From assembly GCA_044225175.1 (NCBI GenBank), contig JBGAJA010000001.1, positions 206,114-270,113 on the forward strand: DNA of 64,000 nt. The letters run 5' to 3'. The notes under the pieces are model-generated. The model had not been told where the DNA came from. It saw only the letters and a list, made by a program, of their open reading frames with translations, and made no database searches. How positions within the stretch are numbered: the stretch's first letter is position 1; the number at the start of each line of letters is the position of its first letter. Below, piece after piece: positions 1-64,000 of the stretch. The stretch comes from Candidatus Omnitrophota bacterium. Lineage in GTDB: Bacteria; Omnitrophota; Gorgyraeia; Zapsychrales; Fredricksoniimonadaceae. Both the position numbers and the translations under genes were made by a program.

Positions 1-162
1 TTTTGAGAATGGAAAGATTGTTGAAATGTGGGATGTGGGACAACAAGTTCCTGAGAAGTCTCCTAATAAGAATGGGATGTTTTAATAGGATGGAAGAAGT
101 TGATGACCCAGATCTAGTTGACTGCTCTGGATAAATACAAAATCTTCAAGAGGAGAGTGTCT

Positions 163-522
163 ATGAAATACGTTGATGGATTTATCATTCCTGTTCCAAA
201 GAATAAGTTAGAAGTATACCGTCAGATGGCCAAGAAGGCCTCCAAGGTTTGGATGGAACATGGTGCTTTAGATTACAAGGAATGTGTCGCAGATGATGTG
301 AAGGTAGGTAAACGGACATCTTTCCCACAAAGCGTGAAGTTAAAGAGTGGAGAAACAGTCGTTTTTGCCTACATTGTCTATAAATCTCGTGCGCATCGTG
401 ACAGTGTGAATAAGAAGGTTATGAAGGATCCTAGGTTAATGGCTATGTGTGATCCCAAAAACCCTCCTTTTGATATGAAACGCATGTTCTTTGGTGGCTT
501 TAAGGTGATTGTTGAAGTTTAA
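163..522 (+). CDS. DUF1428-family protein (YbaA-like)
   Basis: The ORF tracker's ORF starts at 118. I place the start at the internal ATG at 163, preceded by aggagag, so the product begins MKYVDGFIIPVPK as DUF1428 proteins typically do. ~120 aa. Confidence 0.55.
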   Translation: MKYVDGFIIPVPKNKLEVYRQMAKKASKVWMEHGALDYKECVADDVKVGKRTSFPQSVKLKSGETVVFAYIVYKSRAHRDSVNKKVMKDPRLMAMCDPKNPPFDMKRMFFGGFKVIVEV

Positions 523-537
523 AAATAACTAATTAAA

Positions 538-571
538 GGGACGCAATACTTGAGATAAGTATTGTGTCCCC
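538..571 (+). terminator. Stem-loop after DUF1428 gene (gggacgcaatactt-gagat-aagtattgtgtccc), possible terminator
   Basis: 14-bp stem with one G·U pair, 5-nt loop, located right after the stop. There is no clean T-tract. It is followed by a direct repeat ccggaatca x2. Confidence 0.3.
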
Positions 572-658
572 GGAATCACCCGGAATCAAAGGGTTGAAAA
601 TTTTCGACTTCCCGATATATTTACGCTATACTTGAACGACTAACGAAAGGAACTATTT

Positions 659-859
659 ATGACTACAGTCAAAGAAATAGAGAAAGCCATCGCGGCATTG
701 CCAGATGAAAAGTTTTCCATCATAAGAGAATGGATTAATAAAGTTGATGAAATGCGTTGGGATAAGCAAATAGTTAAAGATTACAAAGCAGGGAAGCTTG
801 ATGCCATGATGGCTAAAGCGAAGGAAGACTATAAAAAGGGCAAATGTAAGCAATTATGA
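659..859 (+). CDS. Type II antitoxin-like small protein (addiction-module component)
   Basis: 66 aa, charged and helical. It overlaps the downstream RelE/ParE-like toxin gene by 4 bp (ATGA), the classic antitoxin–toxin arrangement. Confidence 0.5.
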   Translation: MTTVKEIEKAIAALPDEKFSIIREWINKVDEMRWDKQIVKDYKAGKLDAMMAKAKEDYKKGKCKQL

Positions 860-1119
860 AGCACAGCACTAATCCTACCTTTTGGAATTATTACCACAAA
901 CTTCCCCATTCAGTCCAAAAATTAGCTGACAAGAATTTTAGATTACTTGAAATCGATGAAAAACATCCTTCATTGCGCTTTAAGAGATTAATAGAAGATT
1001 TATGGTCTGTAAGAGTAGGGCAAGGATATCGAGCTTTAGGATCTATACAAGAAGATGGAAATATATTGTGGTTCTGGGTTGGTACGCATGCGGAATATGA
1101 CAAATTAATTAGAAAGTAA
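856..1119 (+). CDS. RelE/ParE-family type II toxin
   Basis: 87 aa. The pattern LRFKRL...WSVRVGQGYRALGSIQEDGNILWFWVGTHAEYDKL matches the RelE/ParE toxin fold signature. Translationally coupled to the upstream small ORF. Confidence 0.6.
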   Translation: MKHSTNPTFWNYYHKLPHSVQKLADKNFRLLEIDEKHPSLRFKRLIEDLWSVRVGQGYRALGSIQEDGNILWFWVGTHAEYDKLIRK

Positions 1120-1129
1120 TGTAAAGAAT

Positions 1130-2458
1130 ATGCGAATTATAGAATCAGAAAGTAAAAAAGTCTTTCTCGAGACCTACGGCTGTCAGATGAATGAGTACGA
1201 TTCTGAGCTTGTCCGGTCTATTCTCAAGAAGGAGAACTATGAGTTTGTTCTTCGGGAGAAGGAGGCGGATATTGTGATGCTCAACACGTGTGCTATTAGA
1301 GAGCATGCGCATCGGAAGATTTATGGACGTGTGCACCAGCTTCGGCATGATCGTAAGGGGAAGCCGGTGATGATTGGCTTGTTGGGGTGTATGGTGACGA
1401 ATTTGCGGCAGGAGTTGTTGGAAGATAAGTCTTTGAAGATTGACTTTATTGCTGGGCCAGACTCCTATAAGAGACTGCCGGATTTGATTCGTGAGGCGAC
1501 TGATGATGGGGAAAAGGGTTATGATGTCACCTTAAGTGAGTTTGAGACTTACTCTGACATTACCCCTTCGCGTAAAGAAGGGATTAATGCTTGGATTGCA
1601 ATCATGCGTGGGTGTAATAATTTCTGTACGTTTTGCGTTGTTCCATACACGCGTGGGCGTGAACGTAGTCGGGATCCTAAAAATATTGTAGAAGAGGTCG
1701 AACGATTGGCAGCTGAAGGTTTCAAGCAGGTCACTCTCTTAGGTCAGAATGTGAATTCCTATAAGTATGAAGACTACGACTTTGCTTATTTGATGGAAGA
1801 AGTAGCCAAGGTCAAGGGCATTGAACGCATTCGCTTTACATCACCTCATCCTAAGGACTATCCTGACCGATTCCTCGACGTGATGGCAGGCAATCCTAAG
1901 GTTTGCAAAAGCATCCATATTCCGCTTCAAGCAGGAAACAATCGTGTACTTGGTCTTATGGATCGCTCCTATACCAAAGAAGAATTCTTAGCGCTGGCTG
2001 AGAAAATGAAGAAACGCATTCCTGGCGTTACCCTCACCACAGATATCATTGTAGGATTTCCAACTGAAACTGATGAAGAATTTGCCGATACAATCGATGT
2101 AGTCCAAAAGGTTGGATTTGATGTGGCTTTCACATTTAAGTATTCTGAACGTAAGGGGACAATTGCGTCTAAGAAGTATCCTGACGACGTTTCCGAGGAG
2201 AAGAAAACAGAGCGCATCATGAAATTAATTGAAATTCAAAGGGCAATAACTTTAAAGAATAATCAAGCATACATAGGGCAAATTTGTGATATCTTAATTG
2301 AACCAGCTCTTGGGGAAAACGTTCAGCAGAATGTTGTTGGGCGTACAGATGGGAATCACCTGGTCATCCTACCTCAAGGGCCGTATAAAATAGGGGATAT
2401 CATCAAAGCCCGTATTACAGAAGCCACCCCGCATGTTTTAAAAGCTGTGCCGATTTAG
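1130..2458 (+). CDS. miaB: tRNA-2-methylthio-N6-dimethylallyladenosine synthase (radical SAM methylthiotransferase)
   Basis: N-terminal ETYGCQMNEYDSE motif, radical-SAM cysteine cluster CNNFCTFCVVP and a C-terminal TRAM-like region. 442 aa. Confidence 0.85.
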   Translation: MRIIESESKKVFLETYGCQMNEYDSELVRSILKKENYEFVLREKEADIVMLNTCAIREHAHRKIYGRVHQLRHDRKGKPVMIGLLGCMVTNLRQELLEDKSLKIDFIAGPDSYKRLPDLIREATDDGEKGYDVTLSEFETYSDITPSRKEGINAWIAIMRGCNNFCTFCVVPYTRGRERSRDPKNIVEEVERLAAEGFKQVTLLGQNVNSYKYEDYDFAYLMEEVAKVKGIERIRFTSPHPKDYPDRFLDVMAGNPKVCKSIHIPLQAGNNRVLGLMDRSYTKEEFLALAEKMKKRIPGVTLTTDIIVGFPTETDEEFADTIDVVQKVGFDVAFTFKYSERKGTIASKKYPDDVSEEKKTERIMKLIEIQRAITLKNNQAYIGQICDILIEPALGENVQQNVVGRTDGNHLVILPQGPYKIGDIIKARITEATPHVLKAVPI

Positions 2459-2494
2459 TTTTATAGTTATTGAAACGATAACGTTAGGAGAACG

Positions 2495-2896
2495 ATGAAA
2501 GCAAGGCATGTGGGGTTAAAGGGATTCTCTTTAGTAGAAATATTAATTGTTATTTCAATTCTTGCATTGCTGGCTTCTATTGCAATACCCAATTTGTTAA
2601 GATCAAAAGTTGCGGCTAATGATGCCTTAGCTAAGTCTGTATTAAAGGCTATTTCATCAGCAGCTGAGATCTACTCCACTTCTAATGCAGGTAACTATCC
2701 TGAAGATCAAGATTCTCTAACAAATCCCATTCCAGCCTATCTAACACAACATTATTGTGGACAATCCATCTCTGGTTTTGATTATGAATGTAATTTCGGT
2801 GCATCTAATTACTCGATTGTTGCGACTCCTACAAAACTCGGTAGTTCAGGAACCACCACATATACAGTGACAACCGGAGGGGTATTAACACCGTAA
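2495..2896 (+). CDS. Prepilin-type N-terminal cleavage/methylation domain protein (type IV pilin or pseudopilin)
   Basis: KGFSLVEILIVISILALLASIAIP is the class III signal peptide G|FxLxE followed by a hydrophobic helix. Confidence 0.75.
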   Translation: MKARHVGLKGFSLVEILIVISILALLASIAIPNLLRSKVAANDALAKSVLKAISSAAEIYSTSNAGNYPEDQDSLTNPIPAYLTQHYCGQSISGFDYECNFGASNYSIVATPTKLGSSGTTTYTVTTGGVLTP

Positions 2897-2976
2897 TATA
2901 TCAATTAGCCCCATTAAGTATCTCTGCAATCCAATTCTTGCTAAACCAAATAATGTAATATATATTATCCCTTCAT

Positions 2977-4023
2977 ATGCTAAAAACAGTCATTACAGCC
3001 CAACAGCTTTTCGATAAGCTCAAGAATATCAAACTTGGGGGCCAAACTTGTGTGTATTCTTTGAAGAAATGCGAAGAATTTGTGCCCTTAATCAATGAAA
3101 TCAATGAGCTTAAGGAGCAAAAGAACGCCGTTATTCTGACTCACTCCTACATTTCCCCTGAAATTGTCTATGGAGTCAGTGATTTTGTGGGGGATTCCTA
3201 CAAATTAAGTAAAGATGCCCTTAGCACCACAGCTAAAACAATTGTCTTTGTAGCTGTGCGGTTTATGGGTGAAACCGCCAAAATCCTCAATCCTGAGAAA
3301 GAAGTTTTGATTCCCGCGGTCTTAGATGGCTGCACCTTGGCAGACTCAATTAATGCCCAACAAGTGCGTGATTTACGTAAACAATATCCAGATCATACCT
3401 TCGTCTGTTACATCAATACCTCTGCTGAAGTAAAGGCGGAATGTGATGTCTGTGTGACATCCGCAAATGTCTATACTATCGTTGAAAATATCCCTAATGA
3501 AAAAATATATTTCCTGCCCGATAAATACATGGGGGAGAACCTGAAAAATGAAATGGCCAAGCGAGGCGTTAAGAAAGATATCCAATACTACAGCGGCGTT
3601 TGTTATGTTCATGAAGAATACAATATTGAAGACATTTTGAAGATCCGCTTGGAATATCCAGATGCCAAGATTGTTAGTCATCCTGAATGCAATTCTGTGG
3701 TTGTAGAACACTCTGACTTTGTTGGTTCAACTGAACAAATGTTGGATTATATGCGTACAGCTAAGACGCAGGAATACTTGATGTTAACCGAGTGTGGGCT
3801 TTCCAGCCGTTTGCAGGTGGAGTTTCCTGACAAGAAGTTAGTGGGCAGCTGCACCATGTGCAAGTATATGAAATCTAACTCTCTTAAAGATGTCTTAAGA
3901 GTTTTAAAGAACCCAACAGATCGCGATCGTGTGATTATTGCTGAAGATGTACGCCTGCGTGCCCTTAAATGCATTGAGGCTATGTTTAAGTATAATGAAA
4001 CTAAAATGTCAGCCAAAGGCTGA
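2977..4023 (+). CDS. nadA: Quinolinate synthase A
   Basis: 348 aa. NadA-like three-repeat architecture with VILTHSY..., FVCYINTSAEVKAECDVCVTSAN and the conserved Cys ligands. Confidence 0.8.
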   Translation: MLKTVITAQQLFDKLKNIKLGGQTCVYSLKKCEEFVPLINEINELKEQKNAVILTHSYISPEIVYGVSDFVGDSYKLSKDALSTTAKTIVFVAVRFMGETAKILNPEKEVLIPAVLDGCTLADSINAQQVRDLRKQYPDHTFVCYINTSAEVKAECDVCVTSANVYTIVENIPNEKIYFLPDKYMGENLKNEMAKRGVKKDIQYYSGVCYVHEEYNIEDILKIRLEYPDAKIVSHPECNSVVVEHSDFVGSTEQMLDYMRTAKTQEYLMLTECGLSSRLQVEFPDKKLVGSCTMCKYMKSNSLKDVLRVLKNPTDRDRVIIAEDVRLRALKCIEAMFKYNETKMSAKG

Positions 4024-4050
4024 TCAGCCTTCGGCTGAAGTCAATAAACA

Positions 4051-5151
4051 ATGAATAATCAATTCATCGAAACCCAATATTTCACATTCAATGAACTTGT
4101 CCTCAAAAGCGGGGTCAAATTAGGCCCCATTACGCTTGCTTACGAAACATACGGTAAGCTCAATGCAGACAAGTCGAATGCCATTCTTATCTTCCATGCT
4201 TTAACGGGAGATGCTAATGCCGCAGGACAGCATAAAGATACTAAGACGCCAGGCTGGTGGGATCCTATGATTGGCCCTGCACGTGCGTTTGATACGGATA
4301 AATATTTTATTATTTGCGCTAATGTGATTGGCGGCTGCAAGGGTTCAACCGGACCATCTTCACCTAATCCCGCGACGGGAAAACCTTATGGAATGAGTTT
4401 TCCTGTAATTACAATTCAAGACATGGTTGAATCTCAAAAGAAGTTGATTGATCATTTAGGGATCAAGAAGCTGCTGTCTGTAGCTGGTGGATCAATGGGT
4501 GGGCTTATGGCCTTAGATTGGTCCGTACGTTTTCCAGATACAGTGGAATCAGCTATTTTAATTGCGGCCAATTATAAACACACCGCTCAGCAAATTGCTT
4601 TGCATGAAGTAGCGCGCCAAGCCATTATGTCAGACCCTAATTGGAACAAAGGCGATTATTACGGCAAAGAACTTCCCGCTCAGGGAATGGCTGTGTCACG
4701 GATGATTGGTCACATCACATATATGAGCGAAAAATCCATGGAAGAGAAATTTGGCCGTAAATTGCAGGGCAAAGAGAAGGTGGGTTATGACTTTTCGCAT
4801 GATTTTGAAGTAGAAAGTTATCTGCGTTATCGAGGTGCCAGCTTTGTTCAGCGTTTTGATGCGAACAGCTATCTTTATCTATCAAAGGCTTTGGATTATT
4901 TTGATCTAAGTGAAGATCAAGAGCTATCGAAGGTCTTTAAGGCAATCAAATCCAAGATTTTGATTATTACATTCACATCTGACTGGCTGTATCCTTCGTA
5001 TCAAAGTAAGGATATGGTCAAAGCGATGAAGGGTAATGATGTGGATGTCTCTTTCGTTGAAATCACGACTAACTATGGGCATGATTCATTTTTGGTTGAG
5101 ATTGAGGGTCAGTCGAAATTGGTGAGTCATTTTTTAAATAACGTAAGGTAG
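4051..5151 (+). CDS. metX: Homoserine O-acetyltransferase
   Basis: Alpha/beta hydrolase with nucleophile elbow GGSMGG. 366 aa. Immediately followed by metW. Confidence 0.85.
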   Translation: MNNQFIETQYFTFNELVLKSGVKLGPITLAYETYGKLNADKSNAILIFHALTGDANAAGQHKDTKTPGWWDPMIGPARAFDTDKYFIICANVIGGCKGSTGPSSPNPATGKPYGMSFPVITIQDMVESQKKLIDHLGIKKLLSVAGGSMGGLMALDWSVRFPDTVESAILIAANYKHTAQQIALHEVARQAIMSDPNWNKGDYYGKELPAQGMAVSRMIGHITYMSEKSMEEKFGRKLQGKEKVGYDFSHDFEVESYLRYRGASFVQRFDANSYLYLSKALDYFDLSEDQELSKVFKAIKSKILIITFTSDWLYPSYQSKDMVKAMKGNDVDVSFVEITTNYGHDSFLVEIEGQSKLVSHFLNNVR

Positions 5152-5160
5152 GGGCACGGC

Positions 5161-5775
5161 ATGCCGCGCCCGTACGGGAATGATATGCAAAATATCCGCA
5201 CTGATCACAAATATATCCTAGAAATGGTTGAACCCAACAGCAGTGTTTTAGATTTAGGCTGTGGGGATGGCACATTGCTTTGGTATTTAAAGACCCAAAA
5301 GGGCTGCCGTGTCACTGGTATTGAAATTGACGAAAAGCAGATCTACAGCTGTGTTGAACGAGGGGTGACTGTTTCTCATGGGGATGTGGATTCGGGATTG
5401 AGAGACTATTCTGACAAACGCTTTGACTATGTGATTTTAAATGAAAGTCTCCAGGAAATCTTGCATCCAGAGAAAGTCATTATGGAAGCGCTTCGTGTAG
5501 GCAAGAAGGTCATTGTAGGGATTCCTAACTTTTGTAACATCATAGCTCGTCTTCAGATTTTCTTCCTGGGAAAGGTCCCTGTGACTAAAGGCTTGCCGTA
5601 TACCTGGTACAATACGCCTAACTTGAGGTTCTTAAGTATTAAAGACTTCCGCGAATTTTGCAGTGCCCGTAACATCACCATTCAACGCGAACGTGCTATT
5701 GGCAACAACGGTGAAATTTTCGTTTGGCGAAATCTGTTTGCTAATACATCCATTTTTTTAATTAGTAAAATTTAG
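5161..5775 (+). CDS. metW: Methionine biosynthesis protein MetW (methyltransferase-like)
   Basis: SAM-binding motif LDLGCGDG. ~200 aa. Conserved metX–metW adjacency. Confidence 0.8.
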   Translation: MPRPYGNDMQNIRTDHKYILEMVEPNSSVLDLGCGDGTLLWYLKTQKGCRVTGIEIDEKQIYSCVERGVTVSHGDVDSGLRDYSDKRFDYVILNESLQEILHPEKVIMEALRVGKKVIVGIPNFCNIIARLQIFFLGKVPVTKGLPYTWYNTPNLRFLSIKDFREFCSARNITIQRERAIGNNGEIFVWRNLFANTSIFLISKI

Positions 5776-5862
5776 AAGATTGCTCACACCACTTTGATTT
5801 GCAAATCAAAACTTTTGCGTATAAGCTTTTAGTAGAAGAATTCCTTACTTAGAAAGGTCATT

Positions 5863-8800
5863 ATGAGAAATATATTAAGGCTTACTGTATCGATCTTATT
5901 TTATTTTGTTCTAATTTCTACTGTTGTCTATGCAGAAGATCTTACAAGGTTTGTTCTTTCCAGTAGTAAGCAATCAGAAATTCAAAGTCCTTTCGAAAAT
6001 AAGATAATCCCTTTCTCAAAAGCAATTGAACCTAAGTATCATGCCAATCGTGTGTTAGTGAAATTTAGAGATGGTAATTTCGATACTCGAACACAGATTG
6101 AGAATTATTTAAAACCTACCTTAAATGCAACGGTTAAGCGATTATTTGTTCGAGATGAGTCTACGTTGGCTGCCAAGAATTTCTTAATTGAGAAATCCAC
6201 CAAAGCATTAAAAAATAAAAATTTTTCTCCAATTGCTTCAATAAATGGACCAGAGGTCCTTGCTAACTGGTATATTCTAGAATTACCCAAGGACACGAAT
6301 GTTCAAAGTGTTATTAATCAATTAAAAAAGGATGCTAATGTTGAAGCTGTTGAAGTTGATCAAACAATGAAAGCTGCCTCTATTCCTAATGATCCGATGT
6401 ATCCTCAACTTTGGGCCATGCCTAAAATCCATGCAGATGCTGCCTGGGATATTACTCAAGGTGAGGGTGTTATTATTGCCGAGGTAGATATGGGAATTGA
6501 TTATAATCATCCCGATCTTGCTGCCAGTATGTGGACTAACCCTGAAGATGGAAGCCATGGATGGAATTTTATCGACAACAATAACATGCCTTTGGATGAC
6601 GGTAGTTATGGTATAGCTGGTCATGGTACCTTTGTTGCTGGAATCATGGCTGCAACTATCAATAATAATATAGGAGTGGTAGGGATTGCGCCAAAATCCA
6701 AACTTATGGCGATAAAGGCATTGGATACATATGGTCAGGGAGATGTTTCAAATATAGCTAATGGAATTGTTTATGCTGCCATGAATGGAGCTAAGGTTAT
6801 TAACAATAGCTGGGAATGCCCAAATGGATGTGAAAGTGCACATATTCCTGTTTTGGAAGATGCCATACGAGTGGCTTATGGGATGGGAGTGACGATTGTT
6901 GTTTCAGCAGGTAATCATGAATCCGACACCAAGAATTTTAATCCCCAGAACATGGTAGAAACAATAAAAGTGGCAGATACCGATATCAATGATCAAAGAG
7001 GTCTATATTCTAATTATAGTGACCAAATGGATGTTGCTGCTCCAGGAGAACATATCTTTTCTACCTTTCGTAATAATGGTTATACCGTTGGAGATGGGAC
7101 ATCTTTTTCCGCACCACTTGTATCTGGATTAGCTGCGTTGATTTTGTCTGTGCACCCAAATTTTACGAATGAGCAAGTTAGACAGGTGATCCGGATGTCT
7201 GCAGATGACATTTTGGCTCCTGGCTGGGATAAAGAGTCGGGATTTGGCCGTATCAATGCAATCAAGGCTCTTAATATTCAGGATATTTGTACAGCTCAGA
7301 TTCAGTCTATTACACCTGTCGATGGTTCAAACAATACAAAGTTTCAAATCAATTATTCTGTCACTGGACAGAATTTTTCATCGTATAAAATTTCAAAGAA
7401 GGGAGAGGGGGATTCAAGCTGGGTCGATATCTATTCATCTCATGCGCCAATCCTAAATGGAAAAACAACCCTACCTCTTTCTGCTAGTTTTATTGGAACT
7501 TTAATCAGAGTTCAAGGAGTAGGATCAAATAATCAAAAATGTGAAGATATTAACATGATACGACATCCAAGTGTCCGTTTTACCTACCCTTTAGATAAAG
7601 GATATATCACAAATGACACTGTAGACATTAGAGGTAAGATTACCGGGGACAATTTTTCTGAATATCAATTAATGGTTGATAACAATATTGTTTTAGATCA
7701 TCAAAAGACTCCGGTTAATGACGGCATCATTGGTCAGGTCAATGCTGCTCAGCTAGATCCTTCTGTCGCCCACACGCTGACATTAAATGTCAAAACTAAA
7801 CAAGGAACCGTCATTACTCAAAAGATTAATGTTAAAGTCATTCCAAATAATGTTCATGGATGGCCTATGCAATTAAGTTCTGAATTCTATGGATTACTAT
7901 ATCCTCACTTTGCTGTCATTTCTCCCATTGTGAGTGATATCGATTTAGATGGTAAGAAAGATGTTGTCACAGCAGGTTTAAATAATTGGCCTCCTTATGG
8001 GACGACGGTAGCTATTAATGCCGATGGGACCCTGCGTTCTGGTTGGCCTGCTCCACTACAGGGAACAATTGTAAGTGTTGGTAATGTTACAGGAGATGCA
8101 AAGCTGGAAACCGTGGTCGTTTCAATTCCAGATTGGAATCTTCCAATACATTTAGCTTCCTTGTATGTCCTTGATCAGCAAGGCCATGTTTTGCCGGGCT
8201 GGCCAAAGGATTTAGGCACTAGTCCATTTTTTAGTTCATTGATGGTTACAGATCTAGATAAGTCTGGCTTAAGTAAGATTATTGTAGGAAAAATTAGAAG
8301 TCCTTCTCAGGGCACCGAAGAGATTGATGTTTTTAATGGAGATGGGACAATGGCTCAAGGGTGGCCTAAGGTATTAACTACTCTTACTGGGTCGGTTAAT
8401 CTTGTATTGGCAGTTGGAGACATTCTGGGTGATGGTAATAAAGAAATAATATCAGCAGATAAAAACTCTCCTTATGATCCACCACCTCAGGAAATTATTA
8501 GGATTTTTGATGCTTACGGGAATCAATTAAATACGATTACTTTTGAAGGGAACTTACAGACTCAAATTGTATTAGGAGATATTGATCATGATGGCCATAA
8601 AGAGATTATTTTTGGGGCTCATACTTCTCCAGGGGTAGCCAAGATTTATGTATTAAGACCAGATGGCTCATCTTTGCCTGGTTTTCCAGTTCAACTACCT
8701 AATAATCTTAAATATCCTTCAGGAATAGCCTTAGGTGATTTTGATGGAAATGGAATGCTGGGAATTGTTATTCAAACACGAGATATTAGTTCTAATAGTT

Positions 8801-9273
8801 CTCGCAATGCGCTGATTGTATTTGATCATAATGGTCAAATCAGATCAGGATGGCCGTTTATTTGGCCAACGCAACCAAAGGCTTATGGAGGAACCCGCCT
8901 AGCCGTAGGGGATATTAATGGAGATGGTCGCACAGATATTTTGGCGTTACAAGATTACACTAATAGTGTAGGGCTTTATGCATGGGACGATCATGGTACA
9001 GTTTTATCAGGATTTCCTTTGTCCTTAGGTAGTCAATACGCACCATGGGGGCCATCATTAACTGATTTAAATAATGACAGAAAGATTGATATTCTTCTTT
9101 CTGATGCAAATGGTGAGATTTGGGCGTATAGTCCATTTAAAGCTAATTTCGATCCAAGAAAGATCTATTGGCCACAAGATGGTTTTGACGCCGGCCATAC
9201 ATATGATTTTGAATTACCCTCCAAGATTAAACCCATAGCTAGGAAACAAAACTGCCACGGCTCTAATTGCTAA
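5863..9273 (+). CDS. Secreted subtilisin-like serine peptidase (S8) with C-terminal FG-GAP/VCBS-like repeat β-propeller region
   Basis: Signal peptide. Catalytic triad motifs DMGIDYNHPDL (Asp), HGTFVAGIMAA (His) and GTSFSAPLVSGLAAL (Ser). The C-terminal ~500 aa carries repeated GDxDGDG/GDINGDG calcium-binding-like motifs. Confidence 0.8.
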   Translation: MRNILRLTVSILFYFVLISTVVYAEDLTRFVLSSSKQSEIQSPFENKIIPFSKAIEPKYHANRVLVKFRDGNFDTRTQIENYLKPTLNATVKRLFVRDESTLAAKNFLIEKSTKALKNKNFSPIASINGPEVLANWYILELPKDTNVQSVINQLKKDANVEAVEVDQTMKAASIPNDPMYPQLWAMPKIHADAAWDITQGEGVIIAEVDMGIDYNHPDLAASMWTNPEDGSHGWNFIDNNNMPLDDGSYGIAGHGTFVAGIMAATINNNIGVVGIAPKSKLMAIKALDTYGQGDVSNIANGIVYAAMNGAKVINNSWECPNGCESAHIPVLEDAIRVAYGMGVTIVVSAGNHESDTKNFNPQNMVETIKVADTDINDQRGLYSNYSDQMDVAAPGEHIFSTFRNNGYTVGDGTSFSAPLVSGLAALILSVHPNFTNEQVRQVIRMSADDILAPGWDKESGFGRINAIKALNIQDICTAQIQSITPVDGSNNTKFQINYSVTGQNFSSYKISKKGEGDSSWVDIYSSHAPILNGKTTLPLSASFIGTLIRVQGVGSNNQKCEDINMIRHPSVRFTYPLDKGYITNDTVDIRGKITGDNFSEYQLMVDNNIVLDHQKTPVNDGIIGQVNAAQLDPSVAHTLTLNVKTKQGTVITQKINVKVIPNNVHGWPMQLSSEFYGLLYPHFAVISPIVSDIDLDGKKDVVTAGLNNWPPYGTTVAINADGTLRSGWPAPLQGTIVSVGNVTGDAKLETVVVSIPDWNLPIHLASLYVLDQQGHVLPGWPKDLGTSPFFSSLMVTDLDKSGLSKIIVGKIRSPSQGTEEIDVFNGDGTMAQGWPKVLTTLTGSVNLVLAVGDILGDGNKEIISADKNSPYDPPPQEIIRIFDAYGNQLNTITFEGNLQTQIVLGDIDHDGHKEIIFGAHTSPGVAKIYVLRPDGSSLPGFPVQLPNNLKYPSGIALGDFDGNGMLGIVIQTRDISSNSSRNALIVFDHNGQIRSGWPFIWPTQPKAYGGTRLAVGDINGDGRTDILALQDYTNSVGLYAWDDHGTVLSGFPLSLGSQYAPWGPSLTDLNNDRKIDILLSDANGEIWAYSPFKANFDPRKIYWPQDGFDAGHTYDFELPSKIKPIARKQNCHGSNC

Positions 9274-9280
9274 GGACATA

Positions 9281-9336
9281 AAAACAGGGTCAACTCCCAT
9301 TTTCTAAAGAAAATAGGGAGTTGACCCTGTTTTTTT
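9281..9336. terminator. Bidirectional rho-independent terminator between convergent genes
   Basis: Perfect 14-bp stem cagggtcaactccc / gggagttgaccctg, flanked by aaaa and ttttttt. Confidence 0.8.
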
Positions 9337-9562
9337 AGGATTGGATTTTATTATGGGTGCCGTCGCAAAAGGGTTTTTTGCTGCTCATTTGGCAGCCGCA
9401 CCAGGAAATGACTTGCTCATCTTCTATATAGGCCATGATGGGGCGGATCGTAGTGGAAGCGTGGCTGCCATCACAAAAAGGGGCTTTCTTGGATAGCCCA
9501 CAGGCACACCACACGTAACTTCCAGGCTTCATCTTGAGGATATAGGGACCATTCTGTGACAT
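9335..9562 (-). CDS. CDGSH iron-sulfur domain protein (two CDGSH motifs)
   Basis: Contains CDGSHASTT and CDGTHNKIQS motifs. I trimmed the ORF to the internal start MSQNGPY, because the longer ORF-tracker ORF overlaps the lhgO start region. Confidence 0.7.
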   Translation of the reverse strand: MSQNGPYILKMKPGSYVWCACGLSKKAPFCDGSHASTTIRPIMAYIEDEQVISWCGCQMSSKKPFCDGTHNKIQS

Positions 9563-9620
9563 GGGTTGTATTATATATTTTCTCATTGCTTTTGCACGAT
9601 GAATCCTTAAAATAAGCCAA

Positions 9621-10814
9621 ATGAAAAAGTACGAATTTGTAATTATTGGCTCTGGAATCATCGGCTTGACGATTGCTCATGCCATCAAATCCCGCCTCCC
9701 AAATGCCAAAATTCTCATCCTAGATAAAGAAGCGCAGGAAGCTTATCATGCCTCAGGGCGTAACAGCGGAGTCTTGCACGCAGGTTTTTACTATACAGCA
9801 GACAGTTTAAAGGCCAGATTTACCGTAGAAGGTAGTCGGGCCATGAAGGCTTATGTTCGTTCCAAGGGTTTGAAGATGAATGAATGCGGTAAGCTTGTTG
9901 TTGCCCAGAATGAGTACGAGCAAGGTCAGCTTCAGGAACTGTTACGACGAGGAACTCGTAATGGATCGAATGTTCGCTTAATTGATGAATTTCAAGCTCG
10001 TGAGCTTGAGCCGAATGTGAAAACATATAAACAAGCGCTTTATTCCCCAGATACAGCAAGTGTAGATCCCAAAGAAGTCTGTCATTCTATTAGAAAAGAT
10101 CTGGAGACGCTTGGCGTTGATTTTGTCTATAACGCACGATATCTTCGTCGAGAGAATACGGCGGTTGTCACATCAGTGGGGGAATTCGAAGGAAATAAGA
10201 TCATTAATTGCGGTGGGCTTTATGCAGATAAAATAGCTTGGGATTTTGGATTCGGACAGAAATATACTATGATTCCTTTCAAAGGTCTGTACCTCAAATA
10301 CACAAAGAATAAGACAGACATCAAAATGAATATCTATCCTGTGCCTAACTTGAAGAATCCTTTTCTAGGAGTTCATTACACCAAGACTGTTGATGGTTCC
10401 ATTAAGATTGGACCCACTGCGATTCCAGCGTTCTGGCGGGAGAATTACGTAGGTCTTGAAGGCTTTAACATCACAGAAATGTCTCAAGTTTTATATTATG
10501 AATCCAAGTTGTTCTTTAAGAATGCTTTTGGTTTTCGTTCCCTTGCTTTTGAAGAGATGCAGAAATATAACAAAGAATACTTTGTGTCATTAGCACAAGC
10601 AATGGTCCAGAAGATAGATCCTAAAGGATTCACTGAATGGACCAAGCCTGGCATTCGTGCCCAGCTTTTGAATAAGGAAACGCTAACATTGGTCCAAGAC
10701 TTTGTGGTGGAAGCAGACAAGCAAAGTGTGCATGTTTTAAATGCTGTTTCTCCAGCTTTTACATGTTCTTTTGTGTTCTCTAACTACGTCGTGGATAAAT
10801 ACATTTTAAACTAA
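9621..10814 (+). CDS. lhgO: L-2-hydroxyglutarate oxidase/dehydrogenase (FAD-dependent)
   Basis: N-terminal FAD fold VIIGSGIIGLTIA. HASGRNSGVLHAGFYY... is collinear with E. coli YgaF/LhgO over the full length. Confidence 0.75.
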   Translation: MKKYEFVIIGSGIIGLTIAHAIKSRLPNAKILILDKEAQEAYHASGRNSGVLHAGFYYTADSLKARFTVEGSRAMKAYVRSKGLKMNECGKLVVAQNEYEQGQLQELLRRGTRNGSNVRLIDEFQARELEPNVKTYKQALYSPDTASVDPKEVCHSIRKDLETLGVDFVYNARYLRRENTAVVTSVGEFEGNKIINCGGLYADKIAWDFGFGQKYTMIPFKGLYLKYTKNKTDIKMNIYPVPNLKNPFLGVHYTKTVDGSIKIGPTAIPAFWRENYVGLEGFNITEMSQVLYYESKLFFKNAFGFRSLAFEEMQKYNKEYFVSLAQAMVQKIDPKGFTEWTKPGIRAQLLNKETLTLVQDFVVEADKQSVHVLNAVSPAFTCSFVFSNYVVDKYILN

Positions 10815-10836
10815 TAAAGCCTAACTAAGGGAGTGT

Positions 10837-11388
10837 ATGATAAGAAATATTTTTATGTTTATGTGTTGTGTTTTGATGATCTCTTCTTGTGCTCATTCAC
10901 CTAAGAAAAATAGAGTGATGGGAGAGACCTCCTCAGTATCTGGAGTCGTTTTAGATGAGCCTGTGTTATTTGAAGGTGGCAATCTCGGCCTTACGCCTTT
11001 TAAGGCGGGACCTTCAGCGGAAGCAACAGAAGAGCTTGATCGTCTTTCGGGCACGATCACTAAAGGTATTAAAGACACAATCGATGAACAAAGCACCTCT
11101 TTACATGTTATTGATGCAACTCAAGGTGAACCTAAAATGGTCCTAGAAGGATATGTTAAAGAATTTTCAAAGACTGGCCGTATGTCTCGCATGATGATGA
11201 GTCCTAATAGAGATAAGCTCTCCCTTGAAGGTGATGTCTGGCTTGTTTCTAATGGAAAACGTCTTTTAGGATTCTCAATTGAAAAGAAATTCGATCCTCG
11301 CAAGGAAAAGATCTTGGATGTGGCTTATATGATGGGCCGCGAAATAGGTCATTTTATTATTTCAAATTCACAAAAGGCAAAGCAATGA
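10837..11388 (+). CDS. Putative lipoprotein, unknown function
   Basis: Signal peptide ending in the lipobox-like MISSC. No recognisable domain. Confidence 0.5.
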   Translation: MIRNIFMFMCCVLMISSCAHSPKKNRVMGETSSVSGVVLDEPVLFEGGNLGLTPFKAGPSAEATEELDRLSGTITKGIKDTIDEQSTSLHVIDATQGEPKMVLEGYVKEFSKTGRMSRMMMSPNRDKLSLEGDVWLVSNGKRLLGFSIEKKFDPRKEKILDVAYMMGREIGHFIISNSQKAKQ

Positions 11389-12356
11389 TTGTTATTACAG
11401 GTGCAGCAGGATTTATTGGGAGTTGTTTGGTTTCCAAGCTCAATGAATTGGGAGTCACTGACTTAATTGTTGTAGACCATTACGATAATGATCAAGATCC
11501 TAAGAAAAAGAACTTGGCAGGTAAGAAATATGTGCGCTATTTTGATAAAGCAGAATATTTAAAACTTCTTCGTCGAGATGCGTTTGATTTTGATGTCTCT
11601 TGTATATTTCATATTGGAGCTTGTTCTTCAACAACGCTTCAGGATGCAGAATACTTTGAGAAGAATAATTATGAGTATTCCTGTCAAGTGGCCCAATGGG
11701 CGCTTAAGTATCAGGCGCGGTTGATTTATGCTTCATCTGCGGCCACTTATGGGGAAGGTGAGATGGGTTATAGTGATGATGAGTCGTTGATCCCAAAACT
11801 AAAGCCATTAAATCTTTATGGACTTTCTAAGCAAAAGTTCGATCAATGGGTATTAGATAACCATTATCAGGATAAGATAGCAGGGTTAAAGTTTTTTAAT
11901 GTGTTTGGTCCCAATGAATATCACAAGGATGATATGCGTTCGGTTGCAGCCAAAGCCTATGATAGGGTTGTTTCTGAGGGGAAAATCAGGCTTTTTAAAT
12001 CCTATCGGCCTGATTATAAAGATGGTGAACAAAAAAGAGATTTTATTTATGTGAAGGACGTCGTTGATGTTATGATTTTTTTGATGCAAAACCCCCATAT
12101 CAATGGAATTTTTAATGTTGGAACCGGACGTGCCCATACTTGGAATGAATTGGCGAATGCTTTATTTAAGGCTGTTGGTCAACAACCTGTCATTGAGTAT
12201 ATTGAGATGCCGGATATTTTGAAGCCACGTTACCAATACTTTACTCAAGCAGAAATGTCAAAGCTGAGGAAGGCTGGTTACACAAAAGCATTTACAAGTT
12301 TGGAAGATTCCATTGCTGATTATTGTGGATATTTGAAATTTAAAAGTTATTTATAA
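11385..12356 (+). CDS. hldD: ADP-L-glycero-D-manno-heptose 6-epimerase
   Basis: NAD-binding ITGAAGFIGS, YASSAATYG, and the HldD-typical FNVFGPNEYHKDDMRSV. 323 aa. Confidence 0.8.
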   Translation: MIVITGAAGFIGSCLVSKLNELGVTDLIVVDHYDNDQDPKKKNLAGKKYVRYFDKAEYLKLLRRDAFDFDVSCIFHIGACSSTTLQDAEYFEKNNYEYSCQVAQWALKYQARLIYASSAATYGEGEMGYSDDESLIPKLKPLNLYGLSKQKFDQWVLDNHYQDKIAGLKFFNVFGPNEYHKDDMRSVAAKAYDRVVSEGKIRLFKSYRPDYKDGEQKRDFIYVKDVVDVMIFLMQNPHINGIFNVGTGRAHTWNELANALFKAVGQQPVIEYIEMPDILKPRYQYFTQAEMSKLRKAGYTKAFTSLEDSIADYCGYLKFKSYL

Positions 12357-12370
12357 CCTAAGGAGCGGAT

Positions 12371-13450
12371 ATGATGTTATTTGTGATTCTTGGGATGATT
12401 GTAGTGGTTGCGACCGGCGTTCTAGGTTTTCTTTTTTATTTACTTAATAAAGAGTCTTCGGAAACTACACAGAAGGTAGTTTCTGCTCATGAATTAAAAT
12501 CTTTACAACCATCGATCAAATCACAATCTCAAGAAATTGTTTTAGGTGATTTTGTGGAAACTCCTAAAGAAGTCTTAGTCGAAGCAAGGCTTACCCAAGA
12601 GTTTTCTTTAAAAGAAGAAGCTTATGAGCAAAAGGTCAAAGAATTAGAGGGAGAGTTGAATTCTATAGCGACCAAGGCCCAAGAACAAAATCAACAAGCG
12701 ATAGCTTCCATTGACCAATTAAAAAAAGAAAATGAACAAATAAAAACACAAAGTACGATTGAGATTGTGGCTGCCAAAGCAGATTTGATTAAAGCAGAAC
12801 AGGCGATCGAAAGCATGAGAGAAGAACAGATTTCTTTGGGTAATCGTTTAAATGAGAGTCAGATCCAAATAGGTAAATTACAAGATGAAGCGCTCGCCAT
12901 ACGTCATCAAATGGGCCAAGAAATAAGTAAGACAAAAGAAGAAGCGGAGAATTTAGTTATTGAGAATGAAACATTGAAGAAATCTTTAGAAGCAGGAATT
13001 GAAGAGGCGGGAAGGACTTTTAAGGAGAGCATTTCATCGTTACAGGAAGAAAATCAAACATTAAGAAATGCAGCTCAAGATTTAACTATGACTAATCAAA
13101 AGCTCAAGGAACTCAATAGTCATCTGATTGAAAAGTCTGAAAAATTGCAGTGGGAATTGACTAAGGCCAGGGCGCAGATGACAAGCTTTGAGCGAGCTTG
13201 CGAAAATTATCAAAATCAACTTCAAGGTGCTTTTGATCGCAGTGGTTCAATTGAAAAGAATGTTTCTAGTTTAAGTGACACAAATAATCGTCTTCAGCGT
13301 TTCTTAGATGATTTGCAGAAACAAAATGAAGAACTCGCCAAGCGTGAGAAGTTGTTTGAGTATGAATTAGAAAAAAATCGTACCCAGATAGTTTCCCTTG
13401 AACGAGACAATGCCAGTTTAAAAGCAAGTATTCAAACTGACAAATCCTAG
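12371..13450 (+). CDS. Membrane-anchored long coiled-coil protein
   Basis: One N-terminal transmembrane helix, then ~300 aa of E/K/Q-rich heptad-like sequence. Confidence 0.55.
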   Translation: MMLFVILGMIVVVATGVLGFLFYLLNKESSETTQKVVSAHELKSLQPSIKSQSQEIVLGDFVETPKEVLVEARLTQEFSLKEEAYEQKVKELEGELNSIATKAQEQNQQAIASIDQLKKENEQIKTQSTIEIVAAKADLIKAEQAIESMREEQISLGNRLNESQIQIGKLQDEALAIRHQMGQEISKTKEEAENLVIENETLKKSLEAGIEEAGRTFKESISSLQEENQTLRNAAQDLTMTNQKLKELNSHLIEKSEKLQWELTKARAQMTSFERACENYQNQLQGAFDRSGSIEKNVSSLSDTNNRLQRFLDDLQKQNEELAKREKLFEYELEKNRTQIVSLERDNASLKASIQTDKS

Positions 13451-13459
13451 GGGCAGATA

Positions 13460-14131
13460 ATGAGAAAGATGAATTTGGTTTTAATAATTTTGGTTCTTGG
13501 GTTTTGTGGCTGTGCTGGATTGGTAGATCTTCCTAAAACTCTATGGGGTTCTTCGACGCGTGTCTTGGAAGAAGCTCGAAACAATGCTATTTCTAAAACA
13601 TATGATAAGGGATATTGGGATTGTATTAGATCAGCCGTCAATGTTTTAAATGAGAAGGGTTATATTGTTTTTAAGAAAGATGAAGTCAGGGGTGTTTTTA
13701 TTGTGATGGGAATTCCTGGTGCTGTGGATACGACGGAGGTTGGAATATTTTTTGTTGAAATCAATGATCATCAGACAAGAATTGAACTTGCTTCTTTGAG
13801 CACTAATGCCAAAAGGCTTTTATCGAGACCATTCTTTCATGCCATGGACATTGCTTTTGGTTTAGCTCCTCCTGATGCAGATATGATGGTTGCTAAAACG
13901 AAGTTCTTAGATTTGGGTCCTCGAGGAGAAGATATTTATAAATATTTAATCGAAAAGGGGTGTTTGGTGGAAGTTTCAACCACAGAAGCCCGTATTAAAA
14001 AGGATGCTAAATTTATCAAAGAAGATTTGCGTGAGAAATTCTCGGAAGATTTAGATAAGATTTTGTCTGTTTTTGAGAATGCCAAATATCCAGTAAAAAC
14101 AGAGGTTAAAACAATAGACACTAAGTTATGA
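13460..14131 (+). CDS. Secreted or lipoprotein-like hypothetical protein
   Basis: N-terminal signal peptide (LVLGFCGCAG). No recognisable domain. Confidence 0.5.
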   Translation: MRKMNLVLIILVLGFCGCAGLVDLPKTLWGSSTRVLEEARNNAISKTYDKGYWDCIRSAVNVLNEKGYIVFKKDEVRGVFIVMGIPGAVDTTEVGIFFVEINDHQTRIELASLSTNAKRLLSRPFFHAMDIAFGLAPPDADMMVAKTKFLDLGPRGEDIYKYLIEKGCLVEVSTTEARIKKDAKFIKEDLREKFSEDLDKILSVFENAKYPVKTEVKTIDTKL

Positions 14132-14637
14132 TTGAGAATGAGTTCTTATTCTTAGGATTACTCGCTGAAGGTCCCAAACATGGCTATGAGATTAAACGCC
14201 AAATCGAACAAGAATTAGTCCCTGCCATTGGTTTACAGATCAAATCAATTTATTATCCTCTTCAAAAAATGGAAGAAGAAGGTTTGATTGAAAATGAAGT
14301 AGGGCGCCAAGGACGTTTTCCTCAGAAAAATATTTATCGCATCACTCCTAAAGGAAAGAAGAAATTTGAAGATTTGATCAGTAAGAGTTTTGTTGCTGTG
14401 GAAAGGCCCTATTTTCAAATTGATTTGTCTTTGTATTTCTTACCATTGATTGATCCAGCTTTAGCTAAAAAACGTCTTAGAACACGACTAGCTATTTTAA
14501 AACGTATCCGCAAAGATTTACTCACTCTTCAGAAAAACTCTTCCCAAACAAAGCCCTTAGGTCTGATTTTATCCCATGATATTGATCTTGTTGAAGCTGA
14601 AATATCTTCAATTAACAAGGTGATTGTTCAAATTTAA
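14128..14637 (+). CDS. PadR-family transcriptional regulator
   Basis: GPKHGYEIKRQIE...IYYPLQKMEEEGLIE is a winged-helix PadR signature. Confidence 0.7.
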   Translation: MIENEFLFLGLLAEGPKHGYEIKRQIEQELVPAIGLQIKSIYYPLQKMEEEGLIENEVGRQGRFPQKNIYRITPKGKKKFEDLISKSFVAVERPYFQIDLSLYFLPLIDPALAKKRLRTRLAILKRIRKDLLTLQKNSSQTKPLGLILSHDIDLVEAEISSINKVIVQI

Positions 14638-14690
14638 AAGTGACCAACCTAAAGTAGCATTTATTTAATTTATATTGTATCCTTTCTTAA

Positions 14691-17600
14691 ATGTTAAATA
14701 GTATAAAGGATATCCCTTATATAGCCCTGGTGGTTCTCTGTGCCTTTATGGGCAATTTTTTGTGTCCTTTAGAGGCATATGCAGACGATGGACTCCATTT
14801 ACCTAGTCCAGGTCAAATATTAGAATCCAGTCCCAATTTTTCTCCTGTCTTGCTCAAGGGATTGACTATTGATCCCAAGAATCCATTTGCTTTTGATTTC
14901 ATTGTGGATTCGGGTGATTCTGGATTATCCGTAGAGACGCAAGATTTTGCGTCTCTACAAGACGAATCAAAGAAATTAATCAAATATTTCCTCGCCTCTT
15001 TAACGACCCCTGAAGATGATCTATGGGTGAATTTATCCCCTTATGAGAAGAACCGTATAGTTCCTGAGAACTTTGGCCAAACGCAAATGGGAAGAGATTT
15101 ATTGGCCCAGGACTATATTTTAAAACAATTAACAGCTTCTTTGATTTATCCCGAGAAAGATCTAGGTAAAAAGTTTTGGGAAAAAGTTTATAAAAAAGCC
15201 CAAGCCCAATACGGCACAACCCAAGTCCCTATAAATACATTTAATAAAGTCTGGATAATTCCAGATAAAGCCTCTGTTGTTGAATACAAAGGCACAATAT
15301 TGATTCAAGAAAGACATTTGAAGGTGATGTTGGAGGAGGATTATTTAGCAGTGGAGAAACATAATTCTGATAAGAATGGGGCGAATTCAATAGGAAATGA
15401 AATCATCCGCCAAATCATCCTCCCTGAAATCGAAAAAGAAGTCAATGAAGGCAAGAATTTCGCCAATCTCCGCCAGATCTACAGCGCTATGATTTTAGCG
15501 ACATGGTTTAAGGTGAGACTCAAAGAAAGTCTTTTAGGAAAATTTTATGTGAATCAAAATAAAATTAAGGGAATTGATCTAGGAGATAAAAGTGCAAAAC
15601 AGAAGATTTATGACCAGTATTTAGAAACTTTTAAGAAAGGTGTTTATAACTATATCAAGGAGGATCATGACCCTATTACCCACCAATCTATTCCTAGAAA
15701 ATATTTTTCAGGAGGATTTGAGGCAGGAAAGAATTTAGCCATGTTGATTAAAAATAATTCTAGGGTTGTGCCATCTATAGATTTTGCTTCATTGTCTAGG
15801 GCAGATAAGGCCAGTTTAAATGAAGTGGCAGAAAATCATCAGGGGAATGTCTCGATTGTTCAGGCAAGATTAGAACAGCCTCACCCAATAACAAAAGTAA
15901 AACAAATTGAAACCGCTCAAGTAATGGGTTTTTTATTATCCAAATGGGGGATTCGTCAAATACTTAAAGGGGGAAAAATTAAGCATCCTGATTGGTTTAT
16001 TGTTTTTAAAGAGGATCAAGAAGAGCTAAGGGAGAGAATGATCGCAGCTTCTACTTTTGGTCCATTATTAGATGATAGAGATGTTAGGGATTTTAGAGAA
16101 ATAGCCCAACAGATTGTCTCTGGAAATATTAATTTACCCGTTGTTTATAAACCACATTTTGGCTCTTTAGGTAGACGGATTTTTTACATTCATAAAGGCG
16201 AAGGATCTGATTTAATTATTACTTTTGCTTATACGGATTCTACAGGAGTTTCTCCAGGAACCCAAAGACAGGTTATAGGGTATTTTGAAGGATATGGAAT
16301 TCTTCCTATCCTTGATAAGGACAATCAAAATATTATGCAATTTGTCATAGATGCAGCAAATGCAAACGCGGTAGATGTTTTATGTGGATTATGGAGACTC
16401 AATTCTTCTGTTGAATCCCGATATGATTTAGGAGGAATGGAGTCCTATATTGATGCATTTAAATTGAAAGGAATGTCTTATGAAAGCCGATTTATATTTA
16501 GGGGTAATTTTCAAACAGGTCAATTCATCCCAACGCCCAATGATCCTGATCAAGATGCATCCTGGATCCAAGACACTCGTATAGGAAGTTCTGAGTTTTT
16601 TTCTAATAACCGGGGGCGCCCACGATCAGAGGCATTAGTTGGCTCAAACAGGTATGAAGCCGTATTACAAAAATATGACATAGACCCCAGTCGTTGGGAA
16701 GAGTTTCAAGCTTATGTCTATGAACTCATTGAACATGATTTTAAATTAATAGTTTCTCGTTTAAATGCTGTGGGAATTCATTTAAATATGAACGTGAGAG
16801 GAAATTTTGATCTGATGTGGCTTCCTCCAGAAAAGAGAGGAGAATTTCCGGTTCCTGTATTGATCGAGACTCATTTTTTCTTTGAACCATCTGAAAATTG
16901 GGAGAAATATTTAAGTGTTGACTCTAATTTTGATGGCAAGTGGCAGGATGCAGCCATGGCGAATAGGGAAATACATGCAAGGTTTGAGGTTTATAACGAT
17001 AATGACTCTTGGTTTATTAAACTACCTTGGGGAAATAAATTTAATTTGGCGGAGGGATCATTTAGAAGGTTTTTGAAAGAAATTGGTGTGGATGTCCTTA
17101 GCTATGAGAGTAATGATGTAGAAAAATATTTTCGGCTTAGCTATCAGGGAAAAGAAAGAATTATTAAGTATGGAATAAATGAGCCGGCTGAGAAAGTGGG
17201 TTTGGAATTCTCAAGAATTATTTCGCCCGCGTTAATCAATTTAAGATTTCAACAGTTTGCTGCCAATGGATTTGACAATATTACTGTGAAGCAATGGATA
17301 TTACTTGGGTATGAAGCATTGAGTCCTGATTTTATAGAATTGATTGATGTAGATATCATGGAATCCATGCTTAAAAAAATTTTATCTATGAAAGAGGATC
17401 CTCAAAGAAGAGGAGATGTTTTTTATTGGGCCCATCAATTGTATGAAAGGGTCTTTGCTTTAGATATTCAAAATATGCTAGAGGAATCTGAATTTGTTAA
17501 CAAAGAACACAATAAGAAATTGTTAAGAATCCGTCAAGAAGTCAGACGGTTATATTTAGGAATTAGTATTGCTAATGAAGAGAGATTCATCAAATCATTA

Positions 17601-19496
17601 CAAAATATAGAATCATTTCAGGGGATCGATCGTGTGATTTCACAATGGGTTGCAGATAGACAACAAGATACAGTGGAGCAGATTATTTTTAATATTAGAA
17701 AGATCTTTCTATATCATATTTTCAAAAGGACCTCACATGATGACATGTCACATTTACTTCAAGTTGTTGAATCTTTAAAGCGCGAGATTAATAGAGATCT
17801 TTATAAGTTGCAGGACATGAATGATATGTACGCTCTCGGTTTTATCCATGAACTCTTGGGCCGAGATTTATATGGAAATAAAGGTGATCTTTCATTGCAA
17901 TTATATAAAAACAGCTTGATTCTTACCACTGAAGAGAGGGAAGATTTATTAAAGTATCGAAAGAGAGTATTTTCTTCAATGTCTCGTTTGCGTGCAAATT
18001 CAGAACTAAGAAAAACTATTAAACAAGAGAAGCTTGATAAGAAAGAGGATCCACCAGAGACTTCATATGATCTTGAATTTGATGGGAAGATTGATATTTT
18101 TATGAATAACAATGACTTGAAAGTAAAGGTGCGCTCTACCGGAGATATCTTTGACCTTCAATCGGATGAGTTTGAAGCATATTTAAGTAAAAATGGTCTA
18201 TATTTTTCAGGAGAGTGGAAGTCGAATAATGAATTACATTGGGATTTAAGGCTCTATGGGGAAAATGAATCTCATTTATTGACTTGGAAAATGAATATTG
18301 ATGTAAAAGATTTAACAAATTTATTTAACAATCTGCTTAGCGAATCTAAGCCTATACTAGTTGTTAAGGATTTTATTTTGCATGGTTGGCAGGGTGATGA
18401 AATTAAATATGCTCAACGCCTGACATGGGCAGTCGAAAAACTTCTTCGTTGGCAAGGCAAAGACCAATCAGAGATTTTGGCGCACCTGACATTGATTGAC
18501 CAAGTATTCACTAAAATAAAAATGCTCGGTTCGAATAAAAGAGTTTTATTAAAGGGTAGAGCTATATTTTGGGATGAAATGAAAACTATTTTTACTTCTC
18601 CATATTATCTAGGCAGGACTGGAGAAATTGTTCAGGAAGAAGAAATGCCTAGAAATAGTGTTATTGAAGCTCTCAAACATAGCGACCGAAGTGTCAATTT
18701 AAAAATTCAGAAACTAAAGCGAAAAGCATTTAATGAATTCAATTTAGTGAAATTATTTCAATCTGGTTTGAGTCCTGATCGATTAGATCAAGAATTCCAT
18801 GAGCATTTGAAAGAGGCAAGTCCTGTAGATATGTTGAATATTTTGGAAAACTGGTATGTCAAGCAGCCATTAAAAGGCGTAGACTTAGTGATAGAGTTTA
18901 TTTATTATTCAAGAAAAGCAGTTGTCTTATCAGAGATTCTTAAAGAAATTTCATCTAAGGAGGAAGTCTGGGATAAATTTCATAATGATTATAGTCGTAT
19001 TATGCACGTCTTGTTAGATAATATTTCCCATCAAATTATTCGCTCAAATGACATTCCTACTTTTGAAGAAGCTTATGAACGGATGCACAAAGATATTGAA
19101 GACTTTCCTGATTCTATTTTTGCCAATAGCTATGAATATCAACAGCAAATGAAATCCATAGTAATTAGAATGGAGGATCTAAATACAAAATTCCAGACCA
19201 ATAAGGGTTTTTCTTCTAGTGAAAAAACTGATCAAGCTATGAGAGAATCCACAGTTGACCAATATAGGGAAAAGTTAAAGGAAGGGGAAGCTATATCAAC
19301 TAGAAGTCCTGGTGGTATTGACCTTAATGTCAAACATTTGGACCTTCAGATCAAACGCGATGATAAGGGCATTCCGCTTCCGATTTCCCAGAAACCCTTG
19401 GAAAGTATTCATATTGAGGGGTTTTTTCCTGTTATTATAAAAATTACCCCAGTGGATGATTTACCTGCTTATTTGGGTTTTTTGAGCTCTAAGTAA
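14691..19496 (+). CDS. Giant secreted protein (1601 aa) of unknown function
   Basis: Signal peptide and an uninterrupted 4.8-kb ORF. The central segment VVYKPHFGSLGRRIFYI loosely resembles an ATP-grasp nucleotide-binding strand. No other domain recognised. Confidence 0.6.
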   Translation: MLNSIKDIPYIALVVLCAFMGNFLCPLEAYADDGLHLPSPGQILESSPNFSPVLLKGLTIDPKNPFAFDFIVDSGDSGLSVETQDFASLQDESKKLIKYFLASLTTPEDDLWVNLSPYEKNRIVPENFGQTQMGRDLLAQDYILKQLTASLIYPEKDLGKKFWEKVYKKAQAQYGTTQVPINTFNKVWIIPDKASVVEYKGTILIQERHLKVMLEEDYLAVEKHNSDKNGANSIGNEIIRQIILPEIEKEVNEGKNFANLRQIYSAMILATWFKVRLKESLLGKFYVNQNKIKGIDLGDKSAKQKIYDQYLETFKKGVYNYIKEDHDPITHQSIPRKYFSGGFEAGKNLAMLIKNNSRVVPSIDFASLSRADKASLNEVAENHQGNVSIVQARLEQPHPITKVKQIETAQVMGFLLSKWGIRQILKGGKIKHPDWFIVFKEDQEELRERMIAASTFGPLLDDRDVRDFREIAQQIVSGNINLPVVYKPHFGSLGRRIFYIHKGEGSDLIITFAYTDSTGVSPGTQRQVIGYFEGYGILPILDKDNQNIMQFVIDAANANAVDVLCGLWRLNSSVESRYDLGGMESYIDAFKLKGMSYESRFIFRGNFQTGQFIPTPNDPDQDASWIQDTRIGSSEFFSNNRGRPRSEALVGSNRYEAVLQKYDIDPSRWEEFQAYVYELIEHDFKLIVSRLNAVGIHLNMNVRGNFDLMWLPPEKRGEFPVPVLIETHFFFEPSENWEKYLSVDSNFDGKWQDAAMANREIHARFEVYNDNDSWFIKLPWGNKFNLAEGSFRRFLKEIGVDVLSYESNDVEKYFRLSYQGKERIIKYGINEPAEKVGLEFSRIISPALINLRFQQFAANGFDNITVKQWILLGYEALSPDFIELIDVDIMESMLKKILSMKEDPQRRGDVFYWAHQLYERVFALDIQNMLEESEFVNKEHNKKLLRIRQEVRRLYLGISIANEERFIKSLQNIESFQGIDRVISQWVADRQQDTVEQIIFNIRKIFLYHIFKRTSHDDMSHLLQVVESLKREINRDLYKLQDMNDMYALGFIHELLGRDLYGNKGDLSLQLYKNSLILTTEEREDLLKYRKRVFSSMSRLRANSELRKTIKQEKLDKKEDPPETSYDLEFDGKIDIFMNNNDLKVKVRSTGDIFDLQSDEFEAYLSKNGLYFSGEWKSNNELHWDLRLYGENESHLLTWKMNIDVKDLTNLFNNLLSESKPILVVKDFILHGWQGDEIKYAQRLTWAVEKLLRWQGKDQSEILAHLTLIDQVFTKIKMLGSNKRVLLKGRAIFWDEMKTIFTSPYYLGRTGEIVQEEEMPRNSVIEALKHSDRSVNLKIQKLKRKAFNEFNLVKLFQSGLSPDRLDQEFHEHLKEASPVDMLNILENWYVKQPLKGVDLVIEFIYYSRKAVVLSEILKEISSKEEVWDKFHNDYSRIMHVLLDNISHQIIRSNDIPTFEEAYERMHKDIEDFPDSIFANSYEYQQQMKSIVIRMEDLNTKFQTNKGFSSSEKTDQAMRESTVDQYREKLKEGEAISTRSPGGIDLNVKHLDLQIKRDDKGIPLPISQKPLESIHIEGFFPVIIKITPVDDLPAYLGFLSSK

Positions 19497-19618
19497 GTTT
19501 GTAACCTTCAATTTCTGAAGTGTTTATCTCTCCAAAGTTTTCCTTGATAAATCCCAATCCTGTACTAAAATCACACTATTAAAATTTTACTAGTAGGGCA
19601 TGATTCATCATGCCCTGA

Positions 19619-21157
19619 TTGGGTTTGATGAATCAAACCCCTACAATTATGGACATTTACTCAATTCTACAACAATCGGCCAATCGTTTTGCCGGCAAAC
19701 CTGCGGTAATATTTAAGGATCAGACCCTATCCTTTGCTGACCTTAAATCCAAGGTTTTTCAGCTGTCCCATGGGTTGGCTGGTTTAAATGTTCAAAAATC
19801 CACCAAAATAGGCTTATTTTTACCCAATTCCCCAGAATACATTTATAGTTATTTAGCTTCCTTTTGTTTAGGGGCAACGGTTATTCCATTAGATTTTATG
19901 CTTAAAGCTGATGAGCTTATTTCTTGCCTGTCTCATTCTGAAACTGAAATTCTGATTGCCTGTAAGAACCCTTCCGTAGATTTTGCTCAACTCAAAGAAA
20001 ATATTCCCACACTACAGAAGATCATTGTTTTAGGAGAAACAGAAGCGGTCAATTGGCAAGTGCCGTTTTATGCTTTAATGACAAGTGAGGGCTTCACTAA
20101 AGCACAGGTTAGCCCAACAGACCCTTGTATGATTATGTATACTTCTGGTACGACGGGAAAACCTAAAGGCATTCTTCTCAACTACAGGCATCTCGATGGA
20201 TCTCCGGAAGCCATGCATCACTTTGTAGATTTAAGTGAACGAGATACGAAGCTTTGTGCCATTCCTTTTAGCCATATTGGTGGCTTTGTCTATATTCAAA
20301 ATTGCATTTTATTTGGGATCACTTTGGTTGTGATGGACAGGTTTCATCCGCTAGAGTTCCTCAAGAATGTTGTGCAATACAAAGTCACTTGCTTTCATAT
20401 TGTTCCCCCCATGTACACCGCTTTACTGACCCTTAAAAATATTGATCAATTTGATTTAACTTCTCTTAGATGGGTGGTTGTCTTTGGTGCGCCAAGTTCT
20501 CCAGATATCTTGGAGCGTTTTCATAAATATTGTCCTAATGCTAAGCTGCTCAATGGCTGGGGTATGACAGAAACATGTCCGCCAAACACAGTCACACCTT
20601 TGGATAATCCAAAGATTGAAAGTGTTGGAAAACCTGCTCCAAATTGTGAGATTAAAATTGTTGATGACAGCGACGGAGAACTTGCTCAAGGAGGGGTTGG
20701 AGAAATCGTCATTCGCGGCTGGGTTGTGATGCAGGAATATTACAAAGATCCAGAGGCTACAGCTTTAGCTAAACGAAACGGATTTTTTCATACGGGAGAT
20801 TTGGGACGATTTGATGAGGATGGACTGCTTTATATTGTAGGACGTAAGAAAGAAATGATTAAGGTGGCTGGACAAATTGTTTTTGCTCCTGAAGTTGAAG
20901 CAGCCCTTTGTAAACATGAAGCAGTTCTTGAAGTGGCAGTCATTGGGGTGCCAGACAAGATGCGAGGTGAAGCGGTTAAAGCATTTGTAGTGCTTAAGGA
21001 AGGATTTTCTTTAGATCCATTAGAAATCAAATATTTTGCTAAAGAACATTTAGCTAATTTTAAGGTTCCCCACACTATAGAAATTCGTTCCAGTTTACCA
21101 AAGAATAGAACAGGCAAGATTGATAAAGAATCGTTAAAACAAGAAGTCACAGTTTAG
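19619..21157 (+). CDS. AMP-dependent synthetase/ligase (acyl-CoA ligase family)
   Basis: AMP-binding motif YTSGTTGKPKG and C-terminal ...GKIDK. The start may instead be the ATG at 19631. Confidence 0.8.
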   Translation: MGLMNQTPTIMDIYSILQQSANRFAGKPAVIFKDQTLSFADLKSKVFQLSHGLAGLNVQKSTKIGLFLPNSPEYIYSYLASFCLGATVIPLDFMLKADELISCLSHSETEILIACKNPSVDFAQLKENIPTLQKIIVLGETEAVNWQVPFYALMTSEGFTKAQVSPTDPCMIMYTSGTTGKPKGILLNYRHLDGSPEAMHHFVDLSERDTKLCAIPFSHIGGFVYIQNCILFGITLVVMDRFHPLEFLKNVVQYKVTCFHIVPPMYTALLTLKNIDQFDLTSLRWVVVFGAPSSPDILERFHKYCPNAKLLNGWGMTETCPPNTVTPLDNPKIESVGKPAPNCEIKIVDDSDGELAQGGVGEIVIRGWVVMQEYYKDPEATALAKRNGFFHTGDLGRFDEDGLLYIVGRKKEMIKVAGQIVFAPEVEAALCKHEAVLEVAVIGVPDKMRGEAVKAFVVLKEGFSLDPLEIKYFAKEHLANFKVPHTIEIRSSLPKNRTGKIDKESLKQEVTV

Positions 21158-21169
21158 AAAGGGTTTGAT

Positions 21170-21949
21170 ATGTCAACTACAACAGTCGATCGCATGACAA
21201 GAGATGTTCATTTAAGCGGAAAAGATTTAATGGCTATGGTGCAATTAAGACCGCAAGATGTTGGAACTTATGCGATTGTTCCTGGGCCAAAAGAAAGGCT
21301 AGATAGCGTCGTAAAGAAGATGGAAAATCCTGTGAAGAATTTCACCTTCATGGAATACAGCATGTATACCGGCTTGATTAATGGAACAAAGATTACTGCA
21401 ATTAATGGTGGGCGTTTTGGTGCTGATACCGCGATCACAACAGAAATTTTGTGTAGTGCTCAAACCAAAGCTTTAATCCGTATTGGTAGCTGTGGTGCTC
21501 TTCGTAAAGATATTAAAATTGGCGATTTCATTGTTGCAACCGGATGCGTTCGTGGAGACGGTGTTTCTCCTTATTATGTTGAAAAAGATTTTGTCACTTT
21601 ACCTGATCCAGGGTTAACTGCAAAGTTAACAGCTATTGCTAAAGCTTCAGCTGCAACAGCTGGGATGAGTGTTCATGAAGGAAAAGTTTGGTCAACGGAT
21701 GCAATTCTCAAAGAAACCAAAGAAATTGTAAACGGTGTCATTGATCAAGGTGCAATTGGTGTAGACATGGTCAGCTCTACATTTTTAACAATCGCTCAAA
21801 CATATAAGATTCCTGCCGTATCCATCTTGGCAGTTTCAGATAATTTAATCACAGGTCAAATGGGCTTTATTAATCCTGACTATTACATGGCTGAGGGAAT
21901 GCTTATCCAAATGGCATTAGAATTAGTCAAGCAAATGGAAGGTAAATAA
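21170..21949 (+). CDS. Purine/MTA nucleoside phosphorylase, DeoD type (PNP_UDP_1 family)
   Basis: IVPGPKERL, IRIGSCGALRKDIKIGDFIVATG and GVDMVSS...ILAVSD are collinear with DeoD. Sits upstream of mtnA and mtnB. Confidence 0.7.
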   Translation: MSTTTVDRMTRDVHLSGKDLMAMVQLRPQDVGTYAIVPGPKERLDSVVKKMENPVKNFTFMEYSMYTGLINGTKITAINGGRFGADTAITTEILCSAQTKALIRIGSCGALRKDIKIGDFIVATGCVRGDGVSPYYVEKDFVTLPDPGLTAKLTAIAKASAATAGMSVHEGKVWSTDAILKETKEIVNGVIDQGAIGVDMVSSTFLTIAQTYKIPAVSILAVSDNLITGQMGFINPDYYMAEGMLIQMALELVKQMEGK

Positions 21950-22917
21950 TGTTTGAATCTCCGTTGTTCTGGCCAGCACACTGGCAAGATAAAACTTTAA
22001 TGGTTTTGGATGAAACTTTAATTCCAGGAAAATTGAAATACATTCCGGTCAAGAATCTTAAGGATGCGGTGGAAGTTATTAAGACTATGAAGACTAGAGC
22101 TTTTGGTCAATTCTTAGTCGTCTTAAATGCCTTTTCTTTAGAAATCCATCGAGCGGGTACTAAGTCGAAATTTGATCTAAAGCATGTTCAAGAAATTGCA
22201 GATGCTTTAAACAATTCGCGGCCCACATTTCCATTTTCGGAAGTAACTGCAATTATTGTGGGGTCAGCACAAAAAGCTTCCACACATGGTGCGGATGTGA
22301 AGACAGCTGTTCAAAAGACGATTGAAGGATTTTTACAAGGCATTCGTCATCGCCGTATGGAGCGTGTTCGACAATTGGCAGCAAGTATTCAAGATGGTGA
22401 TCACATTTTGACGCATTGCAATGTCTCGGGCGAACTTGCTATGGCATGTGCTATAGCTAAAGCAGAAGGCAAAAAAGTTCATGTTTTTGCGACGGAGACT
22501 CGTCCTTATTTGCAAGGAGCAAAGTTAACTGTATGGGAATTACAAGAAGCTAAAATAGGAGTCACGCTAGTTGCTGATAATGTGGTTGGGTCTTTGATGT
22601 CGGAGGGAATGGTCAATAAGGTTGTAATTGGTTCTGATCGTTCTGCTGCAAATGGAGATATTGCAAACAAAATTGGATCATACCAAATTGCATTATTAGC
22701 TAAAGAGTTTGGTATTCCACTCATTGCATTAACTCAACCATCTAACAAAGTTCCAAATGGAAAAAGCATTCCTATTGAACAACGTTCAGGTCATGAAGTT
22801 GTGAACTTTGAACGTAAACGTTTGTTTCCTGCAGGGGCAGAAGGATATTATCCTGGATTTGACATCGTCCCTCATGAATTAATCAAGAAAGCGATCTCGA
22901 TCAATGCTGGAATTTAA
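21949..22917 (+). CDS. mtnA: S-methyl-5-thioribose-1-phosphate isomerase (eIF-2B α/β/δ-like)
   Basis: THCNVSGELA...ATETRPYLQGAKLTVWEL...IGSDRSAANGDIANKIGSYQIAL matches the MtnA consensus. Confidence 0.75.
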   Translation: MFESPLFWPAHWQDKTLMVLDETLIPGKLKYIPVKNLKDAVEVIKTMKTRAFGQFLVVLNAFSLEIHRAGTKSKFDLKHVQEIADALNNSRPTFPFSEVTAIIVGSAQKASTHGADVKTAVQKTIEGFLQGIRHRRMERVRQLAASIQDGDHILTHCNVSGELAMACAIAKAEGKKVHVFATETRPYLQGAKLTVWELQEAKIGVTLVADNVVGSLMSEGMVNKVVIGSDRSAANGDIANKIGSYQIALLAKEFGIPLIALTQPSNKVPNGKSIPIEQRSGHEVVNFERKRLFPAGAEGYYPGFDIVPHELIKKAISINAGI

Positions 22918-23377
22918 AGATAACTCAATTGTGCTTCTTCATGGTGTTTTTACCGAAGGAGCATTAGCCAAAATTAAACATAAAGGTGGAGCTCGTTTAG
23001 TCATATCAGAAGGGCGACCAACTCTTCGTGCGGGCGAGCACAATAGCCGATATTTCTTATCAAAGAAGCTTAAGCCTATTATTATCTGCGACAATATGGC
23101 AGGATCTTTATTTTTTAACGGCTATGTTAAAGAAGTAGTTTTAGCCTGCCAGTATGCTGACAAAACGGGGGCATTATGTGATATGGGTGCACTTATTTTA
23201 GCTGTACTTGCTAAGAAACATAAGGTTGCAATCCGTCTACTTGAAGGTGAACATAAGAAGCATTTCTTAGGTAATCCAAAAGATTTGTTATCGCTCAAAG
23301 GTTCTCCTACGGCATCAGCTAACACGCATGCTTATGCACCGTTAGTGGAATGGGTTCCGATTAAGTATTTTAAATAG
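22904..23377 (+). CDS. N-terminally truncated eIF-2B/MtnA-like paralog
   Basis: 157 aa that align to residues ~150–270 of the adjacent MtnA (VISEGRP..., IICDNMAGSLF...). The N-terminal domain and the C-terminus are missing. Overlaps mtnA by 14 nt in a different frame. Confidence 0.45.
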   Translation: MLEFKDNSIVLLHGVFTEGALAKIKHKGGARLVISEGRPTLRAGEHNSRYFLSKKLKPIIICDNMAGSLFFNGYVKEVVLACQYADKTGALCDMGALILAVLAKKHKVAIRLLEGEHKKHFLGNPKDLLSLKGSPTASANTHAYAPLVEWVPIKYFK

Positions 23378-24405
23378 TGGGGATTATGAAAGAACAACTC
23401 AAACAAGAAATCATTCGTATCGGTAAATTGCTCTGGGATAAGGGGCTGGTTTTTGGGTTTAATGGAAACATTTCTCAGCGCATCGATGTAAATACTGTAC
23501 TCATTACAGCGACAGGGACTTGCTTAGGATATTTGACTGAAAAAGATATCATCACAATGGATCTTGATGGAAAGGTTATTGGCGAAGGGAAAGCATCCAG
23601 TGAAAGATTGATGCATACAGCGATTTACAAATCCTTGCCTAATATCCAATGCGCGCTTCACACGCATACGACATATACCAATGGTTTTTTCTTAAGCAAT
23701 GATCGCTTCACACCTAAAACATTTGAAGCCCAGTTTTATTTAGGAGAAGTTAAGGCAATTGCTCAGTCAACACCTTCTGTGACAGAGCCTGCTCCTGTTG
23801 TGGAGGCGTTGAAAGCAAACAACATCGTTGTTCTTAAGAACCATGGTGTAGTTAGCGTCGGGGACAATCTTTTTAATGCTTTTGTTTTGATTCAGGAATT
23901 AGAAGAGCAAGTTAAGATGGATTTGGTTGATGTTCATTATAGAGGAGAATCATCAAAACCTCTACAAAGCAGCGTGCACTGCGGAATGGCTGAGGACTTA
24001 ATCAATAAGGGAGCTTCAGCGTCTACGAAGAAATACAAATTATTCTCTAATGAACAGATCGCCGAGATCGTCAAATTAGTCAACTCTGATCCTCAAATGC
24101 AAGAACTTGGAACCAAGACAGCCATGAATATGGACTTAGCCGTATGTCTTCAGGAAACAGGAGACACGCATAGTTTTAAATTTCAAAATGGCAAGATCAT
24201 CGAGACAGCTCATGATGCCAATGCCGAATTTTTAATTACAGCCAATGAATCAATTTGGCGTGCCGTGTTTAATCGTGAGATCGATCCATTTGTCGCAACG
24301 ACTCAAAAGAAAATGAGTCTACGAGGAGATTTTGCCCGTATCTCTAAATGGTATGCGCCATGCAGCCGCATCTTTCAATTATGGACTAACGTCCCGGTGG
24401 AATAG
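23377..24405 (+). CDS. mtnB: Methylthioribulose-1-phosphate dehydratase-like class II aldolase fused to a C-terminal SCP2-like domain
   Basis: N-terminal class II aldolase/adducin motifs (FGFNGNISQRI, HTHTTYTNGF). The C-terminal ~110 aa resemble a sterol-carrier-protein-2 fold. Confidence 0.6.
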   Translation: MGIMKEQLKQEIIRIGKLLWDKGLVFGFNGNISQRIDVNTVLITATGTCLGYLTEKDIITMDLDGKVIGEGKASSERLMHTAIYKSLPNIQCALHTHTTYTNGFFLSNDRFTPKTFEAQFYLGEVKAIAQSTPSVTEPAPVVEALKANNIVVLKNHGVVSVGDNLFNAFVLIQELEEQVKMDLVDVHYRGESSKPLQSSVHCGMAEDLINKGASASTKKYKLFSNEQIAEIVKLVNSDPQMQELGTKTAMNMDLAVCLQETGDTHSFKFQNGKIIETAHDANAEFLITANESIWRAVFNREIDPFVATTQKKMSLRGDFARISKWYAPCSRIFQLWTNVPVE

Positions 24406-24581
24406 AGTATGTTTAATAAATTTATTATCATGGTGATCAAATGGAGTTTAAGAAGCAGATAAGAGGATTAGAAGATATCTTTTATATTTCCGATAAAGGC
24501 GGGCCGACAAGAGAGTTTTTAATTTGGGATTCAAAGTCGAACAAGGCTTTTTATTTTGAACAATAATAATTTTAAAGAAAA

Positions 24582-26075
24582 ATGAGCACAACAACTGTAC
24601 AACAATTTGAATTATTACTCGAAGGCAAAATCAGTGCGCCTATGTCGGGGAAGTATTTTGACTGTGTGAATCCCTCCAATGGAGAGGTGTTTGCGCGTTT
24701 GGCTGATGCAGGAGAGTTGGATGCTGAAATTGCTATTCAAGCGGCTCGTTTGGCTTTTGACCACGGAAATTGGCCCAAGTTGTCTTTGCAAGAACGTGGG
24801 GCTTTTTTAGTCAAGATAGGACAAGCGATTCGTGAGCATGCCAAAGAATTGGCTGATTTGGAATGTGCCTCTACGGGAAAAACGATTAAACATGCAACAT
24901 TCATTGATGTGCCTACTGCAGCGGAAACATTTGAATATTTTGGTTCTTTGAAAGATGCCCATTTAGGCAAGGAAACACTTAAGCTGAGTGCTCCTTTAGA
25001 CTCTGTGATTGAACGGGAGCCCATGGGTGTGGTGTCTTTGATTATTCCTTGGAACTATCCTTTGATTATGGCAGCCTGGAAAATGGCTCCCGCGCTTTTG
25101 GCTGGAAACACAATCATTCTTAAACCTTCTTCCACAGCCTGTGTGGCAATCATGGCGCTTGCCAAGTTGATTGCTCAGGTGGGATTACCAAAGGGAGTCA
25201 TCAACATTATTTCTTCCACATCTGCTTCTGTGAAGGACATGATATCAAGTGCCCCGTCGGTGGATATGGTTTCTTTTACAGGCGGGACAGACACGGGAAG
25301 TAAGATTATGGCCCAAGCAGCCAAGAGCGTTAAGAAACTGGGGCTTGAATTAGGCGGCAAGTCAGCCAATATTGTCTTTGCAGACTGTGATATGGATGTC
25401 GCAATTGGGGGAGCTTTATCAGGTATCTTTATGAATCAAGGACAGATGTGTACGGCTGGTTCCAGGCTTCTAGTTGAAGATAAGATTTACAAAGCTTTTG
25501 TAGAGAAGTTGGTTGAACGTGCAAAGTCCTTGAAGATTGGTCCAGCGGATCAATTCGAGACTGAATTTGGTCCTTTGGTGAGTGTGGCGCATAGAGATGG
25601 CGTGTTAAAGATGATAGAGGCTGCCATTAAAGCAGGAAATAAGCTAGCCTGTGGGGGTCAAATACCGACGGGGAACATGGTAGGAGCTTATCTGGAGCCG
25701 ACGATATTTGTTGACGTCAAAAACAATGCTGCTATTGCCCAGGAAGAGGTTTTTGGCCCGGTACTATGTGTTATGCCTTTTACTAGTTCGGATGAAGCTA
25801 TTCATCTAGCTAACGATTCTAAGTATGGCTTAGCCGCCATGATTTGGACTAAAGATTTGGACAAAGCCAATGCTGTTGCCCGTAAGCTTCGTTGTGGAAC
25901 AGTGTGGATTAATACTTATGGGGCTTTCCCTAATGAAGCTCCTTTTGGTGGATGCAAACAAAGCGGTTTCGGTCGCGATTTAGGTAAGGATGGATTGCTC
26001 GAGTTTACACAAGTGAAACATATTGCCATTGATCAGACGCCTGGAGGGAAGTCTCTTGTGACTTCATGGTTTTGA
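24582..26075 (+). CDS. NAD(P)-dependent aldehyde dehydrogenase
   Basis: ELGGKSANIVF (catalytic Glu) and GQMCTAGSRLLV (catalytic Cys). 497 aa. Confidence 0.85.
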   Translation: MSTTTVQQFELLLEGKISAPMSGKYFDCVNPSNGEVFARLADAGELDAEIAIQAARLAFDHGNWPKLSLQERGAFLVKIGQAIREHAKELADLECASTGKTIKHATFIDVPTAAETFEYFGSLKDAHLGKETLKLSAPLDSVIEREPMGVVSLIIPWNYPLIMAAWKMAPALLAGNTIILKPSSTACVAIMALAKLIAQVGLPKGVINIISSTSASVKDMISSAPSVDMVSFTGGTDTGSKIMAQAAKSVKKLGLELGGKSANIVFADCDMDVAIGGALSGIFMNQGQMCTAGSRLLVEDKIYKAFVEKLVERAKSLKIGPADQFETEFGPLVSVAHRDGVLKMIEAAIKAGNKLACGGQIPTGNMVGAYLEPTIFVDVKNNAAIAQEEVFGPVLCVMPFTSSDEAIHLANDSKYGLAAMIWTKDLDKANAVARKLRCGTVWINTYGAFPNEAPFGGCKQSGFGRDLGKDGLLEFTQVKHIAIDQTPGGKSLVTSWF

Positions 26076-26146
26076 CTAAGCAAGTTTGAAGCAGTAACGA
26101 TTTACATAGTAACGACATTTATTAAATGGATCAAAAGGAGAACAGT

Positions 26147-27625
26147 ATGATTAAAAAAGTATTATTTCTAACCCCACCATTGAAAGCTTGGGATTCTCAT
26201 GGATTCCATAGAGCAGCAAATCAAATGCATGCTCAAGTTGCTGCCTATGTACGTCAGCAAAATAAGGTTGAAGTTGAAGCTCTTGATTGCCGTGCGCTTG
26301 ATATGGACTGGGATGCGATGATTGCCAAGATTGGTGAGAGCAAACCTGATATCGTCTTTGTAGGCGATCAACTGTTTTCAACCCTTGGAGCTGCTGTTAT
26401 CTGGTATTTCAACGAAGCATTGCGTTTGATTAAGGCTAAATATCCGCAAATTACAACTGTTGCTAGCGGTCTTTGGTATTCTGCTGATTATGATCGTCAA
26501 ATGAGATTGAATCCTGCAATCGATTACATCTTAATCGGTGAAGGTGAACTTACATTAGAAGAGTTGATTAACAATCTCAATAACAAAACAAAAGATATGC
26601 GTGAGATTCCAGGACTTGTACACCGTCCTGATGCCAATACAATTGTCGTCGGTCCTCATCGTGGATTAATTCCAGATTTGAATAAGCTTCCAATGCCAGC
26701 CTATGAATTATTCCCAATGGATAAATATGTAGGACATACCTATTGGAAACCTTTCGCAGAATTGATGACATCTCGTGGTTGTCCAGGCAAATGCCATTTT
26801 TGTTATGAATGGGCTTTGTATGATAGTCGTTCTGCAACTCAAGACTTCACATCCTGGAGAGGTTTATCAGGAAAACGTATTGTTGATGAATTAGATATCT
26901 TGGAACAAAAATATGGCGTCGTGACTGTTGTTATGCAAGACGATGCATTTAATAGTGATACTAAGGCGATGATCGAATTCTGTGAAGAAAAAATCAAGCG
27001 CGGAAACAAAATCGGCTGGGTGTGTCTAGGTCGTGCGGATCAATGGATTTCTCAACAAGAGATTCTTCCTTTGATGAGAAAAGCAGGTTTATTTATGGCC
27101 TTAACTGGTGTTGAAGTGGAAGATGATAAAACTTTATCAAAGACAGGTAAGGGTGTGACTGTTGATCAAATTAAGAAAACTATTCAATTATTGCGTGCTC
27201 AAAATATTGGAACAGTAGGTACGGTTCTAATTGGTTTGAAAGATGATACCGAAGAAAAGATCAAGAAGCGTTTACAAACCGCTGATGAAATTGATCCAGA
27301 CGTATTTGCTTTGGATTATTTGACCCCAGTTCCTAACTCACCAGATTGGCGTTATGGAATTCAAAAGAAATGGTTTGATCCTGAAACAATCAATTTGAAA
27401 GACTGGGATTTTCAACATCCAGTTATTCCAACGGATCATTTATCTGTTGAAGATGTGGGTCGTTTAGGGGCATGGTGTATGCGTGAGTATTATTCCAAGC
27501 CAGAGAGAATTCATCGCATCATGGAAAGCGATTATGATATTCGCGTCAAATTGTGCGTAAAAGATTTCATGAATAATATTTCCAAATGGGAAGCTAATTC
27601 AAGAGTAGAAGCTTCAGCTAGTTAA
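26147..27625 (+). CDS. B12-binding domain radical SAM protein
   Basis: N-terminal cobalamin-binding Rossmann region. Radical-SAM cluster motif CPGKCHFC (Cx3Cx2C). The start is set at the ATG with RBS aaaggag; the ORF tracker's ORF starts at 26126. Confidence 0.75.
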   Translation: MIKKVLFLTPPLKAWDSHGFHRAANQMHAQVAAYVRQQNKVEVEALDCRALDMDWDAMIAKIGESKPDIVFVGDQLFSTLGAAVIWYFNEALRLIKAKYPQITTVASGLWYSADYDRQMRLNPAIDYILIGEGELTLEELINNLNNKTKDMREIPGLVHRPDANTIVVGPHRGLIPDLNKLPMPAYELFPMDKYVGHTYWKPFAELMTSRGCPGKCHFCYEWALYDSRSATQDFTSWRGLSGKRIVDELDILEQKYGVVTVVMQDDAFNSDTKAMIEFCEEKIKRGNKIGWVCLGRADQWISQQEILPLMRKAGLFMALTGVEVEDDKTLSKTGKGVTVDQIKKTIQLLRAQNIGTVGTVLIGLKDDTEEKIKKRLQTADEIDPDVFALDYLTPVPNSPDWRYGIQKKWFDPETINLKDWDFQHPVIPTDHLSVEDVGRLGAWCMREYYSKPERIHRIMESDYDIRVKLCVKDFMNNISKWEANSRVEASAS

Positions 27626-27641
27626 TCAAGGAAGGTAGAAC

Positions 27642-27905
27642 ATGGTTAGTGTACAAACAACAATGGCGTGGGAACCAACAGCATTAGCAAAATTTAATAA
27701 AATGCTGAATTTGATTCCTATTTTCCATAGAGGTATTGCAAAGGAAGTCGTCAACATCAAAGCTGAGCAAAATGCTAGAGAGAGAAAGAGTTCTCAGGTT
27801 GAGGAGAAGGATATTGTGGAAGCTTTCACCTCAGAAGTTCCAAAGGCATTTTATAGCTTGATGATTCGAATTATGGATGAAGTGGGATTGGATTATAAAA
27901 AATGA
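27642..27905 (+). CDS. PCP_red-like small protein (resembles the protochlorophyllide reductase BchB C-terminal domain)
   Basis: WEPTALAKFNKMLNLIPIFHRGIAKEVV resembles the PCP_red domain start (W.E.A...L.KIP.F.R). Confidence 0.4.
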   Translation: MVSVQTTMAWEPTALAKFNKMLNLIPIFHRGIAKEVVNIKAEQNARERKSSQVEEKDIVEAFTSEVPKAFYSLMIRIMDEVGLDYKK

Positions 27906-28924
27906 AAATCGTTGTTATTGGAGCTGGTGCAATTGGTGGTTGTGTCGCCGCTTATTTAAAAAAAGCGGGCGAAGACGTTCTTTTGATTGGTCATGAGGAT
28001 CAGGTGGAGGTGATTAATCGAAAGGGGCTTACAATCACAGGTGTTCGTGGCACAGAAACGATTCGTATTCCTGCAGCTTTGAAAATGATGGAATATGCAG
28101 ACTTGGTTATTTTTGCGGTTAAGACCCAAGATATGGAAGAAGCTTATGCGGCTAATGCCGATTTTCTTGATAATGGCTTAGTGTTAACAAGTCAAAATGG
28201 TGTTCAAGCGGATAATCTTTTGAGCTCTCATTTTGATCAAACGCGTCAATTATCAAGCATCGTCATGTTTGGTGCAACATACATTAAGCCAGGTGAGATA
28301 GTCTTTAATTTTGAAGGAGACTGGATAGTTGGAAAACCTTTTTCACCAGTTGATCCAACAACTCATAAGGTCATTGAAGTTTTAAACAGAGCTTTTAAAG
28401 TTATACTCAGTACTGATATTACAGGGATGAAGTATTTAAAACTCTTTGTGAATTTCAATAATTGTATCCCAGCTTTAGTTGGCAAAAGCATGCAAGAAAC
28501 CTTTGCTGATATGGATTTGTGTCGATTGAGCATTTTGCTTCTTCAAGAAGGATTAAGTATTATTAAAGATGCAAAGATAGAGCTTACCTCTATGCCTAAC
28601 TTTGAAAAAGAAAAACTCTTTGGTTTAGCGGCATTACCAATCGAGCAATCAGCTGCCATTATGAATAAAACATTAACTACATTAAGCAAGGAACCGCTCT
28701 ACGGTTCGATCTTGCAAAGTATTATGCGTGGAAAAACGAGCGAGATCGATTTTATTAATGGGGAAGTGGTTCAATTAGCTAAACATTTGCATTTGAAAGC
28801 ACCATTGAATGAAAAGATTGTGGATATGGTGCATGAGGTTGAGCGAACAGGGAAATATTTTACGATTGATCAGGTTAAAAATGCATTTAACGTAGGGGCG
28901 GGTTCTAAACCCGCCCTAACATAG
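27902..28924 (+). CDS. Ketopantoate reductase (ApbA/PanE)-family oxidoreductase
   Basis: N-terminal MKIVVIGAGAIGG Rossmann motif. 340 aa with the ApbA C-terminal helical domain. Confidence 0.7.
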   Translation: MKIVVIGAGAIGGCVAAYLKKAGEDVLLIGHEDQVEVINRKGLTITGVRGTETIRIPAALKMMEYADLVIFAVKTQDMEEAYAANADFLDNGLVLTSQNGVQADNLLSSHFDQTRQLSSIVMFGATYIKPGEIVFNFEGDWIVGKPFSPVDPTTHKVIEVLNRAFKVILSTDITGMKYLKLFVNFNNCIPALVGKSMQETFADMDLCRLSILLLQEGLSIIKDAKIELTSMPNFEKEKLFGLAALPIEQSAAIMNKTLTTLSKEPLYGSILQSIMRGKTSEIDFINGEVVQLAKHLHLKAPLNEKIVDMVHEVERTGKYFTIDQVKNAFNVGAGSKPALT

Positions 28925-28950
28925 GGGCAGGTTTAGAACCTGCCCCTACG
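28892..28950. repeat. Two tandem, near-identical palindromic units straddling the stop codon (REP-like)
   Basis: Unit 1 is taggggcgggttctaaacccgccctaac (inside the CDS end). Unit 2 is taggggcaggtttagaacctgcccctac (12-bp perfect stem), immediately 3' of the stop. No T-tract. Confidence 0.55.
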
Positions 28951-28966
28951 ATATGGGGGAAATAAA

Positions 28967-29431
28967 ATGGCCAAAACCGCTGAACAATTAGGATTTAAAC
29001 GTACCTCTTGGATTCCTGATTATTGGAATGACACACAAATTGAAATTTTTAAAGGCATTGATGAGCATTGGGATCTTTTAATCAACAAGAAGGTTGATGA
29101 GTTTATCAAGTACATTCATCCTTCGATGATTGGATATGGTCATGAAAGTCCTGTCCCGGTTGATTATGGCTGGTTAAATAAATGGGTTGGGTTTTGGACG
29201 AAGAGTACCAATATTGCAATCGCTGAGCTTCGTCCAACACAGATTGTTTTGCACGGAGATATTGCGATCGTTCAATATCTAATTTTCACGGTAGAGGTTA
29301 ATGCCGAGGGTGGCAAACGTGTCATCCGTCGCTATACCATGACATGGAAGAAAACCAATCAACCAGGATATCCTGCTTGGCAAGTCATTGGAAGTCATAA
29401 TAATTTGATGGACGAGACCCTAAAAGGTTAA
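28967..29431 (+). CDS. NTF2-like (SnoaL/DUF4440-like) protein
   Basis: ~150 aa α+β pattern with conserved W/Y/H residues typical of the NTF2 superfamily. Fold assignment is tentative. Confidence 0.4.
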   Translation: MAKTAEQLGFKRTSWIPDYWNDTQIEIFKGIDEHWDLLINKKVDEFIKYIHPSMIGYGHESPVPVDYGWLNKWVGFWTKSTNIAIAELRPTQIVLHGDIAIVQYLIFTVEVNAEGGKRVIRRYTMTWKKTNQPGYPAWQVIGSHNNLMDETLKG

Positions 29432-29494
29432 AAAGGGTCGAAGCCCGCCGAAGCCAAACGTGAAAACATTTTGGCGAAGGTGGGGGAAAAATAT

Positions 29495-30772
29495 ATGGAG
29501 TATAGTATGAATAAAAAACGTCGTGTAGTAATTACTGGAGTTGGAATTGTGGCTCCCAATGGAATCGGCAATGACGCCTGTTTTTCAGCCATGATTAAAG
29601 GTGTATCTGCGATTCGTCGTGTCACCGAATTTGACGTCTCCATCTTCAATACAAAGATTGCGGCACAAGTTTTGGACTTTGACCCAATTGCTTTAGGTCT
29701 ATCTTTCGAAGAAGCAATTCGTATGGATCGCTATGTTCAGTTTGCCTGCGTGGCAGCACGAATGGCGCTGGAAGATTCGAAGTTAAGCTTGAATGCTGTG
29801 AATAAAGATCGCATTGGTGTTTCTTTGGCGAATGCGATTTGTGGAACCAAGTATATGGAAGAAGAGTTTGCGCTTGTGACTGATAGCGGGACAAAGCCTA
29901 TTAATCCTGCCATTGTTCGTCCTGATCTTTATGATGCAGCGATGTTTAATACTCCATCAAGTGAACTTTCTGCTAAGTATGGTTTAAGAGGTGTTTGCAA
30001 TACGATTTCGACGGGCTGTACAGCTGGAACAGATTCTGTTGGATTTGCAATGGAGACGATTCTAGATGGAGATGCAGACATTATGCTCTGTGGAGCAGCA
30101 GAAGCGCCCATTACTCCGATCACATTTGGTGCCTTTGATACGGTGAACGTTTTATCTGTCCATAACGATGAGCCAGCAAAGGCTTCTCGTCCATTTGATA
30201 ATAAGAGAAATGGCTTTGTGATTTCAGAAGGTGCGGGGGTTTTAGTTGCTGAAGAATTAGAACATGCCCTTAAACGCGGTGCTCGTATTTATTGTGAGAT
30301 CACAGGCTTTGGGACAACATGCAATGCCTATCACATGACAGATCTTCCTCCAGAAGGTGATGCTATGGCAGATAGCATTACACTTGCAATGGATGATGCT
30401 GGAATTAAGGCAGAGCAGATTGATTACATCTCAGCTCATGGTTCTTCAACTCGACAGAATGATACCTTTGAAACAAGTGCTTACAAAATGGCATTAGGGC
30501 CCCAAGCGTATAAGATTCCGATCTCTTCTGTTAAATCCATGATTGGACATCCCCTAGCAGGTGCAAATGGGATCGAATTAGCTCTCAGTTCATTAATGTT
30601 TGAGCGTAATATTTTACCGCCAACGATCAATCAGGAAGAAAAAGATCCTACATGCGATTTGAATTACATTCCTAATAAGGCGATGGAAAAGAAGGTGGAT
30701 TGTATTTTAAAAACATCCAGCGGGTTCTCCGGAATTCATTCAGCTATGGTGCTGCAACGATATAAGGGGTAA
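29495..30772 (+). CDS. Beta-ketoacyl synthase (KS, catalytically intact)
   Basis: Active-site Cys in ISTGCTAGTDS, His in YISAHGSST and MIGHPLAGAN. The ORF tracker's ORF begins at a TTG at 29471. I use the ATG at 29495, which is preceded by aaggtggggg. Confidence 0.8.
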   Translation: MEYSMNKKRRVVITGVGIVAPNGIGNDACFSAMIKGVSAIRRVTEFDVSIFNTKIAAQVLDFDPIALGLSFEEAIRMDRYVQFACVAARMALEDSKLSLNAVNKDRIGVSLANAICGTKYMEEEFALVTDSGTKPINPAIVRPDLYDAAMFNTPSSELSAKYGLRGVCNTISTGCTAGTDSVGFAMETILDGDADIMLCGAAEAPITPITFGAFDTVNVLSVHNDEPAKASRPFDNKRNGFVISEGAGVLVAEELEHALKRGARIYCEITGFGTTCNAYHMTDLPPEGDAMADSITLAMDDAGIKAEQIDYISAHGSSTRQNDTFETSAYKMALGPQAYKIPISSVKSMIGHPLAGANGIELALSSLMFERNILPPTINQEEKDPTCDLNYIPNKAMEKKVDCILKTSSGFSGIHSAMVLQRYKG

Positions 30773-30776
30773 AACT

Positions 30777-31046
30777 ATGTGTTGTCCTACAACTCAACAA
30801 ACAGTTTCATTTTTTAAATCTGTTGAACCTTTGTTTTGGTTGTTTCAAATTCTTATTGTTTCAAACTTGGTTTTTCCAAAAATCTTCTTTGCAACTCAGT
30901 TGAACTGGCTTAATAAGCTTTTAAAATACCAGGGCTTTGAGGCGCATATTACCTTTAGTGAAAAGGCATATAAGATTTGGTATAGAGATTTATGTGTTTT
31001 GTTTTTTTTAAATTTGATTGTTATTGGACTTATACATTTAATTTAG
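30777..31046 (+). CDS. Small hydrophobic ORF between the two KS genes
   Basis: 89 aa with two hydrophobic segments. RBS-like aagggg sits upstream. No homology recognised. Confidence 0.3.
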   Translation: MCCPTTQQTVSFFKSVEPLFWLFQILIVSNLVFPKIFFATQLNWLNKLLKYQGFEAHITFSEKAYKIWYRDLCVLFFLNLIVIGLIHLI

Positions 31047-31057
31047 GGGCTTAATTA

Positions 31058-32290
31058 ATGGAAAAAATTGCAATTACAGGTTTAGGAGTCATTTCTCCTT
31101 CAGGGATAGATAAGCGTCAGTTTTGGGCTAATATCAAAGCAGGACGTTCAACGGTTGAGAAGATTGAGCGTTTTGATGCATCTTTATATCCTTCACGCAT
31201 TGCTGGTCACGTCAAAGAGTTGGATGCATACAGCAATGTTTCATCTCGGTTACTTAAAAAGATTGATTTGTTTTCTCATATGGCACTTGTTGCTTCCGAA
31301 ATGTGTTTAGCGGATGCCAAGATCAATCTTTCAGAAGAAGATTTGAAACGTGTGGGAATCTTTATGGGCAATGCTTTGGGTGGATGGTTGTATGCTGAAA
31401 CGGAGCTTCGGGATATGTATCTTGAAGGAAGAGAAGGTGTTAGTCCTTTCATGGCTTCCGCCTGGTTTCCAGCAGCTCCTCAAGGACAGATTTCTATTCA
31501 TTATGGAATCAAAGGGTACAGTAAGACTATTGTTGCTGATCGAGCGAGCTCTTTGATGGCCATTGCCTATGCAGCTAAGACAATTAATCGTGGTAAATGT
31601 GATTTTATCTTGGCAGGTGGTATGGAAGCGCCTGTTACCCCTTATGCATTACTATGTTGTGTCACGTCGGGGACATTGTCTTTGAATAACAATAATCCAC
31701 ACAGTGCTTACCGACCTTTTGATAAGAATCGTGATGGATTGGCCATTGCTGAAGGTGCTGGTGTTTTGACATTAGAACCTCAATCACGTGTTGCTAAACG
31801 TGGCGCTCATGTGTATGCCAATATTATTGGTTATGGAACAACGACAGATGCAACCAATCGCATTGATCCATCTGGCGATGGTCATCAATTAGCGCGTGCA
31901 ATTAAAATAGCTTTGGATGACGCAAAGCTTGCTCCATCAGACATTGATTACATTTGTGCTGATGGCGCAGGAACAATCCTTGGAGATATTACAGAGACCA
32001 AGGCAATCAAAGAGGCGTTTGGTCCCGTTGCTTATAAGATTCCTGTGTCAGCACCTAAGTCTATCTTTGGAAATATGCTTGGAGCCTGTGGAGCGTTAGA
32101 TGTGATTACAACCCTCTTGGCTATGGAACACAGTATGGTGCCGCCAACAATTAATTATCAAACACCAGATCCAGAATGTGATTTGGATTACGTGCCTAAT
32201 AAAGCTCAAGAGAAGACTATCAAAAATGCCATGATCATTAATCGTGGTCGTGGTGGGATTAATTGCGTTTTAATTTTACAGAAAGGTTAA
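31058..32290 (+). CDS. KS-like partner lacking all three catalytic residues (chain-length-factor-like)
   Basis: Aligned to the upstream KS, the Cys position reads IVADRASSL (C→R), the first His reads YICADGAGT (H→D), and the second His reads IFGNMLGA (H→N). Confidence 0.75.
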   Translation: MEKIAITGLGVISPSGIDKRQFWANIKAGRSTVEKIERFDASLYPSRIAGHVKELDAYSNVSSRLLKKIDLFSHMALVASEMCLADAKINLSEEDLKRVGIFMGNALGGWLYAETELRDMYLEGREGVSPFMASAWFPAAPQGQISIHYGIKGYSKTIVADRASSLMAIAYAAKTINRGKCDFILAGGMEAPVTPYALLCCVTSGTLSLNNNNPHSAYRPFDKNRDGLAIAEGAGVLTLEPQSRVAKRGAHVYANIIGYGTTTDATNRIDPSGDGHQLARAIKIALDDAKLAPSDIDYICADGAGTILGDITETKAIKEAFGPVAYKIPVSAPKSIFGNMLGACGALDVITTLLAMEHSMVPPTINYQTPDPECDLDYVPNKAQEKTIKNAMIINRGRGGINCVLILQKG

Positions 32291-32292
32291 TT

Positions 32293-32535
32293 ATGGAAAC
32301 ACAAACAGATTTAGAAAATAAAGTTAAGGGGATTTTAAAGAAGGTCTTGGATGTCAAGGACAGTGAAATTATTCCAGGCGCCAAACTAGATGAGTCGCTC
32401 GGAATTGATTCTACAGAAATGGTTGAGATTTCTGTTTCTATAAAGAAGGAATTGGGAGTTGCTTTAAAAGATAATGAGCTAAAGAAGACTCATTCTTTGA
32501 ATGAAATCGTTAGTATTTTAAAGTCTAAGGGCTAA
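32293..32535 (+). CDS. Acyl carrier protein
   Basis: 80 aa with LGIDSTEMVE, the phosphopantetheine-attachment Ser motif. Start trimmed to the ATG after the KS-like stop. Confidence 0.75.
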   Translation: METQTDLENKVKGILKKVLDVKDSEIIPGAKLDESLGIDSTEMVEISVSIKKELGVALKDNELKKTHSLNEIVSILKSKG

Positions 32536-32624
32536 GGGAGTATTAAGTGGACTTAATTAATTTTGATAAAAACAGGAATTTAGACGAGTTGGAGTTAGCG
32601 GGGGGAATAGAAAGACGGGGGTCT

Positions 32625-32984
32625 ATGATGTCCCGATCTACCAAGCTTAGACAAATACCTGTAAAGAAATTAACTACGGAAGAATTACGTCTGATGATTG
32701 TGCAAAATAGAAGTTTGAGATTTTTGGTTCCACTTGCAATTGAACGTTTGCTAGATGATTCAATGCTCAAAGGAGATCAATACGCAGGCGATTTGACAAA
32801 TGCAGTATTAACGATTGAGAAAAAGTTTTGGGCAGGTGATTTGAATGGCTACGTTCCTATGCTTAATTCTATTATTGAAAAAGCACAAAAAATAGCAGAA
32901 GAGAATCCAAAGGATTATGAAGGTTTCTTTCAGCACACCTCTCATGCGATTAAACTTTTTAAAGCAAACACGAGTGAGCTATGA
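32625..32984 (+). CDS. Hypothetical protein
   Basis: ORF with plausible start MMSRSTKL preceded by gacggggg. No domain recognised. Confidence 0.4.
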   Translation: MMSRSTKLRQIPVKKLTTEELRLMIVQNRSLRFLVPLAIERLLDDSMLKGDQYAGDLTNAVLTIEKKFWAGDLNGYVPMLNSIIEKAQKIAEENPKDYEGFFQHTSHAIKLFKANTSEL

Positions 32985-33352
32985 AGGGTCGAATCCAAGA
33001 TCTCAATTTAGTTGAACTCAAAGACATCAAGATTAAAGATGTTGTTCTTAATGAATTTAATATTGAGATTGTTTTCGAAGGTGATCACTCTCTTGTCATT
33101 GAAGAATATTGGGAATATGTGGATGAAAAAGAACAAGTGATCGATAGGCAGTTAAGCTCTAAGTTCAGAAAAGAATTTAAGTTGAAAGAAGTGGTGGGTA
33201 GCCAATTTATCAAATTGAGTAAAGTGTTAGAAACGTTTTATTTCGGTTTTAGTAATAAGAACTCTTTAAAAGTTTCTGCTCCCGATTTTGAATTTATGAA
33301 TTTAGATCATTATAAAGCCTTTGGTGATGATAGTGCGCCGTCAGGAGTTTAA
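32981..33352 (+). CDS. Hypothetical protein
   Basis: 123 aa, overlapping the upstream ORF by 4 bp. No domain recognised. Confidence 0.4.
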   Translation: MKGRIQDLNLVELKDIKIKDVVLNEFNIEIVFEGDHSLVIEEYWEYVDEKEQVIDRQLSSKFRKEFKLKEVVGSQFIKLSKVLETFYFGFSNKNSLKVSAPDFEFMNLDHYKAFGDDSAPSGV

Positions 33353-33354
33353 AT

Positions 33355-34158
33355 ATGACAATAATTGATTTAAGTCTTCCTATTGATGATAGCTTGATTG
33401 AAACGCATGCGGCTACAATTGAGCGTATCACTCATAAGGCTGGGGTTGAACATTTTAATTGGGTAGTCATGAAAAATCAGCCGGGTGGGCAGGAGCGTTT
33501 TGATAAGGGTGAACGTGTGGCCACTGCGCAAGAGATTCCTGATGGCGAGATGTTGTCATTAGAAATTGTGAATTCTTCTGTCCACATGGGTTCTCATGTG
33601 GATGCTCCTTTTCATTATGGAAGCACATGTGAGGGGAAACCTGCCAAGCAAATCATGGATGTTCCGCTCGAATGGTGTTATGGTCCAGGTGTTGTTTTAG
33701 ATTTCACTCATTTAAAATTTCCTGATGCAATCGGCCGCAAAGAAGTTGAAGGGGCTCTCACCAAAATTAATTATAAGCTTAAGCCAATGGACATAGTTCT
33801 TCTCTATACAGGAGGTGACAAGCTTCTTGGTACAGATGATTACGTAAATAAATATGTCGGCTGTACGCCTGATGCGATTGAGTTTTTGCTTGATCAAGGA
33901 ATTAAGATGATTGGCGTAGATACAATCGGTTTAGATCGTCCATGTTTTTTAATGTTCAAAGAATTTTTAAGTACTAAAGACAAGAGTAAGATTTGGCCGT
34001 GCCATTTCTTAGGTCGCAGACGTGAATATTGTCATATGGAACGTTTAGGAAATTTAGGTGCGATTCCTAAGCCTTTTGGATTTACAGTTTCATGTTTGCC
34101 TGTGAAGGTTCGTAATGCTGGTGCAGGTTGGAGTCGAGTGGTGGCTTTAATCAACTAA
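33355..34158 (+). CDS. Cyclase-family protein (PF04199, kynurenine formamidase / polyketide cyclase type)
   Basis: Metal-binding motif HMGSHVDAPFHY (HxGTHxDxPxH), the family signature. Confidence 0.7.
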   Translation: MTIIDLSLPIDDSLIETHAATIERITHKAGVEHFNWVVMKNQPGGQERFDKGERVATAQEIPDGEMLSLEIVNSSVHMGSHVDAPFHYGSTCEGKPAKQIMDVPLEWCYGPGVVLDFTHLKFPDAIGRKEVEGALTKINYKLKPMDIVLLYTGGDKLLGTDDYVNKYVGCTPDAIEFLLDQGIKMIGVDTIGLDRPCFLMFKEFLSTKDKSKIWPCHFLGRRREYCHMERLGNLGAIPKPFGFTVSCLPVKVRNAGAGWSRVVALIN

Positions 34159-34169
34159 GGGAGAAAATT

Positions 34170-34751
34170 ATGAGACATCTGATTTTAATTTTGGCAGTCG
34201 TTTTGGTTTCAGGGAATGTCTGGGCTGAGAATAACGAATTTAAAGGTTATAGAGTAGATCGAATAGAAAAAGTTAAGGCGCACCGTCTTGAACAAAAAGC
34301 TGAGAACAAAGACTTTCGTTCCACTCTTAAAGATAAAAGCAAAGAAGAGCGAATGGAGGCTGTTCATTCTCATCGTTTGAACCAACATACAGAAAATATT
34401 GAAAAGCATAAAATTATGCATGAACAACAGATGGCTAGATTAAAAGAAGAATTAGCTAAGAAAGAAAATCTCACTCAAGCACAAAAAGATGAAATTCTTA
34501 ACAAGCGTGAAGCTCAATTTCAAGAAAAGTTACAACATCATCAACAGCAATTCTCTGAGAATAAAGCTTTTGCAGAGAAAATATCTGCTGAAGACATGAA
34601 TTCTCAAGAACGCAAGGATGCTTGGAAGGCTCATATGGAGGAACAAAAGTCGGAAAATAAAACCTTTCGCCAAAACGCCATGTTAGAAATGAAAGCCAAG
34701 CGTCAGCAAATGCATAATGATATGAAAGCTACCAGAAAAGATGTGAAGTAA
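34170..34751 (+). CDS. Secreted K/E/H-rich coiled-coil protein with repeated HRL.Q motifs
   Basis: Signal peptide MRHLILILAVVLVSGNVWA, RBS aagggag. Low-complexity charged repeats with many His. Confidence 0.5.
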   Translation: MRHLILILAVVLVSGNVWAENNEFKGYRVDRIEKVKAHRLEQKAENKDFRSTLKDKSKEERMEAVHSHRLNQHTENIEKHKIMHEQQMARLKEELAKKENLTQAQKDEILNKREAQFQEKLQHHQQQFSENKAFAEKISAEDMNSQERKDAWKAHMEEQKSENKTFRQNAMLEMKAKRQQMHNDMKATRKDVK

Positions 34752-34767
34752 TATTAAAGGAGGAGTT

Positions 34768-35217
34768 ATGGGTCATACTGTTAATTCAATAGTCATTAAT
34801 GCGCCATACGAGTTGGTTTTTGATGTTTCTAATCATATTGAACGTTGGACTGAGTTGTTTGGTAAGGAATACGCAAGTGCAGATGTTTTAGAGCGTAAAG
34901 GAAATGAGATCACATTTCGTTTAACTGATGAAGATAAGAAATCTTGGGTATCTAAGCGTTGGTTATACAAAGATTTGAAGTTTGCTTATGCGCAGCGTCA
35001 TGATCCTTTGTTTCCTTTTATTTATATGAAGATTGTTTGGTTGTATCAAGAAACGCCAGAAGGAATCAAGATGACATGGATCCAAGATTTTGAAATGGAT
35101 CCTAAGTTTACAAAATTTACGGCCGAGCAAATTGAAGGGTTTGTGAATGAACATTCACAGCATAACATGAAAATTTTTAAGAAGGTGATTGAAGCAGAAG
35201 CCCATGCTGTTAAATAA
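34768..35217 (+). CDS. SRPBCC-superfamily protein (polyketide cyclase/dehydrase-like, TcmN ARO/CYC type)
   Basis: ~150 aa with pattern SIVINAPYELVFDVSNHIERW typical of Polyketide_cyc2/SRPBCC. Confidence 0.6.
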   Translation: MGHTVNSIVINAPYELVFDVSNHIERWTELFGKEYASADVLERKGNEITFRLTDEDKKSWVSKRWLYKDLKFAYAQRHDPLFPFIYMKIVWLYQETPEGIKMTWIQDFEMDPKFTKFTAEQIEGFVNEHSQHNMKIFKKVIEAEAHAVK

Positions 35218-36346
35218 CAATCGACGTTTGATTCTGTTTTATTTTTGTTGTGCCAATATTTTAATCTCGTTTAACATTTCAGCTCTGATTGCAACTGTTC
35301 CGGCCATCGCGCGCTCTTTGGATGTGGATGCAGGAGATGTGGCAGGTATTGTAACTTACTACATGATTCCTTATGGATTATGTGCGCTGGGATTTGTACC
35401 TTTAGCTTGCAGGTTTTCGATTAAATCGCTGTTGATCTTTTCTGCTAGTCTTTTTTCCTTAGGCAATTGGATATGCTTATGGTCAGATTCTTTAACAGTG
35501 ATCATGGCGGGGCGAATTCTATCGGGAATTGCGGCAGCTGCCGTTACTCCTTTAGGTTTAATTACCTTAGGTAAGATTTTTCCAACGCATTTGCGGGGGA
35601 GAGTCATTGGAATATTCTTTAGTTCAGCATTCTTTGGTTCGATCTTTGGCTTAATTCTTAGTGCCGTTGCTCATTGGCATTGGCAATTTATTATTCCCTT
35701 TTGGCTGGGGCTGATCTTAGCTATTGGTTTATTTTTTTGTCCCAAGGATGGAATGGAGGCGCATTCGGTTAAAGTTGATTATTTTGATGCTTTTCGTATC
35801 CCAGGATTACGTAGATTGCTGGTTCTCATATTCTTTATGAGTTTGTTCTTTCATGGTGTGGTTAAGTGGTATGGGGTTTATTTGGATAAGATCTATAGTT
35901 ACAGCCAAGTAACTATTAGTGGTTTGATAATTCTGACAGCTTTTGCTTCAATGTTGGGTCAATTAATTGGAGGGATCATTACAGATAAGCTTGGTCGTTT
36001 GTACTCTTGTTATATAGGAACTGGATTATTAGGTTTGTGTGTTGTGGCGTTGTATTGGCAATATTCTTTTTTGATTTTAAGTATTGTGTTTTGTTTAATT
36101 TCAGTTGGTTGGACGATAGCACATAACGGTATATCAACAGTGCTTACGGATTTCTCAGATAAGTTTCGCATGGAACTTGCAGCGCTTAATTCAGCGGTTA
36201 GATTTTTTAGTGGAGGTTTGGGGTTTTGGCTGAGCGGAAATTTTGTACAGCGTAATTTTGGTCTTACATTTTTAATGATTGGAATATTGATGTTGACCCA
36301 AATGTTGTTTATTTCGAAAATTGTTTCACAACGAAAGGAAAGTTAA
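35204..36346 (+). CDS. MFS transporter
   Basis: About 12 predicted transmembrane helices. Overlaps the previous gene end. Confidence 0.65.
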   Translation: MLLNNNRRLILFYFCCANILISFNISALIATVPAIARSLDVDAGDVAGIVTYYMIPYGLCALGFVPLACRFSIKSLLIFSASLFSLGNWICLWSDSLTVIMAGRILSGIAAAAVTPLGLITLGKIFPTHLRGRVIGIFFSSAFFGSIFGLILSAVAHWHWQFIIPFWLGLILAIGLFFCPKDGMEAHSVKVDYFDAFRIPGLRRLLVLIFFMSLFFHGVVKWYGVYLDKIYSYSQVTISGLIILTAFASMLGQLIGGIITDKLGRLYSCYIGTGLLGLCVVALYWQYSFLILSIVFCLISVGWTIAHNGISTVLTDFSDKFRMELAALNSAVRFFSGGLGFWLSGNFVQRNFGLTFLMIGILMLTQMLFISKIVSQRKES

Positions 36347-37131
36347 TGTCACATGTATCTGTTGATTTGAAGGGTAAGGTTGCTGTGATCACTGGTGCAA
36401 GCCGTGGGATAGGTAAGGCCATCGCAACGCGTTTGGCTGAGCATGGAGCTAGCCTGGTCTTAGCGGCGCGTTCACAGGGGCCTTTGGATGCGACGGTGAA
36501 TGAGTTAAAGGATAAGTATGGGGTTCAAGCGATTGGTGTTTCTTGTGATGTGGCTAAATTAGATCAACTTCAGAATTTGGTTGCTAAAGCTAAAGCGCAA
36601 TTTAAACAAATTGACATCTTAGTGAATGTTGCTGGTGTATCTAGTCAATATCCTTTTCATGAACAACCGATCGAAGACTTTGAAATGTTAGCTCATATCA
36701 ACTATTTGGGTTATGTGCGTTTGATTCGCTTGATTATTCCTGATATGGTGGCTCGTCGTGATGGTCATTTGATCAATGTGGTTTCTGGTTCAACCTTAGT
36801 CGACCCAATTCCTCGTGGATTTTTAACCTATAGTTCCTTGAAGATGGGTTTGCGTGCATTTCTTAAAGGTCTCTTTTGGGAAATGCGTGAACACAATATT
36901 AAAGTAACATCTTTGCTTCCTGGAGTTGTAGCCTCCGATTTGACTGACCATCTTAAGGATGTGGCGGTGACTCAGCGTGACCGTCTTATGGATCCAGTTG
37001 CGGTTGCAGATATGGTCAGCTTTGCTTTGTCAGTTCCAGCTAATGCTTGCCCGCTTGAATTGGCTGTAATCAATCAGTTGACGACTTGGACTAAGCCGAT
37101 TATTGATTATAAGCAAACCCAAGCAAAGTAG
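36346..37131 (+). CDS. Short-chain dehydrogenase/reductase (SDR, ketoreductase-like)
   Basis: VAVITGASRGIGKAIA cofactor-binding motif. 261 aa. Confidence 0.8.
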   Translation: MSHVSVDLKGKVAVITGASRGIGKAIATRLAEHGASLVLAARSQGPLDATVNELKDKYGVQAIGVSCDVAKLDQLQNLVAKAKAQFKQIDILVNVAGVSSQYPFHEQPIEDFEMLAHINYLGYVRLIRLIIPDMVARRDGHLINVVSGSTLVDPIPRGFLTYSSLKMGLRAFLKGLFWEMREHNIKVTSLLPGVVASDLTDHLKDVAVTQRDRLMDPVAVADMVSFALSVPANACPLELAVINQLTTWTKPIIDYKQTQAK

Positions 37132-37165
37132 GGCAGAACAACTTGATCTTGTAAAGGAGTGATGC

Positions 37166-37399
37166 ATGGATAAAACCGTTGCTACATTTCAAAAAAACAA
37201 GTTTCAACAAGTTCATGTAGGGATTAGAGAGTTTAAAGGAAATGATTTGGTGGATATTCGAGTGTTTACACAGCTGCAGGGATCGAATCATATGGTGGCC
37301 ACAGCTAAAGGAATTAGTATTAATGTCCATCTGGTGCCAGAATTAAGAAAAGCTTTGGAAGAAGTAGATCGTCTGTTAAGAGAAGAGAAAATGTTATGA
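37166..37399 (+). CDS. PC4-like (transcriptional coactivator p15 fold) ssDNA-binding protein
   Basis: VGIREFKGNDLVDIRVF...AKGISINV matches the PC4 C-terminal domain consensus. Confidence 0.6.
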   Translation: MDKTVATFQKNKFQQVHVGIREFKGNDLVDIRVFTQLQGSNHMVATAKGISINVHLVPELRKALEEVDRLLREEKML

Positions 37400-38304
37400 C
37401 CATTGATTCACACAGTCATTTTATGCCACCAGCTGTTGCTCAAAAGACCGCGTTCTTTAAAGAGCATTGGTCAGATGTTGATAAACATCTTAAGTTGATG
37501 GATGATCATCATGTTAATCAATCGCTGCTTTTATATCCAACCAGCGACGCGCATATCAATATGGGGGGATGGAAGAATCTTTGCGATGTTTATAATCGTG
37601 AGCTTTCTCAAATTGTTCATAAATATCCCAATCGTTTTATTGGAGCTGGAATTTTACCTATTGATTCTCCTGATGACATTCTCAAAGAATTAAAACGCAT
37701 TGAAGACTTGGGATTAAAAGTAATTTCATTGGCATCCAGTTATGATGGAATTTATTTGGATGATCCAAAATTCTTTCAGATTTATGAGTTCGCCAAGTCA
37801 AAGAAAATGCCCATCCATGTACATCCTCAAATCATGAACCCTATTGGGTTTGAACGCGTGCAAGACCCATTATTAAGTCCTGTTTTAGAGTATGTATTCG
37901 ATGTTTCTATGTGTATTGGAAAGATGATGATGTCAGGTGTCTTTTTAAAATACCATGACGTTAATTTCATTTTTGCTCATTATGGAGGAGTGCTTCCAAT
38001 TGTAAAGGAGCGCTTCGATGCTACGTACGCAATGCTCAGACGACGAAACTTTGTAAAAGACATTACTAAATTTCCAAGCGAATTTTTTTCGAATTTATAT
38101 TTTGATACCAGTGGTTCAAAATCCAAGGCCTCATTATTGGCTGCATTAGAGTTAACGGACTGCCACCATATATTGTGGGGGTCTGATTTTCCAGCGAATC
38201 AAAATTTCAAAGATTCCCTCGGTGTAATCAGTAATACCGTGCTTTCTGTGCAAGAACGTAACTCATTATTTGGCTATAATTTTGCACGCCTCATGGAAAA
38301 ATAA
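37396..38304 (+). CDS. Amidohydrolase-2 family metal-dependent hydrolase/decarboxylase (ACMSD-like)
   Basis: N-terminal IDSHSHFMPP metal-binding His pair. TIM-barrel amidohydrolase_2 pattern. Confidence 0.65.
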   Translation: MTIDSHSHFMPPAVAQKTAFFKEHWSDVDKHLKLMDDHHVNQSLLLYPTSDAHINMGGWKNLCDVYNRELSQIVHKYPNRFIGAGILPIDSPDDILKELKRIEDLGLKVISLASSYDGIYLDDPKFFQIYEFAKSKKMPIHVHPQIMNPIGFERVQDPLLSPVLEYVFDVSMCIGKMMMSGVFLKYHDVNFIFAHYGGVLPIVKERFDATYAMLRRRNFVKDITKFPSEFFSNLYFDTSGSKSKASLLAALELTDCHHILWGSDFPANQNFKDSLGVISNTVLSVQERNSLFGYNFARLMEK

Positions 38305-38333
38305 GATAAATAAAAAATAGTCAAAAAAAATTG

Positions 38334-38362
38334 TTGACATTAAAAATTTATCTGGTATCTTT
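38334..38362 (+). promoter_or_regulatory. Candidate rRNA operon promoter (TTGACA, 16–17 nt spacer, tatctt) with upstream A-tract UP-like element
   Basis: ttgacattaaaaatttatctggtatctt preceded by aaaaaatagtcaaaaaaaa. A second TTGACA lies at 38386. Confidence 0.4.
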
Positions 38363-38445
38363 ATGAAACCTTTTTTAGACGTTCTTTGACAATCTATTGT
38401 TCGATTCAAATTTAAACAAGCCAAAGATTTTTTTGAAGCCAAGAA

Positions 38446-39989
<1,544 letters not shown>

Positions 39990-40180
39990 TATTCTATTAC
40001 AGGATAGAAACGAAAATTTCATCGTCAACGAAATGTTTAAGCATAATAAGTAAATCAAGATCTTCTCTTTGAAGTTCTTGGCTTTCAAAAATTTTAGAAC
40101 TGCTCGTTGAAACAATGAGCGATCATTGTTTCAACGGGTTTGTTTTCCAAGTGGTCAATCCACTGGCTAAGCCGTATAAC

Positions 40181-40254
40181 GGGCCCGTAGCTCAGATGGT
40201 TAGAGCGCGTCCCTGATAAGGACGAGGTCAGTGGTTCGATCCCCCTCGGGCCCA
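40181..40254 (+). tRNA. tRNA-Ile (anticodon GAU)
   Basis: Cloverleaf GGGCCCGTAGCTCAG...CTGATAA... in the 16S–23S spacer. CCA is not encoded. One U·C mismatch in the T-stem. Confidence 0.85.
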
Positions 40255-40264
40255 TTTATTTCGA

Positions 40265-40341
40265 GGGGCCGTAGCTCAGTTTGGTAGAGCGCCTGCTTTG
40301 CAAGCAGGAAGTCAAGAGTTCGATCCTCTTCGGCTCCACCA
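40265..40341 (+). tRNA. tRNA-Ala (anticodon UGC)
   Basis: GGGGCCGTAGCTCAG...TTTGCAA... with the G3:U70 identity pair. CCA is encoded. Confidence 0.9.
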
Positions 40342-40472
40342 TTTTTTATACGGACTAAATGAATGAACAATAGATGTTAAGCATAGATTTGGATCTCGTT
40401 ACTGACGAGATCGACATGCTCTTTGACAATTATGAAATATAGGGTAATACAATTTCGAGTAGTTTTCGTGTT

Positions 40473-43431
<2,959 letters not shown>

Positions 43432-43488
43432 TATATTAAAATTTGCTTGGGTTGAATTATCCTATATTTCATAATTGTCGTTATCTAT

Positions 43489-43603
43489 TGCGGTAACATT
43501 ACTTGTGGGGCAACACCCGTTCCCTTTCCGAATACGGAAGTTAAGTCCACAGAGGTCGATGGTACTGTAGTCGCAAGGCTATGGGAGAGTAGAACGTTAC
43601 CGC
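43489..43603 (+). rRNA. rrf: 5S ribosomal RNA
   Basis: Terminal helix GCGGTAAC.../...GTTACCGC. Conserved CCGAATACGGAAGTTAAG and GAGAGTAGAACG. Confidence 0.9.
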
Positions 43604-43611
43604 TTTTCTTT

Positions 43612-43650
43612 AAAGCCCTGTAACCCATAAGGTTACAGGGCTTTTTTATT
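43612..43650 (+). terminator. Rho-independent terminator of the rRNA operon
   Basis: aagccctgtaacc-cataa-ggttacagggctt followed by ttttttatttc. Confidence 0.85.
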
Positions 43651-43661
43651 TCTTTCCTTGT

Positions 43662-43690
43662 TTGACAGCGTTATAGCATAATGTTATATT
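43662..43690 (+). promoter_or_regulatory. σ70-like promoter of the pilin operon (TTGACA, 17 nt spacer, TATATT)
   Basis: ttgacagcgttatagcataatgttatatt, 19 nt upstream of the first pilin gene start codon at 43709. RBS aggag present. Confidence 0.6.
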
Positions 43691-43708
43691 TGAATTAGGA
43701 GACTATTT

Positions 43709-44140
43709 ATGAAATCAAAAAATCATGGTTTTACATTGATTGAAATCAGTATTGTTTTAATCATTTTAGGTGCAATTGCTGTATTGGCATTTCCTGGTCT
43801 TTTTGCTCAAATTGAAAGACACCGAGGACAGGAGGCTCTTCAGTCTCTCAATCTTATTAAAAGTTTAGTTGAATCTTGTGGTTTACAAAATAGTGGGGAT
43901 TATACCAAATGTGATACTTGGGATGAAATTGGTATGACTAATCCATCAGGAACCAATTTCAAATATTCAGATCCATCCGATAGTACTGGGAATTCGATAA
44001 ATATTAAAGCTAACTTTGGAACTAATGTGTATAAACTCCAAGCAATTAGAATAACTTCAGGCGATACTATAACTATAGATAGGCCTGATACTGGTATTGC
44101 TACTTGTGCAGGCGTTGGGGCATATCGTGAGTTATGTTAG
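43709..44140 (+). CDS. Prepilin-type N-terminal cleavage/methylation domain protein
   Basis: HGFTLIEISIVLIILGAIAVLAF. Confidence 0.75.
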   Translation: MKSKNHGFTLIEISIVLIILGAIAVLAFPGLFAQIERHRGQEALQSLNLIKSLVESCGLQNSGDYTKCDTWDEIGMTNPSGTNFKYSDPSDSTGNSINIKANFGTNVYKLQAIRITSGDTITIDRPDTGIATCAGVGAYRELC

Positions 44141-44151
44141 AGAGGTATAGA

Positions 44152-44631
44152 ATGAATAAAAAAAGTGGATTTACTTTAATAGAGTTAGGTATTGTAGCTA
44201 TTATAGTAGGAATTTTGGTTTTAGTTGGCATACCCAATATGATCAAAGGCGTTAATCGTGGATATGCTCAAGATGGCCTTCGAAACTTAATGGCGATTTA
44301 TGCAGCGGAACAAAATTATGCACAAAATAATGATGGGAAACATTTTCCTGCTGTTGGAACGGCCCATTGTGATTTAAATTGTATGAATGGAGGCTTAAGT
44401 TTAAATATTGTTCAAAGCGGTTCCAATTTATATGACTGTAGTAACGCAGCAGAAGTAGTTACCTGTACGTTGAGTAATACCCCCGCTGCTTTTAAATTAG
44501 TATCCGTTTCTAATCTATCAATATCAGTTAATTCAAACCCCGTTTATTGTTTTAACGATCTTCCTAACAGTACCTACAATCCTTGTTGTCCTCTAACAGC
44601 TGGCCATGTCCCAGGGGATGCTTGTCCATAA
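44152..44631 (+). CDS. Prepilin-type protein, Cys-rich C-terminus
   Basis: SGFTLIELGIVAIIVGILVLVGIP. C-terminus ...NPCCPLTAGHVPGDACP. Start trimmed to MNKKSGF. Confidence 0.75.
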   Translation: MNKKSGFTLIELGIVAIIVGILVLVGIPNMIKGVNRGYAQDGLRNLMAIYAAEQNYAQNNDGKHFPAVGTAHCDLNCMNGGLSLNIVQSGSNLYDCSNAAEVVTCTLSNTPAAFKLVSVSNLSISVNSNPVYCFNDLPNSTYNPCCPLTAGHVPGDACP

Positions 44632-44633
44632 TT

Positions 44634-45137
44634 ATGAAAAATAAAGCAGCATTTACTATTATTGAAATTTTTCTCGTAATTGTAATATTAGGAGTCTTAG
44701 CTTGTTTTGCAGTTCCCAATTATATTTTAGGTTTAAGTCGAACATATGCTCGAAATGCAGTAGATAACTTAGTATCTATTCAATCTGCTCAATTAATTTA
44801 TATTCAAGCTAATGGCTCTTATTATGAGTCTAGTTATCAATCCAATAATCCTGCTGTTGATGATTCTCCTACTCTAAACAGTAGATTAAATTTAAACATT
44901 ACGCCCAATGGTGGGACTAAATATTATTGTGATTCTACTCCTGCTTGCCATGCTGTTCGTACAGATACGGGGGCTTTTGATATTCAATTAAATTTAAGAA
45001 TGCCAATTGTCAGTGTAGGAAGGCCTTTAATTTATTGTGATCCTGCAATTGCACCTGGTGGTCCTAGTCCTAATAATAATCCATGTTGTTTAAATACAAA
45101 AGGATATGCAAAAGACGCTCTCTGTCCAGCATTTTAA
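44634..45137 (+). CDS. Prepilin-type protein, paralog of the preceding gene
   Basis: AAFTIIEIFLVIVILGVLACFAVP. C-terminus ...NPCCLNTKGYAKDALCPAF shares the PCC...DAxCP motif with the previous gene. Confidence 0.75.
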   Translation: MKNKAAFTIIEIFLVIVILGVLACFAVPNYILGLSRTYARNAVDNLVSIQSAQLIYIQANGSYYESSYQSNNPAVDDSPTLNSRLNLNITPNGGTKYYCDSTPACHAVRTDTGAFDIQLNLRMPIVSVGRPLIYCDPAIAPGGPSPNNNPCCLNTKGYAKDALCPAF

Positions 45138-45140
45138 TCT

Positions 45141-45497
45141 ATGATTAAGAAAAACAATAAAGGCATCACTCTTTTAGAAGCATTTTTAGCTGCTTTTATT
45201 TTTATTATTTCTGTCTCTGCAATTTTTGTTACGATGACAAATTTACGTAAGCCTGCAGTGAATAATGAACAAGCCGTAGCGGCTGCTTTGACATTAAGTA
45301 ATATTCTAGAAGATTTACGTTCAAAGGTAGATAGCCGTGATTACGATACTGGAAAGCTTTCTATAAGACCAGAGGATAATCCTCATAAAATAAGTCTGGG
45401 GACTCAATACAAGATAGCCTATAACGTAACTGCAGACCCTTCTGGGTCAGGGGCTAGAAAAGTCGATGCCAGTATATTCTGGAATGATACCCTTTAA
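45141..45497 (+). CDS. Prepilin-like minor pilin or pseudopilin
   Basis: KGITLLEAFLAAFIFIISVSAIFV. Confidence 0.6.
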   Translation: MIKKNNKGITLLEAFLAAFIFIISVSAIFVTMTNLRKPAVNNEQAVAAALTLSNILEDLRSKVDSRDYDTGKLSIRPEDNPHKISLGTQYKIAYNVTADPSGSGARKVDASIFWNDTL

Positions 45498-45498
45498 T

Positions 45499-46275
45499 AT
45501 GAAAATTAATCAAATTCGATCTTTTACCATTATAGAAATTTTAGTCGCAAGTATTGTAGTGAGTATTATTTTACTAGGAGTTATTACGACGAGTATTTCG
45601 TTAAGTAATAGTGCCAGGTTTTCTTCTGGAAATTATTTTGTCACTCAAAGTACTCAAAGTACTTTAAATCATATACTCAAAAACGCAGCGTTAGCCATTG
45701 GTACGCCATCTAATCCTGGTTTTGTAGGAATGAATACTTTGTGGGATAAAGATGACTTAGGCAATCCTATAAAAGCTCCTGATGGAACTGTTTTGGAAGG
45801 AAATCCACCTTTGTCAGACCTTGTTGGTTCTGGAAAGCCATCCACTTTTTGTATCCATCAAAACCTATCTCTAAATGGAAGTTATAATATTCTAAATTCA
45901 AATGCATACCATCGATGGCTATGTTATACGTTAGATACAGCAACAAAGAATATTTATTGGTGTGCTAGAGCTTATGATGTTAATAATCCTCCTGGAACAG
46001 CTGGGTATCTTTCTAGTCAACCTGCTAATATAAATCATACAGGGGGGGCTCCCTGTTCTACAACAGATAATTTATTGGGAACGGCGACAAATATTTCTAC
46101 TTCTTTATCGATTAATGCCGCTGGAAGTTCTCAAAAGGTAGAATTTCAGGTAACTATTGATAATTGCCTTGACCCCAATGGTAATGTATTTGGCCAATGC
46201 GTGGCAGGCGGTTCAAATAATCCGTATGTTCAAAAAACAGGAACAATTTCTCCGTCAGGTCATGTGGGAGGTTAA
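45499..46275 (+). CDS. Prepilin-like protein with a large C-terminal domain
   Basis: RSFTIIEILVASIVVSIILLGVITT (Ser at −1). Start trimmed to MKINQIRSF. Confidence 0.55.
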   Translation: MKINQIRSFTIIEILVASIVVSIILLGVITTSISLSNSARFSSGNYFVTQSTQSTLNHILKNAALAIGTPSNPGFVGMNTLWDKDDLGNPIKAPDGTVLEGNPPLSDLVGSGKPSTFCIHQNLSLNGSYNILNSNAYHRWLCYTLDTATKNIYWCARAYDVNNPPGTAGYLSSQPANINHTGGAPCSTTDNLLGTATNISTSLSINAAGSSQKVEFQVTIDNCLDPNGNVFGQCVAGGSNNPYVQKTGTISPSGHVGG

Positions 46276-46285
46276 GCCTTTTAAT

Positions 46286-46314
46286 TTGACAGTCCTCGTC
46301 GGTTAAGCTACTAT
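46286..46314 (+). promoter_or_regulatory. σ70-like promoter (TTGACA, 17 nt spacer, TACTAT) ending 8 nt before the serS ATG
   Basis: ttgacagtcctcgtcggttaagctactat. No Shine-Dalgarno between the −10 and the ATG at 46323. Confidence 0.55.
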
Positions 46315-46322
46315 ATCGCCTT

Positions 46323-47600
46323 ATGTTAGATCTCAAATTTATTCGTGAAAATATAGATAAAGTTAAATCTAGTTTGGAAGCCAAAAGGGTTCAAGTTGAT
46401 CTCAACCGTCTTATGAAATTAGATGGGGACCGACGTGCTCTTATCATTGAATTAGATGATTTGAAAGCCCAAAAAAATATAGCCAATGAAGAGATTGGCC
46501 GCATGGTAAGAGAGAAACTAGATGCCAAAATGAAAATTGCTTCCATGAAGACCATAGCTACTCAAATTGATACTATGGATCCCGCCATTAAAAAAATTGA
46601 AGAAGAAATTAATCAGATTCTGTTAACAATTCCTAACATTGCTCATATTTCTGTTCCAGTTGGTGGGCCAGGCCTTAACAAAGAAATAAGAAAGTGGGGA
46701 GAAACTCCTCAATTTAATTTTAAGCCAAAGACGCACATTGAACTAGCTGAAGATTTAGATATTATCGATTTTAAGCGAGGAACAAAGTTAAGTGGTTCTA
46801 ATTTTATTCTTTACAAAGATCTAGGGGCTCGACTAGAGAGGGCTTTATATAATTTTATGCTTGATTTACATACTTCCAAGCATGGTTATCGAGAAATGTC
46901 GCCACCTGTTTTAGTTAATACAGCATCAATGACAGGAACTGGTCAATTACCTAAAATGAAAGAAGATATGTATCATGTCCAAACAGATGATTTGTATTTG
47001 ATTCCAACAGCAGAAGTGCCTGTCACCAATATTCATCGTGATGAAAGTTTAAATGAGGAAGATTTGCCAATTTATTATACTGCTTACACTCCTTGTTTTC
47101 GTAGAGAAGCAGGTTCTTATGGAAAAGATACTAGAGGATTGGTGAGGATACATCAGTTTGATAAGGTAGAGTTGGTTAAATTTGTCAAGCCTGAAAATTC
47201 TTATGATGAATTAGAGAAATTGTTACAAAATGCCACTGTTGTTTTTGAGCTTTTGGGAATTCCTTATCGTGTTCTTATGCTAGCTAGCGGAGATATGAGT
47301 TTTGCAGCTGCCAAGTGTTACGATATTGAGGTTTATGCGGCTGGTCTTGAAAAATGGTTAGAAGCTTCAAGTTGTTCAAATTTTGAAGATTTTCAAGCTC
47401 GTAGAGCTAACATTGCCTACAAAGGTAAGGATGGAAAGAAAAAAGGTTTTGTCCATACCCTAAACGGATCTGGTGTTGCCCTTCCTCGTACAATGATTGC
47501 TATCCTAGAGAACTATCAAACTAAAGAAGGCAATGTAATCATTCCTGAAGTTCTTCGCCCTTATATGGGTGGTTTGGATATTATTACAAAATATAAATAA
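46323..47600 (+). CDS. serS: Seryl-tRNA synthetase
   Basis: N-terminal MLDLKFIREN... coiled-coil arm and class II aaRS core motifs (FRREAGS...). 425 aa. Confidence 0.9.
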   Translation: MLDLKFIRENIDKVKSSLEAKRVQVDLNRLMKLDGDRRALIIELDDLKAQKNIANEEIGRMVREKLDAKMKIASMKTIATQIDTMDPAIKKIEEEINQILLTIPNIAHISVPVGGPGLNKEIRKWGETPQFNFKPKTHIELAEDLDIIDFKRGTKLSGSNFILYKDLGARLERALYNFMLDLHTSKHGYREMSPPVLVNTASMTGTGQLPKMKEDMYHVQTDDLYLIPTAEVPVTNIHRDESLNEEDLPIYYTAYTPCFRREAGSYGKDTRGLVRIHQFDKVELVKFVKPENSYDELEKLLQNATVVFELLGIPYRVLMLASGDMSFAAAKCYDIEVYAAGLEKWLEASSCSNFEDFQARRANIAYKGKDGKKKGFVHTLNGSGVALPRTMIAILENYQTKEGNVIIPEVLRPYMGGLDIITKYK

Positions 47601-47637
47601 AATTCTTTTGGAGCATCGACCAAACTTCTTGGTATTT

Positions 47638-47726
47638 GGAGAGGTGGCAGAGTGGTCGAATGCGGCGGTCTCGAAAACCGTTGTCCGGCGTAAGTCGGAT
47701 CCAGGGTTCAAATCCCTGCCTCTCCG
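47638..47726 (+). tRNA. tRNA-Ser (anticodon CGA)
   Basis: GGAGAGG acceptor stem, long variable arm, anticodon loop CTCGAAA, T-arm CAGGGTTCAAATCCCTG. CCA is not encoded. Confidence 0.85.
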
Positions 47727-47734
47727 TTGAAAGA

Positions 47735-48382
47735 CATATGGGACATATACGAAAAATTGGGGAAGTGTATTATATTGAATTTTTTGCTAGAGGATTGATG
47801 TATTCTCAGGTTGCAGGTCTAACTGAAGAAGGAGCCCGAGAGATGCTTGAAAAGATTGAGAGTAAGATCTCAGCAGGGGAAGCTTTAACGATTGTCAGGC
47901 AAATTAATTTAGATGTTTTTTTTGAGAGGTATCTAGAAGATGTTCATGATCAATTTTCTTCAAAAAGTATTGAGCGTTTTTCTTCGGCCTGGAGAAGTCT
48001 ATTGAATTTTCTAAACAAAAATTATCCGGAAGTTTATCAGTTGTCTCAAATCACGCCATTTTTAATTGAGTCGTATAAAGCCTATTTAATTCCATTAGAA
48101 ACGCCTAAGATTGTCAATTTCACTCTGCTTTTGTTAAGGGAAATTTTTGAGTACGGTATTAAGATTGGGTTTTTAAACGACAATCCATCCTTACATGTCA
48201 CATTGTTGAAAATGACACCATCACCTTTAAGAAAGGGTGCCCGTTCCCAGATAGCAAAAGAATTATTAACTAACGGAGTAATATTAGGAAAAATTTATCA
48301 AGTTCTAAAATTGAAAGATGTGGCTCAGGTCATGTTTTGGTCAAATTTTATTCCCCTGAAAAGGGAAGATGTGTATAATTAA
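47735..48382 (+). pseudogene. Truncated tyrosine-recombinase (phage-type integrase): N-terminal arm-binding and SAM-like core-binding domains only
   Basis: GEVYYIEFFARGLMYSQVAGLTEEGAREMLEKIESKISAGE is the AP2-like integrase N-terminal domain, and ...SQITPFLIESYKAYL the core-binding domain. The ORF ends at the start of the catalytic domain, so no RHRY catalytic residues are present. It sits 8 nt after the tRNA-Ser. Confidence 0.6.
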
Positions 48383-48403
48383 CGGCTTGTAACGCAATTT
48401 TGG

Positions 48404-48438
48404 GAGAGGTGGCAGAGTGGTCGAATGCGGCGGTCTTG
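48404..48438 (+). repeat. Direct repeat of the tRNA-Ser 5' half (att-like remnant)
   Basis: ggagaggtggcagagtggtcgaatgcggcggtct is identical to tRNA-Ser positions 1–35 and diverges at the anticodon loop. Confidence 0.7.
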
Positions 48439-48599
48439 AAATCCGAAAAAGCCCATTTTCTCAACCTCTTGAAATTGCTAAAAAGACCGCAGTTGTCGTC
48501 GACAAAATTGATTTTTAGGCCTTTGGATACTTTTGGATTTTTTAAGTATTTTTAATCTAAAACCGTCACGATTTCGACACCAAAAAAGGAGGTCAAAAA

Positions 48600-49010
48600 A
48601 TGACTTTCCAACCCATCAAAAGATTCATCACCCAATTTAATGACAAAACTTTTGCTACTCTATGGTTAGAGTCATTATTATTTTCTGTACTTTTTGGAAT
48701 AGGGTTTCATTCTTTGCTGGTATCTGTTTTGATGTTCGTAGGCTTAACATGGCTTATGAATAAGTGGAAAGGGACGCTCTATGCGATTCTCACGTTAAGT
48801 TTTCTGTGGGGATTTATTGTTTTCTGTATTTGTTATAGTGCTGGTGGATGGGTGTGGGGTCTTGGTTTAGGAGCGATAGTTTTTTATAAAGGAGTAAGAG
48901 TACATTTCCGTGAGTTAAAAGAGTCTTTGGATAATTTTAATTTTTTCACTTCTAATAATATTAGAGAGTGGCGACAAGATAATTATTGGGGTAGGCAGAA
49001 TTTGAATTAA
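48600..49010 (+). CDS. Small integral membrane protein (about 4 transmembrane helices)
   Basis: Strong RBS aaaaaggaggt. Hydrophobic segments. No domain recognised. Confidence 0.5.
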   Translation: MTFQPIKRFITQFNDKTFATLWLESLLFSVLFGIGFHSLLVSVLMFVGLTWLMNKWKGTLYAILTLSFLWGFIVFCICYSAGGWVWGLGLGAIVFYKGVRVHFRELKESLDNFNFFTSNNIREWRQDNYWGRQNLN

Positions 49011-49117
49011 TCATGGGACTCAATTTTTTATACCCTATGTGATTTAATAAATCACAGGAGGGTTCTTGTTTGAAGTAGAAAATAGTATTCAACACAATTG
49101 ACTTAAATGAGGATTAT

Positions 49118-50293
49118 ATGAGTGAGAATCAAGACATTGCTTTTAGTGCAGATTTAAGACCTGGTGGGAAAGAGGAATTGTTTGAGAATTTGAATGATTT
49201 TCAAATATGGCTAAATGTCGAACGAGAATTTTGGAACTGGATGGAAGTTCTGAGACAGAAGAATCCTAATGCTCACCACTACATTAATAGCTACTATCAG
49301 AGGTTAAATCAAATACAGGCTCATTTAGAAGCTACTCTTAATAATACAAATATTCCTCATCATCGGGGTCAATTAATTCAGGTTCTACAGAATTATTATC
49401 AAAAAAATCAATTAATTCACTCCTCACAACCCCGAGCAAAGTTTCTCAAAGAAATATTTGAAAAAGATCCAGCCCACGCTGTTTATACTTTGAAATTTTT
49501 TATTGATCGTAGATTTAATCAAGATACACCAGGAGAAATTGAAGGTTCTTTCTCTGCACTATTGTTTGAACATAATGTTAAGGATAGTAATAAAGGAGAA
49601 ACAAAAGCCCTGGAAGAACTTCGTGATTTGTGGCAAATACATCTAAATAATTCTAAGACAGATTTAACAAATATAACAAACGATTATGCGAACACTCTAA
49701 TAAAGCTTCAAGATCAAAAGAATGAAGAGAAGAAAAAATTTGAAGAATTATTAGGTAAAGCAGAAAAAGAACATGAGCAACGTATTGAAAAAGTGAAACA
49801 ACGCTTTAAAGAAATTGAAGACCTCTATGAGAAAAAATTAGCGCTTCATGCTTCAATTAAATATTGGGGAGAGAAAGCGAAAAGTCATTTTAGATGGTCG
49901 ATAGGGTTTACTATAGCTACTCTCGGGGGGTTTTATATTGCAGGGAATTGGTTATATAACATTATGAGATCAGTGATAGGAAATGCAACAATCAAAGACC
50001 TAGAAGTATGGAAAATAGGGTTGCTGTTAATTGCAGCGACAATAGGTGTTTGGATAACACGGGTTTTAATAAGATTGTTGTTAAGTAATGTTCATTTATG
50101 GAATGATGCCAATGAGCGAAGGACAATGATTCAAACATACTTGGCCTTACATAATGAAGGCAAAATGCCTGACCAATCACGAGAATTGATTCTTCAGGCT
50201 TTGTTTCGTCCTACAAGCACGGGTATAGTAAAGGATGATGCAGCTCCTCCTTTTATGGCTGAATGGTTAAAGAGAACAACAGGGGCCGACTAA
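49118..50293 (+). CDS. Hypothetical protein: N-terminal helical/coiled-coil domain, two transmembrane helices, short C-terminal tail
   Basis: 391 aa. Transmembrane helices near residues 255–275 and 290–315. Convergent with the TIR gene. Confidence 0.5.
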   Translation: MSENQDIAFSADLRPGGKEELFENLNDFQIWLNVEREFWNWMEVLRQKNPNAHHYINSYYQRLNQIQAHLEATLNNTNIPHHRGQLIQVLQNYYQKNQLIHSSQPRAKFLKEIFEKDPAHAVYTLKFFIDRRFNQDTPGEIEGSFSALLFEHNVKDSNKGETKALEELRDLWQIHLNNSKTDLTNITNDYANTLIKLQDQKNEEKKKFEELLGKAEKEHEQRIEKVKQRFKEIEDLYEKKLALHASIKYWGEKAKSHFRWSIGFTIATLGGFYIAGNWLYNIMRSVIGNATIKDLEVWKIGLLLIAATIGVWITRVLIRLLLSNVHLWNDANERRTMIQTYLALHNEGKMPDQSRELILQALFRPTSTGIVKDDAAPPFMAEWLKRTTGAD

Positions 50294-50342
50294 TGACTTT
50301 AAGGAATACAAGAATTTTATAGAAAATAAGCAATTTTGAGAA

Positions 50343-51695
50343 TTAAAAATGCTGCAATGAACTAAAAGGAGTGCTTCCTTCTCGAGGGGCATTTCCGTTT
50401 ATATAAACTTTCCACAAAACCACGTATTGAGCCCTATTCTGCCATTTATCAAAATTTAAAGAGTAAATGAGGTTGGATATTCCGTTTTCTCCAAATATTC
50501 GTATTTTCTTGCCTGGTAAAAGGAATTTATTAAATTCTTTTTTACCGCTATCTGGTAGAGCGGAATAGTCAAATATAAGATTTAAATAGCCAGGGTTATC
50601 CCGTGATTCACTCGACGTTAAATGAGGGTATTCCCATTTTTTCTTTTCCATATATTCACTAGGAAATTGAAGTTCAATAACAATATTTTTAAATTCTTCT
50701 TTTGTCTTATTTTCGATTTCAAGAAGGAAAGAATATTCGTGTAACTCTGAGGTTTGTTTCAAGGTTTTATAGGTTACTTCTACGTTGGCAGATGATGCGA
50801 TTGGAGAATATCCTTCTTTTAATTTGAGGAGTTCTGTTAATTCGTCTGGTTGCATAGTGTAGGTATTATTTGGAATTCCAAATTGTTCACATATTTTCTT
50901 ACAACTACTTAAAAGATCGGTTGAATCGAATAGTGTTATCCCTTGTGTAACTAAATTTAAAGGTGATCCAAATTCAGTTGGTGATATATTGGTATACATA
51001 GGATAGATTTTAAAACCTCGACCCCAAACGGCAGCGGATTCCCACCATACCCAAGAAGACTCCTGAGCCAATCGAGAGCAAATAGGAATTATAGCCTCTG
51101 CATTTTTTAAATTGGTTTCTAACATAATTTTTAGAGGGTCATCGCCAGGTTGTATACTACGTCTTGCGATAAATATCTCTGCCTTATCTTGAGTAAATTT
51201 TCTAAGTATTTTTTTTATGAAATCAGCTAAAGCGAGTTCTTCACTGGCATAACTGATAAAGATTATAGGGAGTTGTTGAATGGGGCACCTCTCTTTTATA
51301 TATCTAATTTTTTCTTCTGCAATTTCTTTTGTTTGTGAGGTTACACGTATTAGGCCCTCTTTCTTAAAGGGTGTATAAATGAAGGTGCATCTTGGGCTAT
51401 TATTCGTTGTTCCACTTATGCAAATATCATAAGTTAATTCTTGTTTGTATGCTTGAATAAGTTCAGCCAGGCTACTTACGGTGTGTTTAATGCCATCTGC
51501 GCTGTGCCAATAAGCAGTGATCCCACCAATAACATGTGGGTAACCAGGGAAGCCTTGAAACTCTTTACCCCAAGTTTGATCAAAAATTTCAAATAGTTGA
51601 TCTGAGGTTAGAATTTCGGGGGAAAATCCAATATAAGATAAGGTTACGCTGCTTTTCATTTTTGATAATATACTGCGCAAGACTTCAAAGGTCAA
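50343..51695 (-). CDS. TIR-domain protein with unknown N- and C-terminal domains (candidate defence or NADase effector)
   Basis: The central PIIFISYASEELALADF...AIIPICSRLAQESSWVWWESAAVW matches the TIR βA (FISY) and SxW...E motifs. The tracked start is TTG; an alternative ATG lies at 51659. Confidence 0.6.
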   Translation of the reverse strand: MTFEVLRSILSKMKSSVTLSYIGFSPEILTSDQLFEIFDQTWGKEFQGFPGYPHVIGGITAYWHSADGIKHTVSSLAELIQAYKQELTYDICISGTTNNSPRCTFIYTPFKKEGLIRVTSQTKEIAEEKIRYIKERCPIQQLPIIFISYASEELALADFIKKILRKFTQDKAEIFIARRSIQPGDDPLKIMLETNLKNAEAIIPICSRLAQESSWVWWESAAVWGRGFKIYPMYTNISPTEFGSPLNLVTQGITLFDSTDLLSSCKKICEQFGIPNNTYTMQPDELTELLKLKEGYSPIASSANVEVTYKTLKQTSELHEYSFLLEIENKTKEEFKNIVIELQFPSEYMEKKKWEYPHLTSSESRDNPGYLNLIFDYSALPDSGKKEFNKFLLPGKKIRIFGENGISNLIYSLNFDKWQNRAQYVVLWKVYINGNAPREGSTPFSSLQHF

Positions 51696-51795
51696 TGTAC
51701 CATTAGTAAACGAAGCGAACTTTATTTTTTACTACAAACAAACTACAAAAAGAACTACATCCGTGTAGTTGTTTTGTAGTAAATGTCTTTCCTAA

Positions 51796-51916
51796 CTCTC
51801 CCATTTGCAAGGGGTTTTTGGGGAAAAGCACCCAAAACTGTTCCCGACCCCACTCCCTCAACCATAGGTTAAGCGGAGGGACTGGGGTCGGGAACTACCA
51901 ATTGCAAATGGGAGAG
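51796..51916. repeat. Nested inverted-repeat structured element (perfect 15-bp outer inverted repeat plus 20-bp inner hairpin)
   Basis: Outer ctctcccatttgcaa / ttgcaaatgggagag. Inner gttcccgaccccactccctc–loop–gagggactggggtcgggaac. An additional ttttggg/cccaaaa hairpin lies between. Confidence 0.6.
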
Positions 51917-51987
51917 AGTAGAAGGGTGAGAAGATGTTGTATACTTGAGAAGGTGGTTAAGGAAGAATTTAAAAGGGAGGAATTATT

Positions 51988-52509
51988 ATGGAAACAGTAG
52001 GATTTTTTAACGGTGTATTAGGTGATGTATTTAAAACAGTAAGGCAAAGAATAGGAATTAAAGCTGATATTGATTTAGAAAAGATGAGGTTGATTGCAGA
52101 TAAAAAAGAAACACGTATTAAGGAATTAAAAGAGGCTCATAATATTTTGTTTGATCTGTCTAAGGAGTTCTCTCAGGACACTACTTATATCTTTTTTTCA
52201 TCAAAAATGAGCAGAGACCAATACAATAATCGATACCTAGATAAATGGACTGATCTCAATCGATTTATGGCCATAATAGCTACATACTTTCCCCAACTAA
52301 ATGATTTGGCGGAAAAGCTGGCTGGGAAGATAAATATTTATTGGGGTCAACAGCAGAATTTGTTATACCAAAAAGAAAAAGGTAGCGATCAGGTGGTTTG
52401 TATGGAAGTATTAAATAATGTTACTCAAGCAACGTTCAATATTGAAGAAACCATAAATTCTCTTAAGGTAGGTCTCAATAAAATATTAAATGAATTGAAA
52501 GAGGATTAG
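51988..52509 (+). CDS. Hypothetical protein
   Basis: 173 aa. RBS aaaagggagg. No domain recognised. Confidence 0.45.
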   Translation: METVGFFNGVLGDVFKTVRQRIGIKADIDLEKMRLIADKKETRIKELKEAHNILFDLSKEFSQDTTYIFFSSKMSRDQYNNRYLDKWTDLNRFMAIIATYFPQLNDLAEKLAGKINIYWGQQQNLLYQKEKGSDQVVCMEVLNNVTQATFNIEETINSLKVGLNKILNELKED

Positions 52510-52766
52510 TTTTAAATCTTTACCAACCGTTTTAATCAAATCCGCAGGTGGTTTGTCTCTGGTGCAGACAGGTTAGGCACATTCATTAGTTCAAGAGTTC
52601 GTATTCGTACGCTCCCGCATCCTTTCGATTGTTTTTTCGATTCTGTCATACGTATCAAGGACTACGCCCCACATAAAGCCTGTGAGGCTTGCAAGTGCTC
52701 CGCTCCGCTTCGCATCCTTGACACGTATGCCTTTAGATAATTAAAAAAATCGAAAGGAAACTCACT

Positions 52767-53285
52767 ATGCAAAACACACAAACAACACCAAAAATCTATG
52801 TAGCTTGTCTGGCAGCTTACAATAATGGTTTCTTACATGGTAAATGGATTGAAGCCAATCAGGAAGCAGAAGCTATCTATAAAGAGATACAAGAAATGTT
52901 AGCCAAAAGTCCTATAGCTGGTGCAGAAGAATGGGCTATCCATGATTATGAAGGCTTCATGGGTTTACAGTTATCAGAGTCTGAGGATATTGTTACTGTA
53001 GCAAGCATAGCGGTTATGTTAGAAAAGCATGGAGAAGCTTGGGCATTGTTTACGGAACATGATGGCATAGAATACGCCACAGAAGAGAGATTTGAAGAAG
53101 CGTATGAAGGTGAGTGGGATTCAGAAGAAGATTTTGCTGAAAATTTGGCTAGTGAGACTATGGAAATTCCGAAGCATTTAGAATTTTACATAGATTACGG
53201 GAAACTAGCCTATGATCTTTTCATTAACGATTATTTTTCTGCGGAAGGAAGTAGCCATAAGGTTCATGTATTTAGAAGGCTTTAA
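52767..53285 (+). CDS. ardA: Antirestriction protein ArdA
   Basis: KIYVACLAAYNNGFLHGKWIE...EEWAIHDYEGF and C-terminal LEFYIDYGKLAYDL are collinear with Tn916-type ArdA. Strongly acidic. Confidence 0.8.
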   Translation: MQNTQTTPKIYVACLAAYNNGFLHGKWIEANQEAEAIYKEIQEMLAKSPIAGAEEWAIHDYEGFMGLQLSESEDIVTVASIAVMLEKHGEAWALFTEHDGIEYATEERFEEAYEGEWDSEEDFAENLASETMEIPKHLEFYIDYGKLAYDLFINDYFSAEGSSHKVHVFRRL

Positions 53286-53386
53286 GCTATACGACCTAGA
53301 CATGTCGTAAAACTGTCTATTTTTTATTGAATTAGAAGTGGTAGTAAAAAATTTGACAGCAACATATAAAAGAGTATACTTAAAAC

Positions 53387-53767
53387 ATGAATAAGATTTT
53401 TACATCTTTTCTTGTTACATCCTTTCTTGCGACTTCTTTTCTTTGTTCTTGCGTAGGTAGTGCAGAGACTTTTTTAGATTCAGATGTTCATCATGATGAA
53501 TCAGACTGTCATTCCCATCAAGATAAAAGCGATCATTCATCTAAAAAAGATTGTGATTGCTGTGCGACTAAAATAATCAATGCCGATATTACTGCTAAAA
53601 ATGTTTTGGCAGTGCCTGGCAGTCTTTCTCAACAATCGTTTATTTTTAGTAGTACTTTTTTGAATAGAAATATTGATCTAAAGCAAAATCTTTCTTATGC
53701 CCATGGCCCTCCAGGGTCTGTAAGTCTAGTTCCTCTGTATATCCAATTCCACAGCCTTCGTATTTAA
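53387..53767 (+). CDS. Secreted or lipoprotein-like Cys/His/Asp-rich protein (putative metal-binding)
   Basis: Signal peptide ...FLCSC. HHDESDCHSHQDKSDHSSKKDCDCC cluster. Confidence 0.5.
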   Translation: MNKIFTSFLVTSFLATSFLCSCVGSAETFLDSDVHHDESDCHSHQDKSDHSSKKDCDCCATKIINADITAKNVLAVPGSLSQQSFIFSSTFLNRNIDLKQNLSYAHGPPGSVSLVPLYIQFHSLRI

Positions 53768-53840
53768 TCTTTTCTTCTTAAAATAGTGTCCTTTTCTATA
53801 AAGGGACGCAGTGTCTTTTTTTATTTTTAAGGAGGAAATT

Positions 53841-54221
53841 ATGAAATTATTATTTACTGTTATTTACATATTTTTGATTGGCACTGTTTCTGTTAATGCT
53901 TCTAGTAAAGTTAAAGAACACATGGCCATACATAAAATTCAATTTAATTCTAAATCTGATCGCATTAAATCATTTCATATGGAAGATGACGGCCAATTTA
54001 TTCATTTAAGCGGAATAATATCTAAAAGGCTGGGAGTGCCTTTTAGTAATTACTCCATTAAGACTGTTTGTGTTGATCAGAACGATAAAATTATTGATAA
54101 AGACAGCACACGTATAAGCGGAAGTTCAAGTTTTCTGCGTGGAAGAACAACGGCAAATTTTTATACAAGGATAAAGGATCATCAAGAAATAACAAAATGT
54201 GACATTAATGTTAGCGGTTAA
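53841..54221 (+). CDS. Secreted hypothetical protein
   Basis: RBS aaggagg. Signal peptide MKLLFTVIYIFLIGTVSVNA. Start trimmed from the ORF-tracker ORF. Confidence 0.45.
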   Translation: MKLLFTVIYIFLIGTVSVNASSKVKEHMAIHKIQFNSKSDRIKSFHMEDDGQFIHLSGIISKRLGVPFSNYSIKTVCVDQNDKIIDKDSTRISGSSSFLRGRTTANFYTRIKDHQEITKCDINVSG

Positions 54222-54235
54222 AAGGAGAAATCATT

Positions 54236-55630
54236 ATGCGAAATAAAGTTTTGATTGCCATCTGGTTATTAGCGCCAGGATTGGTATGGGCAGGAGACAA
54301 GGAGTCGGTATCTTCAGGGAATATGAAGAATTTATCTGAAGTGCAGCACATCGTTAAAGATAGAAGTGCCTACTCTATTAAAGAACAACCTTTAAGCGTG
54401 AAGGGGCCCCTAGATGAAGAGCAGGCCATTAGTTTATCTTTAAACAATAATTTAGTGCTTAAAGCATTATTTGAGAGATACGCAGTAGATAGGGCTGATA
54501 TCATAGGAGAAAGTTTATTAAAAAATCCTAAATTTTCTTATTCATCTAGAAAATCCAATGAGCCAGACACCAAAAGGGATACGGAATGGCAAATTAAAGT
54601 TGATGCTTTGGATTTATTATTGTGGCCTTTAAAGAAACAAGCACAACATCGTCAGATTAAATCCGCTGAATTTATGGTGGCTTCCAAGGTTTTGGATTTT
54701 ATCAAAGAGGTAAAAGTAAATTTTTATCATCTACAAGAAGCGCAGGCAGTAATGGATTCTTATGAAGATGATATGCAAGCCCAGCAGACCATCTTAGATT
54801 TAGCCAAAGGAATGTATGGAGCAGGAAACAGCAATATTCTTCAATGGCAAAAAGCACAGGTCGTATTTCATGAATCAAAATTAGGCTACTTAGATGCGAA
54901 ACGTGATTTAGCTATAGCTAGAGAAAATTTAAACTTGCTCTTAGGTTTACCTAAGGGGGAAGATGATTGGAAAATAAATAGCCAATTTAAAGATATTGCT
55001 TTTAGTGAACCTGAATTAACAAAACTTAATCAGATGGCACAAGAGAACCGTCTGGAAATTATTATTGCTAAAGCCCAGATTGGTATTTTAAGCAATAAGC
55101 TGACCATGGCTCGGGCTGGACTTTTGCCGTCATTCGAAGTCGGTTATGATCAAGAACGTGAAGCTAGTGGCAATAAACTCAAAGGCATGGTGTTGGAAAC
55201 GGACGTACCAATTTTTAATTTTAATCAAGCAGGAATGTTACGGTATGAATCACTTTTAAGCGAATCAAAGATTAACGTACCAGCAGTAGAAGCCTTGGTA
55301 ACTAAAGAAGTTAATGTGGCTTATCAGGAGTTAATTACAGCAAGGGCTAAAGTTGAAAATCTTCAAGAAGTCTTACCGCTCTATCAGCAAATGACTAGAG
55401 AGACGCTGTATCATTACAATTTTATGTTAAAAGATGTTTTTTCTGTGTTAGAAGCCAAAAGTGTACAGTTAAAAGCAAAGTCAGAATTTGCTAAAGCTAT
55501 GAGTGAATATTGGCAGGCACGGACTGAATTAGAACATGCGGTGGGGCATACTTTGTCATATACACCCTTAGTTCAAAAAACAGTTGAAGAACAAAAGACT
55601 AACGAAGCTGAACATCATCATGGAGGCTAA
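54236..55630 (+). CDS. Outer-membrane efflux protein (TolC/CusC family) with His-rich C-terminus
   Basis: Signal peptide. Two-repeat OEP-like helical/β pattern. Ends ...EAEHHHGG. Confidence 0.65.
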   Translation: MRNKVLIAIWLLAPGLVWAGDKESVSSGNMKNLSEVQHIVKDRSAYSIKEQPLSVKGPLDEEQAISLSLNNNLVLKALFERYAVDRADIIGESLLKNPKFSYSSRKSNEPDTKRDTEWQIKVDALDLLLWPLKKQAQHRQIKSAEFMVASKVLDFIKEVKVNFYHLQEAQAVMDSYEDDMQAQQTILDLAKGMYGAGNSNILQWQKAQVVFHESKLGYLDAKRDLAIARENLNLLLGLPKGEDDWKINSQFKDIAFSEPELTKLNQMAQENRLEIIIAKAQIGILSNKLTMARAGLLPSFEVGYDQEREASGNKLKGMVLETDVPIFNFNQAGMLRYESLLSESKINVPAVEALVTKEVNVAYQELITARAKVENLQEVLPLYQQMTRETLYHYNFMLKDVFSVLEAKSVQLKAKSEFAKAMSEYWQARTELEHAVGHTLSYTPLVQKTVEEQKTNEAEHHHGG

Positions 55631-55631
55631 T

Positions 55632-56834
55632 ATGTTTAAGTGTTTAATAATGTTTTTAATGCTTATAGTTTCATCAAGTAGTACATCATGGGCGCAGCCA
55701 TTGTCCTATACTCCTGTCATCACGCCTAATGGCAGTACAATGCCGTGGACATTGGCCAAGGATGGAGTTAAAGAGTTTCATATCACCGTTGGAGCATGTC
55801 AACATGAAATAGCACCTGGTATGACTATCAATGCCTGGTGTTATAACGGTCAAACGCCAGGGCCAACGATTGAAGTCGTTGAAGGAGATAGAGTAAGAAT
55901 TTTTGTTAAGAATGAACTACAAGAAGGTACGGCTGTTCATTGGCATGGAGTATTCTTGCCCAACGGTATGGATGGTGTTTCAGGTTTGACACAAAAATCC
56001 ATAGAACCAGGACAGACGTTCAAATATGAATTTACCTTAAAACAGCACGGAACGTTTATGTATCATTCCCACGGCGATGAAATGACACAAATGGGCTTAG
56101 GTACTATGGGCTTCTTTATTGTTCATGCTAAAGATGAACCCAAGGTTGATCGTGATTTTGCAATTTTCTTAAATGAATGGTTTGTTGAGCCAGGCACAAA
56201 AACACCCAATCCGAATATTATGACGGACTTTAATATTTTTACTTTCAATAGCCGAGCATTTCCTGGAACAGCTCCTTTGGTCGCTAAAACTGGAGATAGG
56301 ATAAGAATTCGTATAGGTAATGTTGGTCAAGAATCTCACCCTATTCATTTGCATGGGTATGCTTTTAAAGTAGTCGCAACTGATGGGGGAGATATTCCAC
56401 AATCAGCCCAATATCCAGAAACAACGGTTGTAACCTTTCCTGGTCAGACACGCACAGTTGAATTTGTCGCCAATGCTCCTGGTGATTGGGCACTGCATTG
56501 TCATCGTAGACATCATCCGATGAATGCCATGGGGCATGATGCAGCCAATGTACTAGGGGTTAATCAAGATAGCGTTAAAGATACTATCCGTAAACTTGTT
56601 CCTGGGTATATGCCGATGGGAGAAAACGGTATGGATGAGATGAACTACATGCAAATGAAAGGCCCAGCAAATACTCTGCCTATGATGGGTGGTCAAGGTC
56701 AATTTGGCCCCACAGGCATGGGAGGCATGTTCACAGTCTTTAAAGTTAGGGATAATCTTAAAGATTATGATAACCCTGGAGAATATCCTCATCCAGCGGG
56801 AACAGTTGCAAGTGTAATCGAAGATAAAAAATAA
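55632..56834 (+). CDS. Multicopper oxidase with Met-rich C-terminal region
   Basis: Copper-site motifs HWHG, HPIHLHG, HCHRRHHPMNAMG. C-terminal MPMGENGMDEMNYMQMKG...MMGG. Signal peptide. Start at the ATG after ggagg. Confidence 0.8.
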   Translation: MFKCLIMFLMLIVSSSSTSWAQPLSYTPVITPNGSTMPWTLAKDGVKEFHITVGACQHEIAPGMTINAWCYNGQTPGPTIEVVEGDRVRIFVKNELQEGTAVHWHGVFLPNGMDGVSGLTQKSIEPGQTFKYEFTLKQHGTFMYHSHGDEMTQMGLGTMGFFIVHAKDEPKVDRDFAIFLNEWFVEPGTKTPNPNIMTDFNIFTFNSRAFPGTAPLVAKTGDRIRIRIGNVGQESHPIHLHGYAFKVVATDGGDIPQSAQYPETTVVTFPGQTRTVEFVANAPGDWALHCHRRHHPMNAMGHDAANVLGVNQDSVKDTIRKLVPGYMPMGENGMDEMNYMQMKGPANTLPMMGGQGQFGPTGMGGMFTVFKVRDNLKDYDNPGEYPHPAGTVASVIEDKK

Positions 56835-56859
56835 CAATCATCAAAGAAAGGAAATACGT

Positions 56860-57204
56860 ATGAAAAATAGAACCATAACAATATTAGTTGCAGGTAGTAT
56901 TTTGATGTTAGGAGGCTATTCTTTTGCTCAAGAAGCAGATCATGGCCAGGTTATCAGTGATAAGCAGGCTATGGAAGATATTGCTGCAAAGAAGGCTGTA
57001 GAAGTTGGCAATACAATTTGTCCTGTAAGTAAAGAAGAGATTCCTGCACCGGGTAAAGAAGGCCCAATGGGCGGGGCTATTAAATATGAATACAATGGTA
57101 AGATTTATAATCTATGCTGCAAGATGTGTGTAAAGGATTTTAAAAAAGATCCTGAGAAATATAGCAAAATTGCAGAAGATCAAGCTAAAACTGTCCAGAA
57201 ATAA
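56860..57204 (+). CDS. Periplasmic YHS/TRASH-domain metal-binding protein
   Basis: Signal peptide. ICPVSKEEI...YEYNGKIYNLCCKMCVKDFKKDPEKY matches the YHS pattern. Confidence 0.6.
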   Translation: MKNRTITILVAGSILMLGGYSFAQEADHGQVISDKQAMEDIAAKKAVEVGNTICPVSKEEIPAPGKEGPMGGAIKYEYNGKIYNLCCKMCVKDFKKDPEKYSKIAEDQAKTVQK

Positions 57205-57264
57205 TTGTTAGTTGATTAGCGGGTGGGAAAATTTGATTCCCACTCGCTATCTAAAGGAGAATTT

Positions 57265-57690
57265 ATGTTGGAACAACTGTTTCCCATACATCCCAAGCTT
57301 GTGCATTTTCCTATTGCTTTATTTATGACTGCATTTGCTTTGGATAGTTTAAGCTGGATTTTTCGTAAGGAACATTTACATAACACAGCAATAGTTATTT
57401 ATGTATTTGCGGCGTTATTCACTCCTCTAGTTGTCTGGACAGGGTTGTTTGAGCAACAGAGACTTCATTTGAATCATCCTGTCCTTAATCAACATAAATT
57501 ATACGCTTTTGGGACGATGTGGATTTCTTTAGCTTCATTACCTGTTTTATGGTTTTTGAAAAAGTTTTTTTCTAGAAATTTTAGAATAATATTTACATTG
57601 CTGCTTTTAAGTTTGGCAATACTGGTTACAGTTACAGGGCATTTTGGTGGACGTATGGTTTATGAATATGGAGCAGGAGTACAGAATTAA
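57265..57690 (+). CDS. Membrane protein (DUF2231-like, four transmembrane helices)
   Basis: Hydrophobic helices. Start trimmed to MLEQLF. Confidence 0.45.
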   Translation: MLEQLFPIHPKLVHFPIALFMTAFALDSLSWIFRKEHLHNTAIVIYVFAALFTPLVVWTGLFEQQRLHLNHPVLNQHKLYAFGTMWISLASLPVLWFLKKFFSRNFRIIFTLLLLSLAILVTVTGHFGGRMVYEYGAGVQN

Positions 57691-57710
57691 GATAGACTGA
57701 AATTATTCTC

Positions 57711-57742
57711 TTGACTCTCCACCATACTGGAAGGTGTATAGT
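57711..57742 (+). promoter_or_regulatory. MerR-type promoter: TTGACT, 20 nt spacer, TATAGT, with a GGAAGGT half-site in the spacer
   Basis: ttgactctccaccatactggaaggtgtatagt. The over-long spacer is typical of MerR/CueR-controlled promoters. It sits upstream of the MerR-family gene. Confidence 0.5.
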
Positions 57743-57768
57743 TTTATTAGATAACAAGGGAGATAAAA

Positions 57769-58167
57769 ATGTTTATCGGTGAACTCAGTAAAGAGACAGG
57801 TATTCCAGTTAAGACAATACGGTATTACGAAGAGTTTGGGCTTTTACATAAGCCGAAAAGATCAGTGTCTCAATACCGTATTTATAATCATAAAGACCTT
57901 GAAAAACTTTTATTTATCAAGAAGTCTAAAGATTTGGGGCTAACCTTAGCTGAAATAAAAAAAATCATCAAACGTAGCAGTAGTGGAGTTGAGGCAACGT
58001 GTTGTTTAGTCCATGAAGTTTTTGAAGAAAAAATAGCTGATTGTGAACAAAGAATCAAAGAATTAAAAGAAACTAAGAAGCGCTTAAGCGAACGGCTTCA
58101 CCATTGGATAACAACCAGTGAAGCTAAGAAATTAAAATTTACAATTTGTCCTCAAATTGATAAGTAA
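57769..58167 (+). CDS. MerR-family metal-responsive transcriptional regulator (CueR-like)
   Basis: N-terminal MFIGELSKETGIPVKTIRYYEEFGLL HTH, dimerisation coiled coil, C-terminal Cys-containing tail. Confidence 0.75.
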   Translation: MFIGELSKETGIPVKTIRYYEEFGLLHKPKRSVSQYRIYNHKDLEKLLFIKKSKDLGLTLAEIKKIIKRSSSGVEATCCLVHEVFEEKIADCEQRIKELKETKKRLSERLHHWITTSEAKKLKFTICPQIDK

Positions 58168-58313
58168 GATGGTTCAAATGAGGCTAACAGTATTTAAAAT
58201 TAAGTAGTTTTACTTAGATTTGCGAGTATGTTTCCGTACAGTATTTTTTTGTCTGTAGTGTTATTTTAGTTAAATAAAAATTTAAGGGTAATCTTTTATA
58301 AGGAGGTGGTTTT

Positions 58314-58964
58314 ATGCATGGAGATGAATTAGGGAGTTATGCCTATGGTATGTGGCCTGTGGTAATTTTTAACATACTTATTTTTTCTTTTTTTATCATT
58401 AGTTTTGTTAAGCCTCAAGGCAAAGTCGAATGGGCTTCTATGGGTGCTTTCATAGGATTTATCGTCGCTTTATTTACAGAAATGTACGGCTTTCCGTTGA
58501 CGATTTATCTCTTGTCAACCTGGATGGGGAAATCATATCCAGTTTTAAATCCATTTTCTCATAATCATGGTCATTTATGGCTGGTTTTGTTGGGGTTGGC
58601 TGATTCTGCATGGGCGATGACTCTTCTACATATAGTGAGCAATGGCATGATTCTTATCGGTTTTTATATAATTCAGAAGGGCTGGGTGCTTATCCATGCC
58701 GCAGCCGGCAAACGTTTGGTAACAGAAGGTATTTATGCTCATATACGACATCCTCAATATAGTGGGATGTTTTTGATAACCTTAGGTTTTCTTTTGCAAT
58801 GGCCTTCGATATTAAGTCTGGTGATGTGGCCTATTTTGATGTTCGCCTATTATCGTCTGGCTATGAAGGAAGAAAAAGACGTTCAGAAAATATTCGGGAA
58901 ACAATATGAGGAATACAGGAAGACAGTTCCTGCATTTATTCCTAAATGGGGAGGTACAAAATGA
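58314..58964 (+). CDS. Isoprenylcysteine carboxyl methyltransferase (ICMT/PEMT)-family membrane methyltransferase
   Basis: LVTEGIYAHIRHPQYSGMFL... is the family signature. Confidence 0.65.
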   Translation: MHGDELGSYAYGMWPVVIFNILIFSFFIISFVKPQGKVEWASMGAFIGFIVALFTEMYGFPLTIYLLSTWMGKSYPVLNPFSHNHGHLWLVLLGLADSAWAMTLLHIVSNGMILIGFYIIQKGWVLIHAAAGKRLVTEGIYAHIRHPQYSGMFLITLGFLLQWPSILSLVMWPILMFAYYRLAMKEEKDVQKIFGKQYEEYRKTVPAFIPKWGGTK

Positions 58965-59113
58965 CAAATACAATGTTTATTCTTATTGTGTTTATAGTTC
59001 TAATTGCTTTCATGATGATGAGAAAAGGCGGTGGAGGTTGTTGCGGTGGTCATCATGATGAAAAATCTGAAACAGATAAAAAAGAGGATGATAGGAAGCA
59101 CGGGTGTCATTAA
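58961..59113 (+). CDS. Small membrane peptide (50 aa) with GGGGCCGGHH and C-terminal HGCH motifs
   Basis: Not in the ORF track (under 60 aa). ATG overlaps the upstream stop (ATGA). One transmembrane helix then the Cys/His tail. Confidence 0.5.
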   Translation: MTNTMFILIVFIVLIAFMMMRKGGGGCCGGHHDEKSETDKKEDDRKHGCH

Positions 59114-59157
59114 CGGGAATTATCTAAAGATTGTAAAACTTGGAAAGGAGGATTGAA

Positions 59158-59409
59158 ATGAAAAATCATAATCATGGTTTATGGATGATGCTCTGTTGCA
59201 TTTTGCCTTTATTGGCAATTTTTCTGTTGCCGGGCTTTGGAGCTAGGGGTAATTCTTCAATTCTATTCTTTGTCATTATGATGTTTGCTTGTCATTTTAT
59301 GATGATGGGTGGTCATCAGCATGGTGAAGAGAATACTGACAATAAGACAGAGAATGAAGAAGATAAAAATAAAGAACACAAGGAAGGGGGTCATCATGGG
59401 TGTCATTAA
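59158..59409 (+). CDS. Small membrane protein with CC and C-terminal GGHHGCH motif, paralogous tail to the 58961 peptide
   Basis: RBS aaaggagg. MKNHNHGLWMMLCCILPLL... ending ...GGHHGCH. Confidence 0.55.
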   Translation: MKNHNHGLWMMLCCILPLLAIFLLPGFGARGNSSILFFVIMMFACHFMMMGGHQHGEENTDNKTENEEDKNKEHKEGGHHGCH

Positions 59410-59686
59410 TATTAAAAGATTCGGACTAGCGGTTGGTTTAACTCTGGTTTTTTTACGTCTGGGGTGCATCATTGTGTTTTTAATGACAACTAGGGAACAG
59501 GCAGTAGTTTTTTTTAATACTCTTTTGCATGGGATCGATGTTAGTTCGATATTAAAGACTGAAATGTCTGTCTTAGAGATGGTATTTGGACTGATTCAGA
59601 TATTTATTTTAGGGTGGTTAACAGGAGCAACAATAGCTAGTATTTATAACTTTAGTTTTAATAAAAAGAAAGGGTGTTGCATATGA
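59396..59686 (+). CDS. Small membrane protein ending in KKKGCCI
   Basis: ATG at 59396 preceded by ggaaggggg. Three hydrophobic segments. I rejected the ORF tracker's N-terminal extension at 59309, which overlaps the upstream gene. Confidence 0.4.
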   Translation: MGVINIKRFGLAVGLTLVFLRLGCIIVFLMTTREQAVVFFNTLLHGIDVSSILKTEMSVLEMVFGLIQIFILGWLTGATIASIYNFSFNKKKGCCI

Positions 59687-59820
59687 AAAACAATATTATA
59701 GGTATCATAGTATTTGCTATTTTAATAGTCTCAGGATTAGCCTTTGCTCATACGATGGGAATGGGTGGCGGTTGTTGCGGTGGTGCTCATCATACCTGTA
59801 GTCTGCATCACGCTCAGTAA
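59683..59820 (+). CDS. Small membrane peptide (45 aa) with MGMGGGCCGGAHH motif
   Basis: Not in the ORF track. One transmembrane helix plus a GGGCCGG.HH tail like the 58961 peptide. Confidence 0.5.
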   Translation: MKNNIIGIIVFAILIVSGLAFAHTMGMGGGCCGGAHHTCSLHHAQ

Positions 59821-59886
59821 TAAGAAAATGATAATGTATAATAGACAACAAATGAAGCTGTTGTTAACTAGAGAAAGGTAAAGTTT

Positions 59887-60309
59887 ATGAAAAACAGTAT
59901 CGCAGTATTCACAGCAATTGTAGTTTTAACCGTTTCAGGATTGGCCTTAGCCCAAATGAATGATAAGGGCAAAGAAATGATGGGGGACAAAACAGGAATG
60001 ATGGAGGGTAAAGGCGGCATGATGGGAATGATGGGTGGTAAAGGGATGATGGGTATGATGGGAATGTGTCAGTCCATGATGAACAAACCGTCTGTGGTTG
60101 CGGTTGGTGATGGAGTGGTTGTTTTATCAGGTAAAAAACTCTATAAATATGATGCCAATCTCAATTTAATTAAAGAAGCTGATGTTAAGGTGGAAGAGAT
60201 GGGAATGATGGGTGGGGATATGATGGGCAAAGGTAAGATGGATGCTGATGATAAAGAATCAGCAGAAGAGGCGGCTAAACATGCATCACATCATCCAGAA
60301 CAAAAATAG
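59887..60309 (+). CDS. Periplasmic methionine-rich copper-binding protein
   Basis: Signal peptide, then repeated [10 protein letters not shown] motifs and a His-rich C-terminus. Confidence 0.7.
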
Positions 60310-60326
60310 TCAAAGAGGGCTTATTT

Positions 60327-62600
60327 ATGGTTAAGGACCCCGTATGTGGAATGATGGTTGATCCATCAAAAGCGATCCATGCCTCTGTTGGGGGCATGGA
60401 TCACTATTTCTGTAGTACACACTGTAAAGAGAAGTTTCTAAGCAAGATTCAAGTGCCTGTGCCTGAAGCTAAATTTAATGGGAAAGCCATTTACACTTGT
60501 CCCATGCACCCTGAAATTAAGCAAGATCATCCAGGCGATTGTCCAAAATGCGGTATGCATTTGGAGCCACTCAACCCCACAGGTGGAGGAAATGAAGATC
60601 AAAAAGAGATTCATTCATTATCTCAAAAGTTTTGGATTGGCCTTACACTAACAATACCTTTGGTATTGTTAGTGTTGGGGGATATGATTCCAGCTGTCAA
60701 TCTTCAAGCATTCCTGCCTCAACATTTATTACCATTTTTACAATTAGCTTTAGCTACTCCTGTAGTTTTATGGACAGGGTGGATGTTTTTTGTTAAAGGC
60801 TGGCAATCTGTAATTAATAAAAGTCTTAATATGTTTACACTGATTGCTATTGGTGTTGGTGCAGCTTATGGGTACAGTACCATCGCAACTTTGTTTCCTC
60901 AAATTTTTCCTGAATCGCTTAAAAAAATGGGCAAGGTTGATCTCTATTTTGAAGCAGCAGCCGTCATCACAGTTTTAATTATTTTAGGACAATTATTAGA
61001 AGCTAAGGCTCGTAGTCAAACAGGTCAAGCTATCAAAGCACTTTTGGGGTTAGCTGCTAAGAATGCTCATCGCATTCAAAATGGAGTTGAGCAAGAAGTA
61101 GCTATTGATTCTGTTCAAAAAGGAGATTTGCTTAGAGTCCGTCCTGGAGAAAAAGTTCCTTTAGATGGTGTTATTACTGAAGGTCATAGTAGTATTGATG
61201 AATCGATGATTTCAGGTGAGCCAATTCCAGTTGAGAAGAATATTGGTGATCGAGTGATTGGTGCAACTGTTAACCAAACTGGCAGTTTTGTCATGAAGAC
61301 AGAAAGGGTGGGGGCAGAAACATTGCTGTCTCAAATTGTTCACATGGTTGCTGATGCTCAACGCAGTCGTGCTCCTATTCAAAAACTTGCTGACACTATA
61401 TCTGGTTATTTTGTTCCTGTTGTTATTTTGATTTCCGCTTTAACTTTTATTATTTGGTTGAATTGGGGGGTAGAGCCAAAGTTAGCATATGCGATTGTTA
61501 ATGCTATCGCAGTATTGATTATTGCTTGCCCGTGTGCTCTTGGCTTAGCTACACCTATGTCTATTATGGTTGGTGTTGGTCGTGGCGCACAAGCAGGAAT
61601 TTTAATTAAGAATGCTGAGGCTATTGAAAAATCTGAGAGAATTACCCATGTTCTAACCGATAAAACAGGAACACTGACCGAAGGTAAACCAAGGGTTACA
61701 ACTTGTGTCCCGAGTCGGGGCATAGATGAACAGCAACTTATAGGCATGGCTGCATCTATAGAACAAAGTAGCGAACATCCGTTAGCTCGTGCTGTGATTG
61801 ATTATGCAAAAGAAAGAAAAGTCAATTTGCAAGCTGTGCAGGATTTTGAATCGATTACAGGTGGTGGTATTAAGGGCAAGATCAATGGACAAGTGATTAT
61901 TTTGGGAAAGCAAAAATTTATTGAAGATCAAAAGATTACAATACCTGATGATTTAAAAAATAAAGCTGAACAATTACAAGAGAAGGCGCAGACTGTGGTT
62001 TGGTTAGCTGCTGATCAAAAAGTGATGGGAATGCTTGGAATTTCTGATCCTATTAAAAAATCAACTCCAGAGGCAATCGAAGCTCTTCATAAAATGGGGA
62101 TTAAGGTTGTGATGTTAACAGGAGATAATCAAAAGACAGCGGAAGTTATTGCTAAGGAACTTAAAATTGATGATGTTCGAGGGCAGTTAGAGCCAAAGAG
62201 TAAACAAGAGATAGTTAAAGAATTCAAATCCAAAGGTGCTGTAGTCATGATGGCAGGAGATGGTATTAATGATGCTCCAGCTTTGGCGCAAGCAGAGGTT
62301 GGTGTTGCGATGGGGACAGGAACAGATGTTGCTATTGAAAGTGCAGGAGTAACCTTGGTTAAAGGCGATCTTAACGGTATTGTTAAAACTTTACGATTAA
62401 GTAGAGCTGTTATGAAAAATATTCGTCAGAACTTATTTTTTGCATTTATTTATAATGTGTTGGGGATTCCTGTAGCCGCAGGTATTTTGTATCCTATTTT
62501 TGGCATTCTTTTAAGTCCCATTATCGCTGGCGCTGCGATGAGTTTCGGTTCAGTATCTGTTATTGGTAATGCTTTAAGGTTAAAGCGGTTGAGTTTTTGA
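60327..62600 (+). CDS. copA: Copper-translocating P1B-type ATPase with N-terminal TRASH/YHS and CPxH-type metal-binding domains
   Basis: DPVCGMMVD...YFCSTHC (TRASH). [26 protein letters not shown]. Transmembrane CPC motif. [21 protein letters not shown]. Confidence 0.9.
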
Positions 62601-62871
62601 TCTCAAGATAGATATTTGTTAAAAATATAGTATTTGAAAAAATATCAAATACTTCTTGACATTTAATAAAATATTTGTTGACAAATATTTTTGATCTGGT
62701 AATATTGTTTTCAGCAATTAGGAATAGTTGATTGCTACCGATTTCCCCGATCGGTTTAAGTAGTAGAAATTCCCCGAAGTTTGTTTTTATAGTTTAATTC
62801 AATGCTCAATTTCTTTTACCCCAAATCAAAGAAGTTGAACTCACAAGGTGCATTTTTTGTAAAAAGGACGC

Positions 62872-63642
62872 TTGTTTATGCGTGCGATTCCGCAAAAAAT
62901 TCAAATCTTGAAGTTCATAGGGGAACAGGGAATTGTTACTCTCTCTGATGTATCCCGCCATTTATTTAGTGAAGATAAGCTTTCTTATGTACGGGTTACT
63001 ATGTATGAGCTAGGTATAGCTCACAAAAAATACCCAGATGTAGCTAATGGTGTTTGGTTTATTGATAATCCAAAACTTTATGAGCTATTGAGTCTTTATT
63101 TTCCTGATTTTCCGCAATTAGAAGTCAAACCCTTTACCCTACATAAAATCCCACATAGTTTAGAAATAAACCGTATCCGCAGTACATTTACTCAATCCCA
63201 TCTTATTACAATTGATGAATGGTGGTCAGAAAGGTTGATCTGGGCATTGCCTGTTTCCCATCGTGAAGATTTTTGTAGCGATAAAGTCCCTGATGCTATT
63301 TTTTGGCGTAGACGTAAGGATGGTAGCCGACAAAAATATTTTCTTGAATATGAACGCACTTTAAAGAGTAAAGAGCGTTACGAAGAGATTTTTCGCTCTT
63401 ATGCCAAGTGTAAAGATGTCAAAGACCGCAATGTCATCTACATTTGCCAGACTCTGCGTATTAAAGAAGAGCTTCAAGACATAGAAGAACGCTTAGTCAA
63501 AGCAGGTCGATTAGCTGATGTTGCTCTCTATTTTCAATTCATTACCCTCGAAGGCTTTTATAAAACACATTCAAACCACAATTTAAAGGAGGAAGTAAAC
63601 CATGAACAAACTCAAAAAGTATACGCAAACGTATCTGTTTAA
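62872..63642 (+). CDS. Hypothetical winged-helix-like protein (possible mobile-element replication, relaxation or regulatory protein)
   Basis: N-terminal ILKFIGEQGIVTLSDVSRHLF is wHTH-like. Preceded by an inverted-repeat-rich intergenic region. Confidence 0.35.
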   Translation: MFMRAIPQKIQILKFIGEQGIVTLSDVSRHLFSEDKLSYVRVTMYELGIAHKKYPDVANGVWFIDNPKLYELLSLYFPDFPQLEVKPFTLHKIPHSLEINRIRSTFTQSHLITIDEWWSERLIWALPVSHREDFCSDKVPDAIFWRRRKDGSRQKYFLEYERTLKSKERYEEIFRSYAKCKDVKDRNVIYICQTLRIKEELQDIEERLVKAGRLADVALYFQFITLEGFYKTHSNHNLKEEVNHEQTQKVYANVSV

Positions 63643-63898
63643 TTGTTTATTAATGACATTTTTGTTCTTTATTCTTTTTAATACACCTGCTTTTGCTGAT
63701 TTAACTAGCAGTATGGAAGACTTGCAAAGCAGGGTAAGGAGTATTTGCACACCTTTAGCAATAATCTTTCTTGTCATTGCAGGTATGCAAAAGGCAATGG
63801 GGAATAACCAGATTTTTGTTCTGGCTTTGGTTGGAACAATCATCATGTTTGGGGCCCCACAAATTGTTTCTTTTATTAGCGCTGCCTTTGGAGGGTAA
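63602..63898 (+). CDS. TrbC/VirB2-like conjugative type IV secretion pilin
   Basis: 98 aa. Signal peptide ...NTPAFA|DL, then two hydrophobic helices separated by a short polar loop. Confidence 0.5.
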   Translation: MNKLKKYTQTYLFNCLLMTFLFFILFNTPAFADLTSSMEDLQSRVRSICTPLAIIFLVIAGMQKAMGNNQIFVLALVGTIIMFGAPQIVSFISAAFGG

Positions 63899-63903
63899 GA
63901 CTC

Positions 63904-64000
63904 ATGCGCCTTTACATGGAAAAATGTTTAAGGAATTTACAAGATAGGATGATTGTCTTTGGATTTGAAGGCTGGGACATATTCATTGTCCTAGGAGCTG
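63904..64000 (+). CDS. Partial ORF at the window edge (possible VirB3/TrbD-like small membrane protein)
   Basis: MRLYMEKCLRNLQDRMIVFGFEGWDIFIVLGA..., truncated by the window end. Confidence 0.25.
   Translation, partial: MRLYMEKCLRNLQDRMIVFGFEGWDIFIVLGA

Follow-up and report, generated by a model that had tools for sequence, protein, structure and literature searches.

The ORF at 14691..19496 (+ strand, ATG start, 4.8 kb) encodes a 1601-aa mosaic protein in which two conserved end modules enclose a cargo containing an ATP-grasp ligase-like domain. Proteins framed in this way, hereafter the bookend family, constitute a very large, paralogous and multi-copy family confined to Omnitrophota, with cargo that is swapped like a cassette. 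The family is apparently undescribed so far: no database entry was found for it, and neither end module is mentioned in the texts searched, including 10.1101/2023.11.21.568195 and 10.64898/2026.06.07.730766.

The ORF is real and, as an earlier note on this DNA had claimed, it is the largest in the window (the whole stretch of 64,000 nucleotides analyzed here), the runners-up encoding 1136 and 757 aa. The absence of repeats was also borne out, since Tandem Repeats Finder returned 0 rows and self-BLAST of aa 761-1540 recovered only the segment itself. Standard domain libraries were silent on the protein, with no Pfam or NCBIfam match below E = 0.05. GC content of the gene was 0.353 versus 0.395 ± 0.027 for the other genes of the window, a difference of about 1.5 SD or less, and composition therefore gave no signal of foreign origin.

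Conserved ends and exchangeable cargo

At least 4,362 protein clusters matched the 1601-aa protein at E ≤ 1e-3, and BLAST coverage was limited to aa ~10-345 and ~1540-1597. These stretches correspond to an N-module of ~310 aa (aa 35-345; 14793..15725, +), the hallmark of the family, and to a C-module of ~58 aa (aa 1540-1597; 19308..19481, +), which ends 4 aa from the protein end. In all 120 listed proteins the N-module came first and the C-module last, with 371-2286 aa of cargo and a tail of 0-68 aa. The N-terminal region, including the peptide LSPYEKNRIVPENFGQTQMGRDLLAQDYILKQ located at ~aa 115-146, had been described as distinctive but unassigned; distinctive it is, but it represents the hallmark module of a family of more than 4,300 clusters. 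Because this hallmark is paired with a conserved C-module, the protein is a mosaic and not one novel unit. Judged from these matches, the protein as a whole is not an orphan, both of its ends being common to the same >4,300 clusters.

The N-module was 50-63% identical to the 119 listed homologues and contained 65 invariant columns, among them Ser116, Lys145, Lys186 and several Asp/Glu residues, with no invariant His or Cys. Its invariant motifs are WVNLSPYE, QDYxLKQ, TFNKxWI, LRQ and RKYxSGG, and the 1601-aa protein carries WVNLSPYE, TFNKVWI, LRQIY and RKYFSGG straight after a signal-peptide-like segment. The structure model of this module was poor (pLDDT 59), for which reason its lack of a known fold is weak evidence. 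The C-module has the consensus GGIDLNvkhLDLQIKRDdkGiPLPisqkPlesihIeGFfPVIIkItPvddLPayLG. Its end was aligned by BLAST in 117 of the 119 listed homologues, its HMM matched all 120 listed proteins, and its distance to the C-terminus was 0-68 aa (median 26) across the 120 listed proteins and 80 genome loci. No Pfam or NCBIfam match was found for the C-module, and searches with aa 1500-1601 at E ≤ 1 gave only chance-level matches.

GTDB species representatives contained at least 578 family loci. In the best 80 of these, the N-module always started at ORF residues 2-89, and the C-module lay at the C-terminus of 51 of 94 N-module ORFs; the others mostly ran off the end of the locus or continued in an adjacent ORF containing only the C-module. 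Within the same 80 loci some ORFs exceeded 3,700 aa, tandem pairs or triples occurred in 13 loci, up to six copies were counted per genome, and no neighboring genes were conserved. Every family record naming a phylum came from Omnitrophota/Omnitrophica (metagenome-assembled genomes), and many further records were deposited as 'uncultured Planctomycetales bacterium'. Since all named homologues are from Omnitrophota, the host is placed in the PVC group, in agreement with the earlier note.

Cargo similarity of any kind was detected in only 133 of 7,140 protein pairs (1.9%), and mean identity among family members was 54% for N-modules and 60% for C-modules. Identities of the two modules co-varied (r = 0.43, Mantel p = 0.001). 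Two members encoded on the same contig, P0053 and P0083, have N-modules that are 93% identical and unrelated cargo. Across the family, cargo is between ~370 and >3,000 aa long and includes PGK, TIM, GAPDH, enolase, receiver, sigma-54 activator, HTH, DnaJ, radical SAM and ATP-grasp domains, and HEAT repeats; starch synthase PF08323, PGM, PF00072 and PF04055 also occur. The cargo of the 1601-aa protein spans aa 346-1539, and among the listed members its ATP-grasp part is common only to P0002, P0004 and P0046.

An ATP-grasp domain in the cargo

The N-module is followed by a variable linker (aa 346-403; 15726..15899, +), at which homologue coverage drops from 119 to 19 and AF2 pLDDT is below 50. 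The first part of the cargo beyond it, aa 404-735 (15900..16895, +), was shown by its structure model and conserved residues to adopt an ATP-grasp fold. The ATP-grasp-like strand guessed earlier was thus the right lead, the strand being part of a complete domain of this nucleotide-binding fold. Family-invariant residues are K487 (VVYKP), E584, R600 (YESR), G632, D707 (FDLMW) and E726 (LIETH). K487 lies within the central peptide VVYKPHFGSLGRRIFYIHKG (aa 484-503), and its segment aligns to the 'IVKPANGAMGHGI' segment of TTLL7; in the alignment of ATP-grasp homologues K487 is invariant and G494 nearly so, indicating that the phosphate-binding Lys strand and the Gly-rich loop are present. D707 and E726 are candidate residues of the Mg2+ site, as mapped by motif order and model strands and not by residue-level superposition.

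The structurally nearest proteins were TTL/TTLL, LysX/ArgX/RimK, the L-amino-acid ligases BacD/RizA and D-Ala-D-Ala ligase (Ddl), and sequence identity to solved structures of ATP-grasp ligases was 9-16%. Unlike in canonical ATP-grasp ligases, the Asn of the ExN motif is not conserved, being His728 here and variable across the family; moreover, unlike known ligases of this fold, the domain sits within a mosaic protein bearing a signal peptide. None of the Pfam TTL or ATP-grasp HMMs matched the 1601-aa protein, so that the gathering score was not reached, and the best Pfam match of its homologues, to ATPgrasp_ST/YheCD in a single homologue, had an E of ~0.003 and 17 bits (cut-off 27-31). On these sequence comparisons, aa 404-735 is a new ATP-grasp family outside Pfam coverage. 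It comprises ~80 representative clusters at 50% identity; some members are stand-alone proteins, others are embedded in longer ones, the largest reaching ~8,000 aa.

The remainder of the cargo (aa 736-1539, ~800 aa; 16896..19307, +) is a region without relatives, repeats or hydrophobic segments. A search with aa 401-1500 matched nothing beyond ~aa 770 in 5.8e9 proteins or 1.84e9 representatives, and C-terminal alignments of only a few family members reach back to ~aa 1412-1500. A weak Pfam match to SidC_lipid-bd in this region (E 0.057, 13.8 bits versus a cut-off of 27) was attributed to chance.

As for the genomic context, a PadR-family regulator gene (14128..14637, +; Pfam PadR E 9e-15) lies 53 bp upstream of the start codon. 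Downstream, a 122-bp spacer precedes a gene for an AMP-binding enzyme of 512 aa (19619-21157). A consensus scan placed in this spacer a terminator-like hairpin (19594..19617, +) whose 10-bp stem has five GC pairs and whose T tract is weak; such sites were not above shuffled sequence in the region, 7 being found versus 4.3 ± 1.9 expected.

Predicted export and a proposed role of the conserved ends

The secreted nature proposed in the earlier note was consistent with the N-terminus of the protein, where a Sec-type signal peptide is predicted at aa 1-31 (14691..14783, +) by rule of thumb. Its n-region contains one Lys, no Kyte-Doolittle window outside its hydrophobic core (~aa 8-27) exceeds 1.4 anywhere in the protein, and a putative cleavage site, AYA|DD, follows at aa 29-31. 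By the same simple rules, applied to query and homologues in place of a trained predictor, signal-peptide-like traits were recognized in 109 of 115 homologues, and an n/h/c arrangement with an AxA-like site, commonly ...PPxYA|Q, in 103-109 of the 115. In family N-termini, a positive n-region precedes a hydrophobic core, after which come a c-region rich in Pro and an AxA|Q site. This arrangement predicts an N-in/C-out orientation with cleavage, placing the body of the protein outside the cytoplasm, and the hydropathy scan revealed no second hydrophobic segment able to return the chain to the cytoplasm. Export of the 1601-aa protein is inferred from these features. Homologues without a signal peptide, which the earlier note would have taken as pointing to a cytoplasmic enzyme, do exist among the stand-alone ATP-grasp proteins, about two thirds of which are without a hydrophobic N-terminus, but full-length relatives sharing the N-module almost always have one. 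Counting against export, the cargo of the family typically consists of cytoplasmic, cofactor-dependent domains, and its use in the periplasm or outside, where ATP and NAD are lacking, is not obvious.

Weighing these observations, we lean, with moderate confidence, towards a bookend frame with exported enzyme cargo, in which the conserved ends would be common handles for sorting, anchoring or delivery. The protein would cross the inner membrane via Sec and its signal peptide would be cut off after AYA31; the N- and C-modules would then be recognized by whatever sorts, anchors or delivers all members of the family, to a destination that could be, for example, the surface coat or an attached host or prey cell. 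Where ATP is available, the ATP-grasp cargo might couple a carboxylate of a peptide or protein substrate to an amino acid or amine. The part played by the modules as handles, the substrate and the site of action are deductions. More tentatively, and with a clearly lower probability, the modules may mark a new Omnitrophota-wide sorting or delivery system that exports swappable cargo of cytoplasmic type, the present gene encoding an ATP-grasp effector that ligates proteins or peptides; the term effector denotes here a possible reading. Such a system would be built from the Sec signal peptide, the N-module (~310 aa), which would then represent a new fold, and the C-module (~58 aa) serving as a C-terminal tag. 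Glycolytic enzymes and ATP-grasp ligases, as well as receiver and HTH domains, would be among the exported cargo, with the surface coat or the cytoplasm of an attached host or prey cell as the goal.

Alternatively, the protein could be a cytoplasmic or inner-membrane-tethered scaffold, whose hydrophobic N-terminus would either stay uncleaved as an anchor or belong to the fold itself and whose modules would bring many enzyme-carrying paralogues together in a supramolecular array on the cytoplasmic side, such as a metabolon or a compartment. There the ATP-grasp domain and the other cargo enzymes would have their cofactors, in keeping with a cargo overwhelmingly cytoplasmic in type (HTH, sigma-54 activator, receiver, DnaJ, glycolytic enzymes, radical SAM) and with the stand-alone homologues devoid of a hydrophobic N-terminus. 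Many long proteins of Omnitrophota have likewise been seen as inner-membrane-anchored with cytoplasmic content (10.64898/2026.06.07.730766), and the secretion-system gene whose search the earlier note had recommended was not found within ~15 kb of the ORF. Nevertheless, the classic n-region, core, Pro-rich c-region and AxA|Q site predict the opposite topology together with cleavage, and the chain has no second hydrophobic segment to bring it back, which makes the scaffold an unlikely arrangement.

A polymorphic toxin or adhesin, with a conserved N-terminal trafficking domain and a variable toxic or adhesive payload directed against competitors or prey, would fit the proposal that Omnitrophota are predators or parasites (PMC10066038). 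With its conserved N-terminus, its cassette-like content and its tandem arrays, the bookend family resembles polymorphic toxins such as the TANFOR proteins of Bacteroidetes (PMC7073777), which likewise occur in several copies per genome. However, the extreme C-terminus, where polymorphic toxins have their toxin, is here a conserved module; the cargo consists of metabolic and signaling enzymes of housekeeping type; and no toxin, adhesin or repeat domains were detected by Pfam, NCBIfam, self-BLAST or Tandem Repeats Finder. Unlike at polymorphic toxin loci, no immunity-like gene is found downstream, the next gene being that of the AMP-binding enzyme. The suggestion of the earlier note that the protein could be an adhesin or toxin was therefore left unsupported, and such a function appears highly improbable. 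Equally hard to credit is a self-processing device, in which both modules would fold together and cut and release the cargo or attach it covalently to the envelope, since, despite the 65 invariant columns of the N-module, the co-variation of N- and C-module identities and the proteolytic processing proposed for giant proteins of Omnitrophota by West-Roberts et al. (10.1101/2023.11.21.568195), the idea is wholly conjectural, duplication of entire genes accounts for the co-variation just as well, and the N-module showed no similarity to known peptidases or transpeptidases in Pfam, NCBIfam or structure comparison with the pLDDT-59 model.

Relation to known systems and significance

Long proteins of Omnitrophota that carry signal peptides and whose content has been termed a 'multi-enzyme metabolic cluster' (PF08323, PGM, PF00072, PF04055) have been described (10.64898/2026.06.07.730766, 10.1101/2023.11.21.568195). 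The giants of this phylum ('Archaeovorins') resemble the bookend proteins in host, in bearing signal peptides and in being mosaics of enzyme and signaling domains of cytoplasmic type, and share with them starch synthase, PGM, receiver and radical SAM domains. What defines them is their size (>10,000 to 30,000 aa), their numerous TM helices and the presence of SecA-like, glycosyltransferase or peptidase domains (10.1101/2023.11.21.568195; 10.64898/2026.06.07.730766). Archaeovorins are reported to be encoded by genes of >90 kb and to have, besides many TM helices, domains of the glycosyltransferase, methyltransferase, peptidase, NUDIX or SecA-like types (West-Roberts 2023, 10.1101/2023.11.21.568195). 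By contrast, the present gene is 4.8 kb long and its 1601-aa product has one hydrophobic segment and none of their Pfam domains.

Cargo of the type IX secretion system (T9SS) is also comparable, in that many otherwise unrelated proteins of one genome have a Sec signal peptide at one end, a short conserved module at the C-terminus and variable functional domains. It differs in belonging to another phylum and in lacking a conserved 310-aa N-module; the bookend C-module, for its part, matched none of the T9SS CTD models in Pfam and NCBIfam, and no T9SS genes were seen.

Omnitrophota are uncultured, ultra-small bacteria, probably predatory or parasitic, and their large mosaic proteins are a recognized puzzle. 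The two conserved end modules provide a searchable handle on it, defining thousands of proteins and dozens of cargo types, and both merit Pfam/InterPro family definitions whatever the mechanism. Should the ends serve as signals for sorting or delivery, sequence alone would suffice to identify the whole 'enzyme arsenal' that the phylum exports or injects, and this would raise the pointed question of why signal peptides precede enzymes that depend on ATP and NAD.

The gene, its end modules and their distribution

The gene at 14691–19496 on the + strand was confirmed, as called in the earlier note, as an ORF of 1601 aa with an ATG start, no ORF in the window being larger, and both peptides quoted in that note were found in its product. 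The protein contains one strongly hydrophobic stretch only (aa ~1–31), and the signal peptide claimed previously was recognized, by rule-of-thumb judgement, as an N-terminal Lys-bearing n-region, a core of ~20 aa and an AYA|DD site. The reported lack of obvious repeats also held, since the gene showed no tandem repeats and aa 761–1540 no repeats at the protein level. Sensitive profile searches could have placed the protein in a known family, an outcome that the earlier note had held to count against its reading; Pfam-A and NCBIfam, run against the whole protein, gave nothing significant (best E = 0.057). The matches to SidC_lipid-bd (E 0.057) and to GldL and GlfT1 (E ~0.1) were taken as chance. 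The GC content of the gene, 0.353 versus 0.395 ± 0.027 for the other genes of the window, is not anomalous, being only ~1.5 SD lower.

When 5.8 billion proteins were searched, at least 4,362 clusters matched the protein at E ≤ 1e-3. The matches were 900–2,800 aa long, yet spanned just 19–27% of the query. BLAST alignments comprised one block at aa ~10–345, found in all 119 listed homologues with 50–63% identity, and a second at aa ~1540–1597, aligned in 117 of them. HMMs of the blocks placed an N-module (aa 35–345 in this protein) first and a C-module (aa 1540–1597) last in 120 of 120 listed proteins, separated by a variable sequence, here termed cargo, of 371–2,286 aa (median 1,242) and followed by a tail of 0–68 aa (median 26). 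The N-module has 65 invariant columns, among them WVNLSPYE, QDYxLKQ, TFNKxWI, LRQ and RKYxSGG; the consensus of the C-module is GGIDLNpalLdLQIKRDgnGvPLP..qQpi..m.I.GF.PvIInitP..nlP.lLG. Proteins sharing a signal peptide and both modules are referred to as the bookend family, and there is very little doubt that our protein has this architecture and belongs to it. Its closest relative, P0002 (L081, 146–4402), ends in a divergent C-terminal variant, EGGIDLTRTKEKIIVSREGQGVQMQFDPAMLERIQREGFDGLEFQIESIVP. In several other members (L003, L027, L047 and L062), the C-module HMM also matched weakly and partially at internal sites, which hints that the module may derive from a repeatable unit.

All organism-named matches, among those listed, were Candidatus Omnitrophota/Omnitrophica MAGs. 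Scanning one genome per GTDB species yielded at least 578 bookend loci; the phylum-naming records among the matches listed were again all Omnitrophota/Omnitrophica, and many others had been deposited as 'uncultured Planctomycetales bacterium'. Eighty of these loci, holding 94 N-module ORFs, were analyzed. The N-module started at residues 2–89 in all 94, and 51 also had the C-module at the C-terminus; those without it mostly extended past the locus end or resumed in an adjoining C-module-only ORF. Some bookend ORFs at locus edges exceeded 3,700 aa. Clustering of neighbouring genes across the 80 loci revealed no conserved neighbour, the recurring ones being generic (receiver/kinase proteins in 19 loci, ABC-F proteins in 10). 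Tandem pairs or triples occurred in 13 of the 80 loci, and single genomes contributed up to six copies among them; the tandem arrays suggest local duplication with cassette exchange. Head-to-tail arrangements were seen at L042 (three in a row, 1691–20048) and also at L006, L009, L014, L020, L036, L050 and L078. With the N-module in only 3 of 2.9 million IMG/VR viral contigs, a phage-borne family was ruled out.

Cargo exchange and the ATP-grasp domain

Mean identity was 54% for N-modules and 60% for C-modules, and cargo similarity at E < 1e-5 was found in 133 of 7,140 protein pairs (1.9%). The identities of N- and C-modules co-varied between paralogues (r = 0.43, Mantel p = 0.001). The clearest case of cargo replacement between conserved ends is provided by P0053 and P0083, two members (1553 and 2770 aa) encoded on one 3.36-Mb contig, whose N-modules are 93% and C-modules 79% identical and whose cargoes are unrelated. 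Precomputed Pfam annotations of the matches listed were used to assess cargo content. They included enzymes of central carbon metabolism (phosphoglycerate kinase, triose-phosphate isomerase, GAPDH, enolase, phosphoglucomutase, glucose-6-phosphate isomerase, aldolases, UDP-glucose pyrophosphorylase, starch synthase, PEP carboxykinase, and isocitrate lyase with malate synthase), signalling and regulatory domains (response-regulator receiver, HATPase_c, GGDEF, sigma-54 activator and HTH), and DnaJ, radical SAM and HEAT repeats; roughly every second member lacked any Pfam domain. Judged by these predicted domains, the repertoire is strikingly cytoplasmic in type.

The cargo of the protein studied here starts with what the earlier note had seen as a possible ATP-grasp-like strand and what proved to be an ATP-grasp domain (aa 404–735). 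An exhaustive phmmer search with aa 401–1500 against 1.84 billion representatives identified 81 relatives, 65 of them at E ≤ 1e-10, all restricted to aa ~404–770. Word-indexed searches, too insensitive for such queries, returned only P0002 with aa 401–1500 and only one homologue, P0193, with the ATP-grasp alignment. The relatives include stand-alone proteins of 330–480 aa, one of them labelled as a Woesearchaeota MAG, and insertions in proteins of 1,400–8,000 aa; in the bookend members P0002, P0004 and P0046, this domain likewise follows the N-module. Across 37 aligned sequences, six columns were invariant, corresponding to K487, E584, R600, G632, D707 and E726 of this protein. These residues follow what we take to be the canonical ATP-grasp order: Lys on the strand before a flexible loop (VVYKP-HFGSLGRR), hinge Glu (GGMES), [DE]xR (YESRF) and, on the final pair of strands, Asp (FDLMW) followed by Glu (LIETH). 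The position of the ExN Asn is occupied by His728 and is variable across the relatives. The best PDB sequence match of the profile was TTLL7, at the Lys/Gly-loop (E 0.028), and one homologue gave below-threshold matches to ATPgrasp_ST/YheCD. The domain thus has the fold and most of the catalytic signature; the fold is nearly certain, and catalytic activity is somewhat more probable than its absence. An amino-acid-ligating chemistry is proposed, since the nearest structural neighbours attach amino acids to carboxylates of peptides or proteins.

The rest of the cargo, aa 736–1539, had no homologue in either the word-indexed search (5.8 billion proteins) or phmmer (1.84 billion representatives). 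Two fragments were observed, P0172 (440 aa), in which the N-module leads into the first part of the ATP-grasp domain, and P0174 (213 aa), with the end of that domain, ~80 aa and the C-module. From these arrangements, shorter members consisting of N-module, ATP-grasp domain and C-module probably exist, and the homologue-less stretch of ~800 aa looks like an extra insertion.

Genomic neighbourhood

The flanking genes, all on the + strand, are of ordinary metabolism. Upstream lie genes for an S8 subtilase/FG-GAP protein, a DAO oxidoreductase, an epimerase, two hypothetical proteins and a PadR regulator, the latter 53 bp ahead of the start codon. Directly upstream, at 12371–14637, three short genes encoding a 359-aa coiled-coil protein, a 223-aa unknown protein and PadR abut or overlap (14128 versus 14131), possibly as a single transcription unit ending at that 53-bp gap. 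Downstream is an AMP-binding enzyme and, just past it on the same strand, a methionine-salvage-like cluster (21170–24405) with MTA/purine nucleoside phosphorylase, an IF-2B/MtnA-like isomerase, a 157-aa unknown ORF and a class II aldolase (MtnB-like). The subtilase gene (5863–9273; 1136 aa, with a fervidolysin-like prodomain and C-terminal FG-GAP repeats) is the second-largest ORF of the window; S8 peptidase domains are mentioned by West-Roberts et al. (10.1101/2023.11.21.568195) in relation to giant-protein processing in Omnitrophota.

A secretion-system gene, which the earlier note had thought worth seeking nearby, was absent within ~15 kb of the gene, and the 64-kb window held no second bookend-family copy. 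A 145-aa ORF at 32547–32984 matched CdiI_3, a CDI immunity protein (E 2.9e-19), with no recognisable CdiA-type toxin gene annotated next to it. A complete rRNA operon at 38446–43605 (16S, 38446–39988; two tRNAs in the spacer, 40181–40338; 23S, 40473–43431; 5S, 43489–43605) accounts for the local rise in GC to 0.46–0.47. Among ORFs of at least 110 aa, 55 of 59 were on the + strand, three of the four minus-strand ORFs being nested in plus-strand ones, and GC skew was positive in all 2-kb bins of positions 1–64000, consistent with a single replichore with strong gene-strand bias.

Export and possible roles of the family

Signal peptides were assessed by rule of thumb, rather than with a trained predictor, in 115 members with an LPxPG-like N-module start. 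A hydrophobic 12-mer upstream of the N-module was present in 109 of them, K/R ahead of it in 109, and an AxA-like site no more than 14 aa from the N-module in 103, typically …PPxYA|Q. The earlier note had regarded homologues devoid of a signal peptide as pointing to a cytoplasmic enzyme. Of the 38 stand-alone ATP-grasp homologues, only about a dozen had a hydrophobic stretch in the first ~30 residues, whereas 109 of the 115 bookend members had one. A lipoprotein signal was rejected, as NFLC is unlike a lipobox and its Cys is not conserved. Lacking a further hydrophobic segment, the protein would fall in the 'signal peptide only' class, and its export is reasonably likely.

The reading best supported by this anatomy is that of an exported modular enzyme carrier. 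The signal peptide would drive Sec export; the end modules would do a job shared by the whole family, for instance being recognized by machinery for sorting, anchoring or delivery, or folding together; and the cargo would give each member its own activity, here that of an ATP-grasp ligase. Against export, the ATP-grasp, PGK, GAPDH, receiver and HTH domains require cytoplasm. The main rival, a scaffold on the cytoplasmic face anchored by the N-terminal helix, accounts for these cargo types but conflicts with the geometry of the signal peptide. A polymorphic toxin or adhesin, akin to what the earlier note had guessed, matches the cassette behaviour and is at odds with the conserved C-terminus, the housekeeping-type cargo and the missing immunity gene.

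The protein can be likened to an ATP-grasp ligase set in a frame that resembles T9SS cargo or a polymorphic effector. It falls outside the Pfam ATP-grasp families, TTL included, and outside T9SS CTD cargo, polymorphic toxins and Archaeovorins. Long multi-enzyme Omnitrophota proteins with signal peptides have already been described (10.1101/2023.11.21.568195; 10.64898/2026.06.07.730766). The bookend modules were absent from the Omnitrophota literature searched, of limited coverage, as were their strictly terminal placement and the cassette statistics, and the modules have no entry in Pfam 2025 or NCBIfam 2026. The likelihood that they mark a new sorting or delivery system is appreciable, though well below even, and a role of the end modules as sorting or delivery handles is put forward tentatively. 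For the exported carrier, one way to reconcile export with a cargo that needs cytoplasm would be delivery into the cell of an attached host or prey, an idea that agrees with the predatory or parasitic lifestyle proposed for Omnitrophota (PMC10066038) and with the exported multi-enzyme long proteins of the two reports cited.

Follow-up and report, generated by a model that had tools for sequence, protein, structure and literature searches.

The window, a 64,000-nucleotide stretch of DNA, comes from Candidatus Omnitrophota, a member of the PVC group; the earlier note had correctly called a PVC-type lineage. All 13 genes named in that note were found at or near the positions it gave, all on the + strand. 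They lie in a block of co-directional genes followed by an rRNA operon:

19619..21157, + strand: FadD/4CL-like AMP-forming acyl ligase, first gene of the co-directional block
21170-21949, + strand: PNP_UDP_1 phosphorylase (Pfam)
21949-22917, + strand: MtnA-like sugar-1-phosphate isomerase (Pfam, NCBIfam)
22904-23377, + strand: 157-aa protein with weak IF-2B similarity (Pfam)
23377-24405, + strand: FucA-like class II aldolase carrying an additional C-terminal half (Pfam, NCBIfam)
24582-26075, + strand: NAD(P)-dependent aldehyde dehydrogenase (Aldedh, 557 bits)
26126-27625, + strand: B12-binding radical SAM enzyme, BchE/HpnJ-like group (Pfam B12-binding and Radical_SAM)
27642..27905, + strand: small four-helix PCP_red/DUF2621-like protein, 87 aa (sub-threshold Pfam)
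27902-28924, + strand: ApbA/PanE-family NAD(P)H oxidoreductase (ApbA, 104 bits; ApbA_C, 58 bits)
28967..29431, + strand: DUF4440 (NTF2-like) protein (24.8 bits; cut-off 25.2)
29471-30772 (likely true start 29507), + strand: KS1, catalytic KSα-type ketosynthase (Cys-His-His intact; STGCTAG motif)
30777-31046: hydrophobic open reading frame, 89 aa
31058-32290, + strand: KS2, chain-length-factor-type partner of the 'ADRAS' type
32263-32535 (likely start 32293), + strand: discrete ACP (PP-binding, 36.6 bits; motif G-I-D-S-T)
32547-32984, + strand: CdiI_3 immunity-like gene (CdiI_3, 69 bits)
32981-33352, + strand: 123-aa protein of no assigned family
33355-34158, + strand: PF04199 metal-dependent 'cyclase' (Cyclase, 100.6 bits)
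34128-34751: Lys/Glu-rich protein, 207 aa
34768-35217, + strand: monodomain TcmN/WhiE-type aromatase/cyclase, SRPBCC family (WhiE and TcmN PDB matches)
35189-36346, + strand: MFS transporter, drug/H+ antiporter-like (MFS_1, 117 bits)
36346-37131, + strand: classical SDR, FabG-like (adh_short, 170 bits; KR, 57 bits)
37166-37399, + strand: PC4-like small protein (PC4, 39.9 bits)
37396-38304, + strand: Amidohydro_2 protein of the ACMSD / LigW / γ-resorcylate decarboxylase family (Amidohydro_2, 77.5 bits)
38446..43605, + strand: rRNA operon (16S, tRNA-Ile, tRNA-Ala, 23S, 5S), directly 3' of the cassette

Five open reading frames (30777-31046, 32547-32984, 32981-33352, 34128-34751 and 37166-37399) were missing from the earlier gene list. 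The cassette genes run in the order PCP_red-like, ApbA, KS, CLF, ACP, cyclase, ARO/CYC, SDR, decarboxylase-like. Overlaps of 1-4 nt between genes and the absence of strong internal terminators suggest that the block is an operon. Of the open reading frames of at least 100 aa scanned in the window, none encoded an oxygenase, FabZ, FabI, FabH or FabD, and neither a phosphopantetheinyl transferase nor a malonyl transferase is encoded in the window.

We found that KS1 groups with the ketosynthases of type II polyketide synthases (PKS). As claimed earlier, it is catalytically intact: the motifs TGC...AHGSST...GHPLAG supply Cys-His-His. The start is probably at 29507, because homologues measure 418-422 aa. 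In comparisons with PDB entries, KS1 scored 389 bits against the actinorhodin KSα, 348 bits against AntD and at most 343 bits against any FabF. Its closest 50%-cluster representatives are metagenomic ketosynthases, with one cluster named 'minimal PKS KSα' by JGI. The next cluster is from Streptomyces (including S. glaucescens) and carries the UniRef name putative tetracenomycin ketosynthase 1; Laceyella KSα was also among these matches. Identity to plasmid-borne type II PKS ketosynthases of Azospirillum and Streptomyces was 47-49%. In a neighbor-joining tree, the KS1 family had 100% bootstrap support and joined KSα-type enzymes with 92%, and the named FabF anchors were set apart with 92%. The actinorhodin KSα top score, this placement and a score of 445 with the fabF equivalog model (cut-off 494) argue against KS1 being a housekeeping FabF.

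KS2 is the predicted partner lacking catalytic residues. Its motifs (ADRASS...ADGAGT...GNMLGA) place Arg, Asp and Asn at the Cys, His and His positions, and this replacement was seen in all four aligned orthologues, the window's own included. KS2 grouped with proteins annotated by PGAP as 'ketosynthase chain-length factor' (100% bootstrap), a placement that comes from a distance-based tree and could reflect long-branch attraction among degenerate ketosynthases. By raw score KS2 was closer to FabF (318 bits) than to the act CLF (243 bits). The Arg and the 'ADRAS' motif are common to the partners from Azospirillum and Bacillus bombysepticus, whereas Streptomyces CLFs have Gln at this position. 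Neither placement supports the refuting case named in the earlier note, a firm branching of the pair inside the FabF/FabB housekeeping clades. The discrete ACP scored below every NCBIfam cut-off for fatty acid synthase ACPs and is conserved across loci (32-91% identity).

The two cyclase-like proteins point to an aromatic product. The SRPBCC protein, previously described as TcmN-like, matched the WhiE ARO/CYC (3TL1; 91.6 bits, E 3.8e-25) and TcmN (90 bits) over its full length, with the Trp/Tyr/Ser-x-Arg positions conserved. It did not match ZhuI-type or didomain aromatases (one comparison gave just 23% identity). Its counterparts in other phyla are 52-66% identical. No gene of the cassette is better conserved than that of the PF04199 cyclase (68-93% identity across Omnitrophota, 46-51% in other phyla). 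This cyclase shares 49% identity (E 3e-70) with the one encoded in a plasmid-borne type II PKS cluster of B. bombysepticus and by sequence belongs to a cyclase subfamily found in other non-actinobacterial type II PKS clusters. The HxGTHxDxPxH motif reported for it is present with Ser for Thr (H-M-G-S-H-V-D-A-P-F-H). The PF04199 family also includes hydrolases and esterases. Candidate roles for the enzyme are a later-ring cyclase or a hydrolase. A kynurenine formamidase (KynB), which the earlier note had weighed as an example of an unrelated metabolic enzyme, is contradicted by the arylformamidase model (48.6 bits; cut-off 223), and the WhiE/TcmN matches (E~1e-25) likewise leave the SRPBCC protein among the cyclases.

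We found that the cassette is not peculiar to this genome but a conserved syntenic locus of many Omnitrophota. Its gene order is shared by about 65 Omnitrophota genomes at species level. Synteny is kept in about 75 independent genomes overall, so the gene grouping is beyond chance. From ApbA onward, the cassette recurs in metagenome-assembled genomes (MAGs) labelled Dehalococcoidia and Syntrophia, with KS identities of 60-66%. The set made up of the KS1, KS2, ACP, aromatase/cyclase, PF04199 cyclase, SDR, ApbA and Amidohydro_2 genes is kept together in three anaerobic lineages: Omnitrophota, Dehalococcoidia-labelled MAGs and Syntrophia-type MAGs. Within the block, conservation is highest for the PKS genes (KS1, 71-93%; cyclase, 68-93%), compared with 54-80% for MtnA and 53-81% for the aldehyde dehydrogenase. 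The cassette lies directly upstream of an rRNA operon in six long contigs (L015, L041, L047, L050, L063 and L064) with 16S identities of 82–93%.

Two reductases and the decarboxylase-like gene belong to the cross-phylum core. The SDR (47-59% identity in other phyla) had generic FabG and gluconate dehydrogenase as its best PDB matches (~100 bits), and none of the 60 PDB matches listed was named as an actinorhodin KR. We regard it as a predicted core tailoring reductase, generic and not assignable as a C-9 ketoreductase. The ApbA gene is always upstream of KS1, with 45-49% identity in Dehalococcoidia and Syntrophia-type loci. However, its product could supply CoA/pantetheine instead of acting in tailoring: it passes the ketopantoate reductase subfamily model (TIGR00745, 161 bits; cut-off 141), and its best PDB match is a Thermococcus ketopantoate reductase (91 bits). 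The Amidohydro_2 protein (core in all phyla, 42-49% identity) has an N-terminal D-S-H-S-H motif, and its PDB matches were ACMSD (74 bits), LigW (69 bits) and γ-resorcylate decarboxylase (62 bits); its putative role is to decarboxylate the aromatic acid non-oxidatively.

Other genes are less uniformly kept. The PCP_red-like label is sub-threshold in Pfam (DUF2621, 25 bits; PCP_red, 19 bits). It is favored by the AF2 model (pLDDT 91.4), whose two best PDB folds, 2L09 and 2KRU, are a stand-alone PCP_red-like protein and the PCP_red domain of BchB, as weak matches (E 0.03-0.09, TM 0.41-0.53). The protein has 363 stand-alone homologues of ~89 aa. Its gene is translationally coupled to the ApbA gene (4-nt overlap), is kept where the B12-radical-SAM gene is lost and also occurs in L069 and L071. 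The B12-radical-SAM gene is cleanly absent from L011, L014, L025, L059, L060 and the Dehalococcoidia loci, and present in L069, L071 and L074. The enzyme scored 181 bits with BchE (cut-off 481) and 135 bits with HpnJ in NCBIfam, and its only PDB matches were AprD4 and TokK (both <50 bits). It may have an accessory tailoring role, as a C-methylase or as an enzyme that forms or rearranges C-C bonds by radical chemistry. The DUF4440 gene, which the earlier note called NTF2/SnoaL-like and whose Pfam match falls just short of the cut-off, is a variable accessory: about half of the Omnitrophota loci have it, others (e.g., L001 and L005) do not, and in a distant clade a tandem TIGR04076 protein fills the slot. 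The putative exporter gene (MFS) was seen only in Omnitrophota loci and its conservation is poor, with 37-46% identity in most and no detection in others. The PC4-like gene is also conserved in Omnitrophota loci only (55-82%). The CdiI_3 immunity-like and 123-aa genes (32547..33352) are a variable insert outside the pathway, limited to the closest relatives; the same gaps in other loci hold different small defence or toxin-antitoxin-type genes.

Upstream of the cassette, 21170..24405 has the gene content of a separate nucleoside-salvage, DHAP-shunt-like module kept beside it in Omnitrophota. The isomerase scored 225 bits with MtnA (equivalog cut-off 279) and passed the eIF-2B_rel subfamily model, and the aldolase scored 121 bits with FucA_Meth (NCBIfam). 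Linkage to the PKS genes occurs only in Omnitrophota and takes two forms: the module precedes the cassette in most loci and follows it in L069. The aldehyde dehydrogenase reached no NCBIfam equivalog cut-off and most likely acts as the last enzyme of this MtnP/MtnA/class II aldolase module. Alternatively, it could be the functional counterpart of the aldehyde:ferredoxin oxidoreductase that lies beside ApbA in its place in Dehalococcoidia and Syntrophia-type loci. The limits of the cluster differ from those originally drawn with regard to the aldehyde dehydrogenase, B12-radical-SAM and DUF4440 genes. The ligase at 19619 (AMP-binding, 286 bits; FadD-type PDB matches, ~220 bits; NCBIfam long-chain-fatty-acid-CoA ligase, 434 bits, cut-off 476) is a candidate starter-activating enzyme. 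It follows a promoter-like site and 10-bp hairpin (19544-19617) and is syntenic in L001-L004, L011, L025, L059 and L060; in L074, a 39% identical ligase lies at the 5' end of the locus.

Our results are most consistent with a minimal type II PKS accompanied by tailoring enzymes, as first proposed. We consider it quite likely, judging from gene content, that this is an anaerobe-compatible aromatic type II PKS cassette, dissociated, compact and without need for molecular oxygen. The proposed aryl-polyene and unusual-lipid alternatives are unsupported. The likeness drawn to the Photorhabdus anthraquinone cluster is loose: the aromatase is TcmN/WhiE-type, the SDR is of a generic FabG-like kind, and the locus has neither an AntI-like lyase nor a PPTase. 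The statement that such clusters are essentially undescribed in PVC-type lineages was slightly overstated, as a 2023 CLF catalogue lists KS-CLFs from Candidatus Omnitrophica and Planctomycetes, without characterisation (PMC10132072).

We suggest the following pathway, in which analogy is the sole basis for the chain length, the starter and the ring pattern. KS1-KS2 would lengthen an ACP-bound chain with malonyl units, presumably provided by a housekeeping malonyl transferase, as the window encodes no such enzyme. KS2 has Arg in place of the canonical decarboxylating Gln of CLFs, and priming is therefore probably by a pre-formed acyl starter. In Omnitrophota, the FadD-like ligase may load this starter. 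The aromatase would act on a poly-β-ketone that is largely unreduced, closing and aromatising its first ring in a C9-C14 mode if it acts like TcmN/WhiE. The PF04199 enzyme may close a further ring or release the chain, the ACMSD-like enzyme would remove a terminal carboxylate ortho to a phenol, and the SDR and ApbA proteins would reduce carbonyls. Where present, the B12-radical-SAM enzyme may use radical chemistry to introduce a methyl group or a C-C bond, replacing the oxygenases of aerobes, and the MFS protein would export the product.

A secondary-metabolite cluster would not usually be so highly conserved or hold a fixed position beside the rRNA operon, which leaves room for a primary-metabolic role. 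With either role, the locus would represent a type II PKS gene set without oxygen-dependent enzymes that recurs in strictly anaerobic lineages.

We found that the 14-kb block beginning at 24582 has the gene content of a type II polyketide synthase (PKS) cluster. An earlier note had listed 13 genes for this block. Pfam searches recovered each of them, the PCP_red-like and DUF4440 proteins with sub-threshold matches. All genes of the block are co-directional on the + strand, and the block terminates at an rRNA operon.

start 24582, + strand: aldehyde dehydrogenase (Pfam)
start 26126, + strand: B12-binding radical SAM enzyme (rSAM; Pfam)
start 27642, + strand: 87-aa protein, sub-threshold matches to DUF2621/PCP_red (Pfam)
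start 27902, + strand: ApbA reductase (Pfam)
start 28967, + strand: DUF4440/NTF2-like protein, just below threshold (Pfam)
starts 29471 and 31058, + strand: two ketosynthases, KS1 and KS2 (Pfam)
start 32263, + strand: acyl carrier protein (ACP), PP-binding 36.6 bits, G-I-D-S motif
start 33355, + strand: PF04199 cyclase (Pfam)
start 34768, + strand: SRPBCC protein, here ARO/CYC (weak Pfam matches)
start 35189, + strand: MFS transporter (Pfam)
start 36346, + strand: SDR (Pfam)
start 37396, + strand: Amidohydro_2 protein (Pfam)
38446-39988, + strand: 16S gene of the rRNA operon, then tRNA-Ile, tRNA-Ala, 23S and 5S

We refer to the PCP_red-like, ApbA, KS1, KS2, ACP, cyclase, ARO/CYC, SDR and Amidohydro_2 genes as the cassette. 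Five further open reading frames (ORFs) lie in the same range: an 89-aa hydrophobic ORF, a CdiI_3 immunity-like protein, a 123-aa protein of unknown type, a 207-aa Lys/Glu-rich protein and a PC4-like protein. The 89-aa ORF (30777-31046) lies between KS1 and KS2, and several close relatives show weak translated similarity (36-54%) at this position. A small membrane protein is one possibility, and merely conserved spacer sequence is another. An AF2 model of the 87-aa protein had a pLDDT of 91 and its top two PDB matches were PCP_red-domain structures. The previous label of PCP_red-like is reasonable, yet it is not firm because the structure-match scores were weak. Among window ORFs of at least 100 aa, we found no oxygenase, dehydratase, enoyl reductase, malonyl transferase or PPTase. 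The absence of oxygenases fits anaerobic hosts.

The co-directional genes extend upstream of 24582. First comes a FadD-like acyl ligase (19619), and after it a phosphorylase (PNP_UDP_1), an isomerase resembling MtnA, a small IF-2B-like protein and a class II aldolase of the FucA-like type. A hairpin (19594-19617) and a promoter-like site precede the ligase gene, and genes of the block overlap by 1-4 nt. These features suggest a single predicted transcription unit from 19619 to 38304. Promoter-like sites were fewer in our promoter/terminator scan than in shuffled sequence, and the scan was relied on solely for the hairpin.

Other genes surround this unit. Between the ligase and a PadR regulator is a 1601-aa ORF (14691-19496) that matched nothing in Pfam or NCBIfam. 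Several proteins with prepilin-type N-terminal methylation motifs flank the region (2495-2896 and 43709-44631). Further downstream (47637-63700), tRNA-Ser(cga) is followed by an integrase-SAM-like ORF, DUF6161, a TIR-domain protein (- strand) and an ArdA antirestriction protein, and then by a copper-resistance set (outer-membrane efflux protein, multicopper oxidase, YHS protein, DUF2231, MerR and Cu P-type ATPase). This segment looks like a genomic island integrated at tRNA-Ser(cga).

The four genes from the phosphorylase to the aldolase (21170-24405) have the layout of a putative salvage module for 5'-deoxyadenosine or MTA, of the DHAP-shunt type. Their domain families and gene order fit the DHAP shunt, in which a phosphorylase or kinase, MtnA isomerase and Ald2 aldolase act on 5-deoxy or 5-methylthio pentoses. 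The phosphorylase, isomerase and aldolase all scored below NCBIfam equivalog cut-offs; the one model passed was the subfamily model eIF-2B_rel. Like the known shunt (MtnP or MtnK, MtnA, Ald2), the module has genes in a row for a nucleoside phosphorylase-family protein, an isomerase like MtnA and a class II aldolase like FucA. Unlike the shunt, its phosphorylase is nearer the uridine/DeoD type than the MTAP models, it contains an extra 157-aa IF-2B-like protein, its aldolase is 342 aa long, an aldehyde dehydrogenase follows, and the whole is fixed beside a PKS cassette. The 157-aa protein (22904-23377) is weakly similar to the middle of MtnA and is kept beside a full-length MtnA-like gene. In the aldolase (23377-24405), the C-terminal half of ~160 aa has no family match. 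The aldehyde dehydrogenase follows the module and most simply belongs to it.

We found that the cassette is widespread in Omnitrophota. All named close homologues were from metagenome-assembled genomes (MAGs) labeled Candidatus Omnitrophota or Omnitrophica and, for this reason, the earlier assignment to a PVC lineage holds. Across over 120 sequence clusters, KS1 identity ranged from 77 to 92%. Scanning one genome per GTDB species with KS2 gave 80 loci. Approximately 65 of these were from Omnitrophota, many under the ENA placeholder title 'uncultured Planctomycetales'. Approximately 14 were distant (60-66% identity) and carried the labels Dehalococcoidales/Dehalococcoidia, Syntrophaceae, Syntrophobacter and Planctomycetia; one divergent Omnitrophota locus (L069) is included in this number. 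A presence matrix gave a core of ApbA, KS1, KS2, ACP, cyclase, ARO/CYC, SDR and Amidohydro_2 in every lineage examined. The PCP_red-like gene was kept throughout Omnitrophota and in one Syntrophaceae-labeled locus. The rSAM gene was cleanly absent from five Omnitrophota loci, in which the aldehyde dehydrogenase gene abuts the PCP_red-like gene, and was absent from the Dehalococcoidia loci as well. The DUF4440 gene occurred in roughly half the Omnitrophota loci; a tandem TIGR04076 protein fills its slot in the distant clade. Dehalococcoidia and Syntrophia-type loci have a tungsten-type aldehyde:ferredoxin oxidoreductase (AOR) beside ApbA, and the window has no AOR.

The TIGR04076 protein is Cys-rich, ~190 aa long and tandem-duplicated, and its place between ApbA and KS1 is conserved in the distant clade. 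There is none in the window. It was located as follows.

L071 (distant clade), 4805-5371: TIGR04076 protein
L073 (distant clade), 8135-8740: TIGR04076 protein
L074 (distant clade, Syntrophobacter-labeled), 8008-8583: TIGR04076 protein
L069 (divergent Omnitrophota), 3184-3780: TIGR04076 protein

In the Syntrophobacter-labeled locus, a glycyl-radical enzyme, its activase and a second B12-rSAM come after the cassette (14668-19459), and an amine-oxidase-like flavoprotein and an FMN reductase lie upstream. One contig titled 'uncultured archaeon' (L077, CAWHLK010000043.1) contains a frameshift-ridden cassette with segments up to ~93% identical to window genes. We did not count this as an archaeal occurrence, as the contig is most likely a mis-binned, error-rich piece of Omnitrophota.

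Within Omnitrophota, the PKS genes were the most conserved of the block (KS1, 71-93%; cyclase, 68-93%). The MtnA-like protein (54-80%), the aldehyde dehydrogenase (53-81%) and the MFS protein (37-81%, and 37-46% in most loci) were less conserved. In the window, the cassette and the co-oriented 16S gene are separated only by 38304-38446. An rRNA operon was directly 3' of the cassette, on the same strand, in 6/7 long contigs examined (L015, L041, L047, L050, L063 and L064). The 16S genes of those genomes were 82-93% identical to one another and to that of the window, indicating that the arrangement has persisted over family- to order-level divergence. Such conservation beside an rRNA operon is unexpected for a secondary-metabolite cluster. 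In many MAGs the contig stops just past the amidohydrolase gene, which probably reflects assembly breaks at the rRNA operon.

The small genes that occupy the spaces between conserved PKS genes differ among Omnitrophota genomes and include CdiI_3 immunity-like, DUF6036/AbiEii, HSDR_N_2, DUF433 plus PIN, and MamF_MmsF genes. It seems that genes of defence or toxin-antitoxin type have entered the operon repeatedly without disrupting it.

window, 32547-33352: variable gap genes
L001 (Omnitrophota), 11270-11873, 13170-14609 and 16507-17160: variable gap genes
L003 (Omnitrophota), 9025-9411 and 15046-15566: variable gap genes
L005 (Omnitrophota), 15860-16572: variable gap genes

The 14-kb stretch might be two or three conserved neighbours (a salvage module ending in the aldehyde dehydrogenase, the PKS cassette, and inserted defence or toxin-antitoxin-type genes) that are merely operon-like in streamlined genomes. 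We regard this as quite plausible, a little short of evenly balanced. It refines the explanation that we prefer, an aromatic polyketide pathway, and does not exclude it. Salvage genes adjoin the cassette only in Omnitrophota. Consistent with separate neighbours, the cross-phylum core lacks MtnP, MtnA, the aldolase and the aldehyde dehydrogenase, and the small genes interspersed in the core vary between loci. In the divergent Omnitrophota locus the salvage genes are downstream of the cassette, and their last members are a DeoC-type aldolase and a Zn-alcohol dehydrogenase in place of an aldehyde dehydrogenase. However, the salvage genes adjoin the cassette in two arrangements across order-level divergence, and cassettes outside Omnitrophota have another aldehyde-oxidising enzyme, AOR, next to ApbA. 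In addition, chain-length factors (CLFs) without the Gln need an external starter acid, which the aldehyde dehydrogenase and ligase could supply. The persistence of adjacency in two arrangements, and the AOR in other phyla, leave open a functional tie between the salvage module and the cassette, for example in supply of a starter acid.

We found that KS1 resembles the catalytic subunit (KSα) of aromatic type II PKSs. Its Cys-His-His triad is intact (TGC, AHGSST, GHPLAG). Among solved structures, KS1 scored 389 bits with actinorhodin KSα, 348 with Photorhabdus AntD and no more than 343 with any FabF. The nearest relatives in an exhaustive search of 1.8 billion cluster representatives were metagenomic ketosynthases (47-52% identity), and members of one of these clusters were named 'minimal PKS KSα' by JGI. 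Next came a Streptomyces cluster (including S. glaucescens; 44%) with the UniRef name putative tetracenomycin ketosynthase 1. A Laceyella KSα was likewise near, and FabF-type sequences ranked after. On annotated plasmids, the best matches were ketosynthases of type II PKS clusters from Azospirillum brasilense (49%) and Streptomyces (47-48%).

KS2 resembles the catalytically inactive partner. The KS1 and KS2 genes are adjacent or overlapping in orthologous loci. In KS2, Arg, Asp and Asn replace Cys, His and His in 4/4 aligned orthologues, including that of the window. We built a neighbour-joining tree of 40 sequences (300 bootstraps, Kimura-corrected p-distances) that included named FabF anchors and proteins annotated by PGAP as 'ketosynthase chain-length factor'. 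The KS1 family grouped with KSα-type enzymes (92%), the FabF anchors were separate (92%), and the KS2 family grouped with the annotated CLFs (100%). For KS2, long-branch effects are possible because the tree is distance-based, and its raw similarity was higher to FabF (318 bits) than to act CLF (243 bits). A 2023 catalogue of CLFs terms such a pattern a 'type II KS - type II FAS pairing' in non-actinobacteria (PMC10132072). In the tree, neither ketosynthase fell inside the FabF clades, a placement that the earlier note had set out as counting against a PKS. The Cys position of KS2 is Arg ('ADRAS'; Lys in L073, a distant-clade locus). KS2 lacks the canonical Gln that Streptomyces CLFs have there. 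The Arg is common to the Azospirillum and Bacillus bombysepticus partners and is a variant feature of non-actinobacterial systems.

The ARO/CYC protein matched WhiE (3TL1) and TcmN (2RER) over its full length (E~1e-25, ~40% identity). The alignment retained the Trp, Tyr and Ser-x-Arg positions, which, from the TcmN literature, we take to be catalytic. The PF04199 protein carries the HxG[ST]HxDxPxH motif and was 49% identical (E 3e-70) to a 'cyclase family protein' beside a KS pair on a B. bombysepticus plasmid. In all phyla examined, its gene sits within the PKS cassette. We rejected kynurenine formamidase (KynB) as its identity (TIGR03035, 48.6 bits; cut-off, 223). With the arylformamidase model failed and WhiE and TcmN matched, the concern that the cyclase-like genes might be unrelated metabolic enzymes was not borne out. 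The last gene belongs to the ACMSD/LigW/γ-resorcylate decarboxylase family. The SDR is generic and FabG-like, with generic PDB matches only. The rSAM protein is related to the anaerobic Mg-protoporphyrin cyclase BchE and to HpnJ and is a member of neither family (BchE, 181 bits versus a cut-off of 481; HpnJ, 135 versus 578), and a PDB search with it gave only distant or generic matches.

Judged from sequence, the cassette works like a non-reducing aromatic type II PKS. It has the testable defining features of such systems (a KSα with the triad that groups with KSα enzymes, a Cys-less partner, a discrete ACP and an SRPBCC aromatase/cyclase) except for the CLF Gln.

KS-CLF heterodimers occur also in aryl-polyene and polyene type II systems. 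The product of the KS pair might instead be reduced or lipid-like (an aryl polyene, a polyene, a ladderane-like compound or some other unusual fatty acid), and the SDR and rSAM could be read in this way, as could antiSMASH 'ladderane' calls in Omnitrophota MAGs (PMC9902471). We consider this improbable. The cassette lacks a dehydratase (FabZ/FabA-like), an enoyl reductase, an acyltransferase and lipid-export genes; a TcmN/WhiE-type aromatase and a PKS-associated cyclase are present; KS1 groups with aromatic KSα; and rSAM is dispensable in several lineages. Lacking dehydratase and acyltransferase genes and having an aromatase, the cassette was rejected as an aryl-polyene or polyene system, and the earlier suggestion of aryl-polyene or unusual-lipid synthesis is not supported.

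AOR-family and ACMSD-family enzymes are common in anaerobic pathways of aromatic degradation. It is very unlikely, in our estimate, that the cassette is catabolic, with the thiolase-fold KS pair, a reversible decarboxylase and AOR or aldehyde dehydrogenase running degradatively on phenolic or polyketide-like aromatics. The hosts are anaerobes, some from lineages known for aromatic degradation, and PF04199 members include hydrolases. However, the cassette has no CoA-transferase, ring-reductase or β-oxidation genes, and we know of no catabolic role for a dedicated ACP, a CLF-type partner or a biosynthetic ARO/CYC ~40% identical to WhiE/TcmN.

Least probable of all is that KS1, KS2, ACP and SDR are housekeeping fatty-acid synthesis proteins (FabF paralogues, AcpP and FabG) of a reduced genome, which would explain the conservation (including that of KS1) and the rRNA-adjacent position: both ketosynthases pass the broad subfamily model NF005589 ('beta-ketoacyl-ACP synthase II') and the best PDB matches of KS2 are FabF, but both are under the TIGR03150 fabF equivalog cut-off of 493.75 bits (KS1, 445; KS2, 406), KS1 is apart from the FabF anchors, none of the three catalytic residues is present in any KS2 orthologue, the ACP is below all NCBIfam cut-offs for FAS ACPs, no FabD, FabH, FabZ or FabI is nearby, and a Dehalococcoidia locus (L076) has a separate KS only 37% identical to KS1.

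The cassette shares with the non-reducing aromatic type II PKSs of actinobacteria (tetracenomycin Tcm and spore-pigment WhiE, with actinorhodin KS-CLF taken as the reference for structure) a Cys-His-His KSα (best match, act KSα), an adjacent catalytically dead partner, a discrete ACP and a monodomain ARO/CYC. In contrast to those systems, KS2 is only ~34% identical to Streptomyces CLFs and has Arg in place of their priming Gln, and oxygenases, O-methyltransferases and TcmI/TcmJ-type cyclases are lacking. Tailoring genes here are those for ApbA, the PCP_red-like protein, the ACMSD-like decarboxylase and, optionally, B12-rSAM. The hosts are uncultured anaerobes, and the locus is conserved over many species-level genomes rather than sporadic.

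Closest among annotated plasmids are the clusters of Azospirillum brasilense Sp7 plasmid p3 and a Bacillus bombysepticus plasmid (KSs 48-49% identical). Their partner KSs have the same 'ADRAS' motif as KS2, and the PF04199-type cyclase of the Bacillus cluster is that 49% identical to the window's. Unlike the cassette, these clusters encode a PPTase or AcpS of their own, and their tailoring depends on oxygen (four ABM monooxygenases; an FAD oxidoreductase). They lack ApbA, the PCP_red-like protein, Amidohydro_2 and rSAM, and the Azospirillum aromatase is a didomain SRPBCC protein only 23% identical to the window's.

The ant cluster of Photorhabdus luminescens is a Gram-negative type II PKS with KS-CLF, ACP, KR, aromatase, cyclase and CoA ligase. 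The comparison that had been drawn with it is a loose one, and the cassette does not belong to the ant type. AntD was the second-best solved structure for KS1. However, the block has no AntI-type α/β-hydrolase (a chain-shortening lyase) or AntB PPTase, its aromatase is of the TcmN/WhiE type, and its SDR is not specifically KR-like. Among the 60 listed PDB matches of KS2 (all at least 173 bits), the only ant PKS protein was the KS entry 6smo_B. The clostrubin-type type II PKS of a strictly anaerobic Clostridium is a precedent for aromatic type II polyketides in an obligate anaerobe. It is from a different lineage, is likened here by description alone, and to our knowledge shares no accessory genes with the cassette.

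Our literature searches (Omnitrophota ketosynthase/T2PKS, Dehalococcoidia type II polyketide, TIGR04076 and PF04199) found no description of the cassette, and no published account of its conservation or its occurrence in other anaerobes. The claim that such clusters are essentially undescribed in PVC lineages needs narrowing, as KS-CLF pairs from Candidatus Omnitrophica and Planctomycetes are already listed in the 2023 catalogue (PMC10132072). The portion of its supplement text available to us has no 'Omnitrophica' entry.

We propose the following scheme for an aromatic polyketide. KS1-KS2 would build an ACP-bound poly-β-ketone out of malonyl units. Priming is probably by an external acyl starter because KS2 lacks the Gln that decarboxylates malonyl-ACP. 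The TcmN/WhiE-type aromatase would set the first ring on a largely unreduced chain, and the PF04199 enzyme may close a later ring or release the chain. The ACMSD-like enzyme would strip the terminal carboxylate, SDR and ApbA would reduce carbonyls, and rSAM, where present, may methylate or form C-C bonds. The MFS protein is the candidate exporter of the product.

We also suggest, with low confidence, that the product is an O2-independent aromatic polyketide with a core physiological role (a quinone-like redox carrier, pigment or envelope component) rather than an occasional antibiotic, a role common to Omnitrophota, Dehalococcoidia and Syntrophia-type anaerobes, and that priming in Omnitrophota is fed by the salvage module (nucleoside to ketose-1-phosphate to aldehyde to acid to acyl-AMP starter). 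If true, this would couple recycling of radical-SAM by-products to polyketide initiation via an Arg-type CLF.

Almost all known type II PKSs come from aerobic actinomycetes, and oxygenases usually complete their aromatic products. In the cassette, this core machinery is compact and free of oxygenases, has an unusual tailoring set, is conserved over order-level divergence and is common to other obligate anaerobes. Actinobacterial type II PKSs are known to be difficult to obtain in soluble form from E. coli, and the KS-CLF pair is a candidate for such expression. Omnitrophota are an uncultured, largely host-associated nanobacterial phylum. The product, if identified, would show how aromatic polyketides can be tailored without O2 (by radical SAM chemistry, non-oxidative decarboxylation and reductases), what an Arg-type CLF does at priming, and why Omnitrophota hold this locus fixed beside the rRNA operon.

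Follow-up and report, generated by a model that had tools for sequence, protein, structure and literature searches.

The open reading frame (ORF) at 31058..32290 on the + strand of the window (the whole analysed stretch of 64,000 nucleotides from a Candidatus Omnitrophota bacterium) encodes a protein of 410 aa that resembles a ketosynthase (KS), in which all three catalytic residues of a KS are replaced, and which lies beside an intact KS gene. [quoted passage not shown] The ORF is probably the CLF of an Omnitrophota type II polyketide synthase (PKS), with a dead active site, in which an arginine, Arg162, would be held in a buried, charge-balanced network, and with an aromatic product.

Catalytic positions and family placement

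The assignment of the ORF is based on both ketoacyl-synthase Pfam domains, on motifs, and on alignments. Arg162 (codon CGA, 31541..31543, + strand) occupies the column of the KS nucleophile Cys, which corresponds to Gln161 of the actinorhodin CLF. Asp302 (GAT, 31961..31963, +) lies in the column of the first catalytic His, where the actinorhodin CLF has the same residue, and Asn339 (AAT, 32072..32074, +) in that of the second. This register is the same in the pairwise MAFFT alignment, the multiple MAFFT alignments, and the HMMER local alignments to FabF and the actinorhodin CLF, none of which places a Cys or a Gln at position 162, and the Arg/Asp/Asn replacement described in the earlier note is thus confirmed in three independent alignments. 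The Lys334 of the protein, aligned to Lys355 of the adjacent KS, is kept, and the pocket signature at positions 161/162/302/334/339/396 is D-R-D-K-N-R. The protein also contains the CLF-only motifs AWFPAA (134-139), ADGAG (301-305), and RGRGGIN (396-402).

The partner gene, at 29471..30772 (+), encodes an active KS-alpha of 433 aa, with Cys183, His323, Lys355, and His360 all present, and the gene may in fact begin at the ATG at 29507. It lies upstream of the CLF, at a distance of 285 bp, and the two proteins are 36% identical in the pairwise MAFFT alignment.

The AlphaFold2 monomer model of the CLF (pLDDT 93, pTM 0.94) places residue 162 at the N-terminus of helix 161-177, the nucleophile site of the KS fold. 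The model is FabF-like (TM 0.96) in the Foldseek search of the PDB, which did not separate the CLF from FabF and gave no residue contacts. In a short-segment search of the PDB, Arg was absent from the Cys position of the solved chains shown aligned, all of which have Cys or Gln; the chains of AntE, Iga12, and 9S5H were listed in this search without a residue-level alignment.

By raw sequence, FabF outscores the actinorhodin CLF against the window protein (318 vs 243 bits). The NCBIfam FabF subfamily NF005589 is narrowly passed (393 vs 387 bits), while the score for TIGR03150 (FabF) is 406 bits, short of the cutoff of 493.75. Identity as a FabF (KAS II) was rejected on the absence of the Cys-His-His triad and the missed TIGR03150 equivalog cutoff. 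In a neighbour-joining tree of 39 sequences (410 columns, 300 bootstraps; a distance method only), the CLFs with Arg, Lys, Ile/Thr, Ala, or Gln at position 162 form a single clade, with 100% bootstrap support, and the KS-alpha proteins, including the actinorhodin KS and PcyE, form a separate clade, also with 100%. The Gln-type and Ala-type CLFs group together (98%), and are nested among the Arg-types in a topology whose branching order is without firm support, with a bootstrap value of 14% for the Arg-types as a separate monophyletic group. Three motifs are common to all the CLFs and are missing from KS and FabF, that is, AWF(Y/P)A, ADG at the first His, and xRGxGG in the place of the GFGG loop.

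Despite the higher scores of FabF in raw sequence and fold, then, the ORF is a true CLF. It combines a KS fold and a position beside an active KS-alpha with the absence of the triad, grouping within the CLF clade, and the presence of an acyl carrier protein (ACP) and aromatic cyclases. The Gln at the Cys position, a feature of the actinobacterial CLFs, is replaced by Arg162, and this Gln is not universal in the family, being Ala in the Ktedonobacteraceae and Asp in AntE.

Other identities were considered and rejected. A KSQ, or chain-initiation decarboxylase, needs Gln and both His, where the window protein has Arg, Asp, and Asn. A cyclization factor AmcG or cispentacin-type partner, a truncated protein that lacks KS motifs and is paired with an AmcF-type KS, does not fit a full-length KS fold, and the AmcF model gives 164 bits against a cutoff of 325. 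A fatty-acid synthase partner of the anammox amxFabFmut type, whose gene precedes amxFabF2 and is accompanied by amxFabZ and amxACP, does not agree with Arg rather than Val/Thr, with a gene placed downstream of the KS, or with a cluster without FabZ.

Arginine at position 162 among chain-length factors

The earlier note knew of no description of this triple replacement in a KS-beta. The premise that a triple replacement is unusual is not supported, given that the actinorhodin CLF is itself Gln/Asp/Arg at the triad positions (motifs VAEQAGG, FADGAGV, and TGRLYSG), so that only the Arg at the Cys/Gln position differs from the textbook. The actinorhodin CLF and KS sequences used here match chains B and A of PDB 1TQY exactly. 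All of the sampled actinobacterial CLF clusters (119/119) have Q/D/K/R at positions 162/302/334/339, and the change from His to Asp (ADGAG) is therefore the canonical state of a CLF. The loss of the second His is likewise normal in these proteins, which leaves the Arg at the Cys/Gln position as the sole textbook departure of the window CLF. The view that canonical CLFs carry Gln at this position holds for the same 119 clusters, but not for the family as a whole, which also includes Ala, Asp, and Arg types.

The actinorhodin CLF (ActI-ORF2, 1TQY chain B) resembles that of the window in its position beside a KS-alpha, in its clade (100% bootstrap), and in the Asp at the first His, Lys334, and the motifs AWF, ADG, and xRGxGG. 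It differs in Gln161 (vs Arg162) and in the Arg (vs Asn) at the second His, with 34% identity overall. AntE, from the anthraquinone PKS of Photorhabdus (PDB 6SMO/6SMP), is non-actinobacterial and lacks the Gln, like the window CLF, but has Asp at the Cys/Gln position (PMC6638757), is shorter (371 aa), and is a weaker match; it belongs to an "ancestral" clade of C16/C18 aromatic PKSs (PMC6638757, PMC7693217). The Ktedonobacteraceae-type CLFs are also non-actinobacterial and without Gln, and share the Asp302/Lys334/Arg396 framework of the window protein, but they have Ala162 and Arg339 (E-A-D-K-R-R), and group with the actinobacterial Gln-type (98%). A small further group has Ile or Thr at 162.

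Proteins with Arg at position 162, but with an identity to the window CLF of no more than 40-60%, were recovered from the 50%-identity representatives and by the profile search; the search of the representative library was dominated by multi-KS megasynthases, with approximately 30 useful single- or double-domain matches. These proteins come from metagenome sequences and from myxobacteria (Archangium violaceum, Vitiosangium, Corallococcus, Sorangium, Polyangium, and Pyxidicoccus fallax), and a naturally occurring fusion of KS and CLF also has Arg in its CLF half. A few sequences, including some from the Dehalococcoidales, have Lys instead, and there are Arg-type CLFs without Asp302 (the R/H, R/N, R/A, and R/S variants). 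Position 339 is His in the outgroup Arg-type CLFs, and Arg in the Gln- and Ala-types. Arginine, or sometimes Lys, marks a large non-actinobacterial group of CLFs, which spans the Omnitrophota, Dehalococcoidales, Syntrophia-like MAGs, and myxobacteria. Wherever the context is readable, the Arg-type CLF is always downstream of an intact KS, in loci that always contain a PF04199 and/or SRPBCC cyclase, usually an ACP, and sometimes a ketoreductase (KR). The combination of an ACP with PF04199/SRPBCC cyclases is found in the Omnitrophota, Dehalococcoidales, Archangium, Pyxidicoccus, and metagenome contigs.

One of these loci can be related to a characterised synthase. Locus L087 of P. fallax has the published pyxidicycline gene order pcyA-H/pcyJ-L (hydrolase, cyclase, didomain cyclase, KR, KS, CLF, ACP, and PPTase, and, on the other strand, the genes of an AMP-ligase/cyclase fusion and a muconolactone isomerase), and its CLF, P0332, reads VCGERASGH. 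This CLF is apparently PcyF, an identification based on gene order and species name rather than an accession match. The pcy synthase makes nonaketide-derived products in both native and heterologous hosts (PMC5982219), which indicates that an Arg-type CLF is compatible with a working minimal PKS. The putative PcyF shares with the window CLF the Arg at the Cys/Gln position and the Asp at the first His, and differs from it in the Arg at the Lys334 position and the His at 339, with approximately 40% identity; its gate residues are W/T/L, vs W/A/L in the window. Both clusters contain a KR, KS, CLF, ACP, PF04199 cyclase, and SRPBCC cyclase, although that of pyxidicycline belongs to myxobacterial secondary metabolism, also carries a PPTase and the pcyJ-L tailoring genes, and is not conserved across a phylum.

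The KS-CLF pairs of Candidatus Omnitrophica were already included in a 2023 catalogue (PMC10132072). No discussion of Arg at the Cys/Gln position of a CLF was found in the open-access literature, and the residues in question are unmentioned in a preprint on type II PKS evolution and in the aggregicyclin paper.

Constraint on the gene and its cluster

The residues R/D/N are found in 119 of the 120 best homologue clusters (78-100% identity), many of which are named Candidatus Omnitrophica or Omnitrophota. A genome scan, with one genome per species, recovered the CLF gene from approximately 65 Omnitrophota MAGs, at 71-91% identity (many of them mislabelled "uncultured Planctomycetales"), and at 60-65% identity from MAGs of the Dehalococcoidales and Syntrophaceae/Syntrophobacter. 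Positions 162/302/334/339 were read in 85 CLF genes from 86 loci, comprising the genome-scan loci and six outgroup loci. The Omnitrophota and their close relatives have R/D/K/N (70 of the 85), while R/D/K/H is found in six genes, mostly from the Dehalococcoidales but also from Syntrophobacter and Archangium, and K/D/K/H in four, from the Dehalococcoidales. Metagenome outgroups account for R/E/K/H (two genes) and R/H/K/H (one), and two further copies are truncated. All 75 of the full-length KSs adjacent to these CLF genes read C/H/K/H. The spacing of the two genes varies, from the 285 bp of the window to a 4-bp overlap in the Dehalococcoidales and Syntrophobacter outgroup loci.

The CLF ORF is full length in approximately 80 species-level genomes, whose 16S identity to that of the window goes down to 82%, and its dN/dS is approximately 0.05-0.07 in relation to the two closest orthologues, with synonymous sites near saturation. 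The survey of homologues that the earlier note had called for thus finds these residues to be fixed, and the gene is a functional and strongly constrained one. The loss of all three triad residues is what suggests the opposite reading, that is, a pseudogene duplicate of the neighbouring KS in which the catalytic residues have drifted, but a full-length ORF in so many species, fixed R/D/K/N, a low dN/dS, and a confident fold speak against decay. This reading was ruled out on the conservation of the homologues and the dN/dS, and its probability is next to nil. A natural Cys/Asp/His variant (P0069), found on two independent contigs, has the same cluster context as the Arg-type, which means that the Arg is not strictly required.

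The window has a G+C content of approximately 38-40%, and the genes of the PKS region are all on the + strand. A conserved upstream block (21170..26075) encodes a PNP_UDP_1 phosphorylase, an MtnA-like isomerase, a 157-aa ORF, a class II aldolase, and an aldehyde dehydrogenase, and may represent a deoxyadenosine/MTA salvage set. It is followed by a B12-binding radical SAM enzyme (26126..27625), conserved in the cluster, a DUF2621-like ORF (27642-27905), an ApbA/PanE-like NAD(P) oxidoreductase (27902..28924), which is kept in the Omnitrophota and Dehalococcoidales clusters, and, upstream of the KS, a small DUF4440/SnoaL-like protein (28967..29431) that is missing from some loci. Downstream of the KS and CLF are an ACP of 80 aa (32293..32535), with the phosphopantetheine-attachment Ser40 in GIDST, a PF04199 cyclase of the OxyN/DpsY type (33355..34158), which lies beside the minimal PKS in all the related loci, an SRPBCC (TcmN-type) polyketide aromatase/cyclase (34768..35217), an MFS transporter (35189..36346), and a conserved SDR ketoreductase (36346..37131). 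An Amidohydrolase_2 family protein (37396..38304) forms the conserved end of the cluster, and is followed by the rRNA operon.

This order, from the upstream block through the B12-radical SAM, DUF2621-like, ApbA-like, and SnoaL-like genes to the KS, CLF, and ACP, and then to the PF04199, SRPBCC, MFS, SDR, and amidohydrolase genes, is found across the Omnitrophota. The Dehalococcoidales also have the core of the cluster, which runs from the ApbA-like reductase to the amidohydrolase, and a 60%-identical relative has almost all of the genes, but an aldehyde:ferredoxin oxidoreductase in the place of the dehydrogenase. The cluster is adjacent to the rRNA operon in at least 30 loci, with 16S identities to the window of 82-96%. 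Secondary-metabolite clusters are not usually conserved by vertical descent over so long a time, which hints that the function of this one is a core function. No paper on the type II PKS cluster of the Omnitrophota was found in the open-access literature.

The spacer between the KS and the CLF contains a small ORF of 89 aa (30777..31046, +), with two hydrophobic stretches, which at least 11 Omnitrophota loci retain as an ORF, with identities of 30-54%. The spacer has no repeat in the window and no Rfam hit, and its similarity to five other spacers is weak.

Role of the chain-length factor and its pocket

In the most likely arrangement, the CLF is paired as a heterodimer with the active KS beside it, which has Cys183, His323, and His360. 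The KS-alpha would perform all the condensations, and probably the priming decarboxylation as well, on the malonyl-ACP of the downstream ACP, while the CLF would supply half of the tunnel at the dimer interface and, in this way, set the length of the chain. The gate residues F109/T112/F116 of the actinorhodin CLF correspond to W110/A113/L117 in the window protein. Reduction by the SDR would follow, and closure by the TcmN-type and OxyN-type cyclases, to give an aromatic polyketide. In the CLF, the old active site is dead, and its pocket would be filled by a buried, charge-balanced network of Asp161, Arg162, Asp302, Lys334, and Arg396. The suggestion of a structural or templating partner, made in the earlier note, is supported as the most likely role in the absence of a catalytic triad, as it would be for any CLF.

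An Arg-type CLF might, alternatively, retain a catalytic or substrate-binding role, with Arg162, Lys334, and Asn339 binding the malonyl carboxylate and priming the chain by the decarboxylation of malonyl-ACP, as the Arg counterpart of the proposed Gln "chain initiation factor". Lys334 is kept in nearly all the Arg-type CLFs, the positive charge at 162 is conserved through the exchange of Arg and Lys, and 339 is occupied by His or Asn, which both occur as decarboxylation residues in KS families, Asn as part of the Cys-His-Asn triad of priming KSs (PMC12664062). The Gln of the canonical CLFs has also been tied to decarboxylation, in a passage of PMC3691225 that cites Bisang 1999. Against this, a carboxylate substrate would face competition from Asp302 and Asp161, which lie next to Arg162. 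The GFGG loop of the KS has a gating Phe, with an oxyanion-hole role, that is replaced by Arg or Ser in all the CLFs, and the Cys/Asp/His variant occurs in the same cluster context. In the anammox system, malonyl-ACP is still decarboxylated by a heterodimer whose amxFabFmut partner has Val/Thr at the Cys position (bioRxiv 10.64898/2026.05.19.726425), a result that points to the KS-alpha as the catalyst. Given the acidic neighbours, the loss of the GFGG Phe, and the anammox case, a catalytic role is ranked below the structural one, and is rather unlikely.

The anammox protein is also the model for a different reading, in which the locus encodes a fatty-acid-type KS/CLF-like heterodimer, comparable to that of the ladderane cluster, which makes a phylum-specific lipid with the B12-radical SAM enzyme, rather than an aromatic polyketide. 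Like the window CLF, amxFabFmut is a dead FabF paralogue encoded beside radical SAM genes in a bacterium of the PVC group; it heterodimerises with an active partner, and shows that a partner without Gln is compatible with the decarboxylation of malonyl-ACP. It differs in the Val/Thr at the Cys position, in its location upstream of the active KS, and in a FabZ context with no aromatic cyclases. A lipid product would agree with the housekeeping-like constraint on an Omnitrophota-wide cluster beside the rRNA operon, with the B12-radical SAM gene in every locus, with the "Ladderane"-type BGC calls reported for Omnitrophota MAGs (PMC9902471), and with FabF as the top sequence and fold match of the CLF. 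The cluster nevertheless lacks FabZ- and FabI-type genes, and every locus has the two cyclase families typical of aromatic type II PKSs. The KS-alpha groups with the actinorhodin KS and PcyE, and the CLF with the actinorhodin CLF, each with 100% bootstrap, and the radical SAM protein scores 79.5 bits, against a cutoff of 360 for the ladderane radical SAM model. Considering the aromatic cyclases, the absence of FabZ and FabI, the grouping of the KS with the PKS KS-alpha proteins, and the low radical SAM score, a fatty-acid-type system is improbable.

As the CLF of a type II PKS, the Arg-type protein is a variant of a known protein, and its residue pattern alone is ordinary; the cluster context is more notable, as is, to some extent, the hypothesis that the Arg has swapped positions, between 162 and 339. 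The case adds to the evidence that the Gln of CLFs is a lineage feature and not a requirement, which bears on the old debate on which of the two proteins, the CLF or the KS-alpha, does the priming. The fixation of a phylum-wide type II PKS cluster beside the rRNA operon, in turn, points to a product of core importance in the uncultivated Omnitrophota.

The position-swap hypothesis arises from a survey of the six pocket positions (161/162/302/334/339/396) in 325 CLFs, in which D-R-D-K-N-R, the pattern of the window and the Omnitrophota, is found in 155 sequences, the actinorhodin-type E-Q-D-K-R-R in 117, and the Ktedonobacteraceae-type E-A-D-K-R-R in 18. In 183 sequences, residue 162 is Arg or Lys, and 339 is Asn, His, or some other residue than Arg; in 138, residue 162 is Gln, Ala, or Ser, and 339 is Arg. 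None combines Arg/Lys at 162 with Arg at 339. In the CLFs with Ile or Thr at 162, Asp302 is also lost, and is replaced by Ala. The covariation of 162 and 339 comes from just three or four independent clades, and is suggestive rather than statistical. Summed over the six positions, the formal net charge is +1 for 317 of the 325 CLFs. The dead pocket may thus hold a compensated ion network, in which a single Arg, from either 162 or 339, would pair with Asp302, and Arg162 would take over the role of the Arg found at the second His position in the Gln- and Ala-type CLFs. The R/H, R/N, R/A, and R/S variants, Arg-type CLFs without Asp302, are exceptions that speak against such a network.

A more speculative extension, which is rather doubtful as it stands, is that Arg is ancestral in the CLF pocket, that Gln is a late change in the lineage of the actinobacterial and Ktedonobacteraceae CLFs, enabled by the movement of the Arg to 339, and that the Omnitrophota cluster, which stays beside the rRNA operon in lineages with 16S differences of up to 18%, and which is linked to a B12-radical SAM enzyme and a set of genes resembling deoxyadenosine salvage, makes a core physiological aromatic polyketide. 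If so, this product might be, for example, a quinone-like redox carrier or a membrane pigment, and not an optional antibiotic. In the CLFs with Ile or Thr at 162, Asp302 is also lost, and is replaced by Ala.

Genomic setting of the cluster and a natural variant of its chain-length factor

The polyketide synthase (PKS) cluster as a whole occupies positions 21170-38304 of the window, and is followed immediately downstream by a 16S-23S-5S rRNA operon (38446-43605). At least 30 Omnitrophota genomes (among loci L007-L071) share this adjacency; their 16S sequences are 82-96% identical to that of the window. This arrangement of PKS cluster and rRNA operon is ancient and vertically inherited, a form of retention that is unusual among secondary-metabolite clusters.

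A variant of the chain-length factor (CLF) that is 82% identical to that of the window, P0069, has Cys at position 162 and His at position 339, while retaining Asp302. Its gene lies on two independent metagenome contigs, at 6001-7233 in L088 and 841-2073 in L089, with the same cluster around it, and its Cys162 and His339 codons are each a single nucleotide step from an Arg and an Asn codon, respectively.

The upstream block

The block upstream of the PKS genes (21170-26075) encodes a PNP_UDP_1 phosphorylase, an MtnA-like isomerase, a class II aldolase, and an aldehyde dehydrogenase. Its counterpart in L001, a relative with 60% identity, lies at 17180-21242, where an aldehyde:ferredoxin oxidoreductase replaces the aldehyde dehydrogenase, and in both loci this set is accompanied by the PKS genes and a gene for a B12-radical SAM enzyme. 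The set resembles a 5'-deoxyadenosine/methylthioadenosine salvage route (the “DHAP shunt”); every NCBIfam score in the block is below the equivalog cutoff. One Omnitrophota version of the cluster (L088) carries, between the aldehyde dehydrogenase and radical SAM genes, a gene of the magnetosome membrane protein family MamF_MmsF (657-1007).

Spacer and additional open reading frames

The spacer between the ketosynthase (KS) and CLF genes is occupied by a small ORF of 89 aa with two hydrophobic stretches (30777-31046), which is retained in at least 11 loci with an identity of only 30-54%, whereas the flanking proteins there reach 80-93%. The length of this spacer ranges from -8 to approximately 970 bp among the Omnitrophota; several Dehalococcoidales and Syntrophobacter loci show a 4-bp overlap of the KS and CLF genes.

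An insertion between the ACP and cyclase genes (32547-33352) encodes a homologue of CdiI_3-like immunity proteins and an uncharacterized 123-aa ORF; matches to it are confined to a few of the closest relatives (L007, L008, L010, L011, and L067). Between the two cyclase genes, a Lys/Glu-rich ORF of 207 aa with a hydrophobic N-terminus (34128-34751) has a counterpart in none of the 86 loci compared. Elsewhere in the window, ORFs of 1601 aa (14691-19496) and 359 aa (12371-13450) matched no Pfam family at a threshold of E <= 1e-5.

Atypical loci and record labels

The cluster is also present in L078 (contig CAWHLK010000043.1), with 89% identity to the window in the KS, 93% in the cyclase, and 91% in the SRPBCC protein, but the CLF match is just 64% and the KS ORF is truncated. 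This locus could represent a rearranged or a misassembled version of the cluster; its record label, “uncultured archaeon”, looks incorrect. Many MAGs with this Omnitrophota-type cluster (L007, L013, L015, and many more) are titled “uncultured Planctomycetales bacterium”, which looks like a systematic labelling issue within one assembly series.

Follow-up and report, generated by a model that had tools for sequence, protein, structure and literature searches.

Downstream of serS, the 64,000-nt stretch of Omnitrophota DNA analysed here (the window) carries an intact tRNA-Ser(CGA), an open reading frame (ORF) related to tyrosine recombinases and, just beyond it, a second copy of a tRNA-Ser 5' half. 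The question raised by this locus is which part of it belongs to a genomic island, and by what kind of event the isolated tRNA half arose. An earlier note had placed an island boundary here, reading the repeat as an att duplicate of tRNA-Ser(CGA) and the ORF as the remnant of the island's integrase. The boundary is genuine and of a type already known, though uncommon, the minority "5' fragment" configuration; the DNA between tRNA-Ser(CGA) and the tRNA fragment, however, is core DNA, with the island on the right-hand side of the fragment. The features are listed in Table 1.

Table 1. Features of the locus and of the adjoining element, in window coordinates.
Feature	Position	Strand	Basis
serS (seryl-tRNA synthetase), core gene anchoring the neighbourhood	46323..47600	+	Pfam Seryl_tRNA_N and tRNA-synt_2b
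Intact tRNA-Ser(CGA)	47637..47727	+	ARAGORN; Rfam RF00005, 59.3 bits
214-aa integrase-like gene without catalytic centre, conserved host family (start ATG 47738)	47738..48382	+	Pfam, homologues, AlphaFold/Foldseek
TATAAT, putative -10 box of the downstream tRNA-Ser gene, inside the last ORF codons	48374..48379	+	Presence across loci
5' remnant of the tRNA-Ser(UGA) gene, host side of attL	48403..48441	+	Repeat comparison; intact orthologues in relatives
Element left end, P' arm of attL, starting TCCGAAAAAGCC	48442..48599	+	Homologous DNA after truncated tRNA in relatives
25-nt arm motif AAACCGTCACGATTTCGACACCAAA	48560-48584	+	1 copy in window vs 0.02 expected by chance
Integrative conjugative element body, extending past the window end	48600..64000	+	Pfam and relatives
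136-aa membrane protein	48600-49010		
DUF6161 gene	49118-50293		
TIR protein	50343-51695	minus	
ArdA	52767-53285		
Copper-resistance cargo: OEP, multicopper oxidase, MerR, CopA-type ATPase	54236-62600		
254-aa protein	62878-63642		
TrbC pilin	63602-63898		PF04956
TraC/VirB4 start	63904		

The intact tRNA-Ser(CGA), already recognised in the earlier note, was confirmed with ARAGORN and Rfam. It starts after a gap of 37 nt from the end of serS, and the ORF follows it after 10 nt, rather than the 8 nt previously given. In L001, L003, L146, L167, L194, L206 and other loci, too, the orthologous ORF is preceded by serS at a distance of 1-4 kb. A hairpin upstream of the tRNA-Ser gave no family match in Rfam.

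The direct repeat (47635-47680 and 48400-48445, 93% identity) is real, with slightly different limits from the 35 nt starting 21 nt past the stop codon described before: its tRNA-derived part begins at 48403, 20 nt past the ORF stop codon, and is identical to tRNA-Ser(CGA) over 34 nt, after which the first anticodon base changes from C to T, giving the anticodon TGA. Past this change the match resumes through GAAA, and tRNA identity is lost after 48441, which upholds the proposed break at the anticodon loop. The fragment comprises the acceptor strand, the D arm, the 5' strand of the anticodon stem and the anticodon loop CTTGAAA. In the window, a 26-nt probe found the two copies alone, and none in 100 shuffles. 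No tRNA was called by ARAGORN or Rfam at 48403-48441, which lacks a complete cloverleaf, and no copy of the tRNA 3' half is present elsewhere in the 64-kb window. The fragment was also considered as one half of a split or intron-containing tRNA; this was rejected, given the missing 3' half in the window and the homology of the adjoining DNA to element ends elsewhere.

A 43-nt tRNA-Ser 5' sequence is identical in at least 120 genomes of many phyla among the matches listed, with at least 61 CGA and at least 59 UGA anticodons. As this 43-mer is shared across phyla, the identity of two tRNA-Ser genes in one genome reflects ordinary conservation and is not evidence of recent duplication. The fragment is the leftover front half of a separate tRNA-Ser(UGA) gene, cut in the anticodon loop by insertion of a conjugative element; the 5' half of tRNA-Ser(CGA) matches it only through the high conservation of tRNA-Ser, and the two genes are otherwise unconnected. 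The integration targeted not tRNA-Ser(CGA) but the nearby tRNA-Ser(UGA) gene.

Intact counterparts of the truncated gene are found at orthologous positions in relatives: a tRNA-Ser(UGA) 18 nt past the ORF stop in L001, a tRNA-Ser(CGA) 26 nt past the stop in L003, and a tRNA-Ser 8-30 nt past the stop in seven metagenome loci (L132, L145, L146, L157, L167, L177, L178). Conversely, the identical truncation point recurs in L134, L151, L173-175, L154, L156 and L158, the last with a tandem array. In L134, L151 and L173-175, the junction reads CTTGAAA followed by (T/A)CCGAAAAA(A)GCC, and homologous downstream DNA with a homologue of the 136-aa protein comes after it, while the host 214-aa proteins of these loci are only ~50-53% identical to that of the window. 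The identity between tRNA and element left end stops 0-4 nt past the anticodon loop. Across the family loci, the count of orphan fragments was at least 14 for the 5' half and zero for the 3' half, in line with the earlier suggestion of a non-standard integration leaving a 5' instead of a 3' tRNA fragment. Site-specific integration is seen from both empty and occupied sites: L149 (empty, intact tRNA) and L151 (junction) have upstream sequence in common and form an attL pair, and L146 (empty) and L137 (occupied) form an attR pair, in each case as metagenomic contigs from similar, not identical, hosts. With element DNA from 48442 and a junction that recurs in relatives, the boundary itself stands. 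There is no sign of the rearrangement that the earlier note had allowed; the junction is a direct, recurrent product of site-specific recombination. Nor is it an ancient tandem duplication without insertion, since relatives show either an intact tRNA or the same fragment with the same insertion.

The DNA to the right of the junction belongs to an integrative conjugative element of ~27 kb, with both a VirB4/TraC ATPase and a pilin of a type IV secretion system (T4SS). Its TraC (P0101, 922 aa) is 100% identical over a 639-aa TraC query from L006, the DNA of which equals the window where the two overlap; against viral contigs, TraC gave no relatives. In the window, Pfam found no tyrosine integrase gene between 48442 and 64000; none of the element's genes could be assigned to a relaxase family, and a conserved protein of 252-257 aa encoded upstream of TrbC matched nothing in Pfam. 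GC content and skew profiles showed no contrast between host and element. A Logan contig of 27,067 nt has its start within the tRNA fragment, and the 14,879 nt of it that were retrieved match the window at 100% identity; at full length it would end at window coordinate 75,473, and the geometry of L212 puts the right-hand tRNA near 76,344, ~11-12 kb beyond the window.

The right ends of related elements show what such an element brings to its target. L011 and L212 continue with TrbL, TraE, CagX, TrbI, a coupling protein, an HTH_17 excisionase, MerR and an integrase. In L212, the TraC of which is 90% identical to that of the window, the T4SS genes are followed by the coupling protein, HTH_17, MerR, a 362-aa integrase (19676-20764; PF24624 and PF00589, all catalytic residues present) and a 477-aa gene, then by the 25-nt arm motif, 68 nt and the start of a tRNA-Ser, the first 33 nt of which are visible. 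L137 has the same gene order, with an 80% identical integrase (3253-4329) and, as in L212, a 599-aa coupling protein (TraG-D_C); here the arm motif is followed by 66 nt, an intact tRNA-Ser(UGA) and, 7 nt on, the 214-aa gene. This attR, the sole one seen in full, lies at the tRNA-Ser upstream, not downstream, of the 214-aa gene. The arm motif occurs once at each related left end and again at the right ends of L137 and L212; on both arms its distance from the crossover is ~120-150 nt, which fits arm-type integrase sites. The two kinds of element end were thus seen separately in relatives, attL in L134, L151 and L173-175, and attR in L137 and L212. No tRNA is present in the element DNA retrieved (15.5 kb in the window, 16.6 kb in L011 and 22.5 kb in L212) except for the tRNA start at the end of L212.

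It is highly probable that the element replaced the 5' half of tRNA-Ser(UGA) upon insertion and that the tRNA was rebuilt at the far end. The ancestral order in this Omnitrophota lineage would have been serS, tRNA-Ser, the non-catalytic integrase-like gene and a second tRNA-Ser, with the promoter of the latter overlapping the end of the integrase-like gene. This second gene, tRNA-Ser(UGA), would serve as attB of the ~27-kb element, whose ~360-aa tyrosine integrase, encoded near the far end, would cross over within the loop CTTGAAA or at its 3' edge. The attP would carry a tRNA 5' half together with upstream sequence that presumably holds a promoter; as attP supplies the 5' half, the element must bring the tRNA promoter. 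Integration would strand the host 5' half (48403-48441) at the left junction, fused to element DNA starting TCCGAAAAAGCC, and at the right junction a complete tRNA-Ser(UGA) would be rebuilt from the element 5' half and the host 3' half. By analogy with L137 and L212, the right end of the window's element probably consists of AAACCGTCACNNTTTNGACACCAAA, ~66 nt, an intact tRNA-Ser(UGA) and host DNA.

Among known systems, the closest are the islands with a 5' tDNA fragment in Islander (159 of 3,919 islands; PMC4383910), which share with the present case a tyrosine-integrase element in a tRNA gene and an anticodon-centred crossover (PMC4383910), an intact tDNA and a fragment in the same orientation at opposite ends (here in relatives), a regenerated gene that lies downstream of the 5' fragment, and tandem arrays (as in L158). 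The present case differs from that class in its host (Omnitrophota), in its target, tRNA-Ser(UGA), and in that the element must supply the tRNA promoter; furthermore, the integrase of the relatives lies near the end with the regenerated tRNA and is transcribed toward it, whereas the window shows the fragment end only. Canonical P4-like islands, ICEs like ICEclc and anticodon-loop ('A' sublocation) integrases likewise cross over in an anticodon loop flanked by the symmetric anticodon stem, and canonical tRNA-integrating elements have in common with this one a heterobivalent integrase, arm-type repeats on both attP arms and an HTH_17 excisionase beside int. They carry the 3' part of the tRNA, however, and leave a 3' fragment at the far end, of which the Omnitrophota element is the mirror image.

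Three other explanations of the junction were weighed. Integration through a short core, with an attP sharing only ~10 bp, would have destroyed the host tRNA-Ser(UGA), with a replacement tRNA on the element or elsewhere in the genome. Such a mechanism is known as tRNA-dependent lysogeny in mycobacteriophages (PMC10865867): in Cluster K4/L phages, the tRNA is restored at neither junction, and a tRNA encoded by the phage makes good its loss (PMC10865867). The window junction resembles theirs (PMC10865867) in that it does not rebuild the tRNA and that identity stops just past the loop, and the right end of the window's own element falls outside the window. The relatives do not fit this pattern of two non-rebuilding junctions and a carried complementing tRNA: unlike in the K4/L phages, the arm motif at the right ends of L137 and L212 is directly followed by the 5' half of a tRNA gene, and in L137 the whole gene is intact. 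As the retrieved element DNA also holds no tRNA apart from the one at the end of L212, and an orphan 3' fragment is absent from all loci examined, we consider this explanation unlikely.

Truncation of tRNA-Ser(UGA) by an ordinary deletion or rearrangement, for example by loss of its 3' half along with an adjacent canonical integrase, is less probable still, and very improbable in absolute terms. L192 has an intact tRNA-Ser(UGA) and a canonical integrase, with a homologue of the 136-aa protein 2.3 kb further downstream, and the window could be a deletion derivative of such an arrangement; the L192 protein, however, is only 36% identical and L192 lacks the 25-nt arm motif, and the identical breakpoint with homologous adjoining sequence is found in at least four host lineages, one with an empty-site counterpart. 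Finally, that the DNA from tRNA-Ser(CGA) through a truncated integrase to the repeat is itself a decayed island, ending in the tRNA and an att-like duplicate of its 5' half, as the integrase-like ORF right after an intact tRNA and the direct repeat beyond it had led the earlier note to assume, is barely credible, because the fragment has the anticodon TGA and not CGA, orthologous loci have an intact second tRNA-Ser in its place, its 43-mer is identical across phyla, the ORF belongs to a length-conserved family under selection, and integration cannot yield a 5' fragment downstream of its intact tDNA, a layout that Islander rejects for this reason (PMC4383910).

This leaves the insertion that replaces the 5' half as the preferred reading, and with it an ORF that lies outside the element. 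In the 214-aa protein, an arm-binding domain like that of lambda Int is followed by a core-binding domain and, at the C terminus, a short helical remnant. Pfam matched Phage_int_SAM_5 alone (PF13102, E 1.8e-5, above the gathering score) and found no PF00589 catalytic domain in the ORF. The AlphaFold (AF2) model has a pLDDT of 90.6, and its best Foldseek match is full-length lambda integrase (1z1b) over the arm- and core-binding domains (E 8.6e-5), followed by isolated SAM-like/core-binding structures of integrases (3nrw, 2kob, 2oxo) with weak E-values of 0.007-0.75. Both domains named in the earlier note are therefore present, but they are not the whole protein, as ~50 C-terminal residues align with the last helices of integrase catalytic domains. 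Compared to lambda integrase (PDB 1z1b), with which it shares the three-stranded arm-binding and the helical core-binding domain, the protein is ~15% identical, its catalytic domain is cut to those ~50 residues, and it lacks Arg I, Lys, His-x-x-Arg and His/Trp, with a Trp at the nucleophile position. In comparison with ~330-aa relatives, a ~125-aa internal deletion removes Arg I, Lys and His-x-x-Arg; in an alignment with bona fide integrases, Arg I, Lys, His I and Arg II are deleted, and Leu and Trp occupy the positions of His II and the Tyr nucleophile, respectively. To judge from these residues, the protein is an integrase homologue and not a recombinase, and is predicted to be incapable of recombining DNA.

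More than 70 homologues of 213-217 aa align over their full length (45-65% identity, 100% coverage), with 26 invariant columns among 64 family sequences; individual loci (L156, L197, L205, L210) seem frameshifted. The gene stays full length in loci where no tRNA comes after it. Members of the family nearly always occur in linkage with tRNA-Ser genes: in 85 family loci (580 kb), ARAGORN found 67 tRNA-Ser, all on the strand of the gene, and only four other tRNAs. The ORF is thus a length-conserved host gene family outside the element, and not the decayed remnant of the island's integrase. A split integrase of the SSV type, with attP inside int, was considered because a mechanically called ORF from 47636 reads through the tRNA; it was rejected, since the genuine reading frame runs from 47738 to a stop 20 nt short of the fragment and keeps this length among its homologues.

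The last codons of the ORF contain the TATAAT of Table 1, a putative -10 promoter box for the tRNA-Ser that follows. Of 17 dereplicated loci in which a tRNA-Ser begins within 140 nt downstream, 16 have the TATAAT, compared with 12 of 31 without such a start (Fisher p = 1.8e-4), although these loci are phylogenetically related, so that their counts and the test overstate independence. A generic promoter scan missed the TATAAT for want of a -35 match, and no terminator was found either. On this basis, the ORF could lack a protein function altogether and its DNA be retained as the carrier of the tRNA promoter: the TATAAT lies within its final codons and is associated with a tRNA downstream, and the catalytic residues are gone. 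We judge this improbable, because a promoter constrains tens of bases and not 642, because a length of 213-217 aa is held constant across 45-65% identity together with the invariant residues of the 64 sequences and a confidently predicted fold, and because the gene persists at full length in loci without a following tRNA.

A function of the protein itself is the better explanation, and it is probably a sequence-specific DNA-binding descendant of an ancient integrase at the tRNA-Ser site. In Omnitrophota, the integrase-like clade beside tRNA-Ser comprises 127 clusters at 50% identity; most members are ~330 aa long with several catalytic residues already gone, and the 214-aa form lacks most of the catalytic domain. 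The clade could be a domesticated, non-catalytic att-site-binding protein that recognises the tRNA-Ser gene or its flanks and controls tRNA-Ser transcription or the access of elements, a possibility that we put forward tentatively and with less than even confidence. A precedent is TnsF of Tn6022-like Tn7 transposons, a tyrosine recombinase that is inactivated and serves to select the target DNA (PMC10293859). It is similarly derived and conserved, and has lost the catalytic pocket while keeping the DNA-binding domains (PMC10293859). TnsF is transposon-encoded, has ~500 aa and zinc fingers, and targets comM (PMC10293859), whereas the 214-aa protein is chromosomal, has arm- and core-binding domains of the lambda-Int type and is linked to tRNA-Ser, with a putative function.

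For the annotation of genomic islands, the locus illustrates that a tRNA fragment next to an intact isoacceptor can pass for an att duplication, and that the anticodon and the geometry of fragment and gene decide. It provides a case in which left, right and empty sites were observed separately for an Omnitrophota conjugative family with the uncommon mode of replacing the 5' half, and it introduces an element family of this little-studied phylum with copper resistance and TIR-type defence as cargo. The tRNA-Ser genes beside serS are a hot spot, at which serial insertions leave stacked 5' halves. Fixed at this hot spot, a phylum-wide and length-conserved integrase derivative without a catalytic centre is a candidate for recombinase domestication; if the proposed role holds, it would be a host 'att-site gatekeeper' or a co-opted accessory factor for elements that replace the 5' half, analogous to TnsF.

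The fragment at 48403-48441, a 5' remnant of a tRNA-Ser(UGA) gene, marks the left junction at which a conjugative element is attached. The element belongs to the uncommon type that replaces the 5' half of its target, here the second tRNA-Ser gene; a conserved pseudo-integrase gene adjoins the junction. Integration would strand the host's own tRNA-Ser 5' half at the left junction, and the 5' half carried by the element would rebuild the tRNA gene at the right junction; the same configuration is found in the 5'-fragment islands of Islander (159 of 3,919 islands; PMC4383910). In the window, serS (46323-47600) is followed after 37 nt by tRNA-Ser(CGA), the first 34 nt of which recur exactly from 48403. 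Base 35 is changed from C to T, making the anticodon TGA, GAAA is again identical, and beyond 48441 the likeness to the tRNA is gone; the window has no copy of the tRNA 3' half. Directly upstream of serS lie a complete rRNA operon (16S, tRNA-Ile, tRNA-Ala, 23S, 5S) and a run of small genes (38446-46275). The Pfam scan among these covered the last one only (45466-46275), with a weak match to an N-terminal methylation motif (E 0.0046, below the Pfam threshold).

Coordinates of features in the window and in the loci of relatives (L numbers)
Feature	Locus	Position	Remarks
tRNA-Ser(CGA)	window	47637-47727	ARAGORN; Rfam 59.3 bits
214-aa ORF	window	ATG 47738 to stop 48382	sole Pfam domain Phage_int_SAM_5 (integrase core-binding domain)
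136-aa membrane protein	window	right of 48442	element
25-nt motif AAACCGTCACNNTTTNGACACCAAA	window; L137; L212	48560-48584; 5815-5839; 22370-22394	also L134, L151, L173-175
DUF6161 protein and divergently oriented 450-aa TIR-domain protein	window	49118-51695	element left end
ArdA, antirestriction protein	window	52767	element
Copper/metal-resistance block	window	53387-62600	element
Conserved 252-257 aa protein	window; L212; L011	62878-63642; 8976-9734; 8966-9739	directly upstream of TrbC gene
TrbC/VirB2 pilin, then start of 922-aa TraC/VirB4	window	right part	element
tRNA-Ser(UGA) 5' halves with other insertions	L158; L154; L156	5009-5047 and 6762-6800; 6749; 6460	
Intact tRNA-Ser(UGA) region with MNT-HEPN toxin-antitoxin pair and, in L154 and L192, canonical integrase	L154; L156; L192	7586-9456; 7625-8502; 8524-10509	pair upstream of the tRNA
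tRNA-Ser 5' fragment ending in D loop	L150; L210	6657-6673; 3764-3780	
Hairpin	L165; L149; L151	2010-2061; about 4480-4530; about 8500-8550	
Hairpin	L147/L148	about 20 nt past stop	
Hairpin	L153; L162; L137/L140		

The left junction recurs in relatives. The break common to the window, L134, L151 and L173-175 reads CTTGAAA, then (T/A)CCGAAAAA(A)GCC, and beyond it these loci carry homologous DNA encoding a relative of the 136-aa protein; their hosts' own 214-aa proteins have only about 50-53% identity to that of the window. The upstream sequence, common to L149 and L151, continues into an intact tRNA-Ser(UGA) in L149 and into the junction in L151; the two loci form an empty/occupied site pair. 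Other, unrelated insertions (L158, L154, L156) are joined to the tRNA-Ser(UGA) 5' half at the identical nucleotide, after CTTGAAA, and continue with GGCAACAAG..., GGTGTGCG... and TGCGTGGAT...; two 5' halves are stacked in L158, and in L154 and L156 an intact tRNA lies 1.4-1.9 kb beyond the 5' half. The tRNA-Ser site is a hot spot that is used serially. The family loci contain at least 14 orphan 5' fragments and no orphan 3' fragments.

In one lineage, the MNT-HEPN pair lies upstream of an intact tRNA-Ser(UGA), downstream of which L154 and L192 carry a canonical, catalytically complete integrase (353-361 aa). The same tRNA-Ser(UGA) thus seems to serve different types of element, each from its own side. 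A different breakpoint was seen in L150 and L210, where the 5' fragment ends after 17 nt, in the D loop and not the anticodon loop, with an intact tRNA-Ser(UGA) 770 nt further.

Right ends of the element family were traced in relatives through a 25-nt motif, which lies about 120 nt inside the element and occurs in the window a single time, where chance would give 0.02. Each related left end has one copy, and L137 and L212 carry the motif as well. It stands once on either att arm, with unchanged orientation and some 120-150 nt away from the crossover, and probably serves the integrase as an arm-type binding site. L212 shows the order integrase, 477-aa gene, motif, 68 nt and tRNA-Ser start, the tRNA being cut by the end of the locus. 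L137 has the same gene order (integrase 80% and coupling protein 65% identical to L212), and here the motif is followed by 66 nt, an intact tRNA-Ser(UGA), 7 nt and the start of the 214-aa gene; L146, from the same metagenome, is the empty counterpart of L137, with host DNA in front of this tRNA. The right ends of L137 and L212, taken with the motif-bearing left ends, point to an attP that would contain the tRNA 5' half, in the order arm motif, promoter region, tRNA 5' half, loop, P' sequence, arm motif again. A Logan contig (SRR28480385; 27,067 nt), of which 14,879 nt were retrieved and match the window at 100% identity, starts inside the tRNA fragment, as expected of a k-mer assembler meeting a repeat; its length would take it to window coordinate 75,473. 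In L212, TrbC and the right-hand tRNA are 12,742 nt apart, which predicts 76,344; this agreement within 0.9 kb is expected if the repeated 5' half bounds the contig on both sides.

Short-core integration that disrupts the tRNA (PMC10865867) fits the left junction taken alone, but is contradicted by the right ends of L137 and L212 and by the retrieved element DNA, within which no tRNA lies. An origin of the truncated tRNA by deletion is likewise contradicted, since the junction recurs and empty-site pairs exist. The earlier note had described tRNA, ORF and 5'-half repeat accurately except for small numbers (the ORF lies closely downstream of the tRNA at 10 nt, not 8, and the repeat just beyond its stop at 20 nt, not 21), but its reading of them as a decayed island with an integrase remnant and a duplicated tRNA-Ser(CGA) 5' half conflicts with the anticodon, with the geometry, with the intact tRNAs at the orthologous position and with the conservation of the ORF. 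The 43-nt 5' sequence common to both window copies is identical in more than 120 genomes of many phyla among the matches listed, with either anticodon, so that the direct repeat reflects tRNA conservation and not a duplication event. Islander explicitly rejects the pairing proposed in the earlier note, in which the 5' fragment comes after the tDNA (PMC4383910).

The DNA from 48442 is an integrative conjugative element. DUF6161, TIR-domain and ArdA proteins look like its defence and anti-defence cargo. The copper block encodes an outer-membrane efflux protein, a multicopper oxidase, a YHS-like protein, a MerR/CueR-type regulator, a CopA-type P-type ATPase and several small His/Met/Cys-rich proteins, with repeated MMGG motifs at 59887-60309. 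Related elements (L011, L212) go on with TrbL, TraE, CagX and TrbI, followed by a coupling protein, an HTH_17 excisionase, a small MerR protein and a 362-aa integrase in which every catalytic residue is present. None of the element family's proteins was recognised as a relaxase; this function may reside in the 252-257 aa protein, which has no Pfam match, or in large upstream ORFs of L212 (1145 and 1794 aa).

The 214-aa gene, outside the element and host-encoded, is tightly linked to tRNA-Ser genes. An intact tRNA-Ser follows the orthologous gene in L001 (UGA, after 18 nt) and L003 (CGA, after 26 nt), both with serS and another tRNA-Ser upstream of it. Scanning metagenomes with the family alignment added 80 loci; in 85 loci (580 kb), ARAGORN found 67 tRNA-Ser genes (35 UGA, 24 CGA, 8 GGA), all on the strand of the 214-aa gene, and only four other tRNAs, the closest tRNA on each side of the family gene being tRNA-Ser in every case. 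TATAAT occurs in the gene's last codons in 16 of 17 dereplicated loci with a tRNA-Ser start at most 140 nt downstream and in 12 of 31 without one (p = 1.8e-4), and would be the -10 box of the downstream tRNA-Ser. Several loci have a 50-60 nt hairpin, GGAGAGGTGGGTCGA...CACAACACCTCTCC, between the 214-aa gene (or the insertion) and the intact tRNA-Ser. Both its ends resemble the tRNA-Ser acceptor stem, and its inner stem shows compensatory changes. The folding energy is about -22 kcal/mol, with z between -3 and -4 for three of the four variants. Rfam has no family that matches the hairpin, which could be a pseudo-tRNA with an internal deletion or else a leader structure. A mechanical ORF from TTG 47636 is open across the whole tRNA-Ser(CGA), in frame into the 214-aa gene, whose ATG comes only 10 nt after the tRNA; therefore the two are probably co-transcribed, from a promoter-like site at 47575-47603.

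More than 70 homologues (45-65% identity, all 213-217 aa, 100% query coverage) were found in a large protein collection, the few with a named source being from Candidatus Omnitrophica MAGs; remoter matches have 300-360 aa and PF00589. Relative to this long form, the short form lacks about 125 internal catalytic-domain residues and retains the two N-terminal domains and the last ~50 residues (alignment A1). Aligned to two bona fide integrases, it is without Arg I, the beta-hairpin Lys and His-x-x-Arg, with Leu/Phe at the His II and Trp/Tyr/Phe at the Tyr position. The ~330-aa relatives (P0077-P0099), which share the serS/tRNA-Ser neighbourhood (L194, L198, L201, L206), are degenerate too (nearly all have His I replaced, most His II, about half Arg I, several Tyr), and catalysis seems to have been lost before the internal deletion arose. 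A profile search of 1.84 billion representatives gave 127 clusters at E <= 1e-30, mostly of 310-350 aa with a minority near 215 aa. An AlphaFold model from 64 sequences (pLDDT 90.6) best matches full-length lambda integrase (1z1b, E 8.6e-5) over the arm-binding and core-binding domains; the element's own integrase is distant kin (23% identity over 155 aa, E 2e-9). The gene thus encodes a conserved, non-catalytic integrase homologue, predicted to be folded, with an arm-binding and core-binding module. We infer that its ancestor was an ancient integrase directly upstream of a tRNA-Ser whose promoter the gene overlaps. Its present role may be DNA binding at its own locus, with TnsF, an inactivated tyrosine recombinase serving as target selector, as precedent for such reuse (PMC10293859).

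The integration mechanism is of an already known kind; the new variants are the element family, the host phylum, the hot spot and the conserved integrase homologue with its catalytic domain deleted.
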